A DNA stretch of 64,000 bases from a virus (IMGVR_UViG_3300025018_000091); one strand, 5' to 3'. Counted from the first letter of the stretch, positions 1 to 64,000 are shown. A program made the numbers and translations. Notes: generated from the sequence alone by a model not told the origin.

Positions 1-440
1 CCAGCACCTTCTTTTATTTTCTCTTTAGGAACATTTACACCTGCTCTAGATAGAGTTTCTACTAATGTACCAACTGGAGCATTTTGAGCAGTTAATAATG
101 CGATAGTATCAGTAATTTGTCCAGTAAACGTATTTAATGTTGGTGTTGCTGTCTCAAATACTTTAAAAGATTCTCTTGCGCCCAAAACACTTACACTTAA
201 AGCTGAAAACGCTGCAGATTGTCTAATTCCTAAATCTCCAGTTTCTGAAAGTGCAGCTTTCATCATATGTAATTTGTTTTCCAATTGACCCATTACAGAT
301 GTTACTTCCATACCTGCAGTTCCAAAATTAACTAATGCTTCAGTTGCATTAGAAGCTTGGATATGAACATTCCCTAAAACAGACGCACTATTTTGGATAG
401 CATCAGTATCTAATTTGGTTGGATCTATTGTATCTGCCAT
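1..440 (-). CDS. Probable tape measure protein, N-terminal part (runs off the window end)
   Basis: Not in the ORF track. ATG at 440 opens an uninterrupted frame to position 1 (MADTIDPTKLDTDAIQNSASVLGNVHIQASNATEALVNFG...), Ala/Thr/Leu-rich. It lies directly after sheath-tube-chaperone genes, the canonical tape measure position. Confidence 0.6.
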   Translation of the reverse strand, partial: MADTIDPTKLDTDAIQNSASVLGNVHIQASNATEALVNFGTAGMEVTSVMGQLENKLHMMKAALSETGDLGIRQSAAFSALSVSVLGARESFKVFETATPTLNTFTGQITDTIALLTAQNAPVGTLVETLSRAGVNVPKEKIKEGA

Positions 441-442
441 AA

Positions 443-793
443 TTATCCTTTAATAGCGCGGTGTCTTCTTCTTCGTTTTATTGATTGATCTTGAGAAAGC
501 TTATTATTCATTTCTCTTACCATTCTACTAGATTCTTCAAATTCTTCATCTGTAGATTCATGGACATTACCTTCTCCCATTAATTGCTTAACAGCATCTG
601 GGTGAGAAAAGGATGCTAATAGATATGCGTGATTTTTAGCTAGTTCAGCATCATCATTTTGATCTGCTCGCCAATTTTCGTACATCCAAATTTTTTGAAC
701 CGGATCCATATCTGTAATAAACGGATCATCTGGTAGTTTTTTATATTCTTTACACAAATACCAAATAAAACGATGTTCCGGCTCATATATTAT
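443..793 (-). CDS. Frameshift extension of the tail assembly chaperone (gpGT-like C-terminal part)
   Basis: The -1 frame is open from the A7 run to the stop at 443: IIYEPEHRFIWYLCKEYKKLPDDPF... The ORF track's start at 757 is a TTG with no evident SD sequence. Confidence 0.7.
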   Translation of the reverse strand: MIYEPEHRFIWYLCKEYKKLPDDPFITDMDPVQKIWMYENWRADQNDDAELAKNHAYLLASFSHPDAVKQLMGEGNVHESTDEEFEESSRMVREMNNKLSQDQSIKRRRRHRAIKG

Positions 794-1446
794 TTTTTTA
801 GGTCATCTACAATGACCGCCGCCTCCTCACTATTTTTGATTGTAAACTTCTCACGAGCCTCTTTAGCTAATTTAAGATATTCATCATACAATCTATTTAG
901 TAAGGCGTCATCTAACTCTTCAATAAAGATTAACTTTGCTTCTAACGAATCAGAGCCTATGAACTGAGCGAAGTCGACGCCAGCAACAGTGGTAATAGAT
1001 CTGGCTAAGAATTGTTTTCTAATTTCAAATGGAGATTGAACGGTATTATCATATTCTGCTGCAGCTATAATAGCCTCTCTCATCTCTTTTGCTTTTAACG
1101 ATTGAAAAATAAACTCATTTCCACCAACATCTACAGTATGTGTAGTTCGAGTCATTCCTAAAAGAATTTCAAGTCTACGCCTAGCGCCTTCATTCAGTCT
1201 TTCTTTTCCTGTTCTACGAGCTTCTTTTGCTGACCTAATTTCTCTTTCTATCTCACCAGGATCACGTTGTTGCTCCTGCTGCATTCTCATCTGCATTTTA
1301 TGTATAGATGCTTCATCTACAGCATAACGCTGTTGTTGTGATTGATAAGGCTCACTCTCATCTGGAACATCAAACTCTTTCATTGGTGTTCCTGAAAACT
1401 TCTTACTACCTATTGGACTATCAAAACTTGGCATATTTAACTCCAT
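790..1446 (-). CDS. Tail assembly chaperone (gpG-like)
   Basis: 218 aa, helical and charged. Located between the tube and the probable tape measure, and ends in a slippery site. Confidence 0.7.
   Translation of the reverse strand: MELNMPSFDSPIGSKKFSGTPMKEFDVPDESEPYQSQQQRYAVDEASIHKMQMRMQQEQQRDPGEIEREIRSAKEARRTGKERLNEGARRRLEILLGMTRTTHTVDVGGNEFIFQSLKAKEMREAIIAAAEYDNTVQSPFEIRKQFLARSITTVAGVDFAQFIGSDSLEAKLIFIEELDDALLNRLYDEYLKLAKEAREKFTIKNSEEAAVIVDDLKK
793..799 (-). other. Programmed -1 ribosomal frameshift slippery heptamer A AAA AAA
   Basis: Minus strand reads GAC CTA AAA AAA TAA. This is an X XXY YYZ heptamer immediately before the chaperone stop, with an open -1 frame. Confidence 0.7.
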
Positions 1447-1504
1447 ATATTAAAACTATTACCTATGTAATTATATATCAACAAACATTATATATAGTAA
1501 ATAG

Positions 1505-1538
1505 AAAAGCGTCTGAGGTTTTATCTCAGACGCCTTTC
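1505..1538 (-). terminator. Intrinsic terminator after the tail tube gene
   Basis: 9-bp stem GCGTCTGAG/CTCAGACGC with a 7-nt loop, followed by TTTTCT on the minus strand. Confidence 0.8.
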
Positions 1539-1561
1539 ATTATTAGGGAGTTACTTAAAAA

Positions 1562-2266
1562 TTAGAATAATTGACCAGAATCACCTATATCAATTAATCC
1601 AGCTGCATCTAGAGAACCTCTACGACCAGCCGCTCCTGTATCAACTAATTGCTCAATATTCTTGACAATACCGTTATCACCAGAGCTAATTTCTAAGATA
1701 CCATTTGGATTTCCATTTCCACCCATGTGTACTACGCCAAGCTCTCCACCAACCGCTACTGGGCTTGAAGAAGAACCATTTAATACGCTGAAAATTGCTT
1801 CAGCTTCCCATGTCATAGAATCAGAAATAACCCAATCACTGACTTGGTATGTATAATCAATACCAGAAATCCATACATTCTTAATAACTGTAGAAATTTG
1901 ATTTCCTGTATTTTTCTTTTGCTTATCGAATATCATGATATCAAAAGGATATACTTGAGAAGCAACATGGATAAATCCTCTACTAAAAGCCTCTGCAATA
2001 CGAAGTCTATCAAAACGGATTCTCTGACAAGTTCCAGTTATATTAGTAGATTGATTTGGTACAGAGTCAATATGACCATCATTGCCAACTTCATCAATCA
2101 TTTTAATGGATCTCTTTTCAGAGATTGCCAAAGATTGAACTGCTCCAACAGCCTGATTGTGAACCATTATAATGATATTGGTCGAAATTGCGGTGCTTGT
2201 TTTATTTATATTGGCATACGATGGTGTGCCGAATAATGTAGAACCTGTGTTAGGTGCATTAGCCAT
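1562..2266 (-). CDS. Tail tube protein
   Basis: 234 aa directly downstream of the sheath. Beta-rich tube-like pattern (VGAVQSLAISEKR...IDEVG...ITGTCQRIRFD...TVIKNVWI...WEAE). Confidence 0.75.
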   Translation of the reverse strand: MANAPNTGSTLFGTPSYANINKTSTAISTNIIIMVHNQAVGAVQSLAISEKRSIKMIDEVGNDGHIDSVPNQSTNITGTCQRIRFDRLRIAEAFSRGFIHVASQVYPFDIMIFDKQKKNTGNQISTVIKNVWISGIDYTYQVSDWVISDSMTWEAEAIFSVLNGSSSSPVAVGGELGVVHMGGNGNPNGILEISSGDNGIVKNIEQLVDTGAAGRRGSLDAAGLIDIGDSGQLF

Positions 2267-2280
2267 TTATATCTCCCTAA

Positions 2281-5085
2281 TTATAGCTGTCCAAGACTAA
2301 CTTTGATGTAAATGAAGTTAACTGGATATGTTGGCTGTACTCTTACGGTTATATTCCATTGTGTTGGATTTGTTTCATCTTTCTTAACTGAGAAGTCTTT
2401 ATATGCTGTGATTAATCCTTGTGATACCAAAGCATTCAATAAGATGACTCCGCGAGTATTTAATACTGCTTGTGTTTCTTGGCTTTCTGGCAACCCAATG
2501 AATGGCGCAAATCCGGCTCGCAAAACCTTAGCAACTCTATCTCTAATAAATACTATTGAGATTTCTTGTTCTTCAGAATATCCACTCTGTGATGTTGTAA
2601 GACCCCAAACAACTCTTCCTCCACCAGAAACTGGTTGCAATGTAGTTACACCTGCTTGTGCTAAAGACTCTAGAACTGATTGTGAGAATTGCTTATTTCT
2701 AAGAATTGTAAATCCACCTAATGTCTTATTTGTTAATGGATTTTCAAGTCTTACATCAGCTGACTCATAACCTGCGGCTGCGGCTGCAATGTAGAACCCA
2801 TCAATTAATACATTTTCAGTTCCTGCTTGAACAACAATTTGATCTGGGTAGAAGTATACACATCTAAATGTATTTCCAAATGCATCTGCTACAGAGTAAT
2901 TAGCTAAGTCTTCAATATTTCCAGCTAATACTTCTGTAATATTATCTCCTTGAATTCCTTCAAGAACTCCGATATCTTCTACTGCAGCATCTTCAACACC
3001 AGTTAGATTATCCGGAGTTAATCCTGAGATAGCTCCACAAAACATGACTCTTTCCTTCTTATTTCTGATATTACTCATAGCCTTGCAGTGAGCTAATGTA
3101 TTCTGAAAAATTACGGAAATTGTTTGTTTTGGAAGAGGAACTACGATATCACATTCTACTGCCTCTAATGATTCTAGAGCATTAATCCATCCAGCATCAT
3201 AGAATGAAGCGTCTTTATCGTTAATTACCGTTACTCTTAATCTATATCCGTTAGGAACAACGTTATGATTCAATACTATGTATGAACTTTGATCTGCTAA
3301 ATCAAGAACTTCATAACGCATATCGTCTTCATTAACAACAGCCTTCTTAATTGTTACTTGATTTGCTCCCACTGCTATAATATCATACAATCCATTTTGA
3401 TTCTCAGCAGAACCATTAATCTGTAACTTATATAGAGCTGTAACACTTGGTACTGTACTAAAATCTACAGTTACACTATCTACTGTAGCTGTTGCAGTTC
3501 CAGTAATAATTACTAATTCACCATCTGTTCCAGAATAACCATCTAATGCTAATCCACTTGAATTACTAATTAATTCGAAAGTGACAGGATCTTCGTTAGT
3601 AAAATCTGAGAAATAAGGAGATGCTAATGTATGGAAACCTTGAGGGTCATCACTAGTCTTTACAGATAGTTTGCCATCAGATACTCCAGTTATCTCATAG
3701 TAACCAATATTTGCAGAATTTGTTGCATCAATAAGGCTTAAAGTCATTCCTACATAACTAGAATCAAATTCAACTGAAGAACTGAATGTGCCTCTGTTAT
3801 TAACTGCAGTATCGCGACCGATATATCCATCAAGTCCAGTAGCTAATGATTCATATCCAAGCTTAACTGTATAATAGTATGAATATCCACTAGGAGCGGG
3901 GACATCATCAAAGATAAATTGATTAGTAGTTGGTTCACCAACAGTATCTAACAAATAATAATCTAATTTATTTGGAAGAATCTGAGTTTCAACATTTGTT
4001 GTATTATTAGTTACAAAGAAGTGAATGTTAGAATTAAAATCTAAGGTTACACCAGCTGGTAATGGGAAGATAAAATTATCTGGATTTGTTGAGGTTGCCG
4101 TAACAGAGTCCTCTAATATATAAGAGGTTCTTCTTGGCATAGATGGAGCAGTTTGAACTGTCATAATAGCTGGGGCAGCATTAGCAAAAGCTAATTGACA
4201 ACCTAAGCTTAAATTATTATCAACACTTGGGAATCCATGACGAGTAGCCACATCACCAAGACCCTGTAATAAAACTGGGTCATTAAGATTTTCTGTTGGG
4301 ATATAAGTTGCAGTTAAAGAATCGCTACGAACTAAAACTCCACTTTCTACCATGACAGTAAAAGCGTCGCCTTCTCTAAATGGAGTTACAGAAACTCCAC
4401 CAACTTTACGTTCATAAATTCCAAAACTCAAGATACCATTCGAAACTACATTTCCATTTGCAGTCCAGATTATTGGATTACCATTTGCATCTAATTGAGC
4501 ACCAGATACAGAACCAAATGCAATAAACTTAGCTGTATTTTGAATAGGAGCATTTAAGGCATCACGAACAACAGAAACGCATCTGATAGACCAGGTTTCA
4601 GAGGGAGCATTTGCATCTACTAATGTTAAAGCTGTAAAATAACCATCACCGACATTTGTTGTTAATGGAACATAAAAAGCGCCGCCTTGATCAACTAAAT
4701 GAGCAGTTTGTAATTCAATTTGACCAGAAGCAATATCAATTCTATAATCATATTTATTACTAAATGATCCTGAACTAATTAGTTCTTCTGTTCCGACCAA
4801 CGGAATGCCATTTTTAAATAATTGGGTTCTATTTGAAATGACAGGATATGTTCCAAGCTGGAAGTGTCTGCCATCTGCACCAGAAACTGATGTGTAGGTT
4901 GGATTAAATCCATCTACACCACCACCCAATGCTTGGGAAACTAGAGTTTCATCAGCAGCACCTTCTCCCATTATTGCTGCTATGCGAGAACCGCCAGGAA
5001 TCGAAACTCCACGAGATTGGGTTACTACATCAGTAAAAACACCTGGTAGAACATTTGTTGCGCCTGGAATGTTAGCGTTAGCCAT
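2281..5085 (-). CDS. Contractile tail sheath protein
   Basis: 934 aa. N-terminal PGVFT motif. C-terminal sheath signature (LAQAGVTTL...VVWGLTT...EISIVFIRDRVAK...LVSQGLITAY...VQPTYPVNFIYIKV). Confidence 0.9.
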   Translation of the reverse strand: MANANIPGATNVLPGVFTDVVTQSRGVSIPGGSRIAAIMGEGAADETLVSQALGGGVDGFNPTYTSVSGADGRHFQLGTYPVISNRTQLFKNGIPLVGTEELISSGSFSNKYDYRIDIASGQIELQTAHLVDQGGAFYVPLTTNVGDGYFTALTLVDANAPSETWSIRCVSVVRDALNAPIQNTAKFIAFGSVSGAQLDANGNPIIWTANGNVVSNGILSFGIYERKVGGVSVTPFREGDAFTVMVESGVLVRSDSLTATYIPTENLNDPVLLQGLGDVATRHGFPSVDNNLSLGCQLAFANAAPAIMTVQTAPSMPRRTSYILEDSVTATSTNPDNFIFPLPAGVTLDFNSNIHFFVTNNTTNVETQILPNKLDYYLLDTVGEPTTNQFIFDDVPAPSGYSYYYTVKLGYESLATGLDGYIGRDTAVNNRGTFSSSVEFDSSYVGMTLSLIDATNSANIGYYEITGVSDGKLSVKTSDDPQGFHTLASPYFSDFTNEDPVTFELISNSSGLALDGYSGTDGELVIITGTATATVDSVTVDFSTVPSVTALYKLQINGSAENQNGLYDIIAVGANQVTIKKAVVNEDDMRYEVLDLADQSSYIVLNHNVVPNGYRLRVTVINDKDASFYDAGWINALESLEAVECDIVVPLPKQTISVIFQNTLAHCKAMSNIRNKKERVMFCGAISGLTPDNLTGVEDAAVEDIGVLEGIQGDNITEVLAGNIEDLANYSVADAFGNTFRCVYFYPDQIVVQAGTENVLIDGFYIAAAAAGYESADVRLENPLTNKTLGGFTILRNKQFSQSVLESLAQAGVTTLQPVSGGGRVVWGLTTSQSGYSEEQEISIVFIRDRVAKVLRAGFAPFIGLPESQETQAVLNTRGVILLNALVSQGLITAYKDFSVKKDETNPTQWNITVRVQPTYPVNFIYIKVSLGQL

Positions 5086-5123
5086 ATTGAATCCTTATCA
5101 CTCAGTTATGTAGCTTGTATCAT

Positions 5124-5171
5124 TAAAATGTATTAATATTCCTATTCCTGATGATATATTAATACATTTTA
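5124..5171. repeat. 16-bp perfect inverted repeat upstream of the sheath gene
   Basis: TAAAATGTATTAATAT (5124-5139), 16-nt loop, ATATTAATACATTTTA (5156-5171). Confidence 0.85.
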
Positions 5172-5213
5172 TTGTCTTCCCGTCTTTTCATCGGCTACTT
5201 AGAACCTGTTAAT

Positions 5214-6038
5214 TTACGAGTTTAGTAGCATATCTAACATATTTACTTCTGTATTGATTGTAATATTTGGTGAAACTGGTGCGATTGGGTTAGACAAATC
5301 TTCAAAAGTAGCAGTAAAAAAGATTGCGTCAATAATATTACCGACAGGTATTTCTCTTCTCCACTCCGTCCTTATATCTAATGTGATACTTTGCCTAAAC
5401 AACTTATCATTTCTATCATCTGTTTCAGATGGAGCACCAATAATTGGTGGTTTTACTATAATACCTACATCATATAATGAATCAACAGATATTTCAGCAA
5501 AACACATTCCTATTAATTGTGCTAAATCATCTCTTGCTCTTAAACTTCTTGACATAATATCTATTATAATTTGACCTTCCCAGGCTCCCGCAGTTACAAA
5601 ATATGCAGGAGAATGTACTATTGTTTTATTTCCATATCCATCTTCAAATACAACATCTTCATATTGAATTGCTCCTTTTTCTCTATTTATTGAAATTGGA
5701 ACATATTTAATACCGCCATTTTTTACTAAAATAGCAGGGTAATAAATGCCATCATGTCTATAATTTTCTCCAATAAACAATCTTGTACTTAAAAGATCGC
5801 CTAATAATGCAGAAGATCCATAAGAACCAGCAGGTATATCCGCGCCTGGTGGCAAATTTGTATGATCTGTTGTGTTTGGAAATCCCCATTGATCTCTGGA
5901 GAAATGATAATAACTATCTTTAGAGAAAAAATCCCTTAATGTAGCCAAAATTGTTTCTTTCGGATACACAATCATAGATGCTTGAATGATACTATAAATA
6001 TCATATAAGTCTGATCTAAAAAAATTGTTACTTGCCAT
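5214..6038 (-). CDS. Probable tail completion/terminator protein
   Basis: Immediately upstream of the sheath. Contains YYPAILVK...GAWEGQIIIDIMSRSLRARDDLAQLI, a tail-terminator-like pattern. Likely start is MASNN at 6038 (track gives 6059). Confidence 0.55.
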   Translation of the reverse strand: MASNNFFRSDLYDIYSIIQASMIVYPKETILATLRDFFSKDSYYHFSRDQWGFPNTTDHTNLPPGADIPAGSYGSSALLGDLLSTRLFIGENYRHDGIYYPAILVKNGGIKYVPISINREKGAIQYEDVVFEDGYGNKTIVHSPAYFVTAGAWEGQIIIDIMSRSLRARDDLAQLIGMCFAEISVDSLYDVGIIVKPPIIGAPSETDDRNDKLFRQSITLDIRTEWRREIPVGNIIDAIFFTATFEDLSNPIAPVSPNITINTEVNMLDMLLNS

Positions 6039-6888
6039 AATGTGCCAATCTGACACCATCTAATATATTTTGTTTGGCAGAGAGTGGTCTCAAATTATTC
6101 AATGCCCAACATATCTTAAAATTATCATCTTTCATAGAAGTATATGGTAATTTACTCTGCGGAATTATATGATCAATATTCCATTTCCAAGTAGAATCGT
6201 TATTATCATCCCAACTTTTATTATCATATTTACCCATATTATCCCAATTCATCCACGACTCAAACTGACTCTCTAAATGAGATTTAAGATCATTTATAGA
6301 ATATGGTAGATAATTCATAATAGATGTGTCCTTTTTAGATTTTTGTTTTCTTAATGCAGAATATATTTGTGTTGATATATATTTTCTCATCCTATATACT
6401 GGATCAGATTTCCTTCTATTAATTTGATATTTTCTTCTAGCTAATCTTATTGAATCTTTAGCATAAACCAATCGTTTTTTTTGCAAATCGTTGGCTTCTA
6501 ATCTATCACAATCAAGGCACACTCTTCTAAGATATTTACCTTGAGTTAATCTAAAATTATCTTTATTTAACGGTTTATTTTTGCTACACTTTTTACAAAC
6601 TCTATGTCCCGTTAAGGTTTCTGTCTGTTTTTTAGAAAACAATTTACCAGATTGTTTTTGATCATAACAAATACATGCAATACAATATGTACTAAATACT
6701 GGAAAATATAGATTTTCTTTACTTCTAATCATTTTCAAGTAAAAATTATCAGTATCTTGATGTTTTATCTTCATACATTTAGTGCATAATTTATCTCCAA
6801 TATCTTCTAAAGAAATTTTACCTTCTTTTAATAACTTTTCATATTCTATAGATTTCCGCTTCAATATTTTATAGTTTCTCATATCCAT
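6028..6888 (-). mobile_element. Free-standing HNH endonuclease gene
   Basis: Several CxxC pairs, a basic central region and a C-terminal WNIDHIIP...CWALNNLRPLSAKQN nuclease motif. Confidence 0.85.
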
Positions 6889-6937
6889 AATACTAAAATA
6901 TAGACAGATTTGAAGAAGTTATTAGATCCCATTTATA

Positions 6938-9900
6938 TTACCAACGATATTTAATTTCTATTTCATCAATTTCAAAAATCATATTTTGAGTAGAACTCTG
7001 GAACCAAGCACCTATCGTTAATACTAAGTATCCATTAACACTATTAACATAATCTGTTAATGTTCCGGCTGTATCATCTAATGTCATAACATATGTTTCA
7101 CCAGTATATGGTAGCAAATGACCAAACAATGCTCCTGCTGGATAATCATCTGATTTTGGTGTTCCTGTATTGATCTTATTTTGTACACTTAAAAATATAG
7201 ACATAGTAGATGTATCATTAGCATATGCGTTTCCAGTTGCTGTAGCTTTAGCGTAAACCAATTTTACTTCCGGAGGGATAATGTCAGTTAATTCGAATAT
7301 TAACTGATAAGCTTTTATGTAATTAGGTGCTGCTGCTGTGTAAAAATATACAACTTGCAAAGAAGAATATGTATAATCTACTGGTTTTGTTGCAACGCCA
7401 ACTGTCATTTGATTAATGTATCCATCAACAGTTGATACACCATCTAAAAGTCTTAATTTTCTGGTAATAGTTTGATTGATGTTTCTCTCTACAAGCCATC
7501 TTGCCGACACGTCAGTAGGCGCATATATTAGGTTTGTACTTGTTCCATTCTTATATGGACTATCTAAATAATTTTCAGTAATTATACCTGCAGAATTACT
7601 TCCATTCCAAGAGTTTGACTCATAGTAAGCAAATCCTATGTAATAATAGATATCGCTATCTTCTCTATATAGCTTATTGTGTGTAATAATCATATTAGTA
7701 CCACTATAAGCAATTAATCTTGTAGCAGTTGTACTAGAACTTACGCCCTTAACAGTATTGTTGGTAATAATTGCTGATGCCTTGCAGAAAATACCTCCAC
7801 GACCATATTTGTAGATATTTAATGTTGGTATGTACCAATAACCAGCACCAATTATATTTCCAGAGATCACACAATTAGAATTGTTACCATTTAATGGATT
7901 TCCATAACCGTCTACAGCAGGAGTGTCTGTATAAGTATTTGCATTTACAAATATAGCAAATTGGCTTCCATAAGCTTCACCATCTGTAGTTCCACCACTA
8001 ACTTCTCCATATGGAGTAAGATATGAGTAATAATATGCATTTAGATGGTTACCTATAATAGATAGCTTGCTATTATCTTCAAACGCAATACCAACATGTA
8101 TCCAGCTTAACTTATTATCTTTTATCGTAACAAATCCAGATGGGTAGTTACTCATTTGAGTAGATACGCCAGAAACTCTCTCTGATGTTACAAAATACTT
8201 TCCAAGATGATCTTGTGTTGCTATGTAATAACAAGTATTGTTTTGTATTGTTAGATTTGTTGACTTGCTATTAAAATTGTTTGGATTATATGTTGGAGGT
8301 GTATTGGCAAACTTAGATCCAGACCCAATCCAATATCCAATGGTGCCAACAATATTGTTAGAGATAACACAATTGATAGCCATTAATCCTGGGTATACCA
8401 TTCTATCATTAGCCGTAACAGATGTCATTACAATAGATTGGCTTCTATTAAAAATATTGTTTGAGATCAATACATTAGACGCTATTGGTTGTGGTTGATC
8501 TGCATCTTGTTCAGTCGATGAATTAATAATAGAGATTCCGTTTCTATTATCTTCAGATGAAGTATTTACATTAAGATTATTGAATCTACATCCGGTTACA
8601 CGAACATTATCTAACACAGAATTATATGTTGTTAATTCGAAGTTAACAAATGGGAATCTATTAGAACTTGCCGTTACTGGATTATAATTAAACGTATTGT
8701 CTTCAATAAAAATATCTTGAAGTGTAGTAGTAATTGAAGATTGAATATATCCATATCCACTATTAACTAAATTAGATGATGTATAAATACTTGTATTTAA
8801 TTGTGGATCATATGTTGATGTAACATTACAATTACGAACCGTAGTAGAATTTGATGCATTACTTAACTTTACTAATCTAATAAAATCTCCAGTAAACCAA
8901 GAATCTTTTATAACATTTTTTGTGCTATTTACAAAATTAAACACATCACCAGGATAATAAGTTCGTGTTGGATAGAACATTACATCAACAGAACTGTTTA
9001 TAAATTGGAAGTCTTCACAATTAGTTAATCTAAATACAGACCCACCACTACTTGTCAGTGTTGGGTACATTATATTTAAAGAACAATCTTTAAATACTAT
9101 ATTATTTGCATTTGCTAAATCTATAGCAATATTATTAGTCATGGCTATGCCAGGATCAATTGTAATATTACAATTTTCAAATCTTAACAAATTAGATTCT
9201 GAAGAGAATGTTAGTAAGTTAGAGAAATATAAGTTGATATTCTTAAAAGTTACATTAGATCCAATGTTAACTGTTCCAGTAAATTCTAAGTTTGCATCAT
9301 CTTTTCCATCTATAACTATTAATCCTCTATCATCTGTTCCAATTTTAAGATCTTCTGTAATTATAGTGCCATTTGGTTCTGCTAATGTAATAGCAGCGCC
9401 TTTAATAACTACAGACCCATTATATGAATTATTATAATTCAGCCAATTGAATATTGATGATATACTCTTAAAATTGCTCTGACCTTCTCCAGCATTGTAT
9501 CTTAATGGTAAGTTGGCATCAACATCAGTCACATATTTTCTTACATCACGCATTACTAACGTAGATGTTGCTACGCTCATAGTTACAGACACACTGCTGT
9601 ATACCACATACAATAACGTCAAATCTTTTCTATTATTTACGATATCAGAAAAATATGCAGCATCTAATTTATATGTCTGACCATTTAATGGATTATATGC
9701 TAAGAAAATTCTATCAGCATTTGGTGTACCATTAACATCATCATAATCTAATAATGGTATTGGCTGATACTCGCCCTTATCATTAACACATAGCGCCCAA
9801 TTTATATCATATTTATTCCCACCATAAGATTCTTTAATCTTTGGTATAGCTACAGTTTCTCCATTTTTATAGATGACCTTGCCGCTTACAAGCGCTGCAC

Positions 9901-12829
9901 CACCCTTAAAATAAATTTGGTTATCAGTTGGATTAGTTCCTACAAGAACTGTTTGTAAGCCAAATCCTCTTATTACTCCATTTTGATGAAGTAATTTATC
10001 TGATAGAGAGATGTAACTTAAAGCGGAAGTACTTAAATCTTTTTCACTAATATTTCCAAATTGTCTTTCATCACGTACATAATTAACTAAATTTGAAACA
10101 GTATTATGCTGACATGTAGCAATCATCATGATTTCATCATCTAATGCTAATGATGGGAACAATTGTATATCAATTAGTTCATCAGCTATAGGTAGAGACA
10201 ATGTAGAATTAGCATCAAACATAATATCAATATAATCAACATGAGTTTCATCATAAAATCTAACTATTTCACCAATTCTACCAGAGACTAATGGACCATA
10301 TTTTGTATAATTAGAACCGTCATATGATACAAGGTATCCATCAAAATTTCCATAAATATCAAACGATAACATTCTTAAAGAAATTTTTGTTACAGAACCA
10401 AATTGATATCCTCTTAATTTAGTAGAAATTCTAACTAAATCTAGTTTTGCTAGATTTGTTGTAGAATACAATGTTACACCATTAACGGTTGTTCCTCCAT
10501 TAATATGGATTCTTCCTCTTTCATGAGTAAATGTATTGGCATTTTCATCGATAAATACTTCAAAATGTCTCTTAAAAGATGTGACTAAAGAAACATCAGT
10601 TGCGGTTTCTGCATTAAAAGATACCGAATCTGAATTGAAGTATAATGCAAATTCACCAGAACTGGATGTAGTTGCTGGAGAAGAACCATATGCATGTACG
10701 CCGTCATAAACAGTAATATCAGTATCTGATCCACTTCCACAACCAAATGCAATTGATTTTATTATAAATCTACCAAAATCTATTGTTGCACCAGTGCCAG
10801 CAGATTGTATTACTAATGTTTTGCCTGGCTTTAATCTAGTTGCCGATAAATCGATTCCAGCAATACGATATGTAACTTCTACTCTATCACCATATGGATT
10901 TCTTGCAGTAATATCTGCTAACCAATATCCATCACCATAGCCATCTAATAATTGACCTGTTTCAAAAGTTAATTTATCTTTTTCAGTACCATTAACATAA
11001 TAATTTGCTTTTGTTACAGGTACAAAAATTTTTGTTGGAATTTGAGCTGATTCAGTTGTAGTATAAGGTGTCATATAAGGTGGGCTTGCTATAGCTGCTC
11101 CTGAACCTCCAAATCCAAGTGGGTCTGGAGCGACAAGTGGAGAAGATGCAAACAATCCTACAACATTATTTGGGAATGCCACACCAGTTGCAGTTTGATC
11201 ATAACTTCCAGATACAACAATTCCATTTAAAATAGAAAATGATGCATTATTATAACAATCAGACATCATTATACCAATTTCACCCTGATATGAATAAGCT
11301 ATAAATCTATAATTAAATCCTGGTTGTCTAAATTGGTTGTTAATAGCTTCAACTACAGATTCTAAAGTATAAGAACCTGGTGTAGCTCCTGCATTACCTG
11401 TAACATCGATAGCGGGAAGAATAATGTATCCATCTTGAGGGAAACCAGTAGGATATAAAGCTAAATATAATAGATAATGGGTACTGTCTAATAAATCAGG
11501 ATTAAATCCGAGACCTAATGCCATAGCATTACGAGGGTTGCCAACAATTAAGCTTGGCATAATTGATGTACCCATATCATGATTGACTGCTGCAGATGCT
11601 AATACACCAAATTTATTATTATTGAATAGTGATTTATCAATTCTTGCACTTGCATATCCATCAGAAGAATAGAACATATTCTTTCCAAAAATTCTAACAA
11701 TATATGTTGTTCCTGCTACAAATTTTTTCTCTTTTATAACATAAGGAACTTCAACTGCACCATGCTCACTGGTTGCAGTATAACTAATACGAATAATATC
11801 ACCTGGTTTTACTAAAGAAAATTGTGTATCAAATTCAAACGTAGTTAATACACTAGTAGATGGTTTAAATTCTATAATATCATCACCAGTATCAATATCA
11901 TCAACGGGAGCGCTGCCAGGAACTATTGCAAGAGGATCGTAAGTGCCCAACAAATATACTCTTACTGGAGTTGATGGAACGATAGCCGGACCTGCAATCT
12001 GAGAGCCTAACTTTGCAGATCTTGATATTCTAGAAATTCCATTAGAATATAAGTTTTGAATTCTTGTTCCATATAGGAAAATGCTAGATTCATCTATAAA
12101 TTGTGCAAATAATTGTAAATCATTGGCTGTATCAGGAATTACAGCAAACCTACTGGTATTTAGAAAAATACCTTCAGCAGGATGTGAATAATTGGCAGAA
12201 TAAGAGGAACCATTATTAGTAGTAATTGTATTGCTGGTAACATCTGTGCCGTCCGCAAATTGATGAACAAGTAATTCTGTATTCATATCATTAACTAAAT
12301 CATATGAATCAGAATTATCTCTATAAGTACCATATCTATTTTTTAGATATTTAATAGGATCCGCATTAACATCTATATGAGTAAGATCGTGACGATATAT
12401 GGCGCCACTCATATGTGGTTCTAATTTAATACCGCTAACTGAAATCCATCCTAAAGCAGTATTAATTCCAGTAACATTGTCTCTGATATAATTAAATAAA
12501 TCTCCAGTTCTATAATCAAGTCGTAATTTAGATTCTGGGATGTTTGCATTGTTTTCAATTTGACTATTTGTAATTGGTAATGTTACTAATCCCAAACTTG
12601 TTATAGCTGATGGATTTATAGCACCACTAGGAAGAAGAGCTACACCAATTCTTTGAGCAAGTGAGCCTGCAGTTCCTGATGCGCCTAAACCTATTTCATT
12701 TTCTATATTAAAAACAGCATCACGTACTGCATTTATAGCTTCACCACCAATTTCCGTTAAGTTATCGTTTACAAATGGTAAAGTTGTATCATCATCAAAA
12801 TCTGAAGGAAAATTACTCATATTCCACAC
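6938..12829 (-). CDS. Very large tail/baseplate-attached protein with a right-handed beta-helix (tailspike/depolymerase-like)
   Basis: 1963 aa. The C-terminal 40% has repeated parallel beta-helix strands (IVFKDCSL, IFIEDNTF, VLISNNIF, CVISNNIV, LTIQNNTC, LSIIGNHL, CVISGNII, IITNNTV). Likely ATG start at 12820. Confidence 0.7.
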   Translation of the reverse strand: MWNMSNFPSDFDDDTTLPFVNDNLTEIGGEAINAVRDAVFNIENEIGLGASGTAGSLAQRIGVALLPSGAINPSAITSLGLVTLPITNSQIENNANIPESKLRLDYRTGDLFNYIRDNVTGINTALGWISVSGIKLEPHMSGAIYRHDLTHIDVNADPIKYLKNRYGTYRDNSDSYDLVNDMNTELLVHQFADGTDVTSNTITTNNGSSYSANYSHPAEGIFLNTSRFAVIPDTANDLQLFAQFIDESSIFLYGTRIQNLYSNGISRISRSAKLGSQIAGPAIVPSTPVRVYLLGTYDPLAIVPGSAPVDDIDTGDDIIEFKPSTSVLTTFEFDTQFSLVKPGDIIRISYTATSEHGAVEVPYVIKEKKFVAGTTYIVRIFGKNMFYSSDGYASARIDKSLFNNNKFGVLASAAVNHDMGTSIMPSLIVGNPRNAMALGLGFNPDLLDSTHYLLYLALYPTGFPQDGYIILPAIDVTGNAGATPGSYTLESVVEAINNQFRQPGFNYRFIAYSYQGEIGIMMSDCYNNASFSILNGIVVSGSYDQTATGVAFPNNVVGLFASSPLVAPDPLGFGGSGAAIASPPYMTPYTTTESAQIPTKIFVPVTKANYYVNGTEKDKLTFETGQLLDGYGDGYWLADITARNPYGDRVEVTYRIAGIDLSATRLKPGKTLVIQSAGTGATIDFGRFIIKSIAFGCGSGSDTDITVYDGVHAYGSSPATTSSSGEFALYFNSDSVSFNAETATDVSLVTSFKRHFEVFIDENANTFTHERGRIHINGGTTVNGVTLYSTTNLAKLDLVRISTKLRGYQFGSVTKISLRMLSFDIYGNFDGYLVSYDGSNYTKYGPLVSGRIGEIVRFYDETHVDYIDIMFDANSTLSLPIADELIDIQLFPSLALDDEIMMIATCQHNTVSNLVNYVRDERQFGNISEKDLSTSALSYISLSDKLLHQNGVIRGFGLQTVLVGTNPTDNQIYFKGGAALVSGKVIYKNGETVAIPKIKESYGGNKYDINWALCVNDKGEYQPIPLLDYDDVNGTPNADRIFLAYNPLNGQTYKLDAAYFSDIVNNRKDLTLLYVVYSSVSVTMSVATSTLVMRDVRKYVTDVDANLPLRYNAGEGQSNFKSISSIFNWLNYNNSYNGSVVIKGAAITLAEPNGTIITEDLKIGTDDRGLIVIDGKDDANLEFTGTVNIGSNVTFKNINLYFSNLLTFSSESNLLRFENCNITIDPGIAMTNNIAIDLANANNIVFKDCSLNIMYPTLTSSGGSVFRLTNCEDFQFINSSVDVMFYPTRTYYPGDVFNFVNSTKNVIKDSWFTGDFIRLVKLSNASNSTTVRNCNVTSTYDPQLNTSIYTSSNLVNSGYGYIQSSITTTLQDIFIEDNTFNYNPVTASSNRFPFVNFELTTYNSVLDNVRVTGCRFNNLNVNTSSEDNRNGISIINSSTEQDADQPQPIASNVLISNNIFNRSQSIVMTSVTANDRMVYPGLMAINCVISNNIVGTIGYWIGSGSKFANTPPTYNPNNFNSKSTNLTIQNNTCYYIATQDHLGKYFVTSERVSGVSTQMSNYPSGFVTIKDNKLSWIHVGIAFEDNSKLSIIGNHLNAYYYSYLTPYGEVSGGTTDGEAYGSQFAIFVNANTYTDTPAVDGYGNPLNGNNSNCVISGNIIGAGYWYIPTLNIYKYGRGGIFCKASAIITNNTVKGVSSSTTATRLIAYSGTNMIITHNKLYREDSDIYYYIGFAYYESNSWNGSNSAGIITENYLDSPYKNGTSTNLIYAPTDVSARWLVERNINQTITRKLRLLDGVSTVDGYINQMTVGVATKPVDYTYSSLQVVYFYTAAAPNYIKAYQLIFELTDIIPPEVKLVYAKATATGNAYANDTSTMSIFLSVQNKINTGTPKSDDYPAGALFGHLLPYTGETYVMTLDDTAGTLTDYVNSVNGYLVLTIGAWFQSSTQNMIFEIDEIEIKYRW

Positions 12830-12867
12830 CGTTTAGTATAATAATTCTGATTAATATATAACCAGAA

Positions 12868-13278
12868 TTATTCTTTGGTTTCTGTATCATCTACTATGCC
12901 TGCTGATGCACCATCGGCAGAAGGTGGTTGGGATGGTGAACCAAGTGATTTCATTTTACTACTAATAATTGCTTTTACCCATCTCCAAGCAAAACCTGAT
13001 AAAAGTCCAGCAACTAATCCAAATGCAAATCTACCACTTGCAGAAGTTATTTCTAATGGATATGGATATTGTACTGCAATAACCGCACCAAGAGAACCTA
13101 AAATTAATGGTAAAATAGGCAAAATCAATTCAGACCATAAATGATTTTCTTTTGCATCATAACCTTTAATATGAAAAGCATAATTTACTACCATTGTGAC
13201 TACATATGTAAATGCAGACACGGCTAAGCAAAATAAAACGAACTGATAACTAAAAAGAGCTTGTAGTGCAGTATCCAT
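12868..13278 (-). CDS. Holin-like membrane protein
   Basis: 136 aa with three hydrophobic segments and a charged C-terminal tail. Confidence 0.45.
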   Translation of the reverse strand: MDTALQALFSYQFVLFCLAVSAFTYVVTMVVNYAFHIKGYDAKENHLWSELILPILPLILGSLGAVIAVQYPYPLEITSASGRFAFGLVAGLLSGFAWRWVKAIISSKMKSLGSPSQPPSADGASAGIVDDTETKE

Positions 13279-13325
13279 AGATTTCTCCTTATGGAGTATA
13301 CGAAAGAATTAATATATTGTAGTAA

Positions 13326-14672
13326 TTATGGTCTTATAACTTCTATAATTAATGATGCTCCACCATACATATACATTGTTCCAAGATCATCACTATCAGC
13401 TTTCATAGCTACCACAGCCCTTATAGTATCAGGAACTATTATAGTATATATACTTGTTAATGTTATATACGATGGATCTATTGATGGTAAATCTATATAG
13501 ATTTCACCACCAGGCATAATAGTATCACCTAATAAACCATTTATTAAAATACAGGCATATCCGGAATTGCTAGAAGAATTAGCTACATACCCACTAAATG
13601 TTATTTTAACAACATCTCCTATTTGAGCAACATGATTTCCAGTCCACATAGCATATTCATAATCTTCTAATGTTGTACTAAAAAATTCATTCCATCCACT
13701 AAATGCACTACTAATATTTGAAGAATATGAAATATCTTGAAAAACCAATTTATTACTATTATTTATTTGGAAATTGGTTCCACCTGATTCTTTTATCCAA
13801 AGGCTACCGCTATCAGAATATAAAATAGTACCACTTGTAGGACTACTAACTGGTACAGAGTCTGCATTAGCAATATAAATTACTTTACCGCCACTATCTA
13901 TTGGCATCTCTGTATCAGTAACAGGTCCACATAATGATAGAACAAAACGTCCCTTATCATTTGGTTCCGTTATTTGTAACATTTTTAGAGCACCAGCGCC
14001 CGTTGCTAATGACAAAGTTCCTTGCTTATATATTGTTGGGGCATATGTATACCCTGCTGATAAAACAAGATCTCCTGCATTATTGGCTGTAGAGTTTTGT
14101 GCCTTAATAGTCATGCTATTACCAGCCGCAGCAATATTAGGCATAGAAATCACTGCTGGATTTAAACTAGTAAATGAAACGATTGGACATCTCATTTCAA
14201 CATAACCAGTTGGTCCAGTTCCTGTTCCTGTAATTGTTATTACTTCTTGACTTAAAAAATCTCCATCTAAATCTCCACCAGGCTCAAATTCATTTATTGT
14301 TCCTGGCGCCCAACTTGTACCACCCCATATTAATATTTGTCCTGATGTTGGAGCTGTGGATAATACTGTTCTGCCCTGAATTCTAGAAGCAGAACACCTA
14401 ACATTATCAATATCTACAGAATCTGATAAGTCTCCAGATAATTTAATAACACCTTTGACTGTAGATGTTGCATCAGGCACTGTAACTGCAAATGGTGCTA
14501 ATTCTTCAATTGCATCCTGAACATTTGTATGTGTCACAGAATTTATTACCACAGAAGGCTCTAATGTAATAATTCCTGCTTTATGATGAGGTGGTTTTCC
14601 ATCAATATGATCTTGAAAATCATATCTATCTGCTGCTAACCTTCCTACGCCTTTTCTAAATGTAGTTGTCAT
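13326..14672 (-). CDS. Tail fibre-type protein
   Basis: 448 aa with fibre motifs VPDATSTVKGVIKLSGDL and APTSGQILIWGGTSW. Ser/Thr/Gly-rich. Confidence 0.65.
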   Translation of the reverse strand: MTTTFRKGVGRLAADRYDFQDHIDGKPPHHKAGIITLEPSVVINSVTHTNVQDAIEELAPFAVTVPDATSTVKGVIKLSGDLSDSVDIDNVRCSASRIQGRTVLSTAPTSGQILIWGGTSWAPGTINEFEPGGDLDGDFLSQEVITITGTGTGPTGYVEMRCPIVSFTSLNPAVISMPNIAAAGNSMTIKAQNSTANNAGDLVLSAGYTYAPTIYKQGTLSLATGAGALKMLQITEPNDKGRFVLSLCGPVTDTEMPIDSGGKVIYIANADSVPVSSPTSGTILYSDSGSLWIKESGGTNFQINNSNKLVFQDISYSSNISSAFSGWNEFFSTTLEDYEYAMWTGNHVAQIGDVVKITFSGYVANSSSNSGYACILINGLLGDTIMPGGEIYIDLPSIDPSYITLTSIYTIIVPDTIRAVVAMKADSDDLGTMYMYGGASLIIEVIRP

Positions 14673-14681
14673 AATTTGCCT

Positions 14682-16250
14682 TTATGGTAAAATGATAGTA
14701 TGTATATGTCCAACAGCAGATAATATCTGTCCATCTTTAACTACATGATTATGTCCCTGAACAACATCTGTTGTTTGATTTATTTGTGAAACAGATGTAA
14801 TATTCTCATTAATAACGATCTTGTGTGTATGTGGAAGAATTCCTGTTGTAAATCCAATACTTGTATTAAGTTGAGAAGGAAACATGCTGGTATCACTAAA
14901 AACACGTATTTGATATGCAGGATCTGTTTTTCTGATTCTTTGTGCTTTTATTTTTTGACCGCCCTGTAATTCTAATACAGTATTATTTCTTGTTACAGAT
15001 AAAACTTCATATCTATAATCTTCATTTCCATCCATATCATATAAAATCAAGATATCTCTATCTTTAATGGTAGGAACAGTTAGCGTCCAAAATTCTACAG
15101 GAAATTCAGATTCTAAACCAGCTTCCGTCATTTTTACATCTTCATCAGTTGGTCCTGGTCTAACCATTATTCTTCCATCTGATCTGCGAGGATTAAAATA
15201 TTGCTCATATCCAAACACAAATTTAGTTCCATAACATAATGGACATCTGTCATCTGGATATTCGCTTGAAGGTTGATAACATGAACATGTAATTCCAGTT
15301 CTAACTCTTTTAATTAAAACAGCAGGTTTTGCAGTAACACTTAAACCAAGCTCTTGTCTCTGTGTATTATTGTCTTGTAATGAAAATCCTCTTAACATTT
15401 GAAAATTGCCATATTGATCTATACATCCATGTTCGCCACCAATATAACTACCAACACATGTTCCATTTAATAATTGTACAGGATCTGTCCTATGCCACCC
15501 AGCATAATCATAAGCAGGAAAATCAACATTATATTCATCACTAACAGATAAATCTGACGTTAATAGATCTTTAGTAACTTGATGATATCCATCTTCATTT
15601 GTTCTTTGAAATTGTGGATATTCAAAACGACATTGACATTGAAAAACTTGATCCCAAGCACGGTCTTCTCCAACTACCCAAAAATTAATAGTAGGATTCC
15701 AAGTTCTATAGCCATCATATCCATCTACATTATGAATTCTTGGATCTGTGTTATTGTATCCTCGCAAATATCCATCAAGATTATTTAATATAAAATCTAC
15801 AGACATATATTGAATTAATTCAACACCCACTTTAATGATACCATCATTAGGAAAACCATAAGCATCTAATAATGGTATAGTTAAATCTGTAGCGGTAATA
15901 TTACCCCTTAATAAACTAGATGGAATAAGTCTTAAATTATCATAGGCTACAGGAAGATTTGTTAAATCATATAGACTAGGGTCATATTCAACAGGTCTAA
16001 CACAAAAGAAATATAATTGACCAGGAATTAAGTTAATAATATTTGCTTCTAATGAATCGTCAATAGAAACATATTTTACACCTTCAGTAAAAACGGTTTC
16101 TTTGATAGTAGAATAATAGATATTATATGCAATTCTATTTGGTGGAGTATTTCTATACGCCTGATGCCAGCGTAAATTGACAGTATATCCATCACCTAGT
16201 GAAGATACTAAGTCTAGACCTGATCTTACTGGATTAGGATAGAAAACCAT
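14682..16250 (-). CDS. Virion structural protein, possibly neck/head-closure (FN3-like N-terminus, CxC...CxxC segment, His-rich C-terminus)
   Basis: LRWHQ...AYNIYYS...GQLYFFCVRP (FN3-like); TCSCY...RCPLCYGT; three HxH motifs in the last 45 aa. Confidence 0.5.
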   Translation of the reverse strand: MVFYPNPVRSGLDLVSSLGDGYTVNLRWHQAYRNTPPNRIAYNIYYSTIKETVFTEGVKYVSIDDSLEANIINLIPGQLYFFCVRPVEYDPSLYDLTNLPVAYDNLRLIPSSLLRGNITATDLTIPLLDAYGFPNDGIIKVGVELIQYMSVDFILNNLDGYLRGYNNTDPRIHNVDGYDGYRTWNPTINFWVVGEDRAWDQVFQCQCRFEYPQFQRTNEDGYHQVTKDLLTSDLSVSDEYNVDFPAYDYAGWHRTDPVQLLNGTCVGSYIGGEHGCIDQYGNFQMLRGFSLQDNNTQRQELGLSVTAKPAVLIKRVRTGITCSCYQPSSEYPDDRCPLCYGTKFVFGYEQYFNPRRSDGRIMVRPGPTDEDVKMTEAGLESEFPVEFWTLTVPTIKDRDILILYDMDGNEDYRYEVLSVTRNNTVLELQGGQKIKAQRIRKTDPAYQIRVFSDTSMFPSQLNTSIGFTTGILPHTHKIVINENITSVSQINQTTDVVQGHNHVVKDGQILSAVGHIHTIILP

Positions 16251-16772
16251 TTATATTTTCTCCATTAATACATCTTCTAATTTATCGCGTTTCTTATCAT
16301 CATCTACTTCGTGATGTTCAAGTAGTCTATCAACATATTCTTCAGCCTCATCATCACCAAATTGTTCTGCAATATATTCTACTTGATTCTGAAACCCTTC
16401 TTGTTCAAATGGATTTTCTAAATAGTCACCATCATCTGAACTTTGAGTTGGTTTATCTCCAGTAGTTTGCTGAAGCCAATGCGTCATCTCATGAACACCA
16501 TAGGAAAAATCTTTAAAAAAATCACCATCGGTTAACAGTTTGTAATTATAGATGATTACACCATGATCGGTTTTAGCTGAAACATCTATTTTACCAAACG
16601 TCATCGGGATATGATCGATTTCATCAAGATCGACACCATATTCTTTGAACATGTCTTGAACCACAGGGTCTTTTTTTAAATATGCCCTCAACTTCTTAAT
16701 CAGTCGATTAAGAGTCTTATAAGGGAACTTTTTCACCACAGATAATGGGATCTTTTCTTGATCTTTAGACAT
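16251..16772 (-). CDS. Zincin-like metallopeptidase
   Basis: HExxH motif GVHEMTHWLQ plus a downstream YLENPFEQEGF third-ligand-type motif. Confidence 0.65.
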   Translation of the reverse strand: MSKDQEKIPLSVVKKFPYKTLNRLIKKLRAYLKKDPVVQDMFKEYGVDLDEIDHIPMTFGKIDVSAKTDHGVIIYNYKLLTDGDFFKDFSYGVHEMTHWLQQTTGDKPTQSSDDGDYLENPFEQEGFQNQVEYIAEQFGDDEAEEYVDRLLEHHEVDDDKKRDKLEDVLMEKI

Positions 16773-16811
16773 ACTTCAATGATAAAATAATCATATTGTT
16801 ATATATAATAC

Positions 16812-17040
16812 ATGGCTCTTATAAGAATAAAAATACCAACATCGTTGCATCGTTTTCTTAAAAAGATTGATGTGCTAGACAAAAAAGAAGATAGCTCAGA
16901 TTATCATATAACCTTATTTATTATTGAAAATATATGCCCATTCATGATGTCTCTAAATCAGTTGAAGCAGTATGCAACGCAATCAAAAATACAAAACCAA
17001 TCAAATTAAAAATAAATAAAGTCATAAATTTTATGAATAA
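16812..17040 (+). pseudogene. Possible frameshifted, truncated 2H-phosphoesterase fragment
   Basis: ORF 16812 gives MALIRIKIP...EDSSDYHITLF (one HxT motif). Plausible sequence continues in the -1 frame from about 16934 (MPIHDVSKSVEAV...KPIKLKINKVINF). No second HxT is present. Confidence 0.35.
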
Positions 17041-17071
17041 CAAGATAATTATACTAGGACATATATTTTGC

Positions 17072-17626
17072 ATGAAATATGGGCAACAAATCATAAATGT
17101 TAATCCAGAATTTCAAAAACAAATTAACTATTTTTTAAACAAAGGTAATCTAGGATATCAAATCACTGTTGATGGAAAATGGGGACCAAAAACTACCAAA
17201 GCTTTACAAGATATAAATTCAAAATTATTACATAATGAACTTAATTTAAATAATTCAAGTGAAACTATAAAAGATTTAGACATTGCTTATAGTAATTATA
17301 CTCGTGGAGATCAAGGATTAAATAAATGGAAAACTATATCACAAACAAGTAAAGCAATGCAATCTATAAAACAAATAGCTGATAAAATAACACAAAATGG
17401 TAGTCTAAAAGATACTGGCTTGATAATTATGCACTCTCATACAAATATGGGTGGACCATCAGAAGATAATTTAACTAAAATATATGCAAATAATCCACGA
17501 ACAGATATTACCAACAATGTTATACAGCATTTTGGAAATTTATTTGAACAATTAGATAAAGAACTCAATGATAATGGAATCCATATATTACCTTGGTCTG
17601 TATTATATCAAAAACCTGGAAGATAA
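17072..17626 (+). CDS. Protein with a peptidoglycan-binding-like motif
   Basis: VDGKWGPKTTKALQ resembles the PG_binding_1 consensus. Likely start MKYGQQ at 17072 (track ORF 16934-17626). Confidence 0.5.
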   Translation: MKYGQQIINVNPEFQKQINYFLNKGNLGYQITVDGKWGPKTTKALQDINSKLLHNELNLNNSSETIKDLDIAYSNYTRGDQGLNKWKTISQTSKAMQSIKQIADKITQNGSLKDTGLIIMHSHTNMGGPSEDNLTKIYANNPRTDITNNVIQHFGNLFEQLDKELNDNGIHILPWSVLYQKPGR

Positions 17627-18230
17627 TTTTTAGATTTTATTGCTTTTTGATATTTTCTGTCTAGATAAATAGTGGCATCTTTATAGAGATAATCTACAAT
17701 ATCATTCACATCAGACTTCGCGCAAAATTCAAAATCTGCAGTTTTTCCTGATTTTCTAATATAATAAGAACCGCTTCCTATACAACATTCATCTTTAATT
17801 ATATCAAACATCTCTCGCACAAACACTGGTGTCCCACACATACCAATACGAATTTCTGTCGTATAGTCTTTTCCATTATTTCTGTGTTCTCTCCACCAAC
17901 CATCTCCATCTAAACATCCTCTAATAAAATGTCGAATTCCAGGATGATCTTTTAATTGTTCTGGAAACCTATATGTATGAGTTTTATTTGGCACAATATT
18001 AAACTCCGCTAATCTGTTGAATATTTTTTCTGATGTAATAATGATTTCATTAGCTAAATATTCATTTTTTATAAACCCATTTTTACCAGCAGTTTTCTTT
18101 TCAATTTTATTACTAATAGGCGATTGACTATCCAAATCTTTTTTGAATAATTTAATATGATCTAAATCTTTATGTGCTAATTTTAATTTTATTTGATAAG
18201 AATATTGATGTTTTGCAACATTACCATCTG
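17608..18230 (-). pseudogene. LAGLIDADG endonuclease lacking its 5' end
   Basis: Second motif RHFIRGCLDGDG is intact. The frame extends upstream to DGNV (end of motif 1) at about 18228, but there is no proper start and the first LAGLIDADG helix is missing. Confidence 0.7.
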
Positions 18231-18315
18231 TTCTCCTGCTAACTATATATCAGCATATGCGTATGTTGCGACAAGCGCGTCAACTAATTTGAAATCTTCA
18301 TAAGCACTTGATTTA

Positions 18316-19215
18316 TCAGTATAATCTGCGGGCACGGAGGTGTCGTAATTTTGAGAACGCTGGATTTATTGCAGAATTCATACTGAATACACCTAATCCC
18401 TTTGGTGCCGGTCTCAAACTATTCTTGATATACTTTAGTTTTTCCCAATAATGTGCTAACAAGGAAGAATATTGAGTCATCATCAATTCACTAATTGTTG
18501 GTAAATTAAAATTGATACCATTATCAGTAACCTGAAATTCTCTACCACGTTCAATTAAAGCTTTTGAAGCTAATGCATAAAGCGTTGCTCCTTCTACTAA
18601 AATTTCTCCAAATTGTTCAACGAAATTATCATCATCAAATTGAAAAAATGTAAAATAAGGAACTTGATTAAAATCCCATAGAGCTGTTGCTATTATAGTT
18701 GTTAAAGTTTCTACTGAAAAATAAGCACAATCTACATAAATTACATTTCCATAAGAATCTGTAGCTTTTGCTTTACCATCACTATTTAATCTATGTCTTA
18801 AAGACTTCATTAATTTATTTATATTTTTGGTTGCAGCTTGAGAATAATCAAAGCCGGGATCATCTCCAAGATGAACATAACCATCTAAATTAATAGCTGG
18901 AATTTGTGTATGTAATACAATAAAGCCAAATTCTACTTCTACTCTAAAACCATTTACATATCCAGTCCATACATCACGCCATTCACCATAAGGTCCATTA
19001 ATTGGGATAGTAAATATATAAGAATATTTTCCAACTCCAACTTGAGATACATTGGAAGAGGTTGGAGATAAGGCAACTAATCCGCTTGGCTGAATTAAAG
19101 AAATTTGTGGATATGAATCAGTATTTATAGGAGTTCCACTACCATCTTTGAATTGTACAGTTAGATTTACCTGATCGGTTACATCAATTAATTCGCCTCT
19201 CGCTTTGATTGCCAT
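18316..19215 (-). CDS. Probable head-tail adaptor/neck protein
   Basis: 299 aa. Ig-like N-terminal half (GVGKYSYIFTIP...GEWRDVW) and a helical C-terminal half. Located between the head and tail modules. Confidence 0.45.
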   Translation of the reverse strand: MAIKARGELIDVTDQVNLTVQFKDGSGTPINTDSYPQISLIQPSGLVALSPTSSNVSQVGVGKYSYIFTIPINGPYGEWRDVWTGYVNGFRVEVEFGFIVLHTQIPAINLDGYVHLGDDPGFDYSQAATKNINKLMKSLRHRLNSDGKAKATDSYGNVIYVDCAYFSVETLTTIIATALWDFNQVPYFTFFQFDDDNFVEQFGEILVEGATLYALASKALIERGREFQVTDNGINFNLPTISELMMTQYSSLLAHYWEKLKYIKNSLRPAPKGLGVFSMNSAINPAFSKLRHLRARRLY

Positions 19216-19226
19216 TGTATCTCCTA

Positions 19227-19595
19227 TTAAAATGAGGTTGCTGAGTATAATCCAAACGGGGCACTAACTAAAATCTGATATGATTGAAATTTTAACAGAT
19301 ATGTATTTGGTTCTCGATATGCCAGATCTACAAAATAACTTCCTACAGATGTTGCTCCTGTAGGTAACGTAAATTTGTAATAATAAATTCCAGTATCAAA
19401 CTGAGTCATAGGATATGGATAATATCCATCTAAAGTCATATCTGGATAAACAATACGCTGAACGACTGGCGATTCATAGCCATCAATAGTATAGCCATCA
19501 GCATAATAACCGTCAGCATAATAGCCATCGCTATTTTTGGTCTCTAAAAATAGCGTTACTGTCTGACCTGGAGAGTGGGATAATATCTGTACCAT
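19227..19595 (-). CDS. Small Ig-like virion protein with five DGY motifs
   Basis: 122 aa, PGQTVTLFLET...TGIYYYKFTLP...GSYFVDL. Contains SDGYYADGYYADGYTIDGY. Confidence 0.55.
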   Translation of the reverse strand: MVQILSHSPGQTVTLFLETKNSDGYYADGYYADGYTIDGYESPVVQRIVYPDMTLDGYYPYPMTQFDTGIYYYKFTLPTGATSVGSYFVDLAYREPNTYLLKFQSYQILVSAPFGLYSATSF

Positions 19596-19669
19596 ATAAC
19601 CTCTTTTAATATACGCAAATATTAACTACAATTTTATGTATATGTTAACATATTAAATGAAGGTTTATC

Positions 19670-20089
19670 ATGAATAAAAAAGAATACTGGGTTACTAACA
19701 TTTGTAAAAAAAATGTGAGTTTGGCGGATTTAAATCTGACTATCAAGTCATTTACATCTGTTAACCTTCTAGATTCTAAGCATTATTATTATACGTTTGA
19801 GGAATTAGAAAAATCTAGAAAGAATGGTTCAATATTTAAAAAACGAGATAAAATAAAAGTACGAGAATTTCCTCCAGAAATGATAAAAATGGATATGCTA
19901 TGTACTCATGATACGTTTATTCCGACAAGACAGCGATCTATTTATGAGGTATCTGAACAGAAATACGAAGAATTATCTTTTATTGATGGTCAAGATAATC
20001 AGTTTGCAGAAGATGAGCGATTTGCAGAAGAAAACGCTGAATTAGCAGATCTTGACACTAAACCATTAGTTATAAAAGGAACGAATTAA
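19670..20089 (+). CDS. Hypothetical protein
   Basis: 139-aa ORF with an AAGG SD-like sequence upstream. Confidence 0.7.
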   Translation: MNKKEYWVTNICKKNVSLADLNLTIKSFTSVNLLDSKHYYYTFEELEKSRKNGSIFKKRDKIKVREFPPEMIKMDMLCTHDTFIPTRQRSIYEVSEQKYEELSFIDGQDNQFAEDERFAEENAELADLDTKPLVIKGTN

Positions 20090-20277
20090 TGTCACCACAA
20101 AGGCAACTCAGCAATTTTATTGATACTCTTCTGTTAGCATATGTATTAACTAATAATACTAAAATGCAAGAAGTTAAGAAGACAATTATAGAAGATTATA
20201 GACAACTTAATGATAAATGTGACTCTATAATACTTAAAATACAAGAAAGAAAATCGAAAGCCCCACCAAAATCATAA
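20089..20277 (+). CDS. Hypothetical protein
   Basis: 62 aa, TAATG-coupled to the previous gene. Confidence 0.5.
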   Translation: MSPQRQLSNFIDTLLLAYVLTNNTKMQEVKKTIIEDYRQLNDKCDSIILKIQERKSKAPPKS

Positions 20278-20293
20278 AAATAGGTAACAAATT

Positions 20294-20599
20294 ATGTCTG
20301 AACCAAAGATCTCCAGCCATGATCTGAGCGAACAACTCAACAAAAGAGACTTAGAAATTATTCTAGAAGTCAATAAGAAAGCTATTGAGATCGAAACTAA
20401 TGTTGCCGATCAAAATGAAGAGATAATTTCTGAACTTTCTGATTTAAAAGATAAACAAAAAGAAACTAATGAAAAAATCGATAAAATCATTAAACAAAAT
20501 GATGATTTAAGTAAAGATATCTTTAAACTTCAGGTTTTATTTGTTACCGGCTTAATTAGTCTTGTAATCCAGGTGATACAAATCTTTTTGAAGAAATGA
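20294..20599 (+). CDS. Coiled-coil protein with a C-terminal transmembrane helix
   Basis: Heptad-rich body ending in LQVLFVTGLISLVIQVIQIFLKK. Confidence 0.65.
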   Translation: MSEPKISSHDLSEQLNKRDLEIILEVNKKAIEIETNVADQNEEIISELSDLKDKQKETNEKIDKIIKQNDDLSKDIFKLQVLFVTGLISLVIQVIQIFLKK

Positions 20600-20650
20600 G
20601 TTTTTAAAGAATATCTGTGCATAATACTATATTTTCTTTAAGAGGTAATT

Positions 20651-21340
20651 ATGCAAACACAAGAAGAAGAAAAAAGAGAGAAAGCCAGACTGGCGGCAAA
20701 AAAATATAGAGAAACTCATAAAGAAAAGATTAAACGGGATCAAAAAAAATATAGAGAAACTCATAAACAACAATCTAAAGAATATCACGATAATTATTAT
20801 CAAGAAAATATAGAAAAATTTCAAGAATATTCTAAACAACAATATGAAAATAATAAAGATGAGATTATTGGTAGATCTAGAGAATATTATCTAAAAAATA
20901 AGCGGCTAATTAAAGAGCAAAGAGATTTACATAAAGGTGAAAAATCTTTATACAATAAAAAACACTATTTAAATAATCGTGATGAGTTACTTGAATATCA
21001 TAGAAAACAAAATAAAACCCTACGTGGCAGATTTAGAACTACAAAGGGACATGCCAAGAAAAGAAATTTAGAATTTAATTTAACATTTGAACAGTATTCA
21101 GAAATTGCCATTAAACCATGCTATTATTGTAATGATCATTTTAGAATCGAAATAGGTACAGGTTCAGGAATAGATAGAGTTATTAATACAGAAGGTTATC
21201 ATATTAATAATATTGTTTCTTGTTGTGCTCATTGTAACTACTTAAAGAGAAATATATACAATGTAGAACAAACTAAAGCAATGGTAGATACACTAATAAA
21301 ATTAGAGGTATCTATGACATCTTTAGATACCTCTAACTAA
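20651..21340 (+). mobile_element. HNH-type endonuclease
   Basis: Basic repeats (KKYRETHK x2) then CYYC...GIDRV...GYHINNIVSCCAHCNYLK. AGAGG SD upstream. Confidence 0.8.
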
Positions 21341-21348
21341 ATAAGTTT

Positions 21349-21582
21349 TTAGTGTTTTAATACTATAACTTCTGTGGCTTTAGGGTCTCCATTTTTATTG
21401 GTTCCTAAGCCAAAGGATACTTTTTGCCCTTTGTAAAGCGTTTTAAATCCTTCACATTCTACATCTGAAAAGTGAACAAACAAATCTTTTTGCTTAGTTC
21501 CATTTTGTTCCCATTCAATAAAACCAAAACCACGCTTAGGGTCGAACCAAATTACTTCACCTAGTATTTTATTATCAGTCAT
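21349..21582 (-). CDS. csp: Cold-shock domain protein (RNA chaperone)
   Basis: GEVIWFDPKRGFGFI (RNP1) and DLFVHFS (RNP2), followed by EGFKTL...GQKVSF. Confidence 0.95.
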   Translation of the reverse strand: MTDNKILGEVIWFDPKRGFGFIEWEQNGTKQKDLFVHFSDVECEGFKTLYKGQKVSFGLGTNKNGDPKATEVIVLKH

Positions 21583-21591
21583 TGTGTTTCC

Positions 21592-21873
21592 TTAATCATC
21601 TTTCGCTACAAGCTCACCGTTTACAAACAATTCGCCACCGCCCCCAAGGAGTCTATAAACTTCATAAGCCCCAAGTTTACCAATATCTATTCTTTCTTTT
21701 TCATTAGTACAATTACGTAGTAATTTATCATATTTTTCAAGCAGTAATTTCATATCACCTTCGCACCCAACTAATCTTGCATGCTTTAGTAATCTATAAC
21801 GTGTTTCTTTTTCAGGCAAAATCTTATCACTTAAATTTTTGGGATCTGTTGCATCAATTTTATAACTCATCAC
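21592..21873 (-). CDS. Hypothetical protein
   Basis: 93-aa ORF in the co-directional run. Confidence 0.6.
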   Translation of the reverse strand: MMSYKIDATDPKNLSDKILPEKETRYRLLKHARLVGCEGDMKLLLEKYDKLLRNCTNEKERIDIGKLGAYEVYRLLGGGGELFVNGELVAKDD

Positions 21874-22199
21874 TTCTCTCCATCAAATAACTTAAAAGAT
21901 TTTGGTTTAAAAGTAACAATTGGGCTATCAATACCTTCTATATTTCTTTTCCCATCTAATTCATATACTAAAGTTCTTTTATTGGGTGGTTTTGTAGATG
22001 GAAAAACACCAATTATCTTTAAACGACCACTATGCAAATACGCATGATGGTTAGCACATAAAATAGCCAAATTAAATTCATGATTTGTAGTATTTTCTTC
22101 TGTTCGTTCAATAATATGATGAAAATGTAAAAGATTAGGATCGTTTACTTCACACGACTCTATCTCACATTTATTTTTAATTAACTTACTCTTTCTCAT
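21870..22199 (-). CDS. Small HNH endonuclease
   Basis: CEIESC...HFHHII...NLAILCANHHAYLH. Confidence 0.75.
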   Translation of the reverse strand: MRKSKLIKNKCEIESCEVNDPNLLHFHHIIERTEENTTNHEFNLAILCANHHAYLHSGRLKIIGVFPSTKPPNKRTLVYELDGKRNIEGIDSPIVTFKPKSFKLFDGEK

Positions 22200-22217
22200 A
22201 TACTTACTTATATCAAG

Positions 22218-22535
22218 TTATCTAATGCCCCACGCCTCAATTCGCACAACCCCAGTTCCTCTAAACCAAATTTTAGAAATTACTCTATTTTCAAACACAA
22301 GACTCTCACTAGAATACGTTGCAGTCATATCTCCATGCAATGTGTCTCCATTAAATGAGTATTCTAATGGTCCATCACTCTCTAGCTGAAATGTTACCGA
22401 ATAAGTTGAAAATGGAATTAAAACTTGACAATTAGTTGGAAAATAACCATCTGTTATTGCAACACTTAATTTGTTGAAATAATTAAAATCTTTTCCGTAA
22501 TCTATTTTTCCATAAGGATTTGAAAAATCTGACAT
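22218..22535 (-). CDS. Small beta-rich protein, probably virion-associated
   Basis: 105 aa, beta-strand pattern, one DGY motif. AGGTAGGA SD upstream. Confidence 0.5.
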   Translation of the reverse strand: MSDFSNPYGKIDYGKDFNYFNKLSVAITDGYFPTNCQVLIPFSTYSVTFQLESDGPLEYSFNGDTLHGDMTATYSSESLVFENRVISKIWFRGTGVVRIEAWGIR

Positions 22536-22582
22536 TGTTCCTACCTTGAGTATGTATAAGTATTACTATTTATTAGCTGATT

Positions 22583-23452
22583 TCACAATATAATTGGAGT
22601 TGCTGATTCTTCATATCCAACATTAAGTAACATTTCTACATTATTTGGATCAAAATCTAATGAACTATCTATATTAAACATTTTATGTGGTTGTAGCAAT
22701 CTAATCTTAATGTTTTTATATGTCTCTCCTAATTTTGCTAAATCATTTTTCAACCCACAAACCTTCAAATCTGCCCTAATTATTTCATCACTCATAATAT
22801 CAACCGCTCGTAAAGCATAATCTGGTAATGCATGTTGTTTTTCTGTATTCCAATTAGATGGTAAATCTGGATTGCTACACATTATAATATCTATTTCTGT
22901 AGCACCTAAACGAATAGCCTCTCCTAATGGAGTTACATTTCTTAAACCACCATCAGACCATAGTCTTCCATTAATTTCTACTGGTAACATAAATACCGGA
23001 AAACTTGAAGACGCCGCTACCCATTTATCAAAATCTGGATCATTTTCACTTGCCATATAATATTCACCAGTATCCCAAGCAACTGCTCCAACCCTTACCG
23101 ATCTCCCTGATTCACTAATCGCCTTATTATCTAACTCTAAATTAATCCATTTTAATAAAGGACTAGAATCATAAACAGACGGCTTCCATAATGATGCCAA
23201 CCTCCCCCAAAATATCCAATCTTTTCTTACATTATCATTATTAACCCTACTCCATAATTTTGATAAAACATTTATAGATTGTTCTGGATTGCCATATGGA
23301 ATCTGAGATAAACAAGCTACATTTATCGCTCCAACACTGACTCCACATAATATTTCATAATCAATTTTATCTTCACCCATCCATCGTTTTAATGCACCAA
23401 CTTGATATGCTCCCTTAACCGCACCGCCAGATAATACTAACGCTTTTTTCAC
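22583..23452 (-). CDS. Patatin-like phospholipase
   Basis: SGGAVKG oxyanion loop, GVSVG nucleophile elbow, DGG catalytic Asp motif. Confidence 0.92.
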   Translation of the reverse strand: MKKALVLSGGAVKGAYQVGALKRWMGEDKIDYEILCGVSVGAINVACLSQIPYGNPEQSINVLSKLWSRVNNDNVRKDWIFWGRLASLWKPSVYDSSPLLKWINLELDNKAISESGRSVRVGAVAWDTGEYYMASENDPDFDKWVAASSSFPVFMLPVEINGRLWSDGGLRNVTPLGEAIRLGATEIDIIMCSNPDLPSNWNTEKQHALPDYALRAVDIMSDEIIRADLKVCGLKNDLAKLGETYKNIKIRLLQPHKMFNIDSSLDFDPNNVEMLLNVGYEESATPIIL

Positions 23453-24231
23453 AGAAGACTCCGTTTCGAATATTGTTCCAAAATCTTGATTATTCTAAAT
23501 GATAACTTTAATCCCAATCTATAGTCATCAATACCATTAATAACATCCATAAATACCTCTAAAGCATTTGACAATGGTTTTGATGAGGACGGAATAGAAT
23601 CATCATAAACATATCTTGGATACGAATCTATTGACAATTTTCTTTGTTTAAATAACCCCCCATTACCAACAATACTAATAGTTTTTAATTTATCAAACAG
23701 TAATTCAATACTATAAATCTCTCCATTTAGATATGGATACTTATTAATGTAAACTGATTTAGGATCTTTGTTTAACAAATCCAATATCATAGATAAATCA
23801 TGAGGACCATAATCCCATAAACTAGAGTAATCTCTATAAGGACCAGTATTAAATCCTGCTGAAGAAATACTCTTAATAGAATTAATATCAATTACGTTTT
23901 TTATATATTGATATTGTTTAGAAAACAAATGAATATGATTTACCAATATTGGTGCTGAAAATTTCTCTAATTCCATAGCTTCAGATAAAGATAAGCTCAA
24001 TGGCTTTTCAATCATAGTTGGAATATCTTTTTCTAATGAATAACTGGCAATCTCTATATGAGATTGCGGAGGCGTACAAACAATCACACCATCAGGATTT
24101 TCATCTATTAATTGCTTCCAGTTATGTCGGTTTGCAACAGTTAAATTAACATTAAAATCTTCTAATGTTTTAATATAGTTTTTACCCCAAACTCCAGAAC
24201 CAATTAGCAATAATTTAGTGCTTGGCATCAT
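23449..24231 (-). CDS. Gfo/Idh/MocA-family oxidoreductase (possible sugar ketoreductase)
   Basis: LLIGSGVWG Rossmann motif, IEKP motif, DYGPHD motif. Confidence 0.85.
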   Translation of the reverse strand: MMPSTKLLLIGSGVWGKNYIKTLEDFNVNLTVANRHNWKQLIDENPDGVIVCTPPQSHIEIASYSLEKDIPTMIEKPLSLSLSEAMELEKFSAPILVNHIHLFSKQYQYIKNVIDINSIKSISSAGFNTGPYRDYSSLWDYGPHDLSMILDLLNKDPKSVYINKYPYLNGEIYSIELLFDKLKTISIVGNGGLFKQRKLSIDSYPRYVYDDSIPSSSKPLSNALEVFMDVINGIDDYRLGLKLSFRIIKILEQYSKRSLL

Positions 24232-25150
24232 CTAAATACCAATTAACACATTCTTCCAAACCTTTTTCAAAAGTATAGCTTGGTTTCCATCCTAATTCTA
24301 AAATCTTAGAGTTATCTATAGAATATCTAAAATCATGTCCGGGTCTATCCGCAACATGTTTTATTAAATCTCCACTATACCCTATAAGATAACAGATATT
24401 AGTAACCATCTCTACATTAGTACACTCATTGCCAGATCCAATATTGTAAATTTCATTTACTTTACCATTATTTATTAAAAACATAATAGCGTTACAATGA
24501 TCATTAACATACAACCATTCTCGTATTTGTTCTCCGCTACCATGTATAGGTATGTTTTGGCGAGCCAAAACTGATGTTATTATTTTGGGAACAAGGTTCC
24601 TTGGTGGCTGGCGCGGTCCAAAATTATTACAGCACCTGGTAATAATATAATTTAAACCATGGGTTTGATTGGCTGCCTTAACAATTAATTCACCAGCTGC
24701 CTTAGATGCTGAATATGGATTCCTTGGATTAATTGGATCTTTTTCCGTCCACGATTTATCATGTTGAGATTCTAATTGTCCATATACCTCATCTGTGCTA
24801 ACATACATTAGCTTTTCAACATGAAACTTCATACACATATCAACAACAATTTGGGTTCCAAGAACATTTGAATGTATAAATGGCAATGCTTTTTTAATGG
24901 AATTGTCAACAAACGATTCTGCAGCACCATGAATAACAATATCTGGTTTTTCTATCGCAAATACTCTATCCATAAAATGAACATCAGCAATATCACCAAT
25001 ATGTAGTTTATATTTCGGATCAACATTTTTTAAATTATGTTCTTCAATAAGCTTATCAACGCCTACAAATTCATAATCTACATTTTTAATTGTTCTAACA
25101 AAATTAGAAAATATAAAACCACAGGTACCAGTTACTAATACTTTCTTCAT
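24215..25150 (-). CDS. rfbB: dTDP-glucose 4,6-dehydratase
   Basis: VTGTCGFI, STDEVYG, PYSASK, NNFGP, DRPGHDFRY. Start MKKV at 25150 is ATGA-coupled to the previous gene (track gives 25192). Confidence 0.9.
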   Translation of the reverse strand: MKKVLVTGTCGFIFSNFVRTIKNVDYEFVGVDKLIEEHNLKNVDPKYKLHIGDIADVHFMDRVFAIEKPDIVIHGAAESFVDNSIKKALPFIHSNVLGTQIVVDMCMKFHVEKLMYVSTDEVYGQLESQHDKSWTEKDPINPRNPYSASKAAGELIVKAANQTHGLNYIITRCCNNFGPRQPPRNLVPKIITSVLARQNIPIHGSGEQIREWLYVNDHCNAIMFLINNGKVNEIYNIGSGNECTNVEMVTNICYLIGYSGDLIKHVADRPGHDFRYSIDNSKILELGWKPSYTFEKGLEECVNWYLDDAKH

Positions 25151-26358
25151 ATTTTTATGTACTCCGTTATTTGTGGTAATGGTATAATCCAATTTCCCTC
25201 AAATTTTTCATGATTAGACATTATAGATTCTGCAAAATTCCAACCCAATATTAAAACCCAGTCTGGTTTTCTTTTATACAATTCATCTGGAGAGTAAATT
25301 GGTATCTGCTTGCCTGGAGTAAATAATCCTTGTTTCAAAACCGCATCATCAACAGCAAAATCAATCAACGATTCATCTAAATCAAATCCATACAGCAATG
25401 TTGTGGCTTTTGCTGGAACACCATATATAGCAATAGAATATCCTTTTTCTTTTAATTTTGCTAATCTTTCAGTTAATGTCTTTTTAATTCTAGAAAACTT
25501 ATTTACAAAAAATTCTTGTTTTAAATTTATATCTTTTTCTAATTTTAATAAATCAAGAACACTATTTTCTATTTGTCTATCATCTTGACACACATACACT
25601 CTAATAGACCCGCCATGATTTGGAAGCCTCTCTACTCTATAAATATTCATTCCATGTTTTTCAAAAAAATTAGATAATGGAGTAATTGAATGTTGATGTA
25701 TATGCTCATGATAAATAATATCAAAAATACACTTTTCATACATATCAACAAGATACGTGTTTTCAAATATAAATGTACCATTATTTTGTAATAACTGTTT
25801 TACCCCAATAACAATGTTATGTAAATCTTCATTATGAGCAAACATATTATTACACGTTATAACTTTCGCCTTCCCTAAACTTGAAGATATTGTATGTGCT
25901 AAATCTGGATTGAAAAAACTACATTCAGTAGGAATCCCATTTTGTCTTGCTATTTCAACTATATTTTCAGCAGGATCAATACCCAACACATTAATTTGAT
26001 ATTCCAGAAATGGTTTAAGAAAAGTACCATCATTGCTACCAATGTCAATAACTAAATCTTCTTGTGTAAGATCAAAATCTTTAATAACACCCTTAGCATA
26101 ATCTTCAAAATGTTTTACATTAACTGAACTTGTTCCAGATACATATAGATATTTCTTAAACATTCTGTCTAAGCTTACTACACAATCTAATTGAACATGT
26201 CCGCACTCCTGACATTTTACAAGATTCAATGGAAACAAATCTTGAGTTTCTTTTTTATCAAGAAACTCATTTGCTAACGGCGTACTACCCAGAGAAAATA
26301 TCTCTTCCACATTACCTCCGCAAAGAAGGCATCGTTTTAATATATTACAATCTTTCAT
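25147..26358 (-). CDS. NDP-hexose 3-C-methyltransferase family
   Basis: N-terminal Zn motif CxxC...PLAN...CxxCGHVQL; YLYVSGTS; DIGSNDG; YHEH; HGGSIR; YGVPAKATTLL. Confidence 0.88.
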   Translation of the reverse strand: MKDCNILKRCLLCGGNVEEIFSLGSTPLANEFLDKKETQDLFPLNLVKCQECGHVQLDCVVSLDRMFKKYLYVSGTSSVNVKHFEDYAKGVIKDFDLTQEDLVIDIGSNDGTFLKPFLEYQINVLGIDPAENIVEIARQNGIPTECSFFNPDLAHTISSSLGKAKVITCNNMFAHNEDLHNIVIGVKQLLQNNGTFIFENTYLVDMYEKCIFDIIYHEHIHQHSITPLSNFFEKHGMNIYRVERLPNHGGSIRVYVCQDDRQIENSVLDLLKLEKDINLKQEFFVNKFSRIKKTLTERLAKLKEKGYSIAIYGVPAKATTLLYGFDLDESLIDFAVDDAVLKQGLFTPGKQIPIYSPDELYKRKPDWVLILGWNFAESIMSNHEKFEGNWIIPLPQITEYIKI

Positions 26359-26359
26359 T

Positions 26360-26779
26360 TTAAAATTCTACTCTTACTAAATCTTGTTCATGATGCTCAT
26401 GATCTCTAATATTTTTTGCAAATGAAACCATAACAGTATCTTCTAAAAATTCAGTTTTATGAACTTGCATTGGTGGAGTAAAAACCATTTGTCCAGCTGT
26501 AACTAATAATGGATCAACATCACCAGAACCTTCAACATCTCTTTCATAATAATTCATAGAACCAGAAATAATATATAAATAATGCCAATCTGTTTTATGA
26601 TAATGATTTGATCTTACCGTTCCCGCTTTACTTGTAATTATTGCAACGCTATTAATTGGTATTAATAATAGATTTTGAATAACCCCTCTTTTATCTATAA
26701 AAGGAGCATCTAAAGGTATAATTTTTTCTACAGGATAATAACCTTTATCGATTGCTTCTGTAATTTCTCTGTTATTCAA
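26360..26779 (-). CDS. Cupin, NDP-sugar isomerase/epimerase-like (FdtA/RmlC fold)
   Basis: DKRG, VRSNHYHK, HYLYIISG motifs. Confidence 0.7.
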   Translation of the reverse strand: MNNREITEAIDKGYYPVEKIIPLDAPFIDKRGVIQNLLLIPINSVAIITSKAGTVRSNHYHKTDWHYLYIISGSMNYYERDVEGSGDVDPLLVTAGQMVFTPPMQVHKTEFLEDTVMVSFAKNIRDHEHHEQDLVRVEF

Positions 26780-26780
26780 A

Positions 26781-27911
26781 TCATCCTACTTTCTTGTTTG
26801 CAGAAATTACATCCTGCATTTTTAAAGCAATTTTTTCCCAAGAATGTTTATAAGCAAATATTCTGCACTTATCTATAACACTATCTGCAAACCTTTTGTC
26901 TGTAAGACCTTTGATAACTGCATTAGTAAATTCTTCTAAATGATCCCTAACTGGACTTTTTATAACAATTGCTCCAGAATTATTATAGATTGAGCCTAAA
27001 CAATCAGCATCCGTAATAACTGGCACCGAAAACCCTGCTAAATTTTCAAGTGTACTTACTGAAAATCCTTCACTAAATGTAGCGAGATCGGCTGGATATG
27101 CAAATACAGACGCTTCACTTACTTCTTGAGCTAATTGCCTCCTATTTACTGATCCTACAAATTCAACATCTAAAGGCTTTAATTTTTTAATGGCTTCTCT
27201 AACATATCTAACTCTATTTGCTATTTCAACCATATAAGGTTGCAATGTTGTACAATTAGGTTCGATTGACATAAGATTATCAAACTCAAAATGATAAAAA
27301 ATACGCAAATTAGCTTCTGGTACGGCTGCTTTTATCTTAGACCATTCTTGAAGTAACCAATGAAGTCCTCTATCAGCAGATGACGTCCAAATCACTCTAC
27401 CAGGAACTCTTTTATCAGAATAAATAGAAGGATCGCACCCTAATGGAACAACTCCCCATTTACCAGGATTTACTAATTGCTTGGTCAAATGTTCTAAAAG
27501 CATTTGACTAGGAGCCAACCATAAATCTACAACTTCATCAAATCCAGCTTGACAAAAATTAAAATCATTCAAGAATTGCCAACATACTTTTAATGCATTT
27601 GTTTTTAATGCTCTCAAAGCATCAGGTTCATTAATAGATAATACAACATCAAAACTATCATCAATAATTTTGGTTCTTTCACCATAGTTATAGAGTTTTA
27701 CATTTTCCCAAACAGAAGGTTTGTTATGTGGTTCTGCATGCACTGTAAATAAAGACACATCATTGCCTAATTTCTGTAATTCCTTACTAATCATGACAGT
27801 GCTAAGATCTGTACCTGTTAAACCTCTTGGATTTATCCAAATATTCTCATAATGAAAATCTAATGGACGAGAACCAACACTAAATATACCTAAGATAATG
27901 GCAACTTTCAT
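26781..27911 (-). CDS. Glycosyltransferase, GT-B fold (GT4-like)
   Basis: GLTGTD N-terminal motif, SSADRG, and EGFSVSTLE (ExxxxxxxE motif). Confidence 0.85.
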   Translation of the reverse strand: MKVAIILGIFSVGSRPLDFHYENIWINPRGLTGTDLSTVMISKELQKLGNDVSLFTVHAEPHNKPSVWENVKLYNYGERTKIIDDSFDVVLSINEPDALRALKTNALKVCWQFLNDFNFCQAGFDEVVDLWLAPSQMLLEHLTKQLVNPGKWGVVPLGCDPSIYSDKRVPGRVIWTSSADRGLHWLLQEWSKIKAAVPEANLRIFYHFEFDNLMSIEPNCTTLQPYMVEIANRVRYVREAIKKLKPLDVEFVGSVNRRQLAQEVSEASVFAYPADLATFSEGFSVSTLENLAGFSVPVITDADCLGSIYNNSGAIVIKSPVRDHLEEFTNAVIKGLTDKRFADSVIDKCRIFAYKHSWEKIALKMQDVISANKKVG

Positions 27912-27914
27912 AAG

Positions 27915-29207
27915 TTATTCCTTTGGAAAAGCATATAACATAACACAAGGATCTCTTTGTATTTCTTCGAATTCATAATTTCCTAAAGACGATATCATCT
28001 TTTTTATATTAGGAACTATTTTAGAATCTAAAAATATATGGCATTCAACAAATAGTTTTGGTTTAAATCTACTAATTGTTAGCATGCCGCCTTTTATAAC
28101 ATGCTCTTCTGCGCCCTCAACATCTATTTTTATCCAATCAAGCTTATTAATCATGTTTGTTTTAGTAAGTTGATCTAAAGTTTTCATGCTATAATCTTCT
28201 GAAATAGAGAACTTTGGCCAATGTGGAGCATATTCCTTCATATCAACCGTTGTTTCTGAACTCCATAAGCCAATATTAAAAGCAAAACATTTATCTTGCC
28301 AATTATTTAATTCTATATTTGAAACAAGATCGCAATATACTGATTTTTCAGGTTCAAATGCATAAACTGTTGCTCCCATTGCTCTCGCAGTTAATGCATA
28401 TGAGCCATATGATGCCCCAATATCAAAAACAACATCATCCGATTTTATTTTCCAATATTTATCTCTCAATTCTGCTTCTTCTGAATCAAAAGTAAAATAA
28501 GAATAATCTGGATGAGTGCTGCCCTTCATTATTTCAAATTGATTGCCATTAAAAATCTGTTTTTTAGTTTCCATTTGTTTTCCCATAGCATTTAAAGCAT
28601 TTTGTATCTGCTCTCTGGAATAAAGATTCATTTTTCTTATTGGAAATTTGCCATTTTGATCTGAATCATCAATAAAATCTATTGGGTCTGGAAAATTAAA
28701 TGGTTCCAACTTCCAATTTATCTCTTTAAAATCACCATCTGCTAAAAGATTAATATTTTTAATACAATTAGGATGATTACTCATCAAAATATAAGGTATA
28801 TTACTTCTTACAAAATTTGATAATGCAGCGACTTTATTTTTTGTTGATAAATGAAACAAACAATCTCGGCAAAATAATAAATCTGCCATTGGCAAAACAT
28901 CTTCTGTTATATCTAAATGAACAAACTCTTTATCTGGATAATTCTGTTTATTAAATTCTATTTGACTAAGTACAATATCAGCTCCAATATATTTAATATT
29001 GCCAAATTTTAAAGTACTCATCCAGTTAAAATTACCACATGGACAATCAAAAATACTTTTGATATTATGTTTAATTAAAAATGGAATAAAACCATGTCTA
29101 ATACTAAATGTATAATCTAATGTACTGCCAGGTCCACAATGACCGTCTGCTTTATAGTCTTTAGTTATATCATATTTTTTGGATATTTGTTCTAGAATCT
29201 TATTCAT
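27915..29207 (-). CDS. Double methyltransferase: class I SAM-MTase fused to an FkbM-family MTase
   Basis: N-domain CGPGS...IFDCPCG...IGADIV; C-domain VFDIGASYG...IKIDVEGAE. Start MNK at 29207 is TAATG-coupled. Confidence 0.8.
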   Translation of the reverse strand: MNKILEQISKKYDITKDYKADGHCGPGSTLDYTFSIRHGFIPFLIKHNIKSIFDCPCGNFNWMSTLKFGNIKYIGADIVLSQIEFNKQNYPDKEFVHLDITEDVLPMADLLFCRDCLFHLSTKNKVAALSNFVRSNIPYILMSNHPNCIKNINLLADGDFKEINWKLEPFNFPDPIDFIDDSDQNGKFPIRKMNLYSREQIQNALNAMGKQMETKKQIFNGNQFEIMKGSTHPDYSYFTFDSEEAELRDKYWKIKSDDVVFDIGASYGSYALTARAMGATVYAFEPEKSVYCDLVSNIELNNWQDKCFAFNIGLWSSETTVDMKEYAPHWPKFSISEDYSMKTLDQLTKTNMINKLDWIKIDVEGAEEHVIKGGMLTISRFKPKLFVECHIFLDSKIVPNIKKMISSLGNYEFEEIQRDPCVMLYAFPKE

Positions 29208-30310
29208 TACCAATTAATTCCATTCTTAATCATTTCATATTCTGCAAGATAAGATTTTGCCATAACATGTCGATCAAAACGAATAATCGCATGCTCTCGG
29301 CAAACTTTAGGATCAATATTATCTATCAACTTAATTGCAGATACAAAATCTTCTACATTAGAGTCGCATAAGTAACCAGTTACACCATGTGTTATTGTTT
29401 CTAGTAAAGCCCCAATCCTAGTACATATAACTGGAGTTCCACAAGCCAAAGCTTCTGGTTGTTGTAATCCAAAAGGCTCTTGAAATTGAACTGTATTTAT
29501 AAATGCTTTTGCTTGTTGATATAATTCTCGTTTAGCTTCATGATGATAAGGGTCGCCAGGAAGCCACTCAAAAGTTATATTTGGATAATCTGATGCTAAA
29601 TCAACAGCTTGATAAGCGCATTTTTTTTGATAAGCACATGAGATTCTATCTGGATGATCTCCTGCCATAATCAAATTTATTCCTGATTTCTTAGCAACCT
29701 CAATTGCTAATCTATAACCCCTAACTTCATGCCACCTTCCTAACCACAAAAAATAGTCTTTTTTGTCATAAGTTGGAGTATACCAGTCTGTATTTATTCC
29801 ATAATAACTTACATGTGCATTTTTAACTGGTTCATAGCTTTGCTTTCCAAAATAAGGCACATTGGTATTTTCATAATCTGTAGCACCTCTTAATGCTCGG
29901 TCTCTCATATTAACTGATGAACATACAATATTATAAGCTGGATTTGGATGATCCCAAACACCACCAAGAGGAGATGATATAACATTTCGTTTTCCTTCAG
30001 CATATAATATTTCTGCAATACGTTTTTTTATGCTAAAATCATGAATAACATCTAAGTTACGTAACACTTCAGCATGCATTTCAAAACACTGTTGTTCACA
30101 TGTCTCACCAGTAGGAACATCTTGTCCATCAGAGCACGGCATCTCAAATAATTTAACACCATCAATACATTTTGTTCCAAATGGAGCAAATAAACTAATT
30201 TCATGTCCCATTTCAACTAAACAATATACAAGGTCTAATATAAAGAACTCTCCTGAATGTTTAGGAGATGGTATTGGATGAAAATGTGTTGCAATTATTC
30301 CTATTTTCAT
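29207..30310 (-). CDS. Glycosyltransferase, GT4 family
   Basis: FLWLGR, EPFGLQQPEALACGTPVI. Confidence 0.88.
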   Translation of the reverse strand: MKIGIIATHFHPIPSPKHSGEFFILDLVYCLVEMGHEISLFAPFGTKCIDGVKLFEMPCSDGQDVPTGETCEQQCFEMHAEVLRNLDVIHDFSIKKRIAEILYAEGKRNVISSPLGGVWDHPNPAYNIVCSSVNMRDRALRGATDYENTNVPYFGKQSYEPVKNAHVSYYGINTDWYTPTYDKKDYFLWLGRWHEVRGYRLAIEVAKKSGINLIMAGDHPDRISCAYQKKCAYQAVDLASDYPNITFEWLPGDPYHHEAKRELYQQAKAFINTVQFQEPFGLQQPEALACGTPVICTRIGALLETITHGVTGYLCDSNVEDFVSAIKLIDNIDPKVCREHAIIRFDRHVMAKSYLAEYEMIKNGINW

Positions 30311-30996
30311 TTGATTGCTTCCGAAATAAAACTATGCGTCATGCCTGCATCTACTATAACGTTAGCCATATTGGGATCTTTACTTTTGCCAGACATATTG
30401 TAAAATTCTATTTTCTTAAAATTTGCTTCAGACAAAAATTTGGTCATAGAACTTTTATTATACATACACATATGTCCTTCATAGAAATCCCAAGTACAAT
30501 TCTCGCCACAAGCGCCAAACATTAAATAAGATAACTGTAATGAAGGCTCTGCGTTACTATAAAATAGTGGTTGCTCACTAGCAAACTTATACATTTTATT
30601 ATTTATGTAAGCATCTATTAAAATATCTAAATCTGGAGTTGTTATCCTGATAACTCCACCAGGCTTTAGCATTCTATAACATTCTTTTAATAATCTTGGC
30701 ACTTCAAAAATTGGATTTAAATGTTCAATTACTTGACCAATATAAATAGAAGTAATACTATTATCTTCATGTTGCGCAAATCCTTGTCTTAAATCATGAA
30801 TGCGGAAATCAAAATCTTCGCCATTTTTAAGAAATTTTACACATTGTTGAACACTTTCGGCATACATGCTCAAATCACTATTTACACTTGTTCTTAAAAA
30901 ATGTAAATAAGTTGCGAAATCAGCACGATCATAGTTAATCCATGTTGTTGGTAACATAATTGGACCACAACCAATATTTAATCTTACTTCTTGCAT
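30307..30996 (-). CDS. Class I SAM-dependent methyltransferase
   Basis: RLNIGCG, HDLRQG, QVIEHL, YRMLKPGG. Confidence 0.85.
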   Translation of the reverse strand: MQEVRLNIGCGPIMLPTTWINYDRADFATYLHFLRTSVNSDLSMYAESVQQCVKFLKNGEDFDFRIHDLRQGFAQHEDNSITSIYIGQVIEHLNPIFEVPRLLKECYRMLKPGGVIRITTPDLDILIDAYINNKMYKFASEQPLFYSNAEPSLQLSYLMFGACGENCTWDFYEGHMCMYNKSSMTKFLSEANFKKIEFYNMSGKSKDPNMANVIVDAGMTHSFISEAIK

Positions 30997-30997
30997 C

Positions 30998-33445
30998 TTA
31001 TTTTCTATATGGAGTTGTAGGATAATATGGAATCATTGGATCAGTTTTTGATTTTTCAATCATATCATAAAACATCTTTTCCCAATCTTTAGCTAAAGAA
31101 TCTAATCCAAAATTCTCTTTTGCATATTCCTGTAATACTAATCTATCATCTTCACTATTATTAAACATTGCATTAATGACTGCGCTGATAAAATTATTCT
31201 TATATTCTGAAGTTGTCCAATCACCAGGTATTAATGTCCCTCGTTCTCCTACTGTTTCATTTAAAGCTGCAATACTTGATGTAACCATACGCAATCCAGC
31301 AGCTTGAGCTTCCATTGCAGTAATACAACTTGTTTCAGTAAACCAAGTAGGATGTATCCAACAACCTGCACTTAAAAATTCAATTGCCAATTCATCTTGA
31401 TTTACTCTATCATGATAAAAAACACCCAATGACTCCATATCTTTTATTTGTTTCTTAAGTCTACTAATTAAATCAGCCTGTCCCTGATCATATTGTGCAG
31501 AATATTCCCAATTTTTGAAACCATAAAATAAATGTAATTCTGCCTTTGGAACATGTGCCTTAATAGTTGTCCAACATTCTAGCAAAATTGGCCAACTTCT
31601 ATCAGGACTACTACTATTAACTGCTTTAAATCTATTTCTTGGAACTTTTTTATTAAATCTGTTTAAATCAATTCCATTTCTAGTAACTGATACTTGTTCT
31701 GGATTAATATTATGTACTCTAATGATATTATTTTTATGCCAATCAGATAACGCTAATACCTTATCTGTTTTTAATAATAATTCACTGGTCGCACCATTAG
31801 CAATTACATCATGAACCCATAACAATGTTACTTTTGCTTTTACATTATACTTATCTGCTAACATAGATGCATGACGTGATACAACCAAGATATCGCATTC
31901 TAAATTAGCATATTTTTCAGTTCTATAATATTCAACACGATCATAAATTCCTTCATTATTTCCACAACTATTATAAACACGAACTCTATGACCTAAAGCA
32001 GCTAATCTTTTAGCCTGCTCAATTAACATTGTTTCGCTTCCACCAATTCCAAACTGTTTTACACTTATTGGTGTCCAAATTTCAACTCCATTACCTGCAA
32101 AAAAGATAATATCAAGCTTACCACCAATAGGTTCGGCAATTGGTTCATCAACTTTTTGAGGCAATAATGCATCTTCATCAGCTTTGTTTTTTATTATAAC
32201 CTTTTTATCTATTATACTGGTCATTAATGATATTGATGCCGCATCTAATTCACCAATTTTTTCTAATTCTTTTATAGATTTGTAAATTTGACGATGTAAT
32301 AAGTTTATTTCATAAAGACGTTTATTTAACAAAAATGCCGGCTCAGTTGGTTCATATCTTAATCCTCTATTTACGCTATCTAAAGCCTCTTCTATTCTTC
32401 CAAGCTTATTTAATGCAAAATTATAGTATTTATGAATTTCATATTCTCTATCTGCAGGATTTATGAACAAAAGTGTTTTAGTTTCAGAACAACCAAGACC
32501 TAATTTAATGAAATAAACACATCTTTCCCAATTGCGTATTTCATCTCTTCCGCCCTGCTGTGCCAAATAATAGAATATTCGACCTAAAGCAAGATAGCCT
32601 TCTGCCCAAGATTCTTTAATAGCTACCGTTTTAAACGCCCACTTAAGTGCAGATTCATAATCTTGACGCATTTGATAAATATCAATCAATTTTAAGCAAG
32701 CCATTGCTCGCTCATCATCCCAACCAGATACATCTATATATTTTGATAAACGCTCAATTGCCTCATCCATTAAATTAGCATTATAGCACTCAAGACCTAA
32801 ATAATATAATTGGCGAGGGTCAGAATCTCCATGCTTTTCAAAATATGAACGTAAGATCCTTAAATTACGACCAAATTCTTGTACTTTTTTACTAAGATAT
32901 CTTTGATGTTTAAATAAAACATCTTCTACTGTTTGGAAAAAACAAGAAGGATCTTTATTAATCAATACTTCATGAACTGGATTTACCCAATGAAATCGAT
33001 CTTTATTATAAACTAAACGCTCTCTATAATGATAACATGTACATTTTCCATTGCTATCATATGCGTATTCATATGGAAACATTAAACATACTGATTTATC
33101 TTCACTATCTGGAAGATAATCTTGGATTATTTTTAATAGATTTTCACCTTTAGTAATAATATCATCTGCATCAACCCACAATACCCATGGTTGAGTTGCT
33201 AAATCAAATGATCTTTGTCTCGCTTGTGAAAAACTTTCAATTAATCCAGTTTCAGAATTATTGCAATCTGTATATACTTCAAAAATATCAGCATATTTTT
33301 TCGCAATTTCAGGAGTATTATCTGTTGAACCAGTATCAACAATAACAATTTCTGAAACATAATCCTTTATTGAATTCAAACATTGTTCTAATAATGGTTC
33401 ATCACGAACAATTAAACATAGTGAAATAGGCGCGCGTTCAATCAT
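30998..33445 (-). CDS. GT2-TPR-GT4 tri-domain glycosyltransferase
   Basis: ISLCLIVRDE, VDTGSTD and VDADD (GT2 DxD); TPR-like helices (RQLYYLG, EGYLALG); C-terminal GGSE, SSPDR, ETSCITAMEA (GT4). Confidence 0.9.
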   Translation of the reverse strand: MIERAPISLCLIVRDEPLLEQCLNSIKDYVSEIVIVDTGSTDNTPEIAKKYADIFEVYTDCNNSETGLIESFSQARQRSFDLATQPWVLWVDADDIITKGENLLKIIQDYLPDSEDKSVCLMFPYEYAYDSNGKCTCYHYRERLVYNKDRFHWVNPVHEVLINKDPSCFFQTVEDVLFKHQRYLSKKVQEFGRNLRILRSYFEKHGDSDPRQLYYLGLECYNANLMDEAIERLSKYIDVSGWDDERAMACLKLIDIYQMRQDYESALKWAFKTVAIKESWAEGYLALGRIFYYLAQQGGRDEIRNWERCVYFIKLGLGCSETKTLLFINPADREYEIHKYYNFALNKLGRIEEALDSVNRGLRYEPTEPAFLLNKRLYEINLLHRQIYKSIKELEKIGELDAASISLMTSIIDKKVIIKNKADEDALLPQKVDEPIAEPIGGKLDIIFFAGNGVEIWTPISVKQFGIGGSETMLIEQAKRLAALGHRVRVYNSCGNNEGIYDRVEYYRTEKYANLECDILVVSRHASMLADKYNVKAKVTLLWVHDVIANGATSELLLKTDKVLALSDWHKNNIIRVHNINPEQVSVTRNGIDLNRFNKKVPRNRFKAVNSSSPDRSWPILLECWTTIKAHVPKAELHLFYGFKNWEYSAQYDQGQADLISRLKKQIKDMESLGVFYHDRVNQDELAIEFLSAGCWIHPTWFTETSCITAMEAQAAGLRMVTSSIAALNETVGERGTLIPGDWTTSEYKNNFISAVINAMFNNSEDDRLVLQEYAKENFGLDSLAKDWEKMFYDMIEKSKTDPMIPYYPTTPYRK

Positions 33446-33500
33446 ATCTTTCTCTTTTCACTTTTAATATATCAATGACAAGCGCTAATTAATTTTTATA

Positions 33501-34349
33501 TTATGCTGCTTTTGTAATCGTCAAACCGCTGCCATTAGGATTCATTATTATTGGTGTTCCTCCAGAATTTATAGCGGCTTGAATCTTAATCTTATCTCCA
33601 GATGAAATATCCATTATTATAGTAGCTCCACTAGTAGCTTTACCCTGAGTCGCCTGACGATTATACATCCAAACAACAGTACCTCCAATTAACCCATAAC
33701 CACTACCAGTATCTATCATCAATTGTGCATAGCTGTCACTTCTGGTAGTACCAGTAGTAAGATTAGTAGTTACATAAAAACTAATTAAATATGTACCAGT
33801 TGTATTTATTGTTACTTCAGCAGAAGAAGCTGTGTGTGTAAAATCAGAAGTTTTATTTCTTTCTGTATCCAACGGCACATCAGTTAAACCTGCACTAATA
33901 TTTGTACTACTAGCCGCATCATATGCATGAAAATAAGCAGGAGTAATACTAGCCGGTCCAGTAGGACCAATTGGTCCCGTTGCTCCCGTTACGCCTGGAC
34001 TACCTTGAGGTGCTCCAGCAGGACCTGTAGCTCCAGTAACACCAGCAGGACCTGTAGTGCCAGCAGGACCTGTAGCTCCAGTTACACCGGGTGAACCTTG
34101 AGGTCCAATAGGTCCAGTTACACCTGTAGCACCGTCTGCACCAATAACTTTAAGAATAACTTCATCAACAATTGTTCCGCCATATGGAGCAGTACCTTGA
34201 TAAGCACCATCAGGAGTATCAGTTTGCCAATATACATATGCAGTAGGAACAGAACCATTATCATCACGACCACGCTTATAATAAGTCGTAACTGAAGGCG
34301 CTCCCGCACCACCAAAAGTTACTGTCCATTCTCCACTATAATCAACCAT
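33501..34349 (-). CDS. Collagen-like fibre protein with a C-terminal jelly-roll (C1q/BclA-like) domain
   Basis: About 21 Gly-X-Y triplets, then AYFHAY...[10 protein letters not shown]...GDKIKI. Confidence 0.75.
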
Positions 34350-34352
34350 CTG

Positions 34353-37300
34353 TTATCCATCCTCTACTTCAATAAATGCTGAAGATACCTGTACAAAATC
34401 AGTATCATTTGCGCCCGTATCTAATTTAGCATGTAATTCTACAGAACGCTCTCCAGCAGTTATTGTAAGTGGTCCAAGAGTCTTTGATTGTAATGTAGTA
34501 TTATTGTCAGTAATGTACCCGTCGATATAATATCCATCATAAACATCATATAACCTGATTGTGTATGTTTGTGCATTATCTACTTCACACGCTACTCTTA
34601 ATGTATATATAGCACTTCCAGAATAATCTGCAGTATTTAATATTCCAGAACCTAATCTACTATAAATACTAAGATTTGTAGCAAATAAACCAGCTGCTAA
34701 ACTTATTATTGCATTTCCTGCAGATCCAGTTGCTGATCCTGCTGGTCCCGTAGCTCCTTGAGGTCCTGTAGCTCCAGTTACACCGGCAACACCAGTGGCT
34801 CCTTGAGGTCCTGTTGCTCCAGTAACTCCCTGTTCACCTTGAGGTCCTGTTGCTCCAGTTACTCCGTCTATACCCGTAACTCCTTGTGGACCGGTTGCTC
34901 CCGTAACTCCATCTTGACCTTGTGGACCTGTAGCACCGGTTACACCGGGACTTCCTTGAATACCTTGAACTCCAGTAGCTCCCTGTGGACCAGTAGCACC
35001 CGTAACTCCGTCTATACCCGTAGCTCCTTGCGGACCAGTTGCACCAGTTACTCCGGGTGAACCCTGAATGCCTTGAGGTCCTGTAGCACCAGTTACTCCA
35101 GGACTTCCTTGAATACCTTGGAGACCTGTAGCACCCTGAGGTCCAGTTACACCATCTGCACCAGTAGCTCCTACTGATCCTGTAGCTCCTTGTGGACCAG
35201 TAGTTCCGGTAACACCATCAATACCAGTTGCACCTTGTGGTCCTATAGCACCTGTTACACCTGGTGATCCTTGAATACCTTGTATACCAGTAGCTCCTTG
35301 AAGTCCTGTAGCACCAGTTATACCAGGACTTCCCTGAATACCTTGAGGTCCTGTAGCTCCTTGTGGACCAGTAGCTCCCGTTACACCAGGAGATCCTTGA
35401 ATGCCTTGTGGACCAGTTGCTCCAGTTACACCAGGAGATCCTTGAATGCCTTGTGGACCAGTTGCTCCAGTTACACCAGGAGATCCTTGAATGCCTTGTA
35501 TACCAGTAGCTCCTATTGGACCTGTTGCGCCCGTTACACCAGGACTTCCTTGAATACCTTGGGGACCTGTAGCTCCTTGTGGTCCAGTCGCACCCGTAAC
35601 GCCAAGAGCAACATCCAAAATATCTAATGCAATTTGAACATTTGATGCAGCCGTTCCAACAAGAATTCCAGTAAATCCAGTGGTATCAACAGAAATTGAT
35701 GTTGCTGGATGAGCATTCGTTGCATCTCTATTAATTAAAGAATTATGATCTGTAGGAGAATAACTACCTACTGGTGTTGATGCATCATTTCTATAATCTA
35801 CAACATCCCTTAGTGCAGAATATTTTATAGTAGAAGAATATGCAGCCTTATATTGATAAATTAATCTATATATAAGTTTCATTTCCGGAGTAATTAACCC
35901 AGAAACAAATATAGATGCTGGGCTTGCTGCCGTTTGAGCATCAAATAATGATCCATAATAATTATCATGAGGAATAGATATAATTGGATCATAACTATCA
36001 TTTGATGCAAAAATCCAAACAACAAAAAAATCTGTGATAGGAACATCAGTTAATTTCCACCCAGTTCCACCACCAACATTCTCATTATATTGAGGAATAT
36101 TAGATACAGAACCCCATGGGAATGGGAATGAATTTGAGGCTATTTTTCTCCATGCAGGAGTTGTCCCAAATTTATATAGTACAGGGATTTGTCCAGGATT
36201 TGCTGGTAAAGTTCCGCCCAAATTTTGTTCATAAGGATCTGTGCCAGTTCCATTTATTATATCATGTTCTAAATCTTCATCATCAACTGTTCCGCTAGTC
36301 ATAGACACATAAGTATTAGTACCATCTGAGGCTGGAGTTCCCGTAGTAATTGCATTACTATCTAATCCTAATCCAGTTTCCCATCTCATTCCAAAATTAT
36401 CATGTAAATATTCATGAGTTGCGTTGGACATTACAATTCCATGACGCTCATCTCCAAATATAGTAACTGCGCCAGTATCATCTATATAAAGTAACGCTAT
36501 CAATGCGTCATCTAATATATTAGCAGTTGTATTTTCCGTTAAATATCCATCAACTGAAGAATAATAAACCCAATGCACACCTACAGAATTAGTTACTGGA
36601 ATAGATTCTGTACTCTTTATATATTTAACAGCACCAGCATAAATAACAAAGTTAGTTCCAGTTATCGTTAATGTCAGTCCAGACATTGATATTGAAGATT
36701 GTGTTCTGTCTTCAAATCCATTATTTATGACTTGAATTGGTCCTGTAGAACCAGTAACACCAGGAGATCCTTGGTTACCTTGCGGTCCTGTTGGTCCAGT
36801 AGCTCCTGTTGCACCTTGTGATCCTGTGGCGCCTGTAACTCCATCTGTTCCAGTTACACCTTGAATACCTTGAGGTCCAGTAGCTCCTTGTGGACCAGTA
36901 GCTCCTGGTTGACCTTGAGGTCCAGTAGCACCTGTAACACCATCTACACCTGTAGCGCCTTGCAAGCCAGTTACGCCTTGAGGTCCTGTAGCTCCAGCAG
37001 GACCTGTTGCGCCTGTTGCGCCTGTTACACCATCTGCTCCCGTTGGTCCAGGTTCACCTTGAGGACCTGTAGCTCCAGCGGGACCAGTTGCACCAGTAAT
37101 TCCTGGGGAACCAGTTGGTCCTGGTTCACCTGTTGGTCCAGCAGGACCAGTTACACCATCTTGACCAGCAGGACCTGTTGCACCAGCGGGACCAGTTGCT
37201 CCAGTTACACCGTCAACACCATCAACTCCTTGTGCTCCAGTTGGTCCAATTGGACCTGTAGCTCCAGCAGGACCGGTTGCTCCAGCGGGACCAGTAGCTC

Positions 37301-37610
37301 CTGTTACACCATCAACACCATCAATGCCTTGTGTTCCAGTTGCGCCTTGTGGACCTGTTACACCGGCAGGACCTGTTGCGCCAGCAGGACCGGTTGCACC
37401 GGTTACACCGGGAGATCCTTGAGGTCCACCAAAAGGACCAGTAACACCAGGAGATCCTTGTGGACCTTGCAAACCAGTAGGTCCAGCAGGACCAGTAGCT
37501 CCAGCAGGACCTGTTGCGCCAGTTGCGCCAGCGGGACCTGTAGGACCTGTGATACCGCCACCAGATCCAGATGGAACTCCTTTTATTTGGTTTGCATTAA
37601 CTTTGCTCAT
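34353..37610 (-). CDS. Large collagen-like fibre protein (two collagen blocks, two globular domains)
   Basis: 1085 aa with about 90 and about 95 Gly-X-Y triplets dominated by GAT/GVT/GPQ. Confidence 0.85.
34724..35603 (-). repeat. Collagen Gly-X-Y coding repeat, block 2
   Basis: Recurring unit [15 protein letters not shown]; 9-nt periodicity. Confidence 0.9.
36738..37547 (-). repeat. Collagen Gly-X-Y coding repeat, block 1
   Basis: [12 protein letters not shown] triplets; 9-nt periodicity. Confidence 0.9.
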
Positions 37611-37617
37611 TGATTGC

Positions 37618-38220
37618 TCACGTATTATCTAAGTAATAATCGGCAGTAATTATATCGTCTGGAGGAGGAACAGTTGTTGGTGGAACAGTTAAAATAACAG
37701 TATCATAACCAGATCCAGGTCCTCCACTTTCAGCAATAAAATAATCATCTAAGAAAAATTGTTTTACTCCATTTTTATACACTATTATTCGGTATAAATC
37801 GTTTTGAATAAATTTTCCGAATGGAATAGAATAAACAGTATTTGAGTCATCAACAACTCCGACCAATTCAATATCTTCTTTTTTCAAAACTGATAGATTC
37901 TCACTGGTTACTTGCAATCCGTTTACTATTCCGGCATCTTGTAAAAATGATTTTTGATCAAGATTAAATTGAAGCAAATCAATATCACTACATTCAACAA
38001 CTATATCTTTTGCTAAAATTTTATGACGCAATTCACCTTTTAATAATGAAGCACGAATATCTTGCTCTGCTACGCCAGGTATTTGCAGTAAATCTCGTGT
38101 TTGATTAAAATTAATAGGATATTGAAAAATTGTAATTGTTTTATTGCGATCTGAAGTAATATTTCTTACTATAAAACAACCGTATCTTTTTAAATAAGGA
38201 GCAAATTGATCTACAGTCAT
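37618..38220 (-). CDS. Probable virion structural protein (possible fibre anchor)
   Basis: C-terminal [10 protein letters not shown]...VYKNGVKQ...DY...IITADY beta-sandwich pattern; sits immediately upstream of the collagen fibre genes. Confidence 0.5.
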
Positions 38221-38224
38221 AATC

Positions 38225-39100
38225 TTACTCCTCTATTGAAATTACATCATCTTTATCATCATTAGGTTGATCATCTGATATTATTTTTTGATCAGTAGCA
38301 GTTTCTTCTGAGCTAGATTTACTAATGGGTTTTTCATTAACAATCTTATCTTTAATGGTAATCATTACAGATCTTTCTACTTCTGGATTATCTTTTGTTG
38401 CTTTAACATCAAATAACTTATTAGTTAAATTATCATCTGGAGCGGCTTGTTTCTGATTTGCCATAACAGTAGCTAATGTAGTTAACATCTTATCTACTAA
38501 AGTATCATAACTAAATTTAGAAACGTCCATAGGAGTTATTTGCTCATAATTTTTATCGCCATGAACTAATAGTTCATCCTTTTGTAAAATAGCTTCTTTT
38601 AATGTTTCCGGTGACATAGCTAATAAATTATCTGGTGTTAATCTGTAACGTACATACATTAACTCTTCTAAATAATCTAAACTTCCAACTGATGGTTGGG
38701 TATCACTATAATCGCCATCTTTAATATTAGTGCGTATACCTTTATCAACAGATGATAACAATACTCTTGTATAACTATCTTGCCAAGCTGGTTGTTTTCC
38801 AAATTCTCGTTTTAATTGTGTCAAAACATCAGCTAATTTTGTGAATGCTTCTAATTTATGAGACATAGATTCTGATAGAAACGCCTCACTTCTATGATAA
38901 TTTTGCAATCCTCGTCTTGGAATATAATCAGTTTCTTGATTAATTCTTCTTGTATCAAAAGCATTCTTAGTAAAACCAAAACTGTTTGATAAAGAATTTT
39001 TACGAATAGAAAACGAACGTCTTCTTTGTGCAATATCATCGGCACTTTTTATAATGACACAGTATATGTCTAATACATCTAACAATTCCATTTTTACCAT
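38225..39100 (-). CDS. Hypothetical protein (possible internal head protein)
   Basis: 291 aa with KSA, KNA and KLA motifs and an acidic C-terminal tail. Confidence 0.6.
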   Translation of the reverse strand: MVKMELLDVLDIYCVIIKSADDIAQRRRSFSIRKNSLSNSFGFTKNAFDTRRINQETDYIPRRGLQNYHRSEAFLSESMSHKLEAFTKLADVLTQLKREFGKQPAWQDSYTRVLLSSVDKGIRTNIKDGDYSDTQPSVGSLDYLEELMYVRYRLTPDNLLAMSPETLKEAILQKDELLVHGDKNYEQITPMDVSKFSYDTLVDKMLTTLATVMANQKQAAPDDNLTNKLFDVKATKDNPEVERSVMITIKDKIVNEKPISKSSSEETATDQKIISDDQPNDDKDDVISIEE

Positions 39101-39185
39101 ATATTAAGGTTGCAAGTGACATTACAGGCTATTATGATACAGAAATATTACCCAAAGAAATATAATGTAACAAATATTAACGGGC

Positions 39186-39214
39186 TTGACAGGATTTTTT
39201 TTTGATATTACATT
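39186..39214 (+). promoter_or_regulatory. Sigma70-type promoter, probably giving a leaderless mRNA
   Basis: TTGACA (39186-39191), 17-nt spacer, TACATT (39209-39214). The ATG is at 39221, with no SD sequence. Confidence 0.6.
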
Positions 39215-39220
39215 TTTACC

Positions 39221-41466
<2,246 letters not shown>

Positions 41467-41494
41467 TTTAGATTTTAATCAGCGTTCTAATAAA

Positions 41495-42508
41495 TTAGAC
41501 ACCGACTACTACAGACTTACGTCCAGCAGCAACACCACGTGGGTTTACGATTGCGATTCCGATGATTTCGGAAACAACCCAACCTAGCTTCAATTGCTTT
41601 GGTTCATCAGCTGGCAAGACTTCAATGTCTTGACGGATAGGCATAACACCTACGAATTCAGGATCAGCAGCGCCATAAATTGTTCCAGGTGGAACGATCT
41701 TGGAAACCATAATATCAGTTCCCCAAATGTGTGCATATAGACCGGTTTGTAGAACTTCTCTCATTGTGACGGGATCGAAATCTCCGCCGCCTGTGCCCTG
41801 TCCACCGCCTGCTCCCCACTTAAGGATATCGGTGAATTCATTAATGTTCATGAAATACTTGGTAGTCACAAGGTCCCAGCGGTCGATCTGTTGCTTGATT
41901 TCAACAAGGTCTCTCTTCAAAAGACCAGCGTCAGCGATGTCAGTCAATGTATTTTCGACAGAGGCTGCTGCATCTAATGCTGCGAATACGTTTGCGTCTT
42001 CTTGTGCCATCATTTCCTGGCGAGCCTTTTGGACTGCACGGTCAATGACGTTGAATCTACGACGCTTTACTTCAGCAATACGTACTGTTGGGTTTGCGTA
42101 GATTTCGAATTCAGGAACTACAACACGGTCACCGAATACACGGGATTCTGGACCAGTACCGTTGCTGGAAATAACAACAGCGGCTACATCGATATCTCTA
42201 TCGTAAGTAGGCGTTGCACCTTGTGGCAAAGGATCTACAACCAATGCTCTACGGGCAATTCCATGGTAGTCTAAGTTTCTGCGGATTGGGTTTGCCATAG
42301 CCTGAGCTAAAGCAATCTTTCCGTCTTGAGTCATAATAGCGCGGGAAATCAATTCATCGCGTCTTTCGTCACTTAATGCAGTTTGTCCAGCCATACCCAT
42401 ATTTGATGGTTGATTCTCTTCGAGAATAGCAGCATATTTAACAAGTGTTTGAAGGGCATCTTTGAGTGAGCTTGCATTCATTTGCCCACCATTATTAAAC
42501 ATATTCAT
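41495..42508 (-). CDS. Major capsid protein (HK97 fold)
   Basis: 337 aa downstream of protease/scaffold and decoration genes; pattern ALAQAMANPIR...RRALVVDPLPQG...VPEFEI...RRFNVIDR...AQED; GGAG SD; biased high-expression codons; strong terminator. Confidence 0.85.
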   Translation of the reverse strand: MNMFNNGGQMNASSLKDALQTLVKYAAILEENQPSNMGMAGQTALSDERRDELISRAIMTQDGKIALAQAMANPIRRNLDYHGIARRALVVDPLPQGATPTYDRDIDVAAVVISSNGTGPESRVFGDRVVVPEFEIYANPTVRIAEVKRRRFNVIDRAVQKARQEMMAQEDANVFAALDAAASVENTLTDIADAGLLKRDLVEIKQQIDRWDLVTTKYFMNINEFTDILKWGAGGGQGTGGGDFDPVTMREVLQTGLYAHIWGTDIMVSKIVPPGTIYGAADPEFVGVMPIRQDIEVLPADEPKQLKLGWVVSEIIGIAIVNPRGVAAGRKSVVVGV

Positions 42509-42659
42509 ATGTTATCTCCACAATTAAAGGAATTGTTTGCCAATTTCTTAGCAATACACATTATGTGTATGATAAAATATGATAATATTAGCTTTTTTAG
42601 AAAAAAAAAATACTGCACTTACTATACATATTATGATATAGTATAATCTGCATCTTAAT

Positions 42660-43811
42660 TTGGAAATAATTATGAATTTAATTGGTAAAAAATTTAATAA
42701 ATTAACAGTAATATCTAAGGCTGATAGTATTTTAGGCGGACAAAAAATAAAAAGATATTGGGGTGCATGGAATTGTCAATGTGATTGTGGAAATGTAATT
42801 ATTGTAAAAACTATTGATTTAAATAGAGGTAGTGTTAAGTCTTGTGGATGTTTGTATAAATTACACGGCAAATCATATAAACCAGGACAAAAATTTAATA
42901 GGTTAACATTAATATCATATAAAAAAGGTAAATGGTTATGTTTGTGTGATTGTGGTAATCATATTGAAGTATTAACTGAAAATATAAAAAGAAATACCAA
43001 ATCTTGTGGATGTTTAAAATCAGAAATATCATCAAATAATTCTATAAAATTAATATCTGGAAGGCGTAAATTTGAACCAAAAATTGCATCTGCTAGAAGA
43101 ATTTGGAAAAATTATTGTTATAAAGATAAATTATGTAATATTACATTTGAACAATTTCTAGTAATATCTAAAGAAAATTGTATTTACTGTGGCACTTCTC
43201 CAAATACTCAATATAATTATTTCAATACTTTATCAAGCAATAGTTCACAAAAATCAAAAAATGAAGGATTATTTATTTATAACGGATTAGATCGTATTGA
43301 TAATACAAAACCACATACACTAAATAATAGTGTTCCATGCTGCCAAATATGTAATAGAGCCAAAAATAATAGGTCTGTCATTGATTTTTTATCATGGGTT
43401 AACTTATTAAAAATTAATTCATTTGAACAACTAAAAATAATTCCAATTCAGCTACCCAAAATATCTCTATCTATAAAATGTATTTATAACTCTGGATATA
43501 ATGATGGAGATTTAAAAATAGAAGAATTCTATTTTTTATCTCAACAACAATGTTATTACTGTGGTTCCTATCCACAAAATATCTTTAATAAAGCAAAAAA
43601 TGATAAAAAATCATCTCAATATGCAAAAGATAATGGTAATTTTATTTATAATGGGCTAGATCGTATTGATAATACAAAGCCACATAATAAAAATAATGTT
43701 GTACCTTGCTGTAAATACTGTAATTTTACAAAAAGCAAACTCATATTAATAGAATTTCAAATTTGGATTAATAAAATTCAGCAATATCAAAAAGAAAAGC
43801 ACGGCTATTAA
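42660..43811 (+). mobile_element. Endonuclease with two tandem HNH-type domains
   Basis: Two N-terminal W.C.CDCGN modules and two copies of C.YCG...NGLDRIDNTKPH...N.VPCC..CN..K. Opposite strand to its neighbours. Confidence 0.85.
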
Positions 43812-43824
43812 GCCGTGCTTTTTA
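43795..43824. terminator. Bidirectional terminator between convergent genes
   Basis: AAAAGCACGGCT ATTA AGCCGTGCTTTTT. Confidence 0.88.
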
Positions 43825-43853
43825 GATTATTCAATCAAAGATTATTCAATCAA
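43824..43853. repeat. Perfect 15-nt tandem duplication
   Basis: AGATTATTCAATCAA twice. Confidence 0.9.
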
Positions 43854-44519
43854 TTAGAACTGTGGATTGAAGTGGAATACTGCCCATGCATAAGTTCTAG
43901 TACCAAGAGCCGAAGCTAAGTAATTTGGAGTATTTACCAAAGAACCATTGGTTTCGAAGCTTACAAAGTGACCGACTACGATTGTGTTACCACCAGCAGC
44001 AGTACTTCCAACTGGAGTTAACTTTCCACCTACGGTTGCGGATGCTGGTACCCAAGTTAATGAAGTTCCAGTATCAAGAGCTGCATTTCCAGGGACTAAG
44101 CCGTCTGCTGCTTGGTCACAAGCTGCATCTAAGGTTACTGCATAAAGTCCTGGCTTATCCCAAAGAGTGACTTTGCCAGATCCAGTAGCGGTGTGAGGAC
44201 CTAAGACTGCGCCACCAGTTGCTACTTGACCAACTGTTCCACCGACTACAGATCCAAATAGAGTTCCATATCCAGTGATACCATCATCAGCTAACATCAA
44301 TGGACGAGCAGAGGTTGCTACGTTACGAGTAACAACAACTCTCTTTAAAGAATTAACATATCCATCAAATACATCATAAGCAGCTTTATCAGTTGCAGAA
44401 GTTGCGACAACAGATGCAAAAGTAACGACTTCGCCGCCCATAAGGGTTAATACTTCTGTATCAAGTCCATCGAACTGACCTAATGGTTGAACACCCGGTT
44501 GTAAAAGTTTTAGAGCCAT
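43854..44519 (-). CDS. Probable capsid decoration/cement protein
   Basis: 221 aa, Gly/Ala/Thr/Val-rich; the last head gene before the MCP apart from the inserted endonuclease; GSGKVTLW motif. Confidence 0.6.
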   Translation of the reverse strand: MALKLLQPGVQPLGQFDGLDTEVLTLMGGEVVTFASVVATSATDKAAYDVFDGYVNSLKRVVVTRNVATSARPLMLADDGITGYGTLFGSVVGGTVGQVATGGAVLGPHTATGSGKVTLWDKPGLYAVTLDAACDQAADGLVPGNAALDTGTSLTWVPASATVGGKLTPVGSTAAGGNTIVVGHFVSFETNGSLVNTPNYLASALGTRTYAWAVFHFNPQF

Positions 44520-44726
44520 TTTGTTTTCCTATAATCTCTAATGCTGTTAAAAACAGCATCGTTACTTACACCTTAAACTTACTAAATATAACATATATTT
44601 TTTTATGCCCATATAACAAACGATTATTTAATTAATGTACTGGATTAAAGTGAAAAACCATATATTCATAAGTTTTTATGCTTGATAATGAAGATAACGT
44701 ATATTTTTATGCCTATGGATATACTG

Positions 44727-46016
44727 TTATAGTGCGAATTTTAGTCCACTAAGCTCTTCTTCTAATTTACTAGCCATTTCTTCTGTAGATTTTCGTACAG
44801 ATTCTGGTGTTTTTTCTGGCATTGGACCTGCGCCTTCAGGAACTGTAGAAGGTTCATTTATAATAGTATTATTCTCTGTAGCAGCCTTATCAATTTGTCT
44901 TTTTGCATTTGCTTCAATACTTTTAGCACGATATAATATAATAAGTATATATTGAAGTGATGCTTTATATGGAGGAAATGCTCTTACTATATCTTCAAAA
45001 TCATTAGCAATTAATCCTTTACCACCCTCTAATATTTGTGTCTTATCAACAAATTTGTTCAAATACCCCTTATCTTCTATTTGTTCTGCTTGATAAGTTT
45101 GTGAACTTAAATTTTCTGTAGCTTGATTTATTAATGTAGCATTTTCATCAACTACCGTTTTAAATAGCTCATAAGACCTTATTACAATTGAACTTTCAGG
45201 CGATTTAGCTAATTGCAATAATTCACTAGCCGTTCTAGTTCTTTGTAATGTATTGATAACTGGTACAATTTTTTCATAAGTATCATAAATGTCCATTACA
45301 TGTTTTCTAAGCTTTCGCATTTCTTCCAAAAAATTACTACTATAAGTTGTACCAGTAAATAATCCAGCCGAATCATTTAAAATATCATCAATTTCAGCAA
45401 TTAATTTCTTATTGTTTCCTCTAAAACCTTCATTAATAAATGGAAGTTTCTGCTGTATATAAAGTGCTCCTAAAGTTGCAGCAATAGTTCCAGCTACTAA
45501 CAAAAAGGGAAACGCAGCAGTAGAAATCAACTCAGCTTTTTTTTTTAAGCTGGCTGTTTGTTCTAAACAAACATCAGCAAGAATACGTAATTCTTCTTTG
45601 TTTTGATTATCTAAATCATTACCTAATCTAACTAACGACAATAATAATTGCTGCTCAGCATATTTTCTTTGTGTTACATGACCATCAGGCATCTTCTGAA
45701 CAATATTCATTAAAATATCTTGTCTTTCATTTAAATTCTCAACAAGACCATTTAATTTATCATATGATGGTGAAACGACTACTGCATTTGGATGAGCATC
45801 TTCAATAATATTTCTCTTATACTCCATATCTTTAGGAGTATCTGGTTTAATACCATATAGTGCTTCAATTGCAGAAATATCTAAAGAATCAATCCTTGGA
45901 TCATCCTCTAACTTCCTTCTGATTTCATCGGGATCAGCCTTTGAAATTAAGCCCCTCTCTTGGGCAATTTTAGCAAATTCTTCAAAAATGTCGCTATGTC
46001 TCATTATTTGGCTCAC
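44727..46016 (-). CDS. Probable internal head protein
   Basis: 429 aa, helical; KIA/KYA/KKA motifs; DAHP domain shared with ORFs at 50180 and 55534. Confidence 0.5.
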   Translation of the reverse strand: MSQIMRHSDIFEEFAKIAQERGLISKADPDEIRRKLEDDPRIDSLDISAIEALYGIKPDTPKDMEYKRNIIEDAHPNAVVVSPSYDKLNGLVENLNERQDILMNIVQKMPDGHVTQRKYAEQQLLLSLVRLGNDLDNQNKEELRILADVCLEQTASLKKKAELISTAAFPFLLVAGTIAATLGALYIQQKLPFINEGFRGNNKKLIAEIDDILNDSAGLFTGTTYSSNFLEEMRKLRKHVMDIYDTYEKIVPVINTLQRTRTASELLQLAKSPESSIVIRSYELFKTVVDENATLINQATENLSSQTYQAEQIEDKGYLNKFVDKTQILEGGKGLIANDFEDIVRAFPPYKASLQYILIILYRAKSIEANAKRQIDKAATENNTIINEPSTVPEGAGPMPEKTPESVRKSTEEMASKLEEELSGLKFAL

Positions 46017-46056
46017 AGTGGGGGTAATTTATTTATATGCTTTCATATGCCGTTGA

Positions 46057-47154
46057 TTATGGTACTTTTTTTGCAAGATCATCAATGAACATATCTACAA
46101 TTTGTTTTTTGCTGACGAAGTTGTTGGGTAAATAGACAGTATTTGAACCTTCAGCAGTCTTATTAATATCAGTAATTGTAAACACAATTTCTTGAAATGT
46201 AGGTAAATTTTTCATTAATGATTCTAATCCATCTAAACCGCTATAAACTTGTTTAGCAAATTTAACTAACATATCACTAATACCATTAATATTATTTGTG
46301 GCAGCTTCTGTCCAAATAGAATCTCCAGTATGTCTAATATCTTGATAACCAGAATTTAATTTAAATTTTGTTTGTGTAGAAACATATGCTGAAACTGGTG
46401 CTGTTGGAGTTTTACTTGAAAAGAATCCGCCACCACTATCACCTTTACCTTTACCTGGATTAACGAATTCATTAATTGTTTCTCCAGCTATAATAAAACC
46501 AACAGATGATAATGCAATCTTAAATATTATTCCTAAAAACTTAATAAGAACAGAAAGTACTTTTCCTTGTAATAATTTAAATGTTAAACCACCTAACCAA
46601 GCTCTTTTATCTAATGTTCCTTCTTGAAATTCAATTATAGCTAACTTAACAATTCTAGCATCTCTCATCTGTTTTCTAACATCATAAGAAGCGCTCTTAT
46701 TTTTCTCTAACTTATCAAGGACTGCTTTTTCATCTGCATCAGTTACTGGTGTATAATTTGCACTAACAGCATTACTAACTGCAGAATCAACTTGTTGTGA
46801 AGTGGTCTGTTTTCCGCCAGTAATTATTCCTTTAATAGTCTCATAAATAGACATTAACATTCCACCAACATTAACTTTAAATACTTGTTGTGCTAAAGCT
46901 AATAATGCACCAATCCAGGGTGCTCCCAATGCAGAAAATAATATGCTTATTGCGCCAGGAGCAATTAAATTAAGTATACTTGCTTCTTTATTATTAGGAT
47001 CTATTTTTGATACGAAATAATCTTTAATTTTCCCCATTAAAGATATAATTGTATCACCAACTCCCGCCTCTTTAATAATTGAGGGATTGTCTAATAATGA
47101 CTCAACAACCATCATATCAACATAAAGTTTTATTTCGCTATTATCTATAGTCAT
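46057..47154 (-). CDS. Probable internal head/ejected protein with hydrophobic helices
   Basis: 365 aa; KEA/KSA/KRA motifs; hydrophobic segments (GAISILFSALGAPWIGALLALA; VLIKFLGIIFKIALSSVGFIIAG). Confidence 0.5.
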   Translation of the reverse strand: MTIDNSEIKLYVDMMVVESLLDNPSIIKEAGVGDTIISLMGKIKDYFVSKIDPNNKEASILNLIAPGAISILFSALGAPWIGALLALAQQVFKVNVGGMLMSIYETIKGIITGGKQTTSQQVDSAVSNAVSANYTPVTDADEKAVLDKLEKNKSASYDVRKQMRDARIVKLAIIEFQEGTLDKRAWLGGLTFKLLQGKVLSVLIKFLGIIFKIALSSVGFIIAGETINEFVNPGKGKGDSGGGFFSSKTPTAPVSAYVSTQTKFKLNSGYQDIRHTGDSIWTEAATNNINGISDMLVKFAKQVYSGLDGLESLMKNLPTFQEIVFTITDINKTAEGSNTVYLPNNFVSKKQIVDMFIDDLAKKVP

Positions 47155-47163
47155 TATAACCTT

Positions 47164-48780
47164 TTATCTTCTACTACTAAGTTTTTGCTCGGTAGCAAAC
47201 TGCCAACGTCCTACAGATGCAGCATTATCTCTGGTAAATTGTTGTAATTGCTGATTAACTAATGTCTTAAACTTTGGATTCGTATCAATTATATATCCAT
47301 AAGTACCATATAAAGCGCCTATAACATTTGATGTTGTAGAAACTAATTGTCTTAAGTTATCACAGAAAACCATCATTCCACTCCAACCATTTTTCAACAT
47401 TTGTGAAGTTAGTTGTGCATTCTGAGTTAAATTAATATATGGATAAGTATTATTCATTATTTGGTGTTGAAGAATATCTATAATCTTAAGAGCATCGGCA
47501 GCTGCACGTATACCCATACTTCCGCCACCACCAGCAACACTTGTATCAAAATTAGCATACATCTTTATAAACTGTTGTATCTTAGTAAAGTTTATTGCAT
47601 TTGGTTCAAGTGGTAATGAAGTTAATAAACTAGTCAATGCATTTCTTTGTGCAACACTCATTCCTCCTGCACCACCAGCCCCAGCACCAGCACCAGTATC
47701 TCCAGTAGCTCCAGTAGCTCCAGTTGCTCCGGTTGCTCCAGTTCCAGTTACGCCAGTTAATGAACAATTAGCTTGCGTTCTAGAATCTCTTAATTGAGGA
47801 CCAAATTCTTTAATTGCTTGCAAATAACGAACTGCCATTTTTTCATATTCAGGTTGCCTTTCTACATGGGCAGAAGCAACACTACTTAACATCATGGCTC
47901 TATTATACAAAATACGAACTGCTAAACAAGGATCCCCCTCATTTGGATCCATAACATCATAAGCTTTTGTTTCATTTGGCTTTTTTATTTGCATTCCATA
48001 TAGCCATCTTATAAGTGCTCCAAGATTTTCTAAATTACCCATAGTAAGTTTAACTGGAGTATCTCTAAAATCTGGCACAGAAGATAATCCTCTGGTATCT
48101 CTACCATTAGCATCAGGAATTAATACACTATCTGGGAATGCATCTACTACCAAATTAGGATCTATATCCGGTGTTTTGCCTTCAGGAGCCACCTTAACTT
48201 CTTGCTTTTCACCTTGTGGTAAGCTTCTATTTAATTCACCTATAAGATTTTTTACTACAATTTCAAAAGGCTTAGAGTCTTTAGAATTTGGAACTGCAAC
48301 ATCTCTAAGATAACTTAAATAACCAATAAGTGCATCTTTATCTGCATAAGCCAACTTCTTTAATGGTTGTCCTTTAGCATCTCTTTTATTTAAATCAGCA
48401 TCTAAACTTTCAAACGTCCAAGCATCTTGAGGTCTATTAGTGTCAGTGCTTAACCAAGCAATTCTTTTACCATTCCATTTTACTTGACTTCTTGCTGCCC
48501 ACTCTAAAAAGTGACCTAGAGTACGACCATCAGCCATTGTAAAATTCGCTGGAGCACCAGATTCAGTGCTTATAGGAACTACCTTGGGTGGTGCTTTAGG
48601 ATCTTTTAGATTCCTTTGCATATTTGTTCCAAGAGCTTTTGCCAACTCAAATACTCTTACTTGATGATCATAAGCTGGATTAGAAGCCACTGGAGTATCA
48701 GGTGCGGCAAATTTTTGGTTAAAATCAACGCCAGCATTGATTAACGAATTAATTAGTTCTGTGTTATCAAAAATAGACAT
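47164..48780 (-). CDS. Probable internal head protein
   Basis: 538 aa; KFA near the N-terminus; short GAT/GA repeat linker at about 47665-47760. Confidence 0.5.
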   Translation of the reverse strand: MSIFDNTELINSLINAGVDFNQKFAAPDTPVASNPAYDHQVRVFELAKALGTNMQRNLKDPKAPPKVVPISTESGAPANFTMADGRTLGHFLEWAARSQVKWNGKRIAWLSTDTNRPQDAWTFESLDADLNKRDAKGQPLKKLAYADKDALIGYLSYLRDVAVPNSKDSKPFEIVVKNLIGELNRSLPQGEKQEVKVAPEGKTPDIDPNLVVDAFPDSVLIPDANGRDTRGLSSVPDFRDTPVKLTMGNLENLGALIRWLYGMQIKKPNETKAYDVMDPNEGDPCLAVRILYNRAMMLSSVASAHVERQPEYEKMAVRYLQAIKEFGPQLRDSRTQANCSLTGVTGTGATGATGATGATGDTGAGAGAGGAGGMSVAQRNALTSLLTSLPLEPNAINFTKIQQFIKMYANFDTSVAGGGGSMGIRAAADALKIIDILQHQIMNNTYPYINLTQNAQLTSQMLKNGWSGMMVFCDNLRQLVSTTSNVIGALYGTYGYIIDTNPKFKTLVNQQLQQFTRDNAASVGRWQFATEQKLSSRR

Positions 48781-48791
48781 ATTGATCCTAC

Positions 48792-50168
48792 TTATTTGCC
48801 TGTTGGTTGTCTACGAAGTATTTTTCTACGGAACCAAGACCTATCATCTGGTTTCTGAGCCCATTCCCAGCCATCGCCAGCTGGTGGTAATTGTCCTGGT
48901 GGAACTGGAGCTAATGGTCCGCCAGATCTAAATGGATCGTTTGGTCCTTGAACAAGTTTTTGTCCACCACTCAAATTACCAGAACTCAATCTTTCATTAA
49001 TTTGTTGCATTACATGTCTAAGAAAGCGTACTTGCATATCATGACTTATTGCATTTCTTTGGTAACCGCCCCAACGACTCATCATATCAAGTAATACATA
49101 TTGTTTTGTTAGTGCTGTTAATGGAAACTGATCTATTACTTTAGGGGTTCCACTTGCATCTAAAATAGTAAGACGAGGAATATATAATTCATCGATATCC
49201 TTCATCAGATCTTCATATCCAGATGTATCACCTAAATCTTTTTCTGCTTCAGGTTTTCCTGGTGATTCATACAAAGGACTAGAGCTATCAGTAAATCTTC
49301 TGTATGCTGGGTTTTTTGTAACATTATTAGCAAAATATAGATAGAATTTTGTTAACTTAATTATTAGATTAGTTAATCCTGCTGCTTTTGCAACTTTATT
49401 TTTAGGAGGTAATTTTGTTAACTCATAATTAGTTGGTATAAGAATTTTCATTTTAGCAGCATCTGATTTAGTAAAAAGATTTCTTACAGAATCAGGAGCT
49501 TCAAAATCTTCAGATACTCTAATTATTGCATCTCCGAATGCATATAGATTTCTTAATGCATTTTGTGTTCTAGGTCCCCAAACACCATCAACGAATCTTT
49601 CATTACCCTTACCACCAATTCTAGCGATATTATCAACAACATTTTCCATTTTAATTAGTTGATCATCATATACTGGATTCTTTTGTTCTGGAGTATTTGC
49701 TTCTTCAGATGTACTCCACTCATTTCCATGTAATGGAGAACTATTTAGATAATTAAGCGTAACAAAATCATTGAAATTTGCAAAACCTTGTGAGGGTTGG
49801 TCTCCAGCACTAGGATTTTGTAATGAAATGGGCGTTTGTCTGGCTGTCTGTGAATCTCGTTTAAAATGATAATTTATTGCAGTGCTTGCAAAATTTTGAA
49901 TTGCTTTTTGCATTTCACTAACAGCTATTTTAACGTTTCCTACATCTGATGATACTGATTTTGTTCCTGGTTTCACATCTGGTTTTGTTCCTGGTTTTGC
50001 CTCTTCTGGTTTCGGTAATCTTCCCGGTGTAGATGTTCCTGCTGGTGCTGGTGCTGGTGCTGGTGCTGCTGATGCTCCTGCAGATGTTTCTGCAGGTGTT
50101 TCTGGTTTTGGCAATCTTTTTGCTGTTTTTTGTATTTCTGATACTAACTGTTTAAATCTATTGGACAT
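48792..50168 (-). CDS. Probable internal head protein with a peptidoglycan-binding-like motif
   Basis: 458 aa; KTA near the N-terminus; Pro/Ala linker; VDGVWGPRTQNAL. Confidence 0.5.
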   Translation of the reverse strand: MSNRFKQLVSEIQKTAKRLPKPETPAETSAGASAAPAPAPAPAGTSTPGRLPKPEEAKPGTKPDVKPGTKSVSSDVGNVKIAVSEMQKAIQNFASTAINYHFKRDSQTARQTPISLQNPSAGDQPSQGFANFNDFVTLNYLNSSPLHGNEWSTSEEANTPEQKNPVYDDQLIKMENVVDNIARIGGKGNERFVDGVWGPRTQNALRNLYAFGDAIIRVSEDFEAPDSVRNLFTKSDAAKMKILIPTNYELTKLPPKNKVAKAAGLTNLIIKLTKFYLYFANNVTKNPAYRRFTDSSSPLYESPGKPEAEKDLGDTSGYEDLMKDIDELYIPRLTILDASGTPKVIDQFPLTALTKQYVLLDMMSRWGGYQRNAISHDMQVRFLRHVMQQINERLSSGNLSGGQKLVQGPNDPFRSGGPLAPVPPGQLPPAGDGWEWAQKPDDRSWFRRKILRRQPTGK

Positions 50169-50179
50169 AATCAGCCACC

Positions 50180-51445
50180 TTATTTTGCATAACCGGGACT
50201 AGTTAATGTTGCATAATCATCATTATTTTCGGCAATTACTGTATTAACTTTTGCTCTAAAACTTGTTAAATTTTGTGCAGCTAATTTATCTTTAAGTTCT
50301 GTTGAAAATAATGCTGATATTTGATTTGGATGCATTATTCTTAATTCAGCACCTTGTGATTTATTAAGTTTAGCAATCACTCTATGTATATCTGAATTTT
50401 CTAAACCAATATTTTCAATCCATGTTGAAACAGCAATACGATATTTATCATTTATATTATTTAGATCTATTTGACTTACTTTTTGAGATAAGTCTTCATA
50501 GTGTAATCTTAATGGGGTTAAAGCCTCTATAATATCTCCGAATGGAATTTGTTGTTCTTGAAATATTGCTGATTGTTGTCTACCAACTCTAAATGCTTGA
50601 TTTGCTGCCCAAATAAGAGAAATTCCTCTATCTATTTGAGCTATTGCATTAAAAGCCGTTCTTTTATCTTGTTCTGCAACATTAAATGAATTAAAATTAA
50701 GTTTTACAAAAGCGTCTCTTTTAATTCTAACCTGATGAATATAGTTAAAAACTATATTCATTTTATATTGGTCTATCTTAACATCAGAATCTGCTTCTTT
50801 CTTAAAATTTGCAATATCTTTGTTTATTTGTTTAAGATCATCAATATAGTTAGATGCAATTCCTGATGGCAAAAAATTTGGTAAAACAGTTATTAAACTA
50901 TTTGCTCCAGCAGATATATTTTCATACCCTTTACTAAGATAGTCTTTTCCAAGTAATTGTTTTCTAGAATCATCAATATCTATTGGTAATTCTTCGCCTA
51001 AAGAAGTCTTAACGGCATTAATTATACTTTTAGCATTAGATAACTTACCAGTAGGCATTTTCTCAACTACTCTCATCATTGCTAAATGTTCATCTATAAT
51101 TGTTTCAATAACTGCATCACCAGCAACACCCTCTAAAAATGGGCTTCCTTTTGGATGAGCATCTTGAATTAATTTATTATCACATTCAGAAGCAGCAGCT
51201 TGTTTATATTGAATGAAGGTTAATTCTAATTCTTCAGCATATTTTTCCATACCAGAGGCTCGTAGACCGCTACATAATTTCATAAGATTTTCTGACAAAT
51301 TTTCTGTTGGTCTCAAATCTAATTTTGGTTTTCTTGAAGCTATCTTTTTTAATGGATCCTCTTTCACTAATCCCTTTTCTTTAGCTAATTTTACTAAAGA
51401 ACGCATTGTCTCAGAATCTTCAAAATTTATATGCTTAAAAGTCAT
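50180..51445 (-). CDS. Probable internal head protein
   Basis: 421 aa; KLA/KIA/KYA/KQA motifs; DAHPKG domain; GAGG SD. Confidence 0.5.
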   Translation of the reverse strand: MTFKHINFEDSETMRSLVKLAKEKGLVKEDPLKKIASRKPKLDLRPTENLSENLMKLCSGLRASGMEKYAEELELTFIQYKQAAASECDNKLIQDAHPKGSPFLEGVAGDAVIETIIDEHLAMMRVVEKMPTGKLSNAKSIINAVKTSLGEELPIDIDDSRKQLLGKDYLSKGYENISAGANSLITVLPNFLPSGIASNYIDDLKQINKDIANFKKEADSDVKIDQYKMNIVFNYIHQVRIKRDAFVKLNFNSFNVAEQDKRTAFNAIAQIDRGISLIWAANQAFRVGRQQSAIFQEQQIPFGDIIEALTPLRLHYEDLSQKVSQIDLNNINDKYRIAVSTWIENIGLENSDIHRVIAKLNKSQGAELRIMHPNQISALFSTELKDKLAAQNLTSFRAKVNTVIAENNDDYATLTSPGYAK

Positions 51446-51525
51446 GTTGCCTCGAATGGATCAATTTATTCTATAATATGCAGAATTATAGCATGCTCAT
51501 ACTAAATAAAAAGATATGCAGTAAT

Positions 51526-52308
51526 TTACTGTTTTATTGTATCAAGACGTCCATATCTTAACATACGCAGACCGTGCTTGTTACAATACCTTATACCATC
51601 AATAATCTTATATTTCGCCTTGCCACAAATATTACAACCAGGAACACTGCACTTTATATCTGTATAATCAATTCGCCTTTTCCAAGCATCAATAGCACTT
51701 ATAGATTTATTTTTCTTTGTATTCTCAGAATCTTTGTGCCCTATATGAACTTCAGACATATGCTTTCTTACTTCCTGTGTATAAATAGATTCATTATCTT
51801 TAGATTTCTGAATCATACTCATATTGGCTTTCTGTTCTGCAGTACGTTTAGTTCCTAATGCAGGATGTCCTTGTGTAGCAATTTGTTTTATTGTTGCTTC
51901 TCTTTGTTGCTGTTTGATTTTTTCTTTTTCTTCAATAGATAATGACGCATGCCAATCTCTCATCATTTTCTTAAACTTATCAGATTTAGGGGCATTCATT
52001 CCACCATAGGTAACATTATAGCCAGTATTAAACTGTATATATGTATTATACTGTTTTACTAATTCCGTTTCAAGATAGTTTGCATCATCTTGCGATTTAC
52101 AAGAAGCTATTATTTCAAATTTGAAATTATCAATTCCATATTTTAAGAAAGCAAAATGAATAGCTTGACTTGGCTTATTTTTATAAAAAGCTCTACGATG
52201 ATCGGAAAATCTTTTAGCGATATTAGTTGTTTGACCAATATATTTTTTGTCATTAACTGCATTTGTGATTATGTAAAGTGACCATATTTTCTGTATATGT
52301 TGCGCCAT
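51526..52308 (-). mobile_element. GIY-YIG endonuclease with NUMOD3-like repeats
   Basis: SLYIITN...KKYIGQT...R...H...E...N; G.K.(T/S).E.K..(M/K)S repeats; GGAGG SD. Confidence 0.9.
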
Positions 52309-52348
52309 ATTGCACCTCCAATACAGTATATATCACTTGTTCCGGAAG

Positions 52349-53038
52349 TTAAAACCAAAGGCACTCGATCATAGGGTTCATGCTTGTAGGAGGTGCCGTA
52401 ACCATCGCGACAGCAGGGTGGATACTACTTGGACGTCTAGTAGTCAAAAATCCAATCTCGCTAACATATAAATTAGCCCTGACCGGATATTGCTGGTTTG
52501 TCTCAAACTGATCTGTTTGGAAAAACATTCTATTAAACCAAACTGTCATTCTACCAGATCCTTGGGTACTATCATCACCGGGAATATTTGGAACATAATA
52601 AGTATAATTTACAATAGTTCTAATTCCATTTGGAGAACCAGTTCCGGTCAAATCAAAATTTAATGGAGTTCCTGCTAAAAATGTAATAACACCATTAACT
52701 GGATTTAATACTACATTTGTCGTAGAATTAAAACTAGATGAAAGAATATTAGGCTTTTTTAATTCGGCTTTAATATCTATTGGAGTAACTAATTGACCGC
52801 TGGGACCTACAACTCCAGTAGCGGGAACAATTACCACTTCGTTCCAAGAAACATTTGTAAATGCTTTTGTTTTAATATCATCAATTAACCCAATTGGAGC
52901 AGTACCATTACTAACAGTTGCCATTACTTGATTACCAATAACGGTTAATTCAGCAATCTGACCGGGTTGAAATTCTGCTGACGGGTCACATATAAAATAA
53001 GATGGAAGCGTATTTCCAACCTGAACAAGTCTTAACAT
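52349..53038 (-). CDS. Decoration-protein paralog
   Basis: MLRLVQVG and TQGSGRMTVW resemble MALKLLQPG and ATGSGKVTLW of ORF 43854. Confidence 0.5.
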   Translation of the reverse strand: MLRLVQVGNTLPSYFICDPSAEFQPGQIAELTVIGNQVMATVSNGTAPIGLIDDIKTKAFTNVSWNEVVIVPATGVVGPSGQLVTPIDIKAELKKPNILSSSFNSTTNVVLNPVNGVITFLAGTPLNFDLTGTGSPNGIRTIVNYTYYVPNIPGDDSTQGSGRMTVWFNRMFFQTDQFETNQQYPVRANLYVSEIGFLTTRRPSSIHPAVAMVTAPPTSMNPMIECLWF

Positions 53039-53107
53039 TGCATATCCTCTCTAAACTCCACATACTTTCATATAACCTAAATATGAAAGAATGAATAGAA
53101 AATATGC

Positions 53108-54256
53108 TTAATCGACCTCTTCTTCAAATGACATAGATGATGATGTTGGGACTTCTAATTCATCTGACATATCTGCGTCTAATAAATCATCTACAGAATT
53201 ATAATCTGTAGAATTAAAAACTGTGCCATTCTCTAATAAATTCTTAATCATTTGAGCTGAGTTTATTGAATTATTTTGAGGAGATCTAGCATCTTGCTTA
53301 TCAATCTTCTTTTCCATATCATCTAAATAATCATAATAATTTGGATTTTCTGTCAAATGATCCATAGTTATTTCTGTAGCTACATGTTTATCATTTGTGT
53401 GTTCCATTTCAACTTTGATACCTTTAGCTAAAGCTTTTGGATCAAAATCTTCAGGCTTTTTCTTGTCAGCTAAACCACCGGGAATTTCATCTTCCCAAAG
53501 AGCATCTTCTGCCATCTTGTATAAAACACCCATAATTTGATCTGCTTGGCTTTGCATTCCAGCATCTTCAAAAATATCAATGGCACTATTCAAATAATCA
53601 ACAGCTTTTGATACAGAAATACCTTCTTCTTGACCACTCAATATCTTAAACATTGAATCTTCAATTGTACTTGCAGTTGCATTTGGATTAGCGTTTGAAT
53701 TTGTATTTGTATACATGTTTGCACCCATATTTACATTTACATTTGGATTTACATTTAGATTTTTATTTGACAACGAACTTATCCTTTGTTTAACTGCAAC
53801 CGCATCTTTAGGACTGGTGCTTAAATATTGCTTAAGTAACGATATAGCAGCAATATTATTGCCGAGTTTTTGATAATTAATAGCCGCATTATATAAACAT
53901 ATGCTTACTGGTTTACCTCTGTAAGCCGCTAAATAAGCCCTTGCCGACTCGTCATATTTGCCTTGAGTATAAAAATTACCACCACGAGTAAATTCAATTG
54001 AATATAACTGTTCCTTTGCATTAGAATCGTTTGGATTCACTGTTAAAACTCTATTAATTAATGAAAGCGCTGCATCAAAATTATTAAGCTTTTTATAACA
54101 TATTGTTTGATTATATAGATAAGCAGAACGATGATCTATCTCAAAAGCTTTAGCCCAATATTTTGCTGCATTTGTATAATCTTTTTGCGAAAATAACTCA
54201 GCAGCTTTATCACTAAATTGCTTAGAATGTTGCTGCGTATAGGGACTACTTGGCAT
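53108..54256 (-). CDS. TPR-repeat protein with a C-terminal DUF5661-like domain
   Basis: TPR helices in about the first 165 aa; AKGIKVEMEH...EITMDHLTENPNYYDYL resembles DUF5661 (recalled, not searched). Confidence 0.6.
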   Translation of the reverse strand: MPSSPYTQQHSKQFSDKAAELFSQKDYTNAAKYWAKAFEIDHRSAYLYNQTICYKKLNNFDAALSLINRVLTVNPNDSNAKEQLYSIEFTRGGNFYTQGKYDESARAYLAAYRGKPVSICLYNAAINYQKLGNNIAAISLLKQYLSTSPKDAVAVKQRISSLSNKNLNVNPNVNVNMGANMYTNTNSNANPNATASTIEDSMFKILSGQEEGISVSKAVDYLNSAIDIFEDAGMQSQADQIMGVLYKMAEDALWEDEIPGGLADKKKPEDFDPKALAKGIKVEMEHTNDKHVATEITMDHLTENPNYYDYLDDMEKKIDKQDARSPQNNSINSAQMIKNLLENGTVFNSTDYNSVDDLLDADMSDELEVPTSSSMSFEEEVD

Positions 54257-54265
54257 TTACGATCC

Positions 54266-54799
54266 TTAAACGATAAACTTTGCAAGATTTATTGCTTTAA
54301 CAGCAGTAGCAAATTTACTAGCAATATCATCCTTGATTTCACTCCAAGCGGCTTCTCTTTCATCCTCATCAGTAATTTTTTCATATAGATTAACTAATGT
54401 ATTTTTAATTGCTTCAAATGGTCCTTCTTGACCAACTTTCTTTAATACATTATAAATTATTGAGGTAACTTTTATAGCCATACCAAGAGGGCTTGCTACA
54501 AACAAATTCTTCAAATCTTCAGCATTTAAAAGATCTAAATGTTTTAATAATTTACCAATATCATCAGTAGAAAAAGCATTACTGATTAACTCTTGTGTAG
54601 CTAATACTCGTAATACTTTTTCTACCTCTCTTGATTCTTTTTGTAATCCTGCTTTATCAAATATGTCAGCAGCAGCATTAAGATAATCAAATGCTTTAGC
54701 TAATTTATTGAAATTATGCTTAGTTTCAATTTGACTTGAAACTAGCGTTTTCTCCATAGAATGCATTAACTCATTCTCAATGCTGCCACTTTTAAACAT
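54266..54799 (-). CDS. Probable internal head protein
   Basis: 177 aa; helical motif AFDYLNAAADIFDKAG shared with ORF 53108. Confidence 0.55.
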   Translation of the reverse strand: MFKSGSIENELMHSMEKTLVSSQIETKHNFNKLAKAFDYLNAAADIFDKAGLQKESREVEKVLRVLATQELISNAFSTDDIGKLLKHLDLLNAEDLKNLFVASPLGMAIKVTSIIYNVLKKVGQEGPFEAIKNTLVNLYEKITDEDEREAAWSEIKDDIASKFATAVKAINLAKFIV

Positions 54800-54824
54800 A
54801 TTATATCCTATTCAAGGTTAAGAC

Positions 54825-55508
54825 TTACTTATTTTTCTTAGCAAATGGATTTGTTTTTCCAGATTTGCCAGTGTCTTTTCCTTTAACAGCAGGTTTCTTG
54901 GTTGACTGAGTTGACTTAGTTGACTTTGGTTTATCTGTTGACTTTGGCTTATCTTTTGCAGCATTAGAATCTGTCTTCTTCGTGCTTTTCTTGGTATCTT
55001 TCTTAGTATCTTTCTTGGTATCTTTCTTACCCTTAGCACTAGAGTCTTTCTTGCCTTTTGTATCTTTACTCTTAGCAGTTTCTTTCTTGGCTGCTAGAAC
55101 TAAAGATGCTAATTTTAGACTTACAGTTGAGCTTTTTTCTAAGCCTACAGAATCTAAAGCGGCTGATGCTGTAAGTAGACTATCAATTGCAACGTCGTAA
55201 TTAGCAGAAACATCATACAATCCTGCATTTAGATCGTCAGCACTATCGCTGTCACCAGCTTCATCTTCTTCATCTACATCTGCATCATTGTCATCTACTT
55301 CGATGTCATCTGCACAAGAAGTGTCTTTCATTTCGTCATCGTCGTCATCAGCACTACAGCTATCTTCTTCATCTTTTTCCATAGTACTTGCATCATTTTC
55401 ATCTGAAGCAAATTTATATGTAGTGTTAAACAAAGAATTGTGTTCTTGGCTTTTTAATACTGCATCCATTGTTGCAGCTACAAAATCTGATACACTTTTA
55501 TTATTCAT
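54825..55508 (-). CDS. Acidic/basic bipartite protein (possible DNA-condensing core protein)
   Basis: Asp/Glu-rich middle region; Lys-rich tail with KKDT repeats; AGAGGA SD. Confidence 0.6.
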   Translation of the reverse strand: MNNKSVSDFVAATMDAVLKSQEHNSLFNTTYKFASDENDASTMEKDEEDSCSADDDDDEMKDTSCADDIEVDDNDADVDEEDEAGDSDSADDLNAGLYDVSANYDVAIDSLLTASAALDSVGLEKSSTVSLKLASLVLAAKKETAKSKDTKGKKDSSAKGKKDTKKDTKKDTKKSTKKTDSNAAKDKPKSTDKPKSTKSTQSTKKPAVKGKDTGKSGKTNPFAKKNK

Positions 55509-55533
55509 AGTATCCTCTAATAGTTATCTTATC

Positions 55534-58500
55534 TTAGAACGACCCTTTGGAAGTCTTAGATAGTGCTGCTGACAATTGAGCAACTAAATTTTCATCGTTA
55601 GAACTTGCTGGGGCGAATTCTCCAGATCCAATCATTCCGACTTGTGGTATATGTCCAGCTTCCTTACGAAGTACTGGTGTATGCTTTGCAACAACTCTCT
55701 TAAGAGAATCAAAGCTATCATCATTAAACTTCATAATTTCATCAACCTGAAAAGAAACGGCTTGTCTATCATTATGACACAAACCACGATCTACCATGTC
55801 ATAAGCAAGTTCATAAGCTCTTGCCATTTTCACACGATACTTGTTAAGTTCTGCTTCCATTTCTGCCTTAACATGTTCCTTTACAAGTTCGCTTGCGAAT
55901 TCAGATCCACCGTCAACCTGTCCCCAGTATTTCTTATAATAAGAAACTGCGTCCTTGTCTAAACCTTCTGCAATTAATGCGTCTAGGTCTGCCGGATCTA
56001 ATTTACCTTCGCTAACTAATCTATGAATAGCTTCTGCTTCTTTACGAACCTTTGGAGGTGCATTAGCAAGATCTAACATTGCTTTTTGAGTTTCCTCTAA
56101 TCCTTCAATAGTTCCTAAATTACCAGATGGTTTTACATCAAGTTGAGTTGTAGCATTTCCCTTTGGATGTGCTTCATGTAGATGAGGGCTGGTCTTCATT
56201 GCTTCTGCAGCTAACTTAGCGCGCATTGCAGATCTACCTTCTAATGAATTAAAGCTGGCTAATTCTACTTCTGCATTAGGATCTTTTTGAACGATTTCAG
56301 CAGCCATTTCTGGATCATCTGTCTTAACTGCATCATTATCGTCAACTTCACCAGTATCACCTAAGCCAAGAATATCCATTAGATCTGTGGTATCTTCGCC
56401 TTCGCCTTCGTCACCACCCAATAATTCTTCTATACTAGCATCTGATCCTTCTTCTTCTAAAGAAAGATCATCTCCAGAATCAACATCTTCAATCATGTCA
56501 CTAACTTCATCTAAAGCATTATCTGTATCAGTGATTAGAGCAGATAAATCATCTACAGAATCTAGATCTATATCTGTTACACCCATAGTATTATCTCCTT
56601 CAGCGGCTAATGATTCAAGTTCTGCCTCGATTTCAGCGCGCTTTACTATAGCTTCTGTACCACGAGCGTATTTAACAAAAGCTGTCATTAATTTAAATCC
56701 ATCAGCAACAGCTGTCTTGGCTTCAGTTAACGCGTCTTCTATGATAGAGCCAACAAATTCCTTATTAGAGGCAGTGACCGCGCCCTTATCATACATACCT
56801 GCAATCATCATTAATTCTTGTTGATGATCTTGAAGTTCTGCAACTGATTCTTTCATTGCATTTGTTAATGCACCATTAAGTTCTTTTCTTAATGTATTAA
56901 GAGTTCTTGTTTCAGATGCGGCGGCACCCATTTCTGGGGCTCCCATTTCTGAAGCAGCTTCGCCACCCATTTCATTTTGTTCTCCGGTTAATGCTCTAAC
57001 AGCTTCAACTAAATCGGAGCTAAGATCTCTAACTTTTTCAGCTAATTCTAATGCAGTTTCTTTTGGATCGCCAGATTTGCCGGTGTCTTCAGCTTCACCT
57101 TCTGGGGCTGCATCCATTGGTTCTGCAGGGGGTGCAGGAGGTGCAGGTGGTGCTACTTGTGCTCCCTTTACAAGAGCGCGAACTTTATCGGCACCAAAAG
57201 ATTTAACATTTTCAATAAGTTTGGCTCCAAATGCTTTAGTTGCAATATTGTTGTATAATGTATCAGTTCTATTTCCAGATAATTCATCAACAGATGCTGT
57301 CAATAGCAATTTGTCTCCCAAGAATACTTCCCAACCACTCTTGCCATAGTTTTGTGTTCCGTCAGCATTAGATGCTTTTTGAAAACGTGCTCTTAGAGAT
57401 GCTCTCTGGATCATTTCCTTACGCTTCTCTTCATCATTTACTTTGACAGATGCTGGACTTGGATGCATTCCATCAACTGGTCCTACGCCTGGGAATGGTT
57501 TTTGACCATTCATATGTTTATCACCGCTACCACGAAGTTGCTCATTCATCTTATCTGGTGCATATTTTGTTTTACCTGGAGTTGGCTCTTGTGGATTCTT
57601 ATCACCCTGTTGGAAGTATGCTTCTTTCTTTTGTTCCAATGCTTGTTTAGCTAAGTTTACAACCGCATTACGACGCATTGCGCGTTCCTCGGCATCAGCG
57701 CGAGCAAGCATCTTCTTGCGCTCTAAATCTCCGGGGTATAATTGTTCTGGACTGCCCATATTATCGACATCCATTTGCTTATCTCCATCAGTTCTCAACT
57801 TTTCATTCATTGGGTCTTTTGGATACTTTGGCTTACCTGGGCTTGGCTCGTTTTCATTGCCAGCACCTTGAAAATAACCTTGTTTATTAATATTTGATCC
57901 AGACATATTTTCCTCTTGTGTACTTGTGGAAGTGTTTGCTAACTTATCTAAGCTTGTTTTCATTTGATTTAACTTAGTCTCTATAGACGCCGTAACTACT
58001 CTAAGCTCAGAAACTAGGTCTGCTTCCACATTAGTAGAAGCATATCTGACAGGGGTAGCTAATCCAGAATCCGTGTTGGGTAACACTGTCTCGTCCATCG
58101 CGACAGTTCCCGACGATTGATTAAATGCTATATCATTAGTATCTTCTTCTGCTTTTTTTGCAGAATCAGTAATTAACACTAATTTCTTCATAGCATCATC
58201 AATATCTTGCTTTAAACCTTCTAAACTTTGTGCCGATAAATTAAATGAAGAGCCTTCTCCATTTTCAGAATTCACATTAATTGATGCCGTGAATCTATCA
58301 GCAATTTTGTTAATTTCTTTTTCTTTATCTTCAACATATGTATTTAATGTATTTGCTGCAGCAATAATATGCTTGATGTGTGCTTTAGGGTCGGCTCCAT
58401 TAACTACAATTGATAACTCAATTGGATTTAAATCTACGTTAATTTCACCATAACAAGTTTTATTTTTCATATGGGTACAGAAATCGGCTTCAGTGCGTGC

Positions 58501-59103
58501 AACACGATGACAACCTTCTTCGGTACAAATTGCACGACCAACAGCAGTTCCCATAGATACAGAATTCGAATACCCGGTTGCAACCTTTCGTGCCAAATCC
58601 GGGTAATTATGTTTATCTAATGCACATAAAGCTATGACTCGCTTTAAATTGCGATCATAATAAGTATCAACTATAAAGCCTCTAACATGATCTACTGAGC
58701 TTGATTTATGATCTATGCAAAGAGGCTTTCCAATCCATTTCTTGTATGCTTTTACAAGTTCTTCTTCTGGAAAGATATCACCATTAGAATTCTTATACGG
58801 CTTTACGCTTAAATCGTTTGATTCCCAACGCCAAGTATTATCAGACTTATCCCAACCTACTTTAACAGGCTCTCCAGATGCATTTATTTTTATTGTTCCA
58901 TCATCATTAAGTGCTGCAGCTTCTGCCGCGTGCATCATAACTGCTGAAAAATATAAGAAATCCTCAGCTTTAGGTGCTATCTTTTTTAGGTTAGCGGCAA
59001 ACTTTTTAAAATTATCTAAAATCTCAGGACTAACAGAGGGAATACAAGATGCAGTATCTTCTATTCTACTAATCTCTATCAATTCACCATTTTTAATAAA
59101 CAT
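55534..59103 (-). CDS. Prohead protease fused to scaffold/internal polyprotein
   Basis: N-terminal NSNGDIF...GKPLCIDH...RGFI...VSMG...ELSIVVNGADPKA (HK97/herpes-type Ser-His protease pattern) followed by about 900 aa of coiled-coil and acidic sequence. ATG at 59103 (track starts at TTG 59106). Confidence 0.85.
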   Translation of the reverse strand: MFIKNGELIEISRIEDTASCIPSVSPEILDNFKKFAANLKKIAPKAEDFLYFSAVMMHAAEAAALNDDGTIKINASGEPVKVGWDKSDNTWRWESNDLSVKPYKNSNGDIFPEEELVKAYKKWIGKPLCIDHKSSSVDHVRGFIVDTYYDRNLKRVIALCALDKHNYPDLARKVATGYSNSVSMGTAVGRAICTEEGCHRVARTEADFCTHMKNKTCYGEINVDLNPIELSIVVNGADPKAHIKHIIAAANTLNTYVEDKEKEINKIADRFTASINVNSENGEGSSFNLSAQSLEGLKQDIDDAMKKLVLITDSAKKAEEDTNDIAFNQSSGTVAMDETVLPNTDSGLATPVRYASTNVEADLVSELRVVTASIETKLNQMKTSLDKLANTSTSTQEENMSGSNINKQGYFQGAGNENEPSPGKPKYPKDPMNEKLRTDGDKQMDVDNMGSPEQLYPGDLERKKMLARADAEERAMRRNAVVNLAKQALEQKKEAYFQQGDKNPQEPTPGKTKYAPDKMNEQLRGSGDKHMNGQKPFPGVGPVDGMHPSPASVKVNDEEKRKEMIQRASLRARFQKASNADGTQNYGKSGWEVFLGDKLLLTASVDELSGNRTDTLYNNIATKAFGAKLIENVKSFGADKVRALVKGAQVAPPAPPAPPAEPMDAAPEGEAEDTGKSGDPKETALELAEKVRDLSSDLVEAVRALTGEQNEMGGEAASEMGAPEMGAAASETRTLNTLRKELNGALTNAMKESVAELQDHQQELMMIAGMYDKGAVTASNKEFVGSIIEDALTEAKTAVADGFKLMTAFVKYARGTEAIVKRAEIEAELESLAAEGDNTMGVTDIDLDSVDDLSALITDTDNALDEVSDMIEDVDSGDDLSLEEEGSDASIEELLGGDEGEGEDTTDLMDILGLGDTGEVDDNDAVKTDDPEMAAEIVQKDPNAEVELASFNSLEGRSAMRAKLAAEAMKTSPHLHEAHPKGNATTQLDVKPSGNLGTIEGLEETQKAMLDLANAPPKVRKEAEAIHRLVSEGKLDPADLDALIAEGLDKDAVSYYKKYWGQVDGGSEFASELVKEHVKAEMEAELNKYRVKMARAYELAYDMVDRGLCHNDRQAVSFQVDEIMKFNDDSFDSLKRVVAKHTPVLRKEAGHIPQVGMIGSGEFAPASSNDENLVAQLSAALSKTSKGSF

Positions 59104-59106
59104 CAA

Positions 59107-59271
59107 TTATCTCCCGCTCGTCTCATCTTGTGAGCCAGAATTAAACTTATCACCTTCAGAAGATTTCTTACCACTCTTAGAGAAATCTTTGAGGTTTTTT
59201 TTCTGTTCCTCAGTTAATTCTTCTTCATCTAGAACAGAGACTATTTTACCATCACCATGTTTAACGAACAT
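59107..59271 (-). CDS. Small unannotated protein (54 aa)
   Basis: Below the track cutoff: MFVKHGDGKIVSVLDEEELTEEQKKNLKDFSKSGKKSSEGDKFNSGSQDETSGR. GGAGAG SD; its 3' end supplies the protease SD. Confidence 0.65.
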   Translation of the reverse strand: MFVKHGDGKIVSVLDEEELTEEQKKNLKDFSKSGKKSSEGDKFNSGSQDETSGR

Positions 59272-59388
59272 CTTATGCTCTCCAATTTGGGAGAATCTAC
59301 ATATAGATTACAATTATAATGATTTATTGCTACAATTTTCTGTAACGCTATAAGAATATAACATTATTACCATTTAATATGAAAATTA

Positions 59389-60036
59389 TTAGCTGGATTG
59401 TAATCTATCTTTTAGCTCCTCATTTAACTGATCCTGCCTCTTGTTGTAAAGATCCATTATTAATGGCGTCTTTTTCTCTATTTTGGTTTGTAATTCTGTA
59501 CTAACAGAATCAACCCAATTCTTCGCCAAGATATTTGATCGAATATGATCTATAATCCTATCATCAGCGATTTCTTCAATATCATCACATTGTTTTTGAA
59601 TTTCTTCAATTGAAGTAACAACATTTTTTGCAAATTCTTTATCATCTAAACTATCAAACAGTTTAATAAAATCATTCACTTTAGTTTCTAAATCTTCAAT
59701 AGAAGAAATAAAAGACTTCATAAGTTTTATAGTCTGTGTATCTGAAGCAAATGATTGCATAGCATTAACACATTTAAATGCTGATACTTTGAACTCATTA
59801 AAATTATTTATAGATTGATCTCTAAATCTTCTAATGGCTGCACGGGCTTTTATTACCGAATCAGGAGTCATATCAGTATTCTCCTTAAATGGAGTTTTCA
59901 TAATATTTAAATGATTAGATGCTAATGATAATAACTTTAATGTAGTATTAAAAAAGATAATAGCTTTCTCTGCCTCTTGTTTTTCGGCATCAGACACTTC
60001 ATATGTCATCTGAACAGTATAAGCTCGTTTAATCAT
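59389..60036 (-). CDS. Hypothetical coiled-coil protein
   Basis: Likely start MIKRA at 60036, overlapping the previous stop (track gives 60105). Confidence 0.6.
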   Translation of the reverse strand: MIKRAYTVQMTYEVSDAEKQEAEKAIIFFNTTLKLLSLASNHLNIMKTPFKENTDMTPDSVIKARAAIRRFRDQSINNFNEFKVSAFKCVNAMQSFASDTQTIKLMKSFISSIEDLETKVNDFIKLFDSLDDKEFAKNVVTSIEEIQKQCDDIEEIADDRIIDHIRSNILAKNWVDSVSTELQTKIEKKTPLIMDLYNKRQDQLNEELKDRLQSS

Positions 60037-60778
60037 AAAAAAATCCGCCCGCATTTTCTGTAGGTCCAAAACCTCTTCCACCAGTATCGTTATTGTATAC
60101 TCCAACTACTGGAACCTCATCTTCCTTTTTATTATGTTCTTTTATTGCCCTATAATTTTCTCTAATGGGCGATTGTTCTAAATCAGATAAATATAAAAAG
60201 TCATTAGGGAACGACTTTGTTTGGTCTAAATAAGGGGCAAAAGAACCCTGCGGACCACTTTCTAAAATGCTTCCACGATTATCATCGATGTATTCGCGTT
60301 CATTGGAAACTATATCAGTTTCTGAAGAATATTTATCTGGCTTACAGGATCTAATTAAGTTTTCATAAAGCTGTGTAATAAATGGCGATATTCCAACACC
60401 AAACCCTAATGATTTCGCCTCTGCTATTGCTTTTTCTGGATTTTCATGCATATACTTACATTTAACGATTGCTATTACTAATCCAGTTCTATCTTTTCCT
60501 GCTTGACAATGAACAAAAACTGGTCCATCTTCTAAAAATAACTGTTTAAAATCATGCTGAAATAAATTCATTAATGATGATTTTCTGCCATCAATTGGTA
60601 TGATTACATGATCTATCCCTAGTTTAGTTGCTATATTGTGTATTCTATTTCCACTTTTTCTATCTAAACTAACAATTCTGTTAATACCAAGCTTATTCTT
60701 TAAATTAACAACATCTACGGGTGAAGGCGAACTACCCCTATATAAACCTTTCGCTACCTTCCTAAACCTGCGTATCAT
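60029..60778 (-). CDS. Cys-based protein tyrosine/dual-specificity phosphatase
   Basis: LYRGSSP and the catalytic P-loop VFVHCQAGKDRTG (HCxxGxxR). Confidence 0.9.
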   Translation of the reverse strand: MIRRFRKVAKGLYRGSSPSPVDVVNLKNKLGINRIVSLDRKSGNRIHNIATKLGIDHVIIPIDGRKSSLMNLFQHDFKQLFLEDGPVFVHCQAGKDRTGLVIAIVKCKYMHENPEKAIAEAKSLGFGVGISPFITQLYENLIRSCKPDKYSSETDIVSNEREYIDDNRGSILESGPQGSFAPYLDQTKSFPNDFLYLSDLEQSPIRENYRAIKEHNKKEDEVPVVGVYNNDTGGRGFGPTENAGGFFYD

Positions 60779-60779
60779 A

Positions 60780-61526
60780 TTATAAATTCCTCACGATATT
60801 ATTAAGCACTTCTCTAACATATCTAGCATTATGATTAAATAAAACATGCTTTACAAATGTAAGAGATTGACCTATTGCTGATGACGGCGGAAGATTTTTA
60901 CTAGAGATCTCTGTTTCATTAAATGAATAGATTTTTCTTTTCAAACTATTTAATGCATTTAGTCTTTTTTCCGGATCAATTCTTGTTAATGTAAATCTAA
61001 TAATATCAGCCAGATATCTACCAACCAATCTCGGATCCCCCAATTCAGTAACTGCTGCATTTTTTACAATATCCATATTCATCTTTACCTTATGTTGTTT
61101 ATTAAACAATATAAGGGCATTCTGCATTGCTACTGATTCTGGTTTTTGTAAATCCTCTCTGATAGCTTTGTTAAACTGATTGTTATAGATTTTTAAAAAC
61201 TCTTTAACACACTCTTTTGGAGCATTTTTTCTTAGTTTCCTAAGTAAAGCTGAATAGGATAATTCTTCAACTTCAGTTAAATCAATAATAGACTTAGCTT
61301 CATCCTCTGCTTTATTATTATCTTCAAGATGCTTAAAAAACTCTACTTGCTTTAATCTTTTCTTAGCTAATTGCTTTGATTTATAAGTTCCTAAATTTTT
61401 ACCCTTTTCAGACATTACACGATATTTTCCATTTGGTAATCTTTTAATAACAGCAATCTTCATCAAACTTGCTTCGCAAGCATCTTTGTATTCAATCGCT
61501 AGTTTTAAAATATTATCGTTATTCAT
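60780..61526 (-). CDS. Hypothetical protein, probable internal head protein
   Basis: 248 aa; KLA/KIA/KNA motifs; basic module IKRLPNGKYRVMSEKGKNLGTYKSKQLAKKRLKQVEFFKH. Confidence 0.6.
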   Translation of the reverse strand: MNNDNILKLAIEYKDACEASLMKIAVIKRLPNGKYRVMSEKGKNLGTYKSKQLAKKRLKQVEFFKHLEDNNKAEDEAKSIIDLTEVEELSYSALLRKLRKNAPKECVKEFLKIYNNQFNKAIREDLQKPESVAMQNALILFNKQHKVKMNMDIVKNAAVTELGDPRLVGRYLADIIRFTLTRIDPEKRLNALNSLKRKIYSFNETEISSKNLPPSSAIGQSLTFVKHVLFNHNARYVREVLNNIVRNL

Positions 61527-61933
61527 TATTTTTTATTTGCAAGTGATTTGAGTAATACTGCCTCGCGACTTCTTAAGAAAATATCATCCATAATACCATT
61601 ACCATCTACTTCACATAAACCTCTAACCGATCTTTCACTAATAAAAATTTGCTTTCCTAATTTACTCATATTAGTACGCCTATCAAGATAAGTACCTTCC
61701 ATCACTAAACATTCTTTATAAGCAGCAATAACTTTTCCAAAGAAAACAGTTGGGTATGGAGTTGATACTTGTTCTGTACTTACTGTCTCATATGCATCAC
61801 CAAGATACACTTCTACATACTTATCTTTAAATAACTCATACCAAAATTCTGCGATAGTTGAATGACCTTTTCTTGTTGAATTAATTTCATTCATTTTCTC
61901 TATCATAGCATCTAATTGATCTTGTGGTATCAT
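61526..61933 (-). CDS. Hypothetical protein, paralog 2 of a tandem pair
   Basis: Shares EVYLGDAYE...ST.YP.VF.GKVI..Y.ECL.MEG.Y.DR...KQIFISER with the neighbouring gene. Confidence 0.75.
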   Translation of the reverse strand: MIPQDQLDAMIEKMNEINSTRKGHSTIAEFWYELFKDKYVEVYLGDAYETVSTEQVSTPYPTVFFGKVIAAYKECLVMEGTYLDRRTNMSKLGKQIFISERSVRGLCEVDGNGIMDDIFLRSREAVLLKSLANKK

Positions 61934-62355
61934 TATTTTTCCTCTTCAAGATCTAAATTTTTAAGCTCTATTGTATCGCGACTTCTCATAAAAATATCAT
62001 CTATAATACCACGACCATCTACCTCACATAACCCTCTAATTGCTCTTTCACTAATGAAGATTTGTTTTCCAGGCTTATACGATATATTTTTCATTTCTTT
62101 GGATTGCAACATTTTTCTATCGATATAAGAACCTTCCATTATTAAACATTCTCTATATGAGCCTATAACTTTTCCAGAAAATACTGCTGGATATGTTGTT
62201 GAAATTTGATCAACACTTAATTCTTCATATGCATCACCAAGATACACTTCTATAAATTTACCTTTAAATAATTTACATAAGAATTCAGCGACAGTAGCAT
62301 CTCTATCTACATTTAATTCATCAACTAAATTTGTTAATTCTTCTCGCGGTATCAT
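61933..62355 (-). CDS. Hypothetical protein, paralog 1 of a tandem pair
   Basis: Same shared motifs; TAATG-coupled to paralog 2. Confidence 0.75.
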   Translation of the reverse strand: MIPREELTNLVDELNVDRDATVAEFLCKLFKGKFIEVYLGDAYEELSVDQISTTYPAVFSGKVIGSYRECLIMEGSYIDRKMLQSKEMKNISYKPGKQIFISERAIRGLCEVDGRGIIDDIFMRSRDTIELKNLDLEEEK

Positions 62356-62367
62356 CGATAATCCTTA

Positions 62368-63552
62368 TCAGGCAAACTTAAGAAGAAATTTCCTATAGTT
62401 TATTAAAACTGCAGAACTGGTTATTACTGAATAAGATGACTCTTTATTAATAACTACATTGGCATTGATATTAATACCTCCAACTTTTGATGTGGCTATT
62501 TTAAATACATCTGCTAAAGAAGAGGCTAATTGTTGAATAGTATTAGCGCACAAATCTTTTGGTCCCTGAATATCACATTGTACTTCTACATTTTTGTCAT
62601 CAGTATGAATATGTGCATTAGCTATTAATTCTTCTTCTAATGCCGAACACAAAATGCGCCCAAACTCTATTGCATGATTAGTTTCTTTTGCTGATATTGG
62701 AATAACAAAATGATACGTAGGTAATAAAGCCTTGTATAATTGTTTGTGATGTTTCTCTGAAACACGAACTTGTTGTAATAACTGGTCTACTAATGACGTA
62801 ACATTATCGGGAGTAGTGTTTGTATTTTGAGGATTTATATATGTACCCATTAATTGCTCCCATCTATCATCATCTGTTGTACTTGCCGGTTCTTGTACCG
62901 CCAGAGTTTGCACTGGTGTTTCTTCTGTAGATGGTGCTTTTTTAGATTTTTTTGACCACACTTTTACACCGGCTAAATAAGATTCTACTGGCGCAGTAAA
63001 ATAACGATTGTTTTTTAATTCAGTAACAAATCCAGTAATGTCACCTTCTTTAGCCTTTTCAACAGCAGAAGGAAATTTTTCTTTTAATAAACGAGCCCAA
63101 TCAGAAACCCCCTCTTCCAATGTATCATAAGCTCGAAATAAACTATTAAGATAATATTTTTGCTTTTGCTTGTCATATTCATGAGCCAATAATATAATAA
63201 CATCACCTTTCCAATATTGATTTGGAGAACCAGCTGCCATTAAATTTCCAACATTATTATTATGTAATGCTCTAAATCCTGTTTCCATTCCAAGTTGACC
63301 CATTAAAATATCAACAGTAGCATCAACATTATCTTTAACACCTAACATTTGCATAGCCGCATTTTTTACAGCAGATCGTATAGTAGAAACATTTGGAGGA
63401 TTAGTTTCTTTTTTTACAACTCTCCATCCATTTTTATTAGCACGATTTATTGCATCTTGACTGGTATTTCTAATATCTTTGTCAACAAACCCAATACTTA
63501 ACAAATTGAATTCATCTAATTTTTTATAGAACATAGAGTCTAATTTAGTCAT
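62368..63552 (-). CDS. Virion-associated lysin with a GH73 (FlgJ/glucosaminidase-like) domain
   Basis: GQLGMETG...NNVGNL...FRAYDTLEEGVSDWARLL...LKNNRYFTAP..Y matches the GH73 catalytic Glu, FRxY and YxT motifs. Confidence 0.7.
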   Translation of the reverse strand: MTKLDSMFYKKLDEFNLLSIGFVDKDIRNTSQDAINRANKNGWRVVKKETNPPNVSTIRSAVKNAAMQMLGVKDNVDATVDILMGQLGMETGFRALHNNNVGNLMAAGSPNQYWKGDVIILLAHEYDKQKQKYYLNSLFRAYDTLEEGVSDWARLLKEKFPSAVEKAKEGDITGFVTELKNNRYFTAPVESYLAGVKVWSKKSKKAPSTEETPVQTLAVQEPASTTDDDRWEQLMGTYINPQNTNTTPDNVTSLVDQLLQQVRVSEKHHKQLYKALLPTYHFVIPISAKETNHAIEFGRILCSALEEELIANAHIHTDDKNVEVQCDIQGPKDLCANTIQQLASSLADVFKIATSKVGGININANVVINKESSYSVITSSAVLINYRKFLLKFA

Positions 63553-63553
63553 T

Positions 63554-64000
63554 TTATACCTTAATAGAGTTAACTACATTAATTAGATGTTCATAAAATA
63601 ATGGGTCTGAATCTTCAATAGAATTAGCATACTTCATAATAATTTTTGATAAAATTATTGGATGTTCTCCAGACATAGATTCTAAAGATTCAACAAATTT
63701 ACTGTGTGCTCTCGGTGGTTTCAATGGTTTATTTTGTAGAATTACATCCAACGGATGTAATTTTGATTCTATTTCTGATTTTTTTTCCGGTGATAATGCT
63801 GGATTAAAAACAGTATTTGCTGGAGCTGTTGGTGGTTGTACTGGTGCTGCCGGTGCTGGTGCTGCTGGTGCTGCTGGTGCTGCTGGTGGAGCTTTAGGAG
63901 AATCAGGTCTAACTAATCCTCTTGGCGCACCGACAAATCCTGATGGAAAAGATGGATTTTGAAATAGAGACATTTCACTACTTCCATCAGATGGCACCAC
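63554..64000 (-). CDS. 3' part of a Pro/Ala-rich protein (starts beyond the window)
   Basis: Open frame to the window edge; APPAAPAAPAAPAP linker. Confidence 0.7.
   Translation of the reverse strand: MVPSDGSSEMSLFQNPSFPSGFVGAPRGLVRPDSPKAPPAAPAAPAAPAPAAPVQPPTAPANTVFNPALSPEKKSEIESKLHPLDVILQNKPLKPPRAHSKFVESLESMSGEHPIILSKIIMKYANSIEDSDPLFYEHLINVVNSIKV

What the first reader, a model, noticed from the sequence alone, without database searches (positions are those of the whole stretch)
2281..44519. DGY tripeptide repeated 27 times, confined to probable outer virion proteins
Manual count: sheath 3, tail completion 1, 1963-aa protein 7 (including LDGYGDGYW), 522-aa protein 5 (including VDGYDGY), 299-aa protein 1, 122-aa protein 5 (SDGYYADGYYADGYTIDGY), 105-aa protein 1, 1085-aa collagen 3, decoration protein 1. 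I saw none in the sugar enzymes, CCA enzyme, nucleases or internal head proteins. A rough estimate from typical residue frequencies gives only 1-2 in these ~5500 aa. The motif recurs in unrelated folds and is tandemly expanded, which suggests selection for a short linear signal. Hypotheses (inference): a Tyr O-glycosylation sequon for the adjacent glycosyltransferases (Tyr-linked glycans are established in some Gram-positive S-layers), a Tyr modification site related to the encoded phosphatase, a Ca2+-binding turn, or a docking motif. I know of no description of such a motif.
Basis: partly seen in the sequence, partly recalled or inferred. Interest (0 to 1): 0.78.

Follow-up and report, generated by a model that had tools for sequence, protein, structure and literature searches.

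The report
DGY tag on huge-phage tail proteins
The outward-facing tail, fibre and decoration proteins of this uncultured huge phage and its clade carry the tripeptide Asp-Gly-Tyr about 7-9 times more often than chance, while close and sister lineages with the same proteins carry none, so it looks like an undescribed surface tag read by an unknown partner rather than a structural need.

Summary
The count is exact: 27 DGY in 9 ORFs and none in the other 50 ORFs, against about 3.8 expected. Shuffles that keep every DG and GY pair give 8.5 +/- 2.3 (z 7.9).

The excess is clade-wide:
- 297 against 34 expected around the sheath gene of 28 relatives.
- 87 against 16 in a 354-kb relative, where DGY is the most over-represented tripeptide.
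- A T4-like control of the same design gives 26 against 20.

The motif behaves as an exact unit. DGF, NGY and EGY are not enriched. DGY occupies 55 distinct alignment sites in four families, 6 times the median tripeptide.

In the sheath family DGY lies only in the insertion domains (95 against 4), never in the core (0 against 3.6).

New here: one lineage nested in the clade, and parts of a sister clade, keep the same tail proteins with zero DGY. The folds therefore do not need it.

The adjacent sugar/glycosyltransferase island is missing at that place in two fully read relatives that are equally DGY-rich. The fibre-cluster GT2 is missing from four near-complete (97-100%) clade genomes. The island fits BclA-like collagen fibre glycosylation better.

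Best reading: a tag read in trans, perhaps a Tyr modification site, with an unknown partner. This scan had already flagged the motif in at least 12 other genomes.

The parts
2281..5085 (-). Tail sheath, 934 aa. DGY at residues 147, 419, 515 (window 4639-4647, 3823-3831, 3535-3543), all in the insertion domains.
   Evidence: PHROG and Pfam sheath matches are weak. AF2 model pLDDT 85; Foldseek matches phi812, T4 and phiCD508 sheaths at E 1e-14. Site 419 is DGY in 45 of 50 homologues. The family has 95 DGY in the insert region against 4.0 expected, and 0 in the core against 3.6.
5214..6059 (-). 281-aa protein upstream of the sheath gene (tail completion or neck protein by position only). DGY at residue 140 (5634-5642), in the context VVFEDGYGNKT.
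   Evidence: No family match. DGY is conserved in 36 of 39 homologues; the others have DEF, DSF or DNF.
6938..12829 (-). 1963-aa tail or baseplate protein of unknown family. DGY at residues 390, 466, 629, 633, 830, 1640, 1802.
   Evidence: Across 21 homologues DGY falls in 29 distinct columns; site 633 is DGY in 18 of 21 and site 629 in 13 of 21. The mean is 4.6 DGY per homologue.
14682..16250 (-). 522-aa virion protein: weakly FN3-like N-terminus, Cys-x-x-Cys pairs and C-terminal His-x-His motifs. DGY at residues 20, 159, 176, 179, 220.
   Evidence: Site 220 is DGY in 10 of 10 homologues; the mean is 3.6 per homologue. The AF2 model failed (pLDDT 40).
18316..19215 (-). 299-aa conserved protein, 90% identical in g1 and 78% in g2. 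DGY at residue 111.
   Evidence: No significant family or PDB match.
19227..19595 (-). 122-aa small beta-rich protein with a tandem DGY array (19476-19529) plus a fifth DGY at residue 56.
   Evidence: The 15-bp units are GATGGCTATTATGCT, GACGGTTATTATGCT, GATGGCTATACTATT and GATGGCTAT, with synonymous differences. Orthologues carry 4 and 2 copies.
22218..22535 (-). 105-aa protein. DGY at residue 29.
   Evidence: Orthologues in g1 and g2 each keep one DGY.
34353..37610 (-). 1085-aa collagen-like fibre protein. DGY at residues 354, 1025, 1030, in the non-collagen parts.
   Evidence: Pfam Collagen E 4.5e-83; many PHROG tail-fibre families. G-x-T triplets dominate: GAT 80, GVT 40, GPT 25.
43854..44519 (-). 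DGY at residue 52.
   Evidence: The orthologues have 1 (g1) and 2 (g2) DGY.
1562..2266 (-). 234-aa tube-like protein directly downstream of the sheath gene. Contrast case with no DGY.
   Evidence: 0 DGY in 47 homologues. The gene in the same position in relatives hits Phi812_tail_tube.
23449..33445 (-). Sugar-modification and glycosyltransferase island, with no DGY. It holds an oxidoreductase, an NDP-sugar epimerase/dehydratase, a C-methyltransferase, a cupin, GT1/GT4 enzymes, FkbM methyltransferases and an 815-aa GT2+GT4 fusion. It is not linked to the motif by my tests.
   Evidence: Pfam. Seven of the nine island ORFs have no homologue in g1 or g2, and the other two have only distant ones elsewhere.
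40386..41420 (-). 344-aa collagen-like protein with a weak BclA C-terminal domain match. A likely target class for the island's enzymes.
   Evidence: Pfam Collagen E 6e-18; BclA_C 24.4 bits, below the 38-bit cut-off.
41495..42508 (-). Major head protein. Contrast case with no DGY.
   Evidence: phrog_2522 E 5e-78. 0 DGY here and in the g1 and g2 orthologues.
60029..60778 (-). Protein-tyrosine/dual-specificity phosphatase family protein, 249 aa.
   Evidence: Pfam Y_phosphatase2 E 1.7e-11. Conserved in g1 (74%) and g2 (48%). No link to DGY was tested.

Best explanation
DGY is a lineage-specific surface tag that selection creates and keeps, as an exact three-residue unit, on the outward-facing domains of virion proteins: sheath insertion domains, neck or tail-completion protein, large baseplate and fibre proteins, small Ig-like proteins, and a protein near the head gene. 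A partner acting in trans reads it. My favoured sub-mechanism is covalent modification of the exposed Tyr hydroxyl by a cytoplasmic enzyme acting on folded or assembling proteins (a sugar or another group). About 25% of my total belief goes to this. A docking or assembly-chaperone site gets about 20%. Shown: the excess, its exact-tripeptide specificity, its repeated re-invention, its restriction to outer domains, its tandem amplification, and its wholesale absence from related lineages with the same proteins. Inferred: that a partner exists. Unknown: the partner's identity and the chemistry. The neighbouring glycosyltransferase island is probably not the partner.
For: 1. Size of the excess. 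The window has 27 against 3.8 expected, z 7.9 over DG/GY-preserving shuffles. The 28 relatives have 297 against 33.8 across GC 30-48%. The 354-kb relative has 87 against 15.9 and DGY is its top tripeptide genome-wide (p 2e-35); the 448-kb relative has 57 against 17.7.
2. Not generic to contractile tails. T4-like loci of the same design give 26 against 19.9, and an Eggerthella phage 4 against 3.9.
3. Exact unit. DGY 27 against DGF 3, DGW 2, NGY 2. At DGY sites, homologues show DGF in 2 cells against DGY in 267. Non-DGY cells differ at 2-3 positions in 629 cells and at one position in 142.
4. Re-invention. 55 distinct alignment sites in four families, 72 times the per-sequence expectation. The median of 3,504 tripeptides is 11.5 and the runner-up 33.7.
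5. Outer against inner. Sheath insert region 95 against 4.0, core 0 against 3.6. The tube-like protein and three small tail proteins have 0 in 18-47 homologues each.
6. Dispensable for the folds. Locus L205 lies inside the clade, which has 100% support, and has orthologues of the sheath, the 281-aa and 1963-aa proteins and the tube. It has 0 DGY in 6,272 aa, and the conserved sites are replaced by NAI, DVH and GNY. Sister-clade contigs L208, G013 and G015 also have 0.
7. Tandem amplification with synonymous divergence.
Against: No modification has been observed and no partner identified. No single glycosyltransferase is conserved with the trait. In the good sheath model the three DGY sites lie at a loop-to-strand junction or within or near the start of beta strands. 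That also fits a purely structural hairpin motif, and I could not measure whether the Tyr side chain is exposed. Subsets of sites fit known structural turns: the Ig-like D-x-x-G-N turn and a Kelch-like DG-x-IY. DGY counts per sheath are not under-dispersed (mean 1.9, variance about 1.0), so a 'fixed number of tags' is not shown. T4 baseplate proteins show a mild excess (6 DGY). L205 sits on a long branch, so its exact placement is uncertain.
Confidence: 0.45

Rival explanations
1. DGY is an intrinsic structural motif: a preferred beta-hairpin or strand-start design (Asp-Gly turn with a G1 bulge followed by Tyr). It spread through the beta-rich outer domains of this clade because it stabilises them. 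Nothing reads it.
For: In the sheath model D147 ends a loop and G148-Y149 start a strand. DGY515 lies near a strand start and DGY419 within a long strand. Some sites match known turns: DGYGN resembles the Ig-like D-x-x-G-N turn, and DGYIYLFG is Kelch-like. T4 baseplate proteins show a mild excess. Some sites are conserved over long distances.
Against: NGY, DGF and EGY, which should serve a turn nearly as well, are not enriched. T4-like tails show no excess. Orthologous proteins in L205 and in sister-clade contigs do without any DGY. Adjacent copies such as DGYDGY and a (DGYxx)4 loop are odd for a hairpin turn.
Confidence: 0.25
2. DGY forms small acid-plus-aromatic contact points that bind a host surface polymer or metal directly. 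This would give the whole outer surface of the tail weak multivalent adhesion.
For: The motif is restricted to outward-facing domains and fibres. Tyr is strongly preferred over Phe. Tandem arrays would raise valency. The patchy distribution across lineages could follow host switches.
Against: Three residues cannot make a defined site across unrelated folds. There is no flanking consensus and no DxDxDG-like metal-binding context (0 of 27 sites). Conserved copies in a neck or tail-completion-like protein are hard to explain by host binding. Host identity is unknown.
Confidence: 0.12
3. One reading: DGY is the Tyr O-glycosylation sequon of the glycosyltransferases encoded in the adjacent island (23449-33445), or of the GT2-TPR enzyme.
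For: The island encodes a full set of sugar-modifying enzymes and several glycosyltransferases beside virion genes. A GT2 lies inside DGY-rich fibre clusters of two relatives. All five clade genomes tested have some GT. Tyr-linked glycans are known in S-layers (PMC2943079).
Against: Seven of the nine island genes have no homologue in g1 or g2, whose orthologous proteins keep the same DGY numbers. The fibre-cluster GT2 has no match in the clade genomes G003, G004, G006 and G008 (97-100% complete), whose tails are DGY-rich. 77 loci with GT2 homologues in other viruses show DGY 60 against 66.6. The island is embedded among collagen-like G-x-T fibre genes, one weakly BclA_C-like. In Bacillus that class is glycosylated on the collagen region (Daubenspeck 2004 as cited in PMC9614988).
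Confidence: 0.08
4. Chance, composition, shared ancestry of repeats, or a DNA-level signal.
For: Tandem copies and inheritance inflate raw counts. The DGY-bearing proteins are somewhat rich in Gly and Tyr.
Against: 21 independent sites still give p 7e-10. Doublet-preserving shuffles give z 7.9 and 11.3. The distinct-site test removes inheritance. There is no flanking similarity. Codons are mixed and the excess holds across GC 30-48%.
Confidence: 0.02

Closest known systems
Sequon-directed protein glycosylation: Asn-X-Ser/Thr, the Bacteroidota O-glycosylation motif D-(S/T)-(A/I/L/V/M/T), and Tyr O-glycosylation of Paenibacillus and Thermoanaerobacter S-layers (PMC2943079)
   Same: A three-residue linear signal on surface proteins, found in unrelated folds, gained and lost between relatives, with a hydroxyl-bearing residue that cannot be swapped for its nearest neighbour.
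   Different: No glycan has been shown and no transferase co-varies with the motif. No DGY sequon turned up in my literature searches. S-layer Tyr glycosylation is co-secretional, on two to four sites of one protein. Here assembly is cytoplasmic and dozens of sites are spread over many proteins.
Virus-encoded virion glycosylation: mycobacteriophage capsid and tail glycosylation (Freeman et al. 2023, from my own knowledge; the phrase turns up in papers), and chlorovirus and mimivirus glycans (PMC9614988)
   Same: Viruses that carry their own sugar enzymes beside structural genes and coat the particle surface.
   Different: Those systems have demonstrated glycans and other target sites. Here the sugar island is not conserved with the motif.
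Beta-hairpin Asp-Gly turns (type I' or type I plus G1 bulge) and the Ig-like 'D-x-x-G-N' turn (my own knowledge of protein structure)
   Same: DG sits at loop-to-strand junctions followed by a strand-forming residue. Part of the sites read DGYGN.
   Different: Such turns accept N or D, and many residues after Gly. Here only DGY is enriched, only in one set of lineages, and it is dispensable in orthologues.
BclA-type glycosylated collagen-like filaments of the Bacillus exosporium (Daubenspeck 2004, cited in PMC9614988). This concerns the sugar island, not the motif.
   Same: Collagen-like G-x-T repeats, a weak BclA C-terminal domain match, and adjacent deoxysugar, methyltransferase and GT genes.
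   Different: The BclA_C score is below Pfam's cut-off, and no glycan is shown. This is a phage fibre, not a spore nap.

Membership tests
Protein glycosylation sequon (Tyr O-glycosylation) | A short consensus around the acceptor residue, enriched on exposed parts of target proteins | tested here: met
   The exact tripeptide is enriched 7-9 fold. In the sheath family it is restricted to the insertion domains.
Protein glycosylation sequon (Tyr O-glycosylation) | A dedicated transferase that co-occurs with the sequon | tested here: not met
   The window's island is largely absent from g1 and g2. The fibre-cluster GT2 is absent from four clade genomes at 97-100% completeness. GT2 homologues elsewhere have no DGY-rich neighbours. 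Some GT is present in all five genomes tested, so a different writer is not excluded.
Protein glycosylation sequon (Tyr O-glycosylation) | A glycan covalently attached to the Tyr | not testable with these tools
   This needs virion or recombinant-protein mass spectrometry.
Structural Asp-Gly beta-turn motif | Location at a loop-to-strand junction of a hairpin | tested here: inconclusive
   Only three sites could be modelled with confidence. One is at a loop end and two lie within or near the start of strands. Side-chain exposure is not available.
Structural Asp-Gly beta-turn motif | Tolerance of near-equivalent residues (N for D, F for Y), and need for the motif in the fold | tested here: not met
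   NGY, DGF and EGY are not enriched. DGF fills 2 cells against 267 for DGY. Orthologues without any DGY exist.
DxDxDG-type calcium-binding loop | Asp or Asn at positions -2 and -4 from the Asp of DG | tested here: not met
   0 of 27 sites.
Contractile tail sheath (ORF 2281-5085) | Sheath fold with a conserved C-terminal domain | tested here: met
   Pfam matches are below cut-off, but four PHROG sheath families match. The AF2 model matches phi812, T4 and phiCD508 sheaths at E down to 2e-14.
BclA-like glycosylated collagen fibre (island and flanking genes) | Collagen G-x-T repeats, a BclA C-terminal domain, and adjacent sugar and GT genes | tested here: inconclusive
   The collagen repeats and the adjacent sugar genes are met. 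BclA_C scores 24.4 bits against a 38-bit cut-off. Glycan attachment is not testable.

The most novel reading that the evidence does not exclude
DGY is the recognition site of an undescribed virion-wide modification or marking system of huge phages, with Tyr as acceptor. Its writer or reader is an accessory trait. Lineages that have it pile up the tag on every outward-facing domain. Lineages that lack it lose the tag completely and may even avoid it: pooled DGY-free contigs give 0 against 5.3 expected, a post hoc test at p about 0.005.
Probability: 0.3. Interest if true: 0.85.

Novelty: new variant of a known kind. Interest (0 to 1): 0.68.

Why it matters
If the tag is read or modified, it would be the first sequence-defined mark covering the outer surface of a phage tail. 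It would give a simple, countable sequence signature for a surface-decoration system in uncultured huge phages. That system could bear on host recognition, particle stability, or evasion of host and environmental binding.

DGY-free lineages that keep the same proteins, found here, turn the open question of who reads the tag into a tractable comparison of gene content. They also supply natural negative controls for biochemistry.

The analysis further separates two things that earlier readings merged: the motif, and the neighbouring sugar island. The island more probably decorates collagen-like fibres.

Tried and rejected
- **DNA-level motif:** rejected, because the sites use six different codon combinations.
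- **Shared repeated domain:** rejected, because there is no flanking consensus.
- **Calcium loop:** rejected.
- **AF2 of the 522-aa protein:** a 14-row alignment gave pLDDT 40, which is unusable.
- **PDB sequence searches** of the 299-aa, 522-aa and 281-aa proteins: nothing significant.
- **Cultured phages:** none is a close relative. Only an Eggerthella phage sheath matches, at 29%.
- **Literature:** 'DGY motif' plus phage gave 0 papers, and 'Asp-Gly-Tyr' gave nothing relevant.
- **Tandem Repeats Finder** missed the short 15-bp array. I read it directly instead.
- **Larger contigs of DGY-free lineages:** the P0006 search returned only the same 21-kb contig. The contigs of P0023, P0021, P0012 and P0103 had no retrievable DNA.
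- **Distant very long sheaths** (1,150-1,470 aa) with 3-5 DGY each could not be followed, because their contigs are short.
- **Flank variability at DGY sites:** higher than average, but not significantly.
- **Under-dispersion of DGY number per sheath:** not found.


Full report
**Observation**

I translated the 59 main ORFs of the window and counted DGY.
- sheath, 934 aa: 3
- 281-aa protein: 1
- 1963-aa protein: 7
- 522-aa protein: 5
- 299-aa protein: 1
- 122-aa protein: 5
- 105-aa protein: 1
- 1085-aa collagen-like protein: 3
- 221-aa protein: 1

The other 50 ORFs (14,935 aa) hold none.

The expectation from each protein's own composition is 3.8 overall and 1.6 for the nine proteins. Counting tandem copies once leaves 21 sites (p 7e-10).

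I also ran shuffles that keep every dipeptide count. These are conservative, because the DG and GY pairs contributed by DGY itself are kept. They give 8.5 +/- 2.3, with a maximum of 18 in 1000 shuffles (z 7.9).

DGY is the most enriched tripeptide in the window apart from the collagen triplets. The other five orders of D, G and Y occur 2-4 times each. Six different codon combinations encode the sites, so the signal is in the protein and not in the DNA.

**Specificity**

After DG, Tyr follows 27 times, Phe 3 times and Trp twice. NGY occurs twice.

In the DGY-bearing proteins, the DG pairs not followed by Y (37 against 35 expected) and the GY pairs not preceded by D are at or below expectation. 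DGY is therefore an add-on, not a by-product of many DG turns. No consensus extends beyond the three residues.

**Annotation of the surroundings**

- The 934-aa ORF is a tail sheath. PHROG sheath families match. An AF2 model with pLDDT 85 matches the phi812, T4 and phiCD508 sheaths.
- The 234-aa ORF downstream is tube-like by position. Its positional equivalents in relatives hit Phi812_tail_tube.
- 41495-42508 is the major head protein.
- 23449-33445 is a sugar island. It holds an oxidoreductase, an NDP-sugar epimerase/dehydratase, a C-methyltransferase, a cupin, GT1/GT4 enzymes, FkbM methyltransferases and an 815-aa GT2+GT4 fusion.
- The island lies next to collagen-like fibre genes rich in G-x-T triplets. 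One of them has a weak BclA_C match.
- A CCA-adding enzyme lies at 39221-40465.
- A tyrosine-phosphatase-family protein lies at 60029-60778.
- The labels 'tail completion' (281 aa) and 'decoration' (221 aa) rest on gene position only.

**The excess is clade-wide and not generic**

The phage belongs to an uncultured clade of huge phages with contigs up to 481 kb. No cultured phage is close.

| Sequence set | DGY observed | Expected |
|---|---|---|
| 28 related loci of at least 15 kb, most of them around the sheath gene (GC 30-48%) | 297 | 33.8 |
| g1, 354-kb relative read in full | 87 | 15.9 |
| g2, 448-kb relative read in full | 57 | 17.7 |
| 17 T4-like loci, same design | 26 | 19.9 |
| Eggerthella phage structural region | 4 | 3.9 |

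- In g1, DGY is the most over-represented tripeptide of the whole genome (p 2e-35). About 30 proteins in the tail and fibre clusters carry it, and the rest of the proteome is near expectation.
- T4 baseplate proteins show only a mild excess (six copies), and the T4 long fibres have none.

**Inheritance against re-invention**

A few sites are strongly conserved:
- sheath 419: 45 of 50 homologues
- 281-aa protein, site 140: 36 of 39
- 1963-aa protein, site 633: 18 of 21
- 522-aa protein, site 220: 10 of 10

Most sites are lineage-specific.

Counting distinct alignment sites removes inheritance. DGY occupies 55 sites in four families, which is 72 times its per-sequence expectation. The median for 3,504 tripeptides is 11.5, the 99th percentile is 25 and the runner-up is 33.7. 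DGF (8.4), NGY (11.8), EGY (2.4), DSY (9.7) and DAY (12.1) are all ordinary.

At sites that hold DGY in some sequences, the other sequences mostly differ at two or three positions (629 cells) rather than one (142 cells). DGF appears in 2 cells against 267 for DGY, although Tyr-to-Phe is normally a common exchange.

The 122-aa protein carries a 15-bp unit repeated 3.6 times. Synonymous differences keep DGY intact in each copy. Orthologues have 4 and 2 copies.

**Where the sites lie in the proteins**

In the sheath family, all 95 DGY lie in the insertion region (residues 141-619 of the window protein; 4.0 expected). None lies in the conserved N- and C-terminal core (3.6 expected). From established knowledge of sheath structures, the core forms the inner layer and the inserted domains face outward.

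The tube-like protein and three small tail proteins have no DGY in 18-47 homologues each.

In the model, D147 ends a loop and G148-Y149 open a strand. DGY515 is near the start of a strand, and DGY419 lies within a long strand. I could not obtain side-chain exposure.

**New here: relatives without the motif**

The sheath representative P0006 lies on a 21-kb contig (L205). That contig has orthologues of the sheath (43% identity), the 281-aa protein (44%), the 1963-aa protein (32%), the tube and two small tail proteins. It has no DGY in 6,272 aa. The conserved sites read NAI, DVH and GNY instead.

In a sheath tree this lineage falls inside the clade, which has 100% support, on a long branch. Members of similar divergence (L039, L045) keep about 10 DGY per locus.

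The sister clade (sheaths 42-45% identical) is mixed:

| Contig | DGY observed | Expected |
|---|---|---|
| L208 | 0 | 0.97 |
| G013, 44 kb | 0 | 2.15 |
| G015, 24 kb | 0 | 1.28 |
| G014 | 4 | 1.33 |
| G012, 77 kb | 10 | 4.0 |

Pooled, the DGY-free contigs give 0 against 5.3 (p about 0.005). This grouping was made after seeing the data, so I treat it as a hint only.

The same folds therefore exist without the motif. The trait is gained or lost as a whole across unrelated proteins.

**The glycosyltransferase link**

- Seven of the nine ORFs in 23449-33445 have no homologue in g1 or g2. The epimerase and the 815-aa GT have only distant homologues elsewhere in those genomes. The orthologous tail proteins of g1 and g2 nevertheless keep the same DGY numbers.
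- A 356-372-aa GT2 sits inside DGY-rich, collagen-containing fibre clusters of g1 and g2 (49% identical to each other). The N-terminus of the window's 815-aa enzyme is a 21-25% relative of it.
- That GT2 has no match in the clade genomes G003, G004, G006 and G008, which are 97-100% complete and have DGY-rich tail regions.
- 77 loci from other viruses with 34-44% homologues of this GT2 show no excess (60 against 66.6).
- All five genomes tested have some GT2 or GT1 family gene. Glycosylation as such is therefore not excluded, but no specific enzyme tracks the motif.
- The island's neighbours, G-x-T collagen-like fibres with one weak BclA_C match, offer a more ordinary target. This parallels the glycosylated collagen region of BclA (Daubenspeck 2004, as cited in PMC9614988).

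**Interpretation**

Several features are hard to reconcile with a purely structural turn:
- the motif's exactness;
- the insistence on Tyr rather than Phe;
- repeated re-invention;
- tandem amplification;
- restriction to outer domains;
- absence from T4-like tails;
- loss as a whole in related lineages.

They are what one expects of a short tag read by a trans-acting partner. I put 0.45 on that reading. Within it, modification of the Tyr hydroxyl (about 0.25) ranks ahead of a docking or chaperone site (about 0.20).

The rivals are:
- a lineage-specific structural hairpin design: 0.25;
- direct ligand binding: 0.12;
- chance or composition: 0.02.

**Prior knowledge**

I found no description of such a motif in the paper library.

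This scan had already flagged DGY in at least 12 other genomes of the clade and in neighbouring windows of this genome. Those are unchecked AI notes and I did not count them as evidence. My tests agree with them on the excess. They disagree on two points: a conserved neighbouring enzyme, and a constant number of tags.

Noticed in passing
window 6028-6888, 17608-18135, 51526-52308: Three homing-endonuclease-like genes sit inside the structural module: an endonuclease VII/HNH type, another endonuclease, and a GIY-YIG SegE-like gene. Two or three of them have no counterpart at the same place in the closest relative g1, which suggests recent mobile insertions.
   Followed up: partly
window 22583-23452: A patatin-like phospholipase (E 7e-30) lies directly beside the tail genes. 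It is conserved in both fully read relatives (78% and 38% identity).
   Followed up: no
window 55534-59106: A 1190-aa protein has a head-maturation-protease-like segment (residues 106-216) and no DGY. It is 75% and 62% conserved in the relatives.
   Followed up: no
L060-L077 (g1) and L078-L100 (g2), whole genomes: Other tripeptides are strongly over-represented genome-wide: LAK (114 against 37) and VRQ (39 against 7.8) in g1, and KAF (72 against 25.6) in g2. They may reflect repeated protein families.
   Followed up: no
P0082, P0094, P0099, P0103, P0118 (sheath representatives): Very long sheath proteins (1,166-1,474 aa) share only 32-36% identity with this sheath, and only in the C-terminal domain. 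Each carries 3-5 DGY, so the trait may also exist in a distant group of huge phages. Their contigs were too short to check the neighbouring genes.
   Followed up: partly
L205, L208, and G013 and G015 (L222-L226): The DGY-free lineages taken together have 0 DGY against 5.3 expected. This hints at avoidance rather than mere lack of enrichment. The grouping was post hoc.
   Followed up: partly
L101 (T4 70-120 kb): The T4 Seg homing endonucleases SegB, SegC, SegD and SegE each have a DGY at about residue 28-34, in or near the GIY-YIG domain. This family feature is unrelated to the phage-tail motif, but it inflates DGY counts in T4.
   Followed up: no
L066:12418-14268 (g1, 617 aa, 10 DGY) and L097:15566-19234 (g2, 1223 aa, 7 DGY): The most DGY-dense fibre proteins contain an LbR_Ice_bind beta-roll or DUF5907 repeats plus collagen-like stretches. 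Several of their sites read P-x-x-DGY-(V/A)-L-(T/I), a recurring fibre context.
   Followed up: partly
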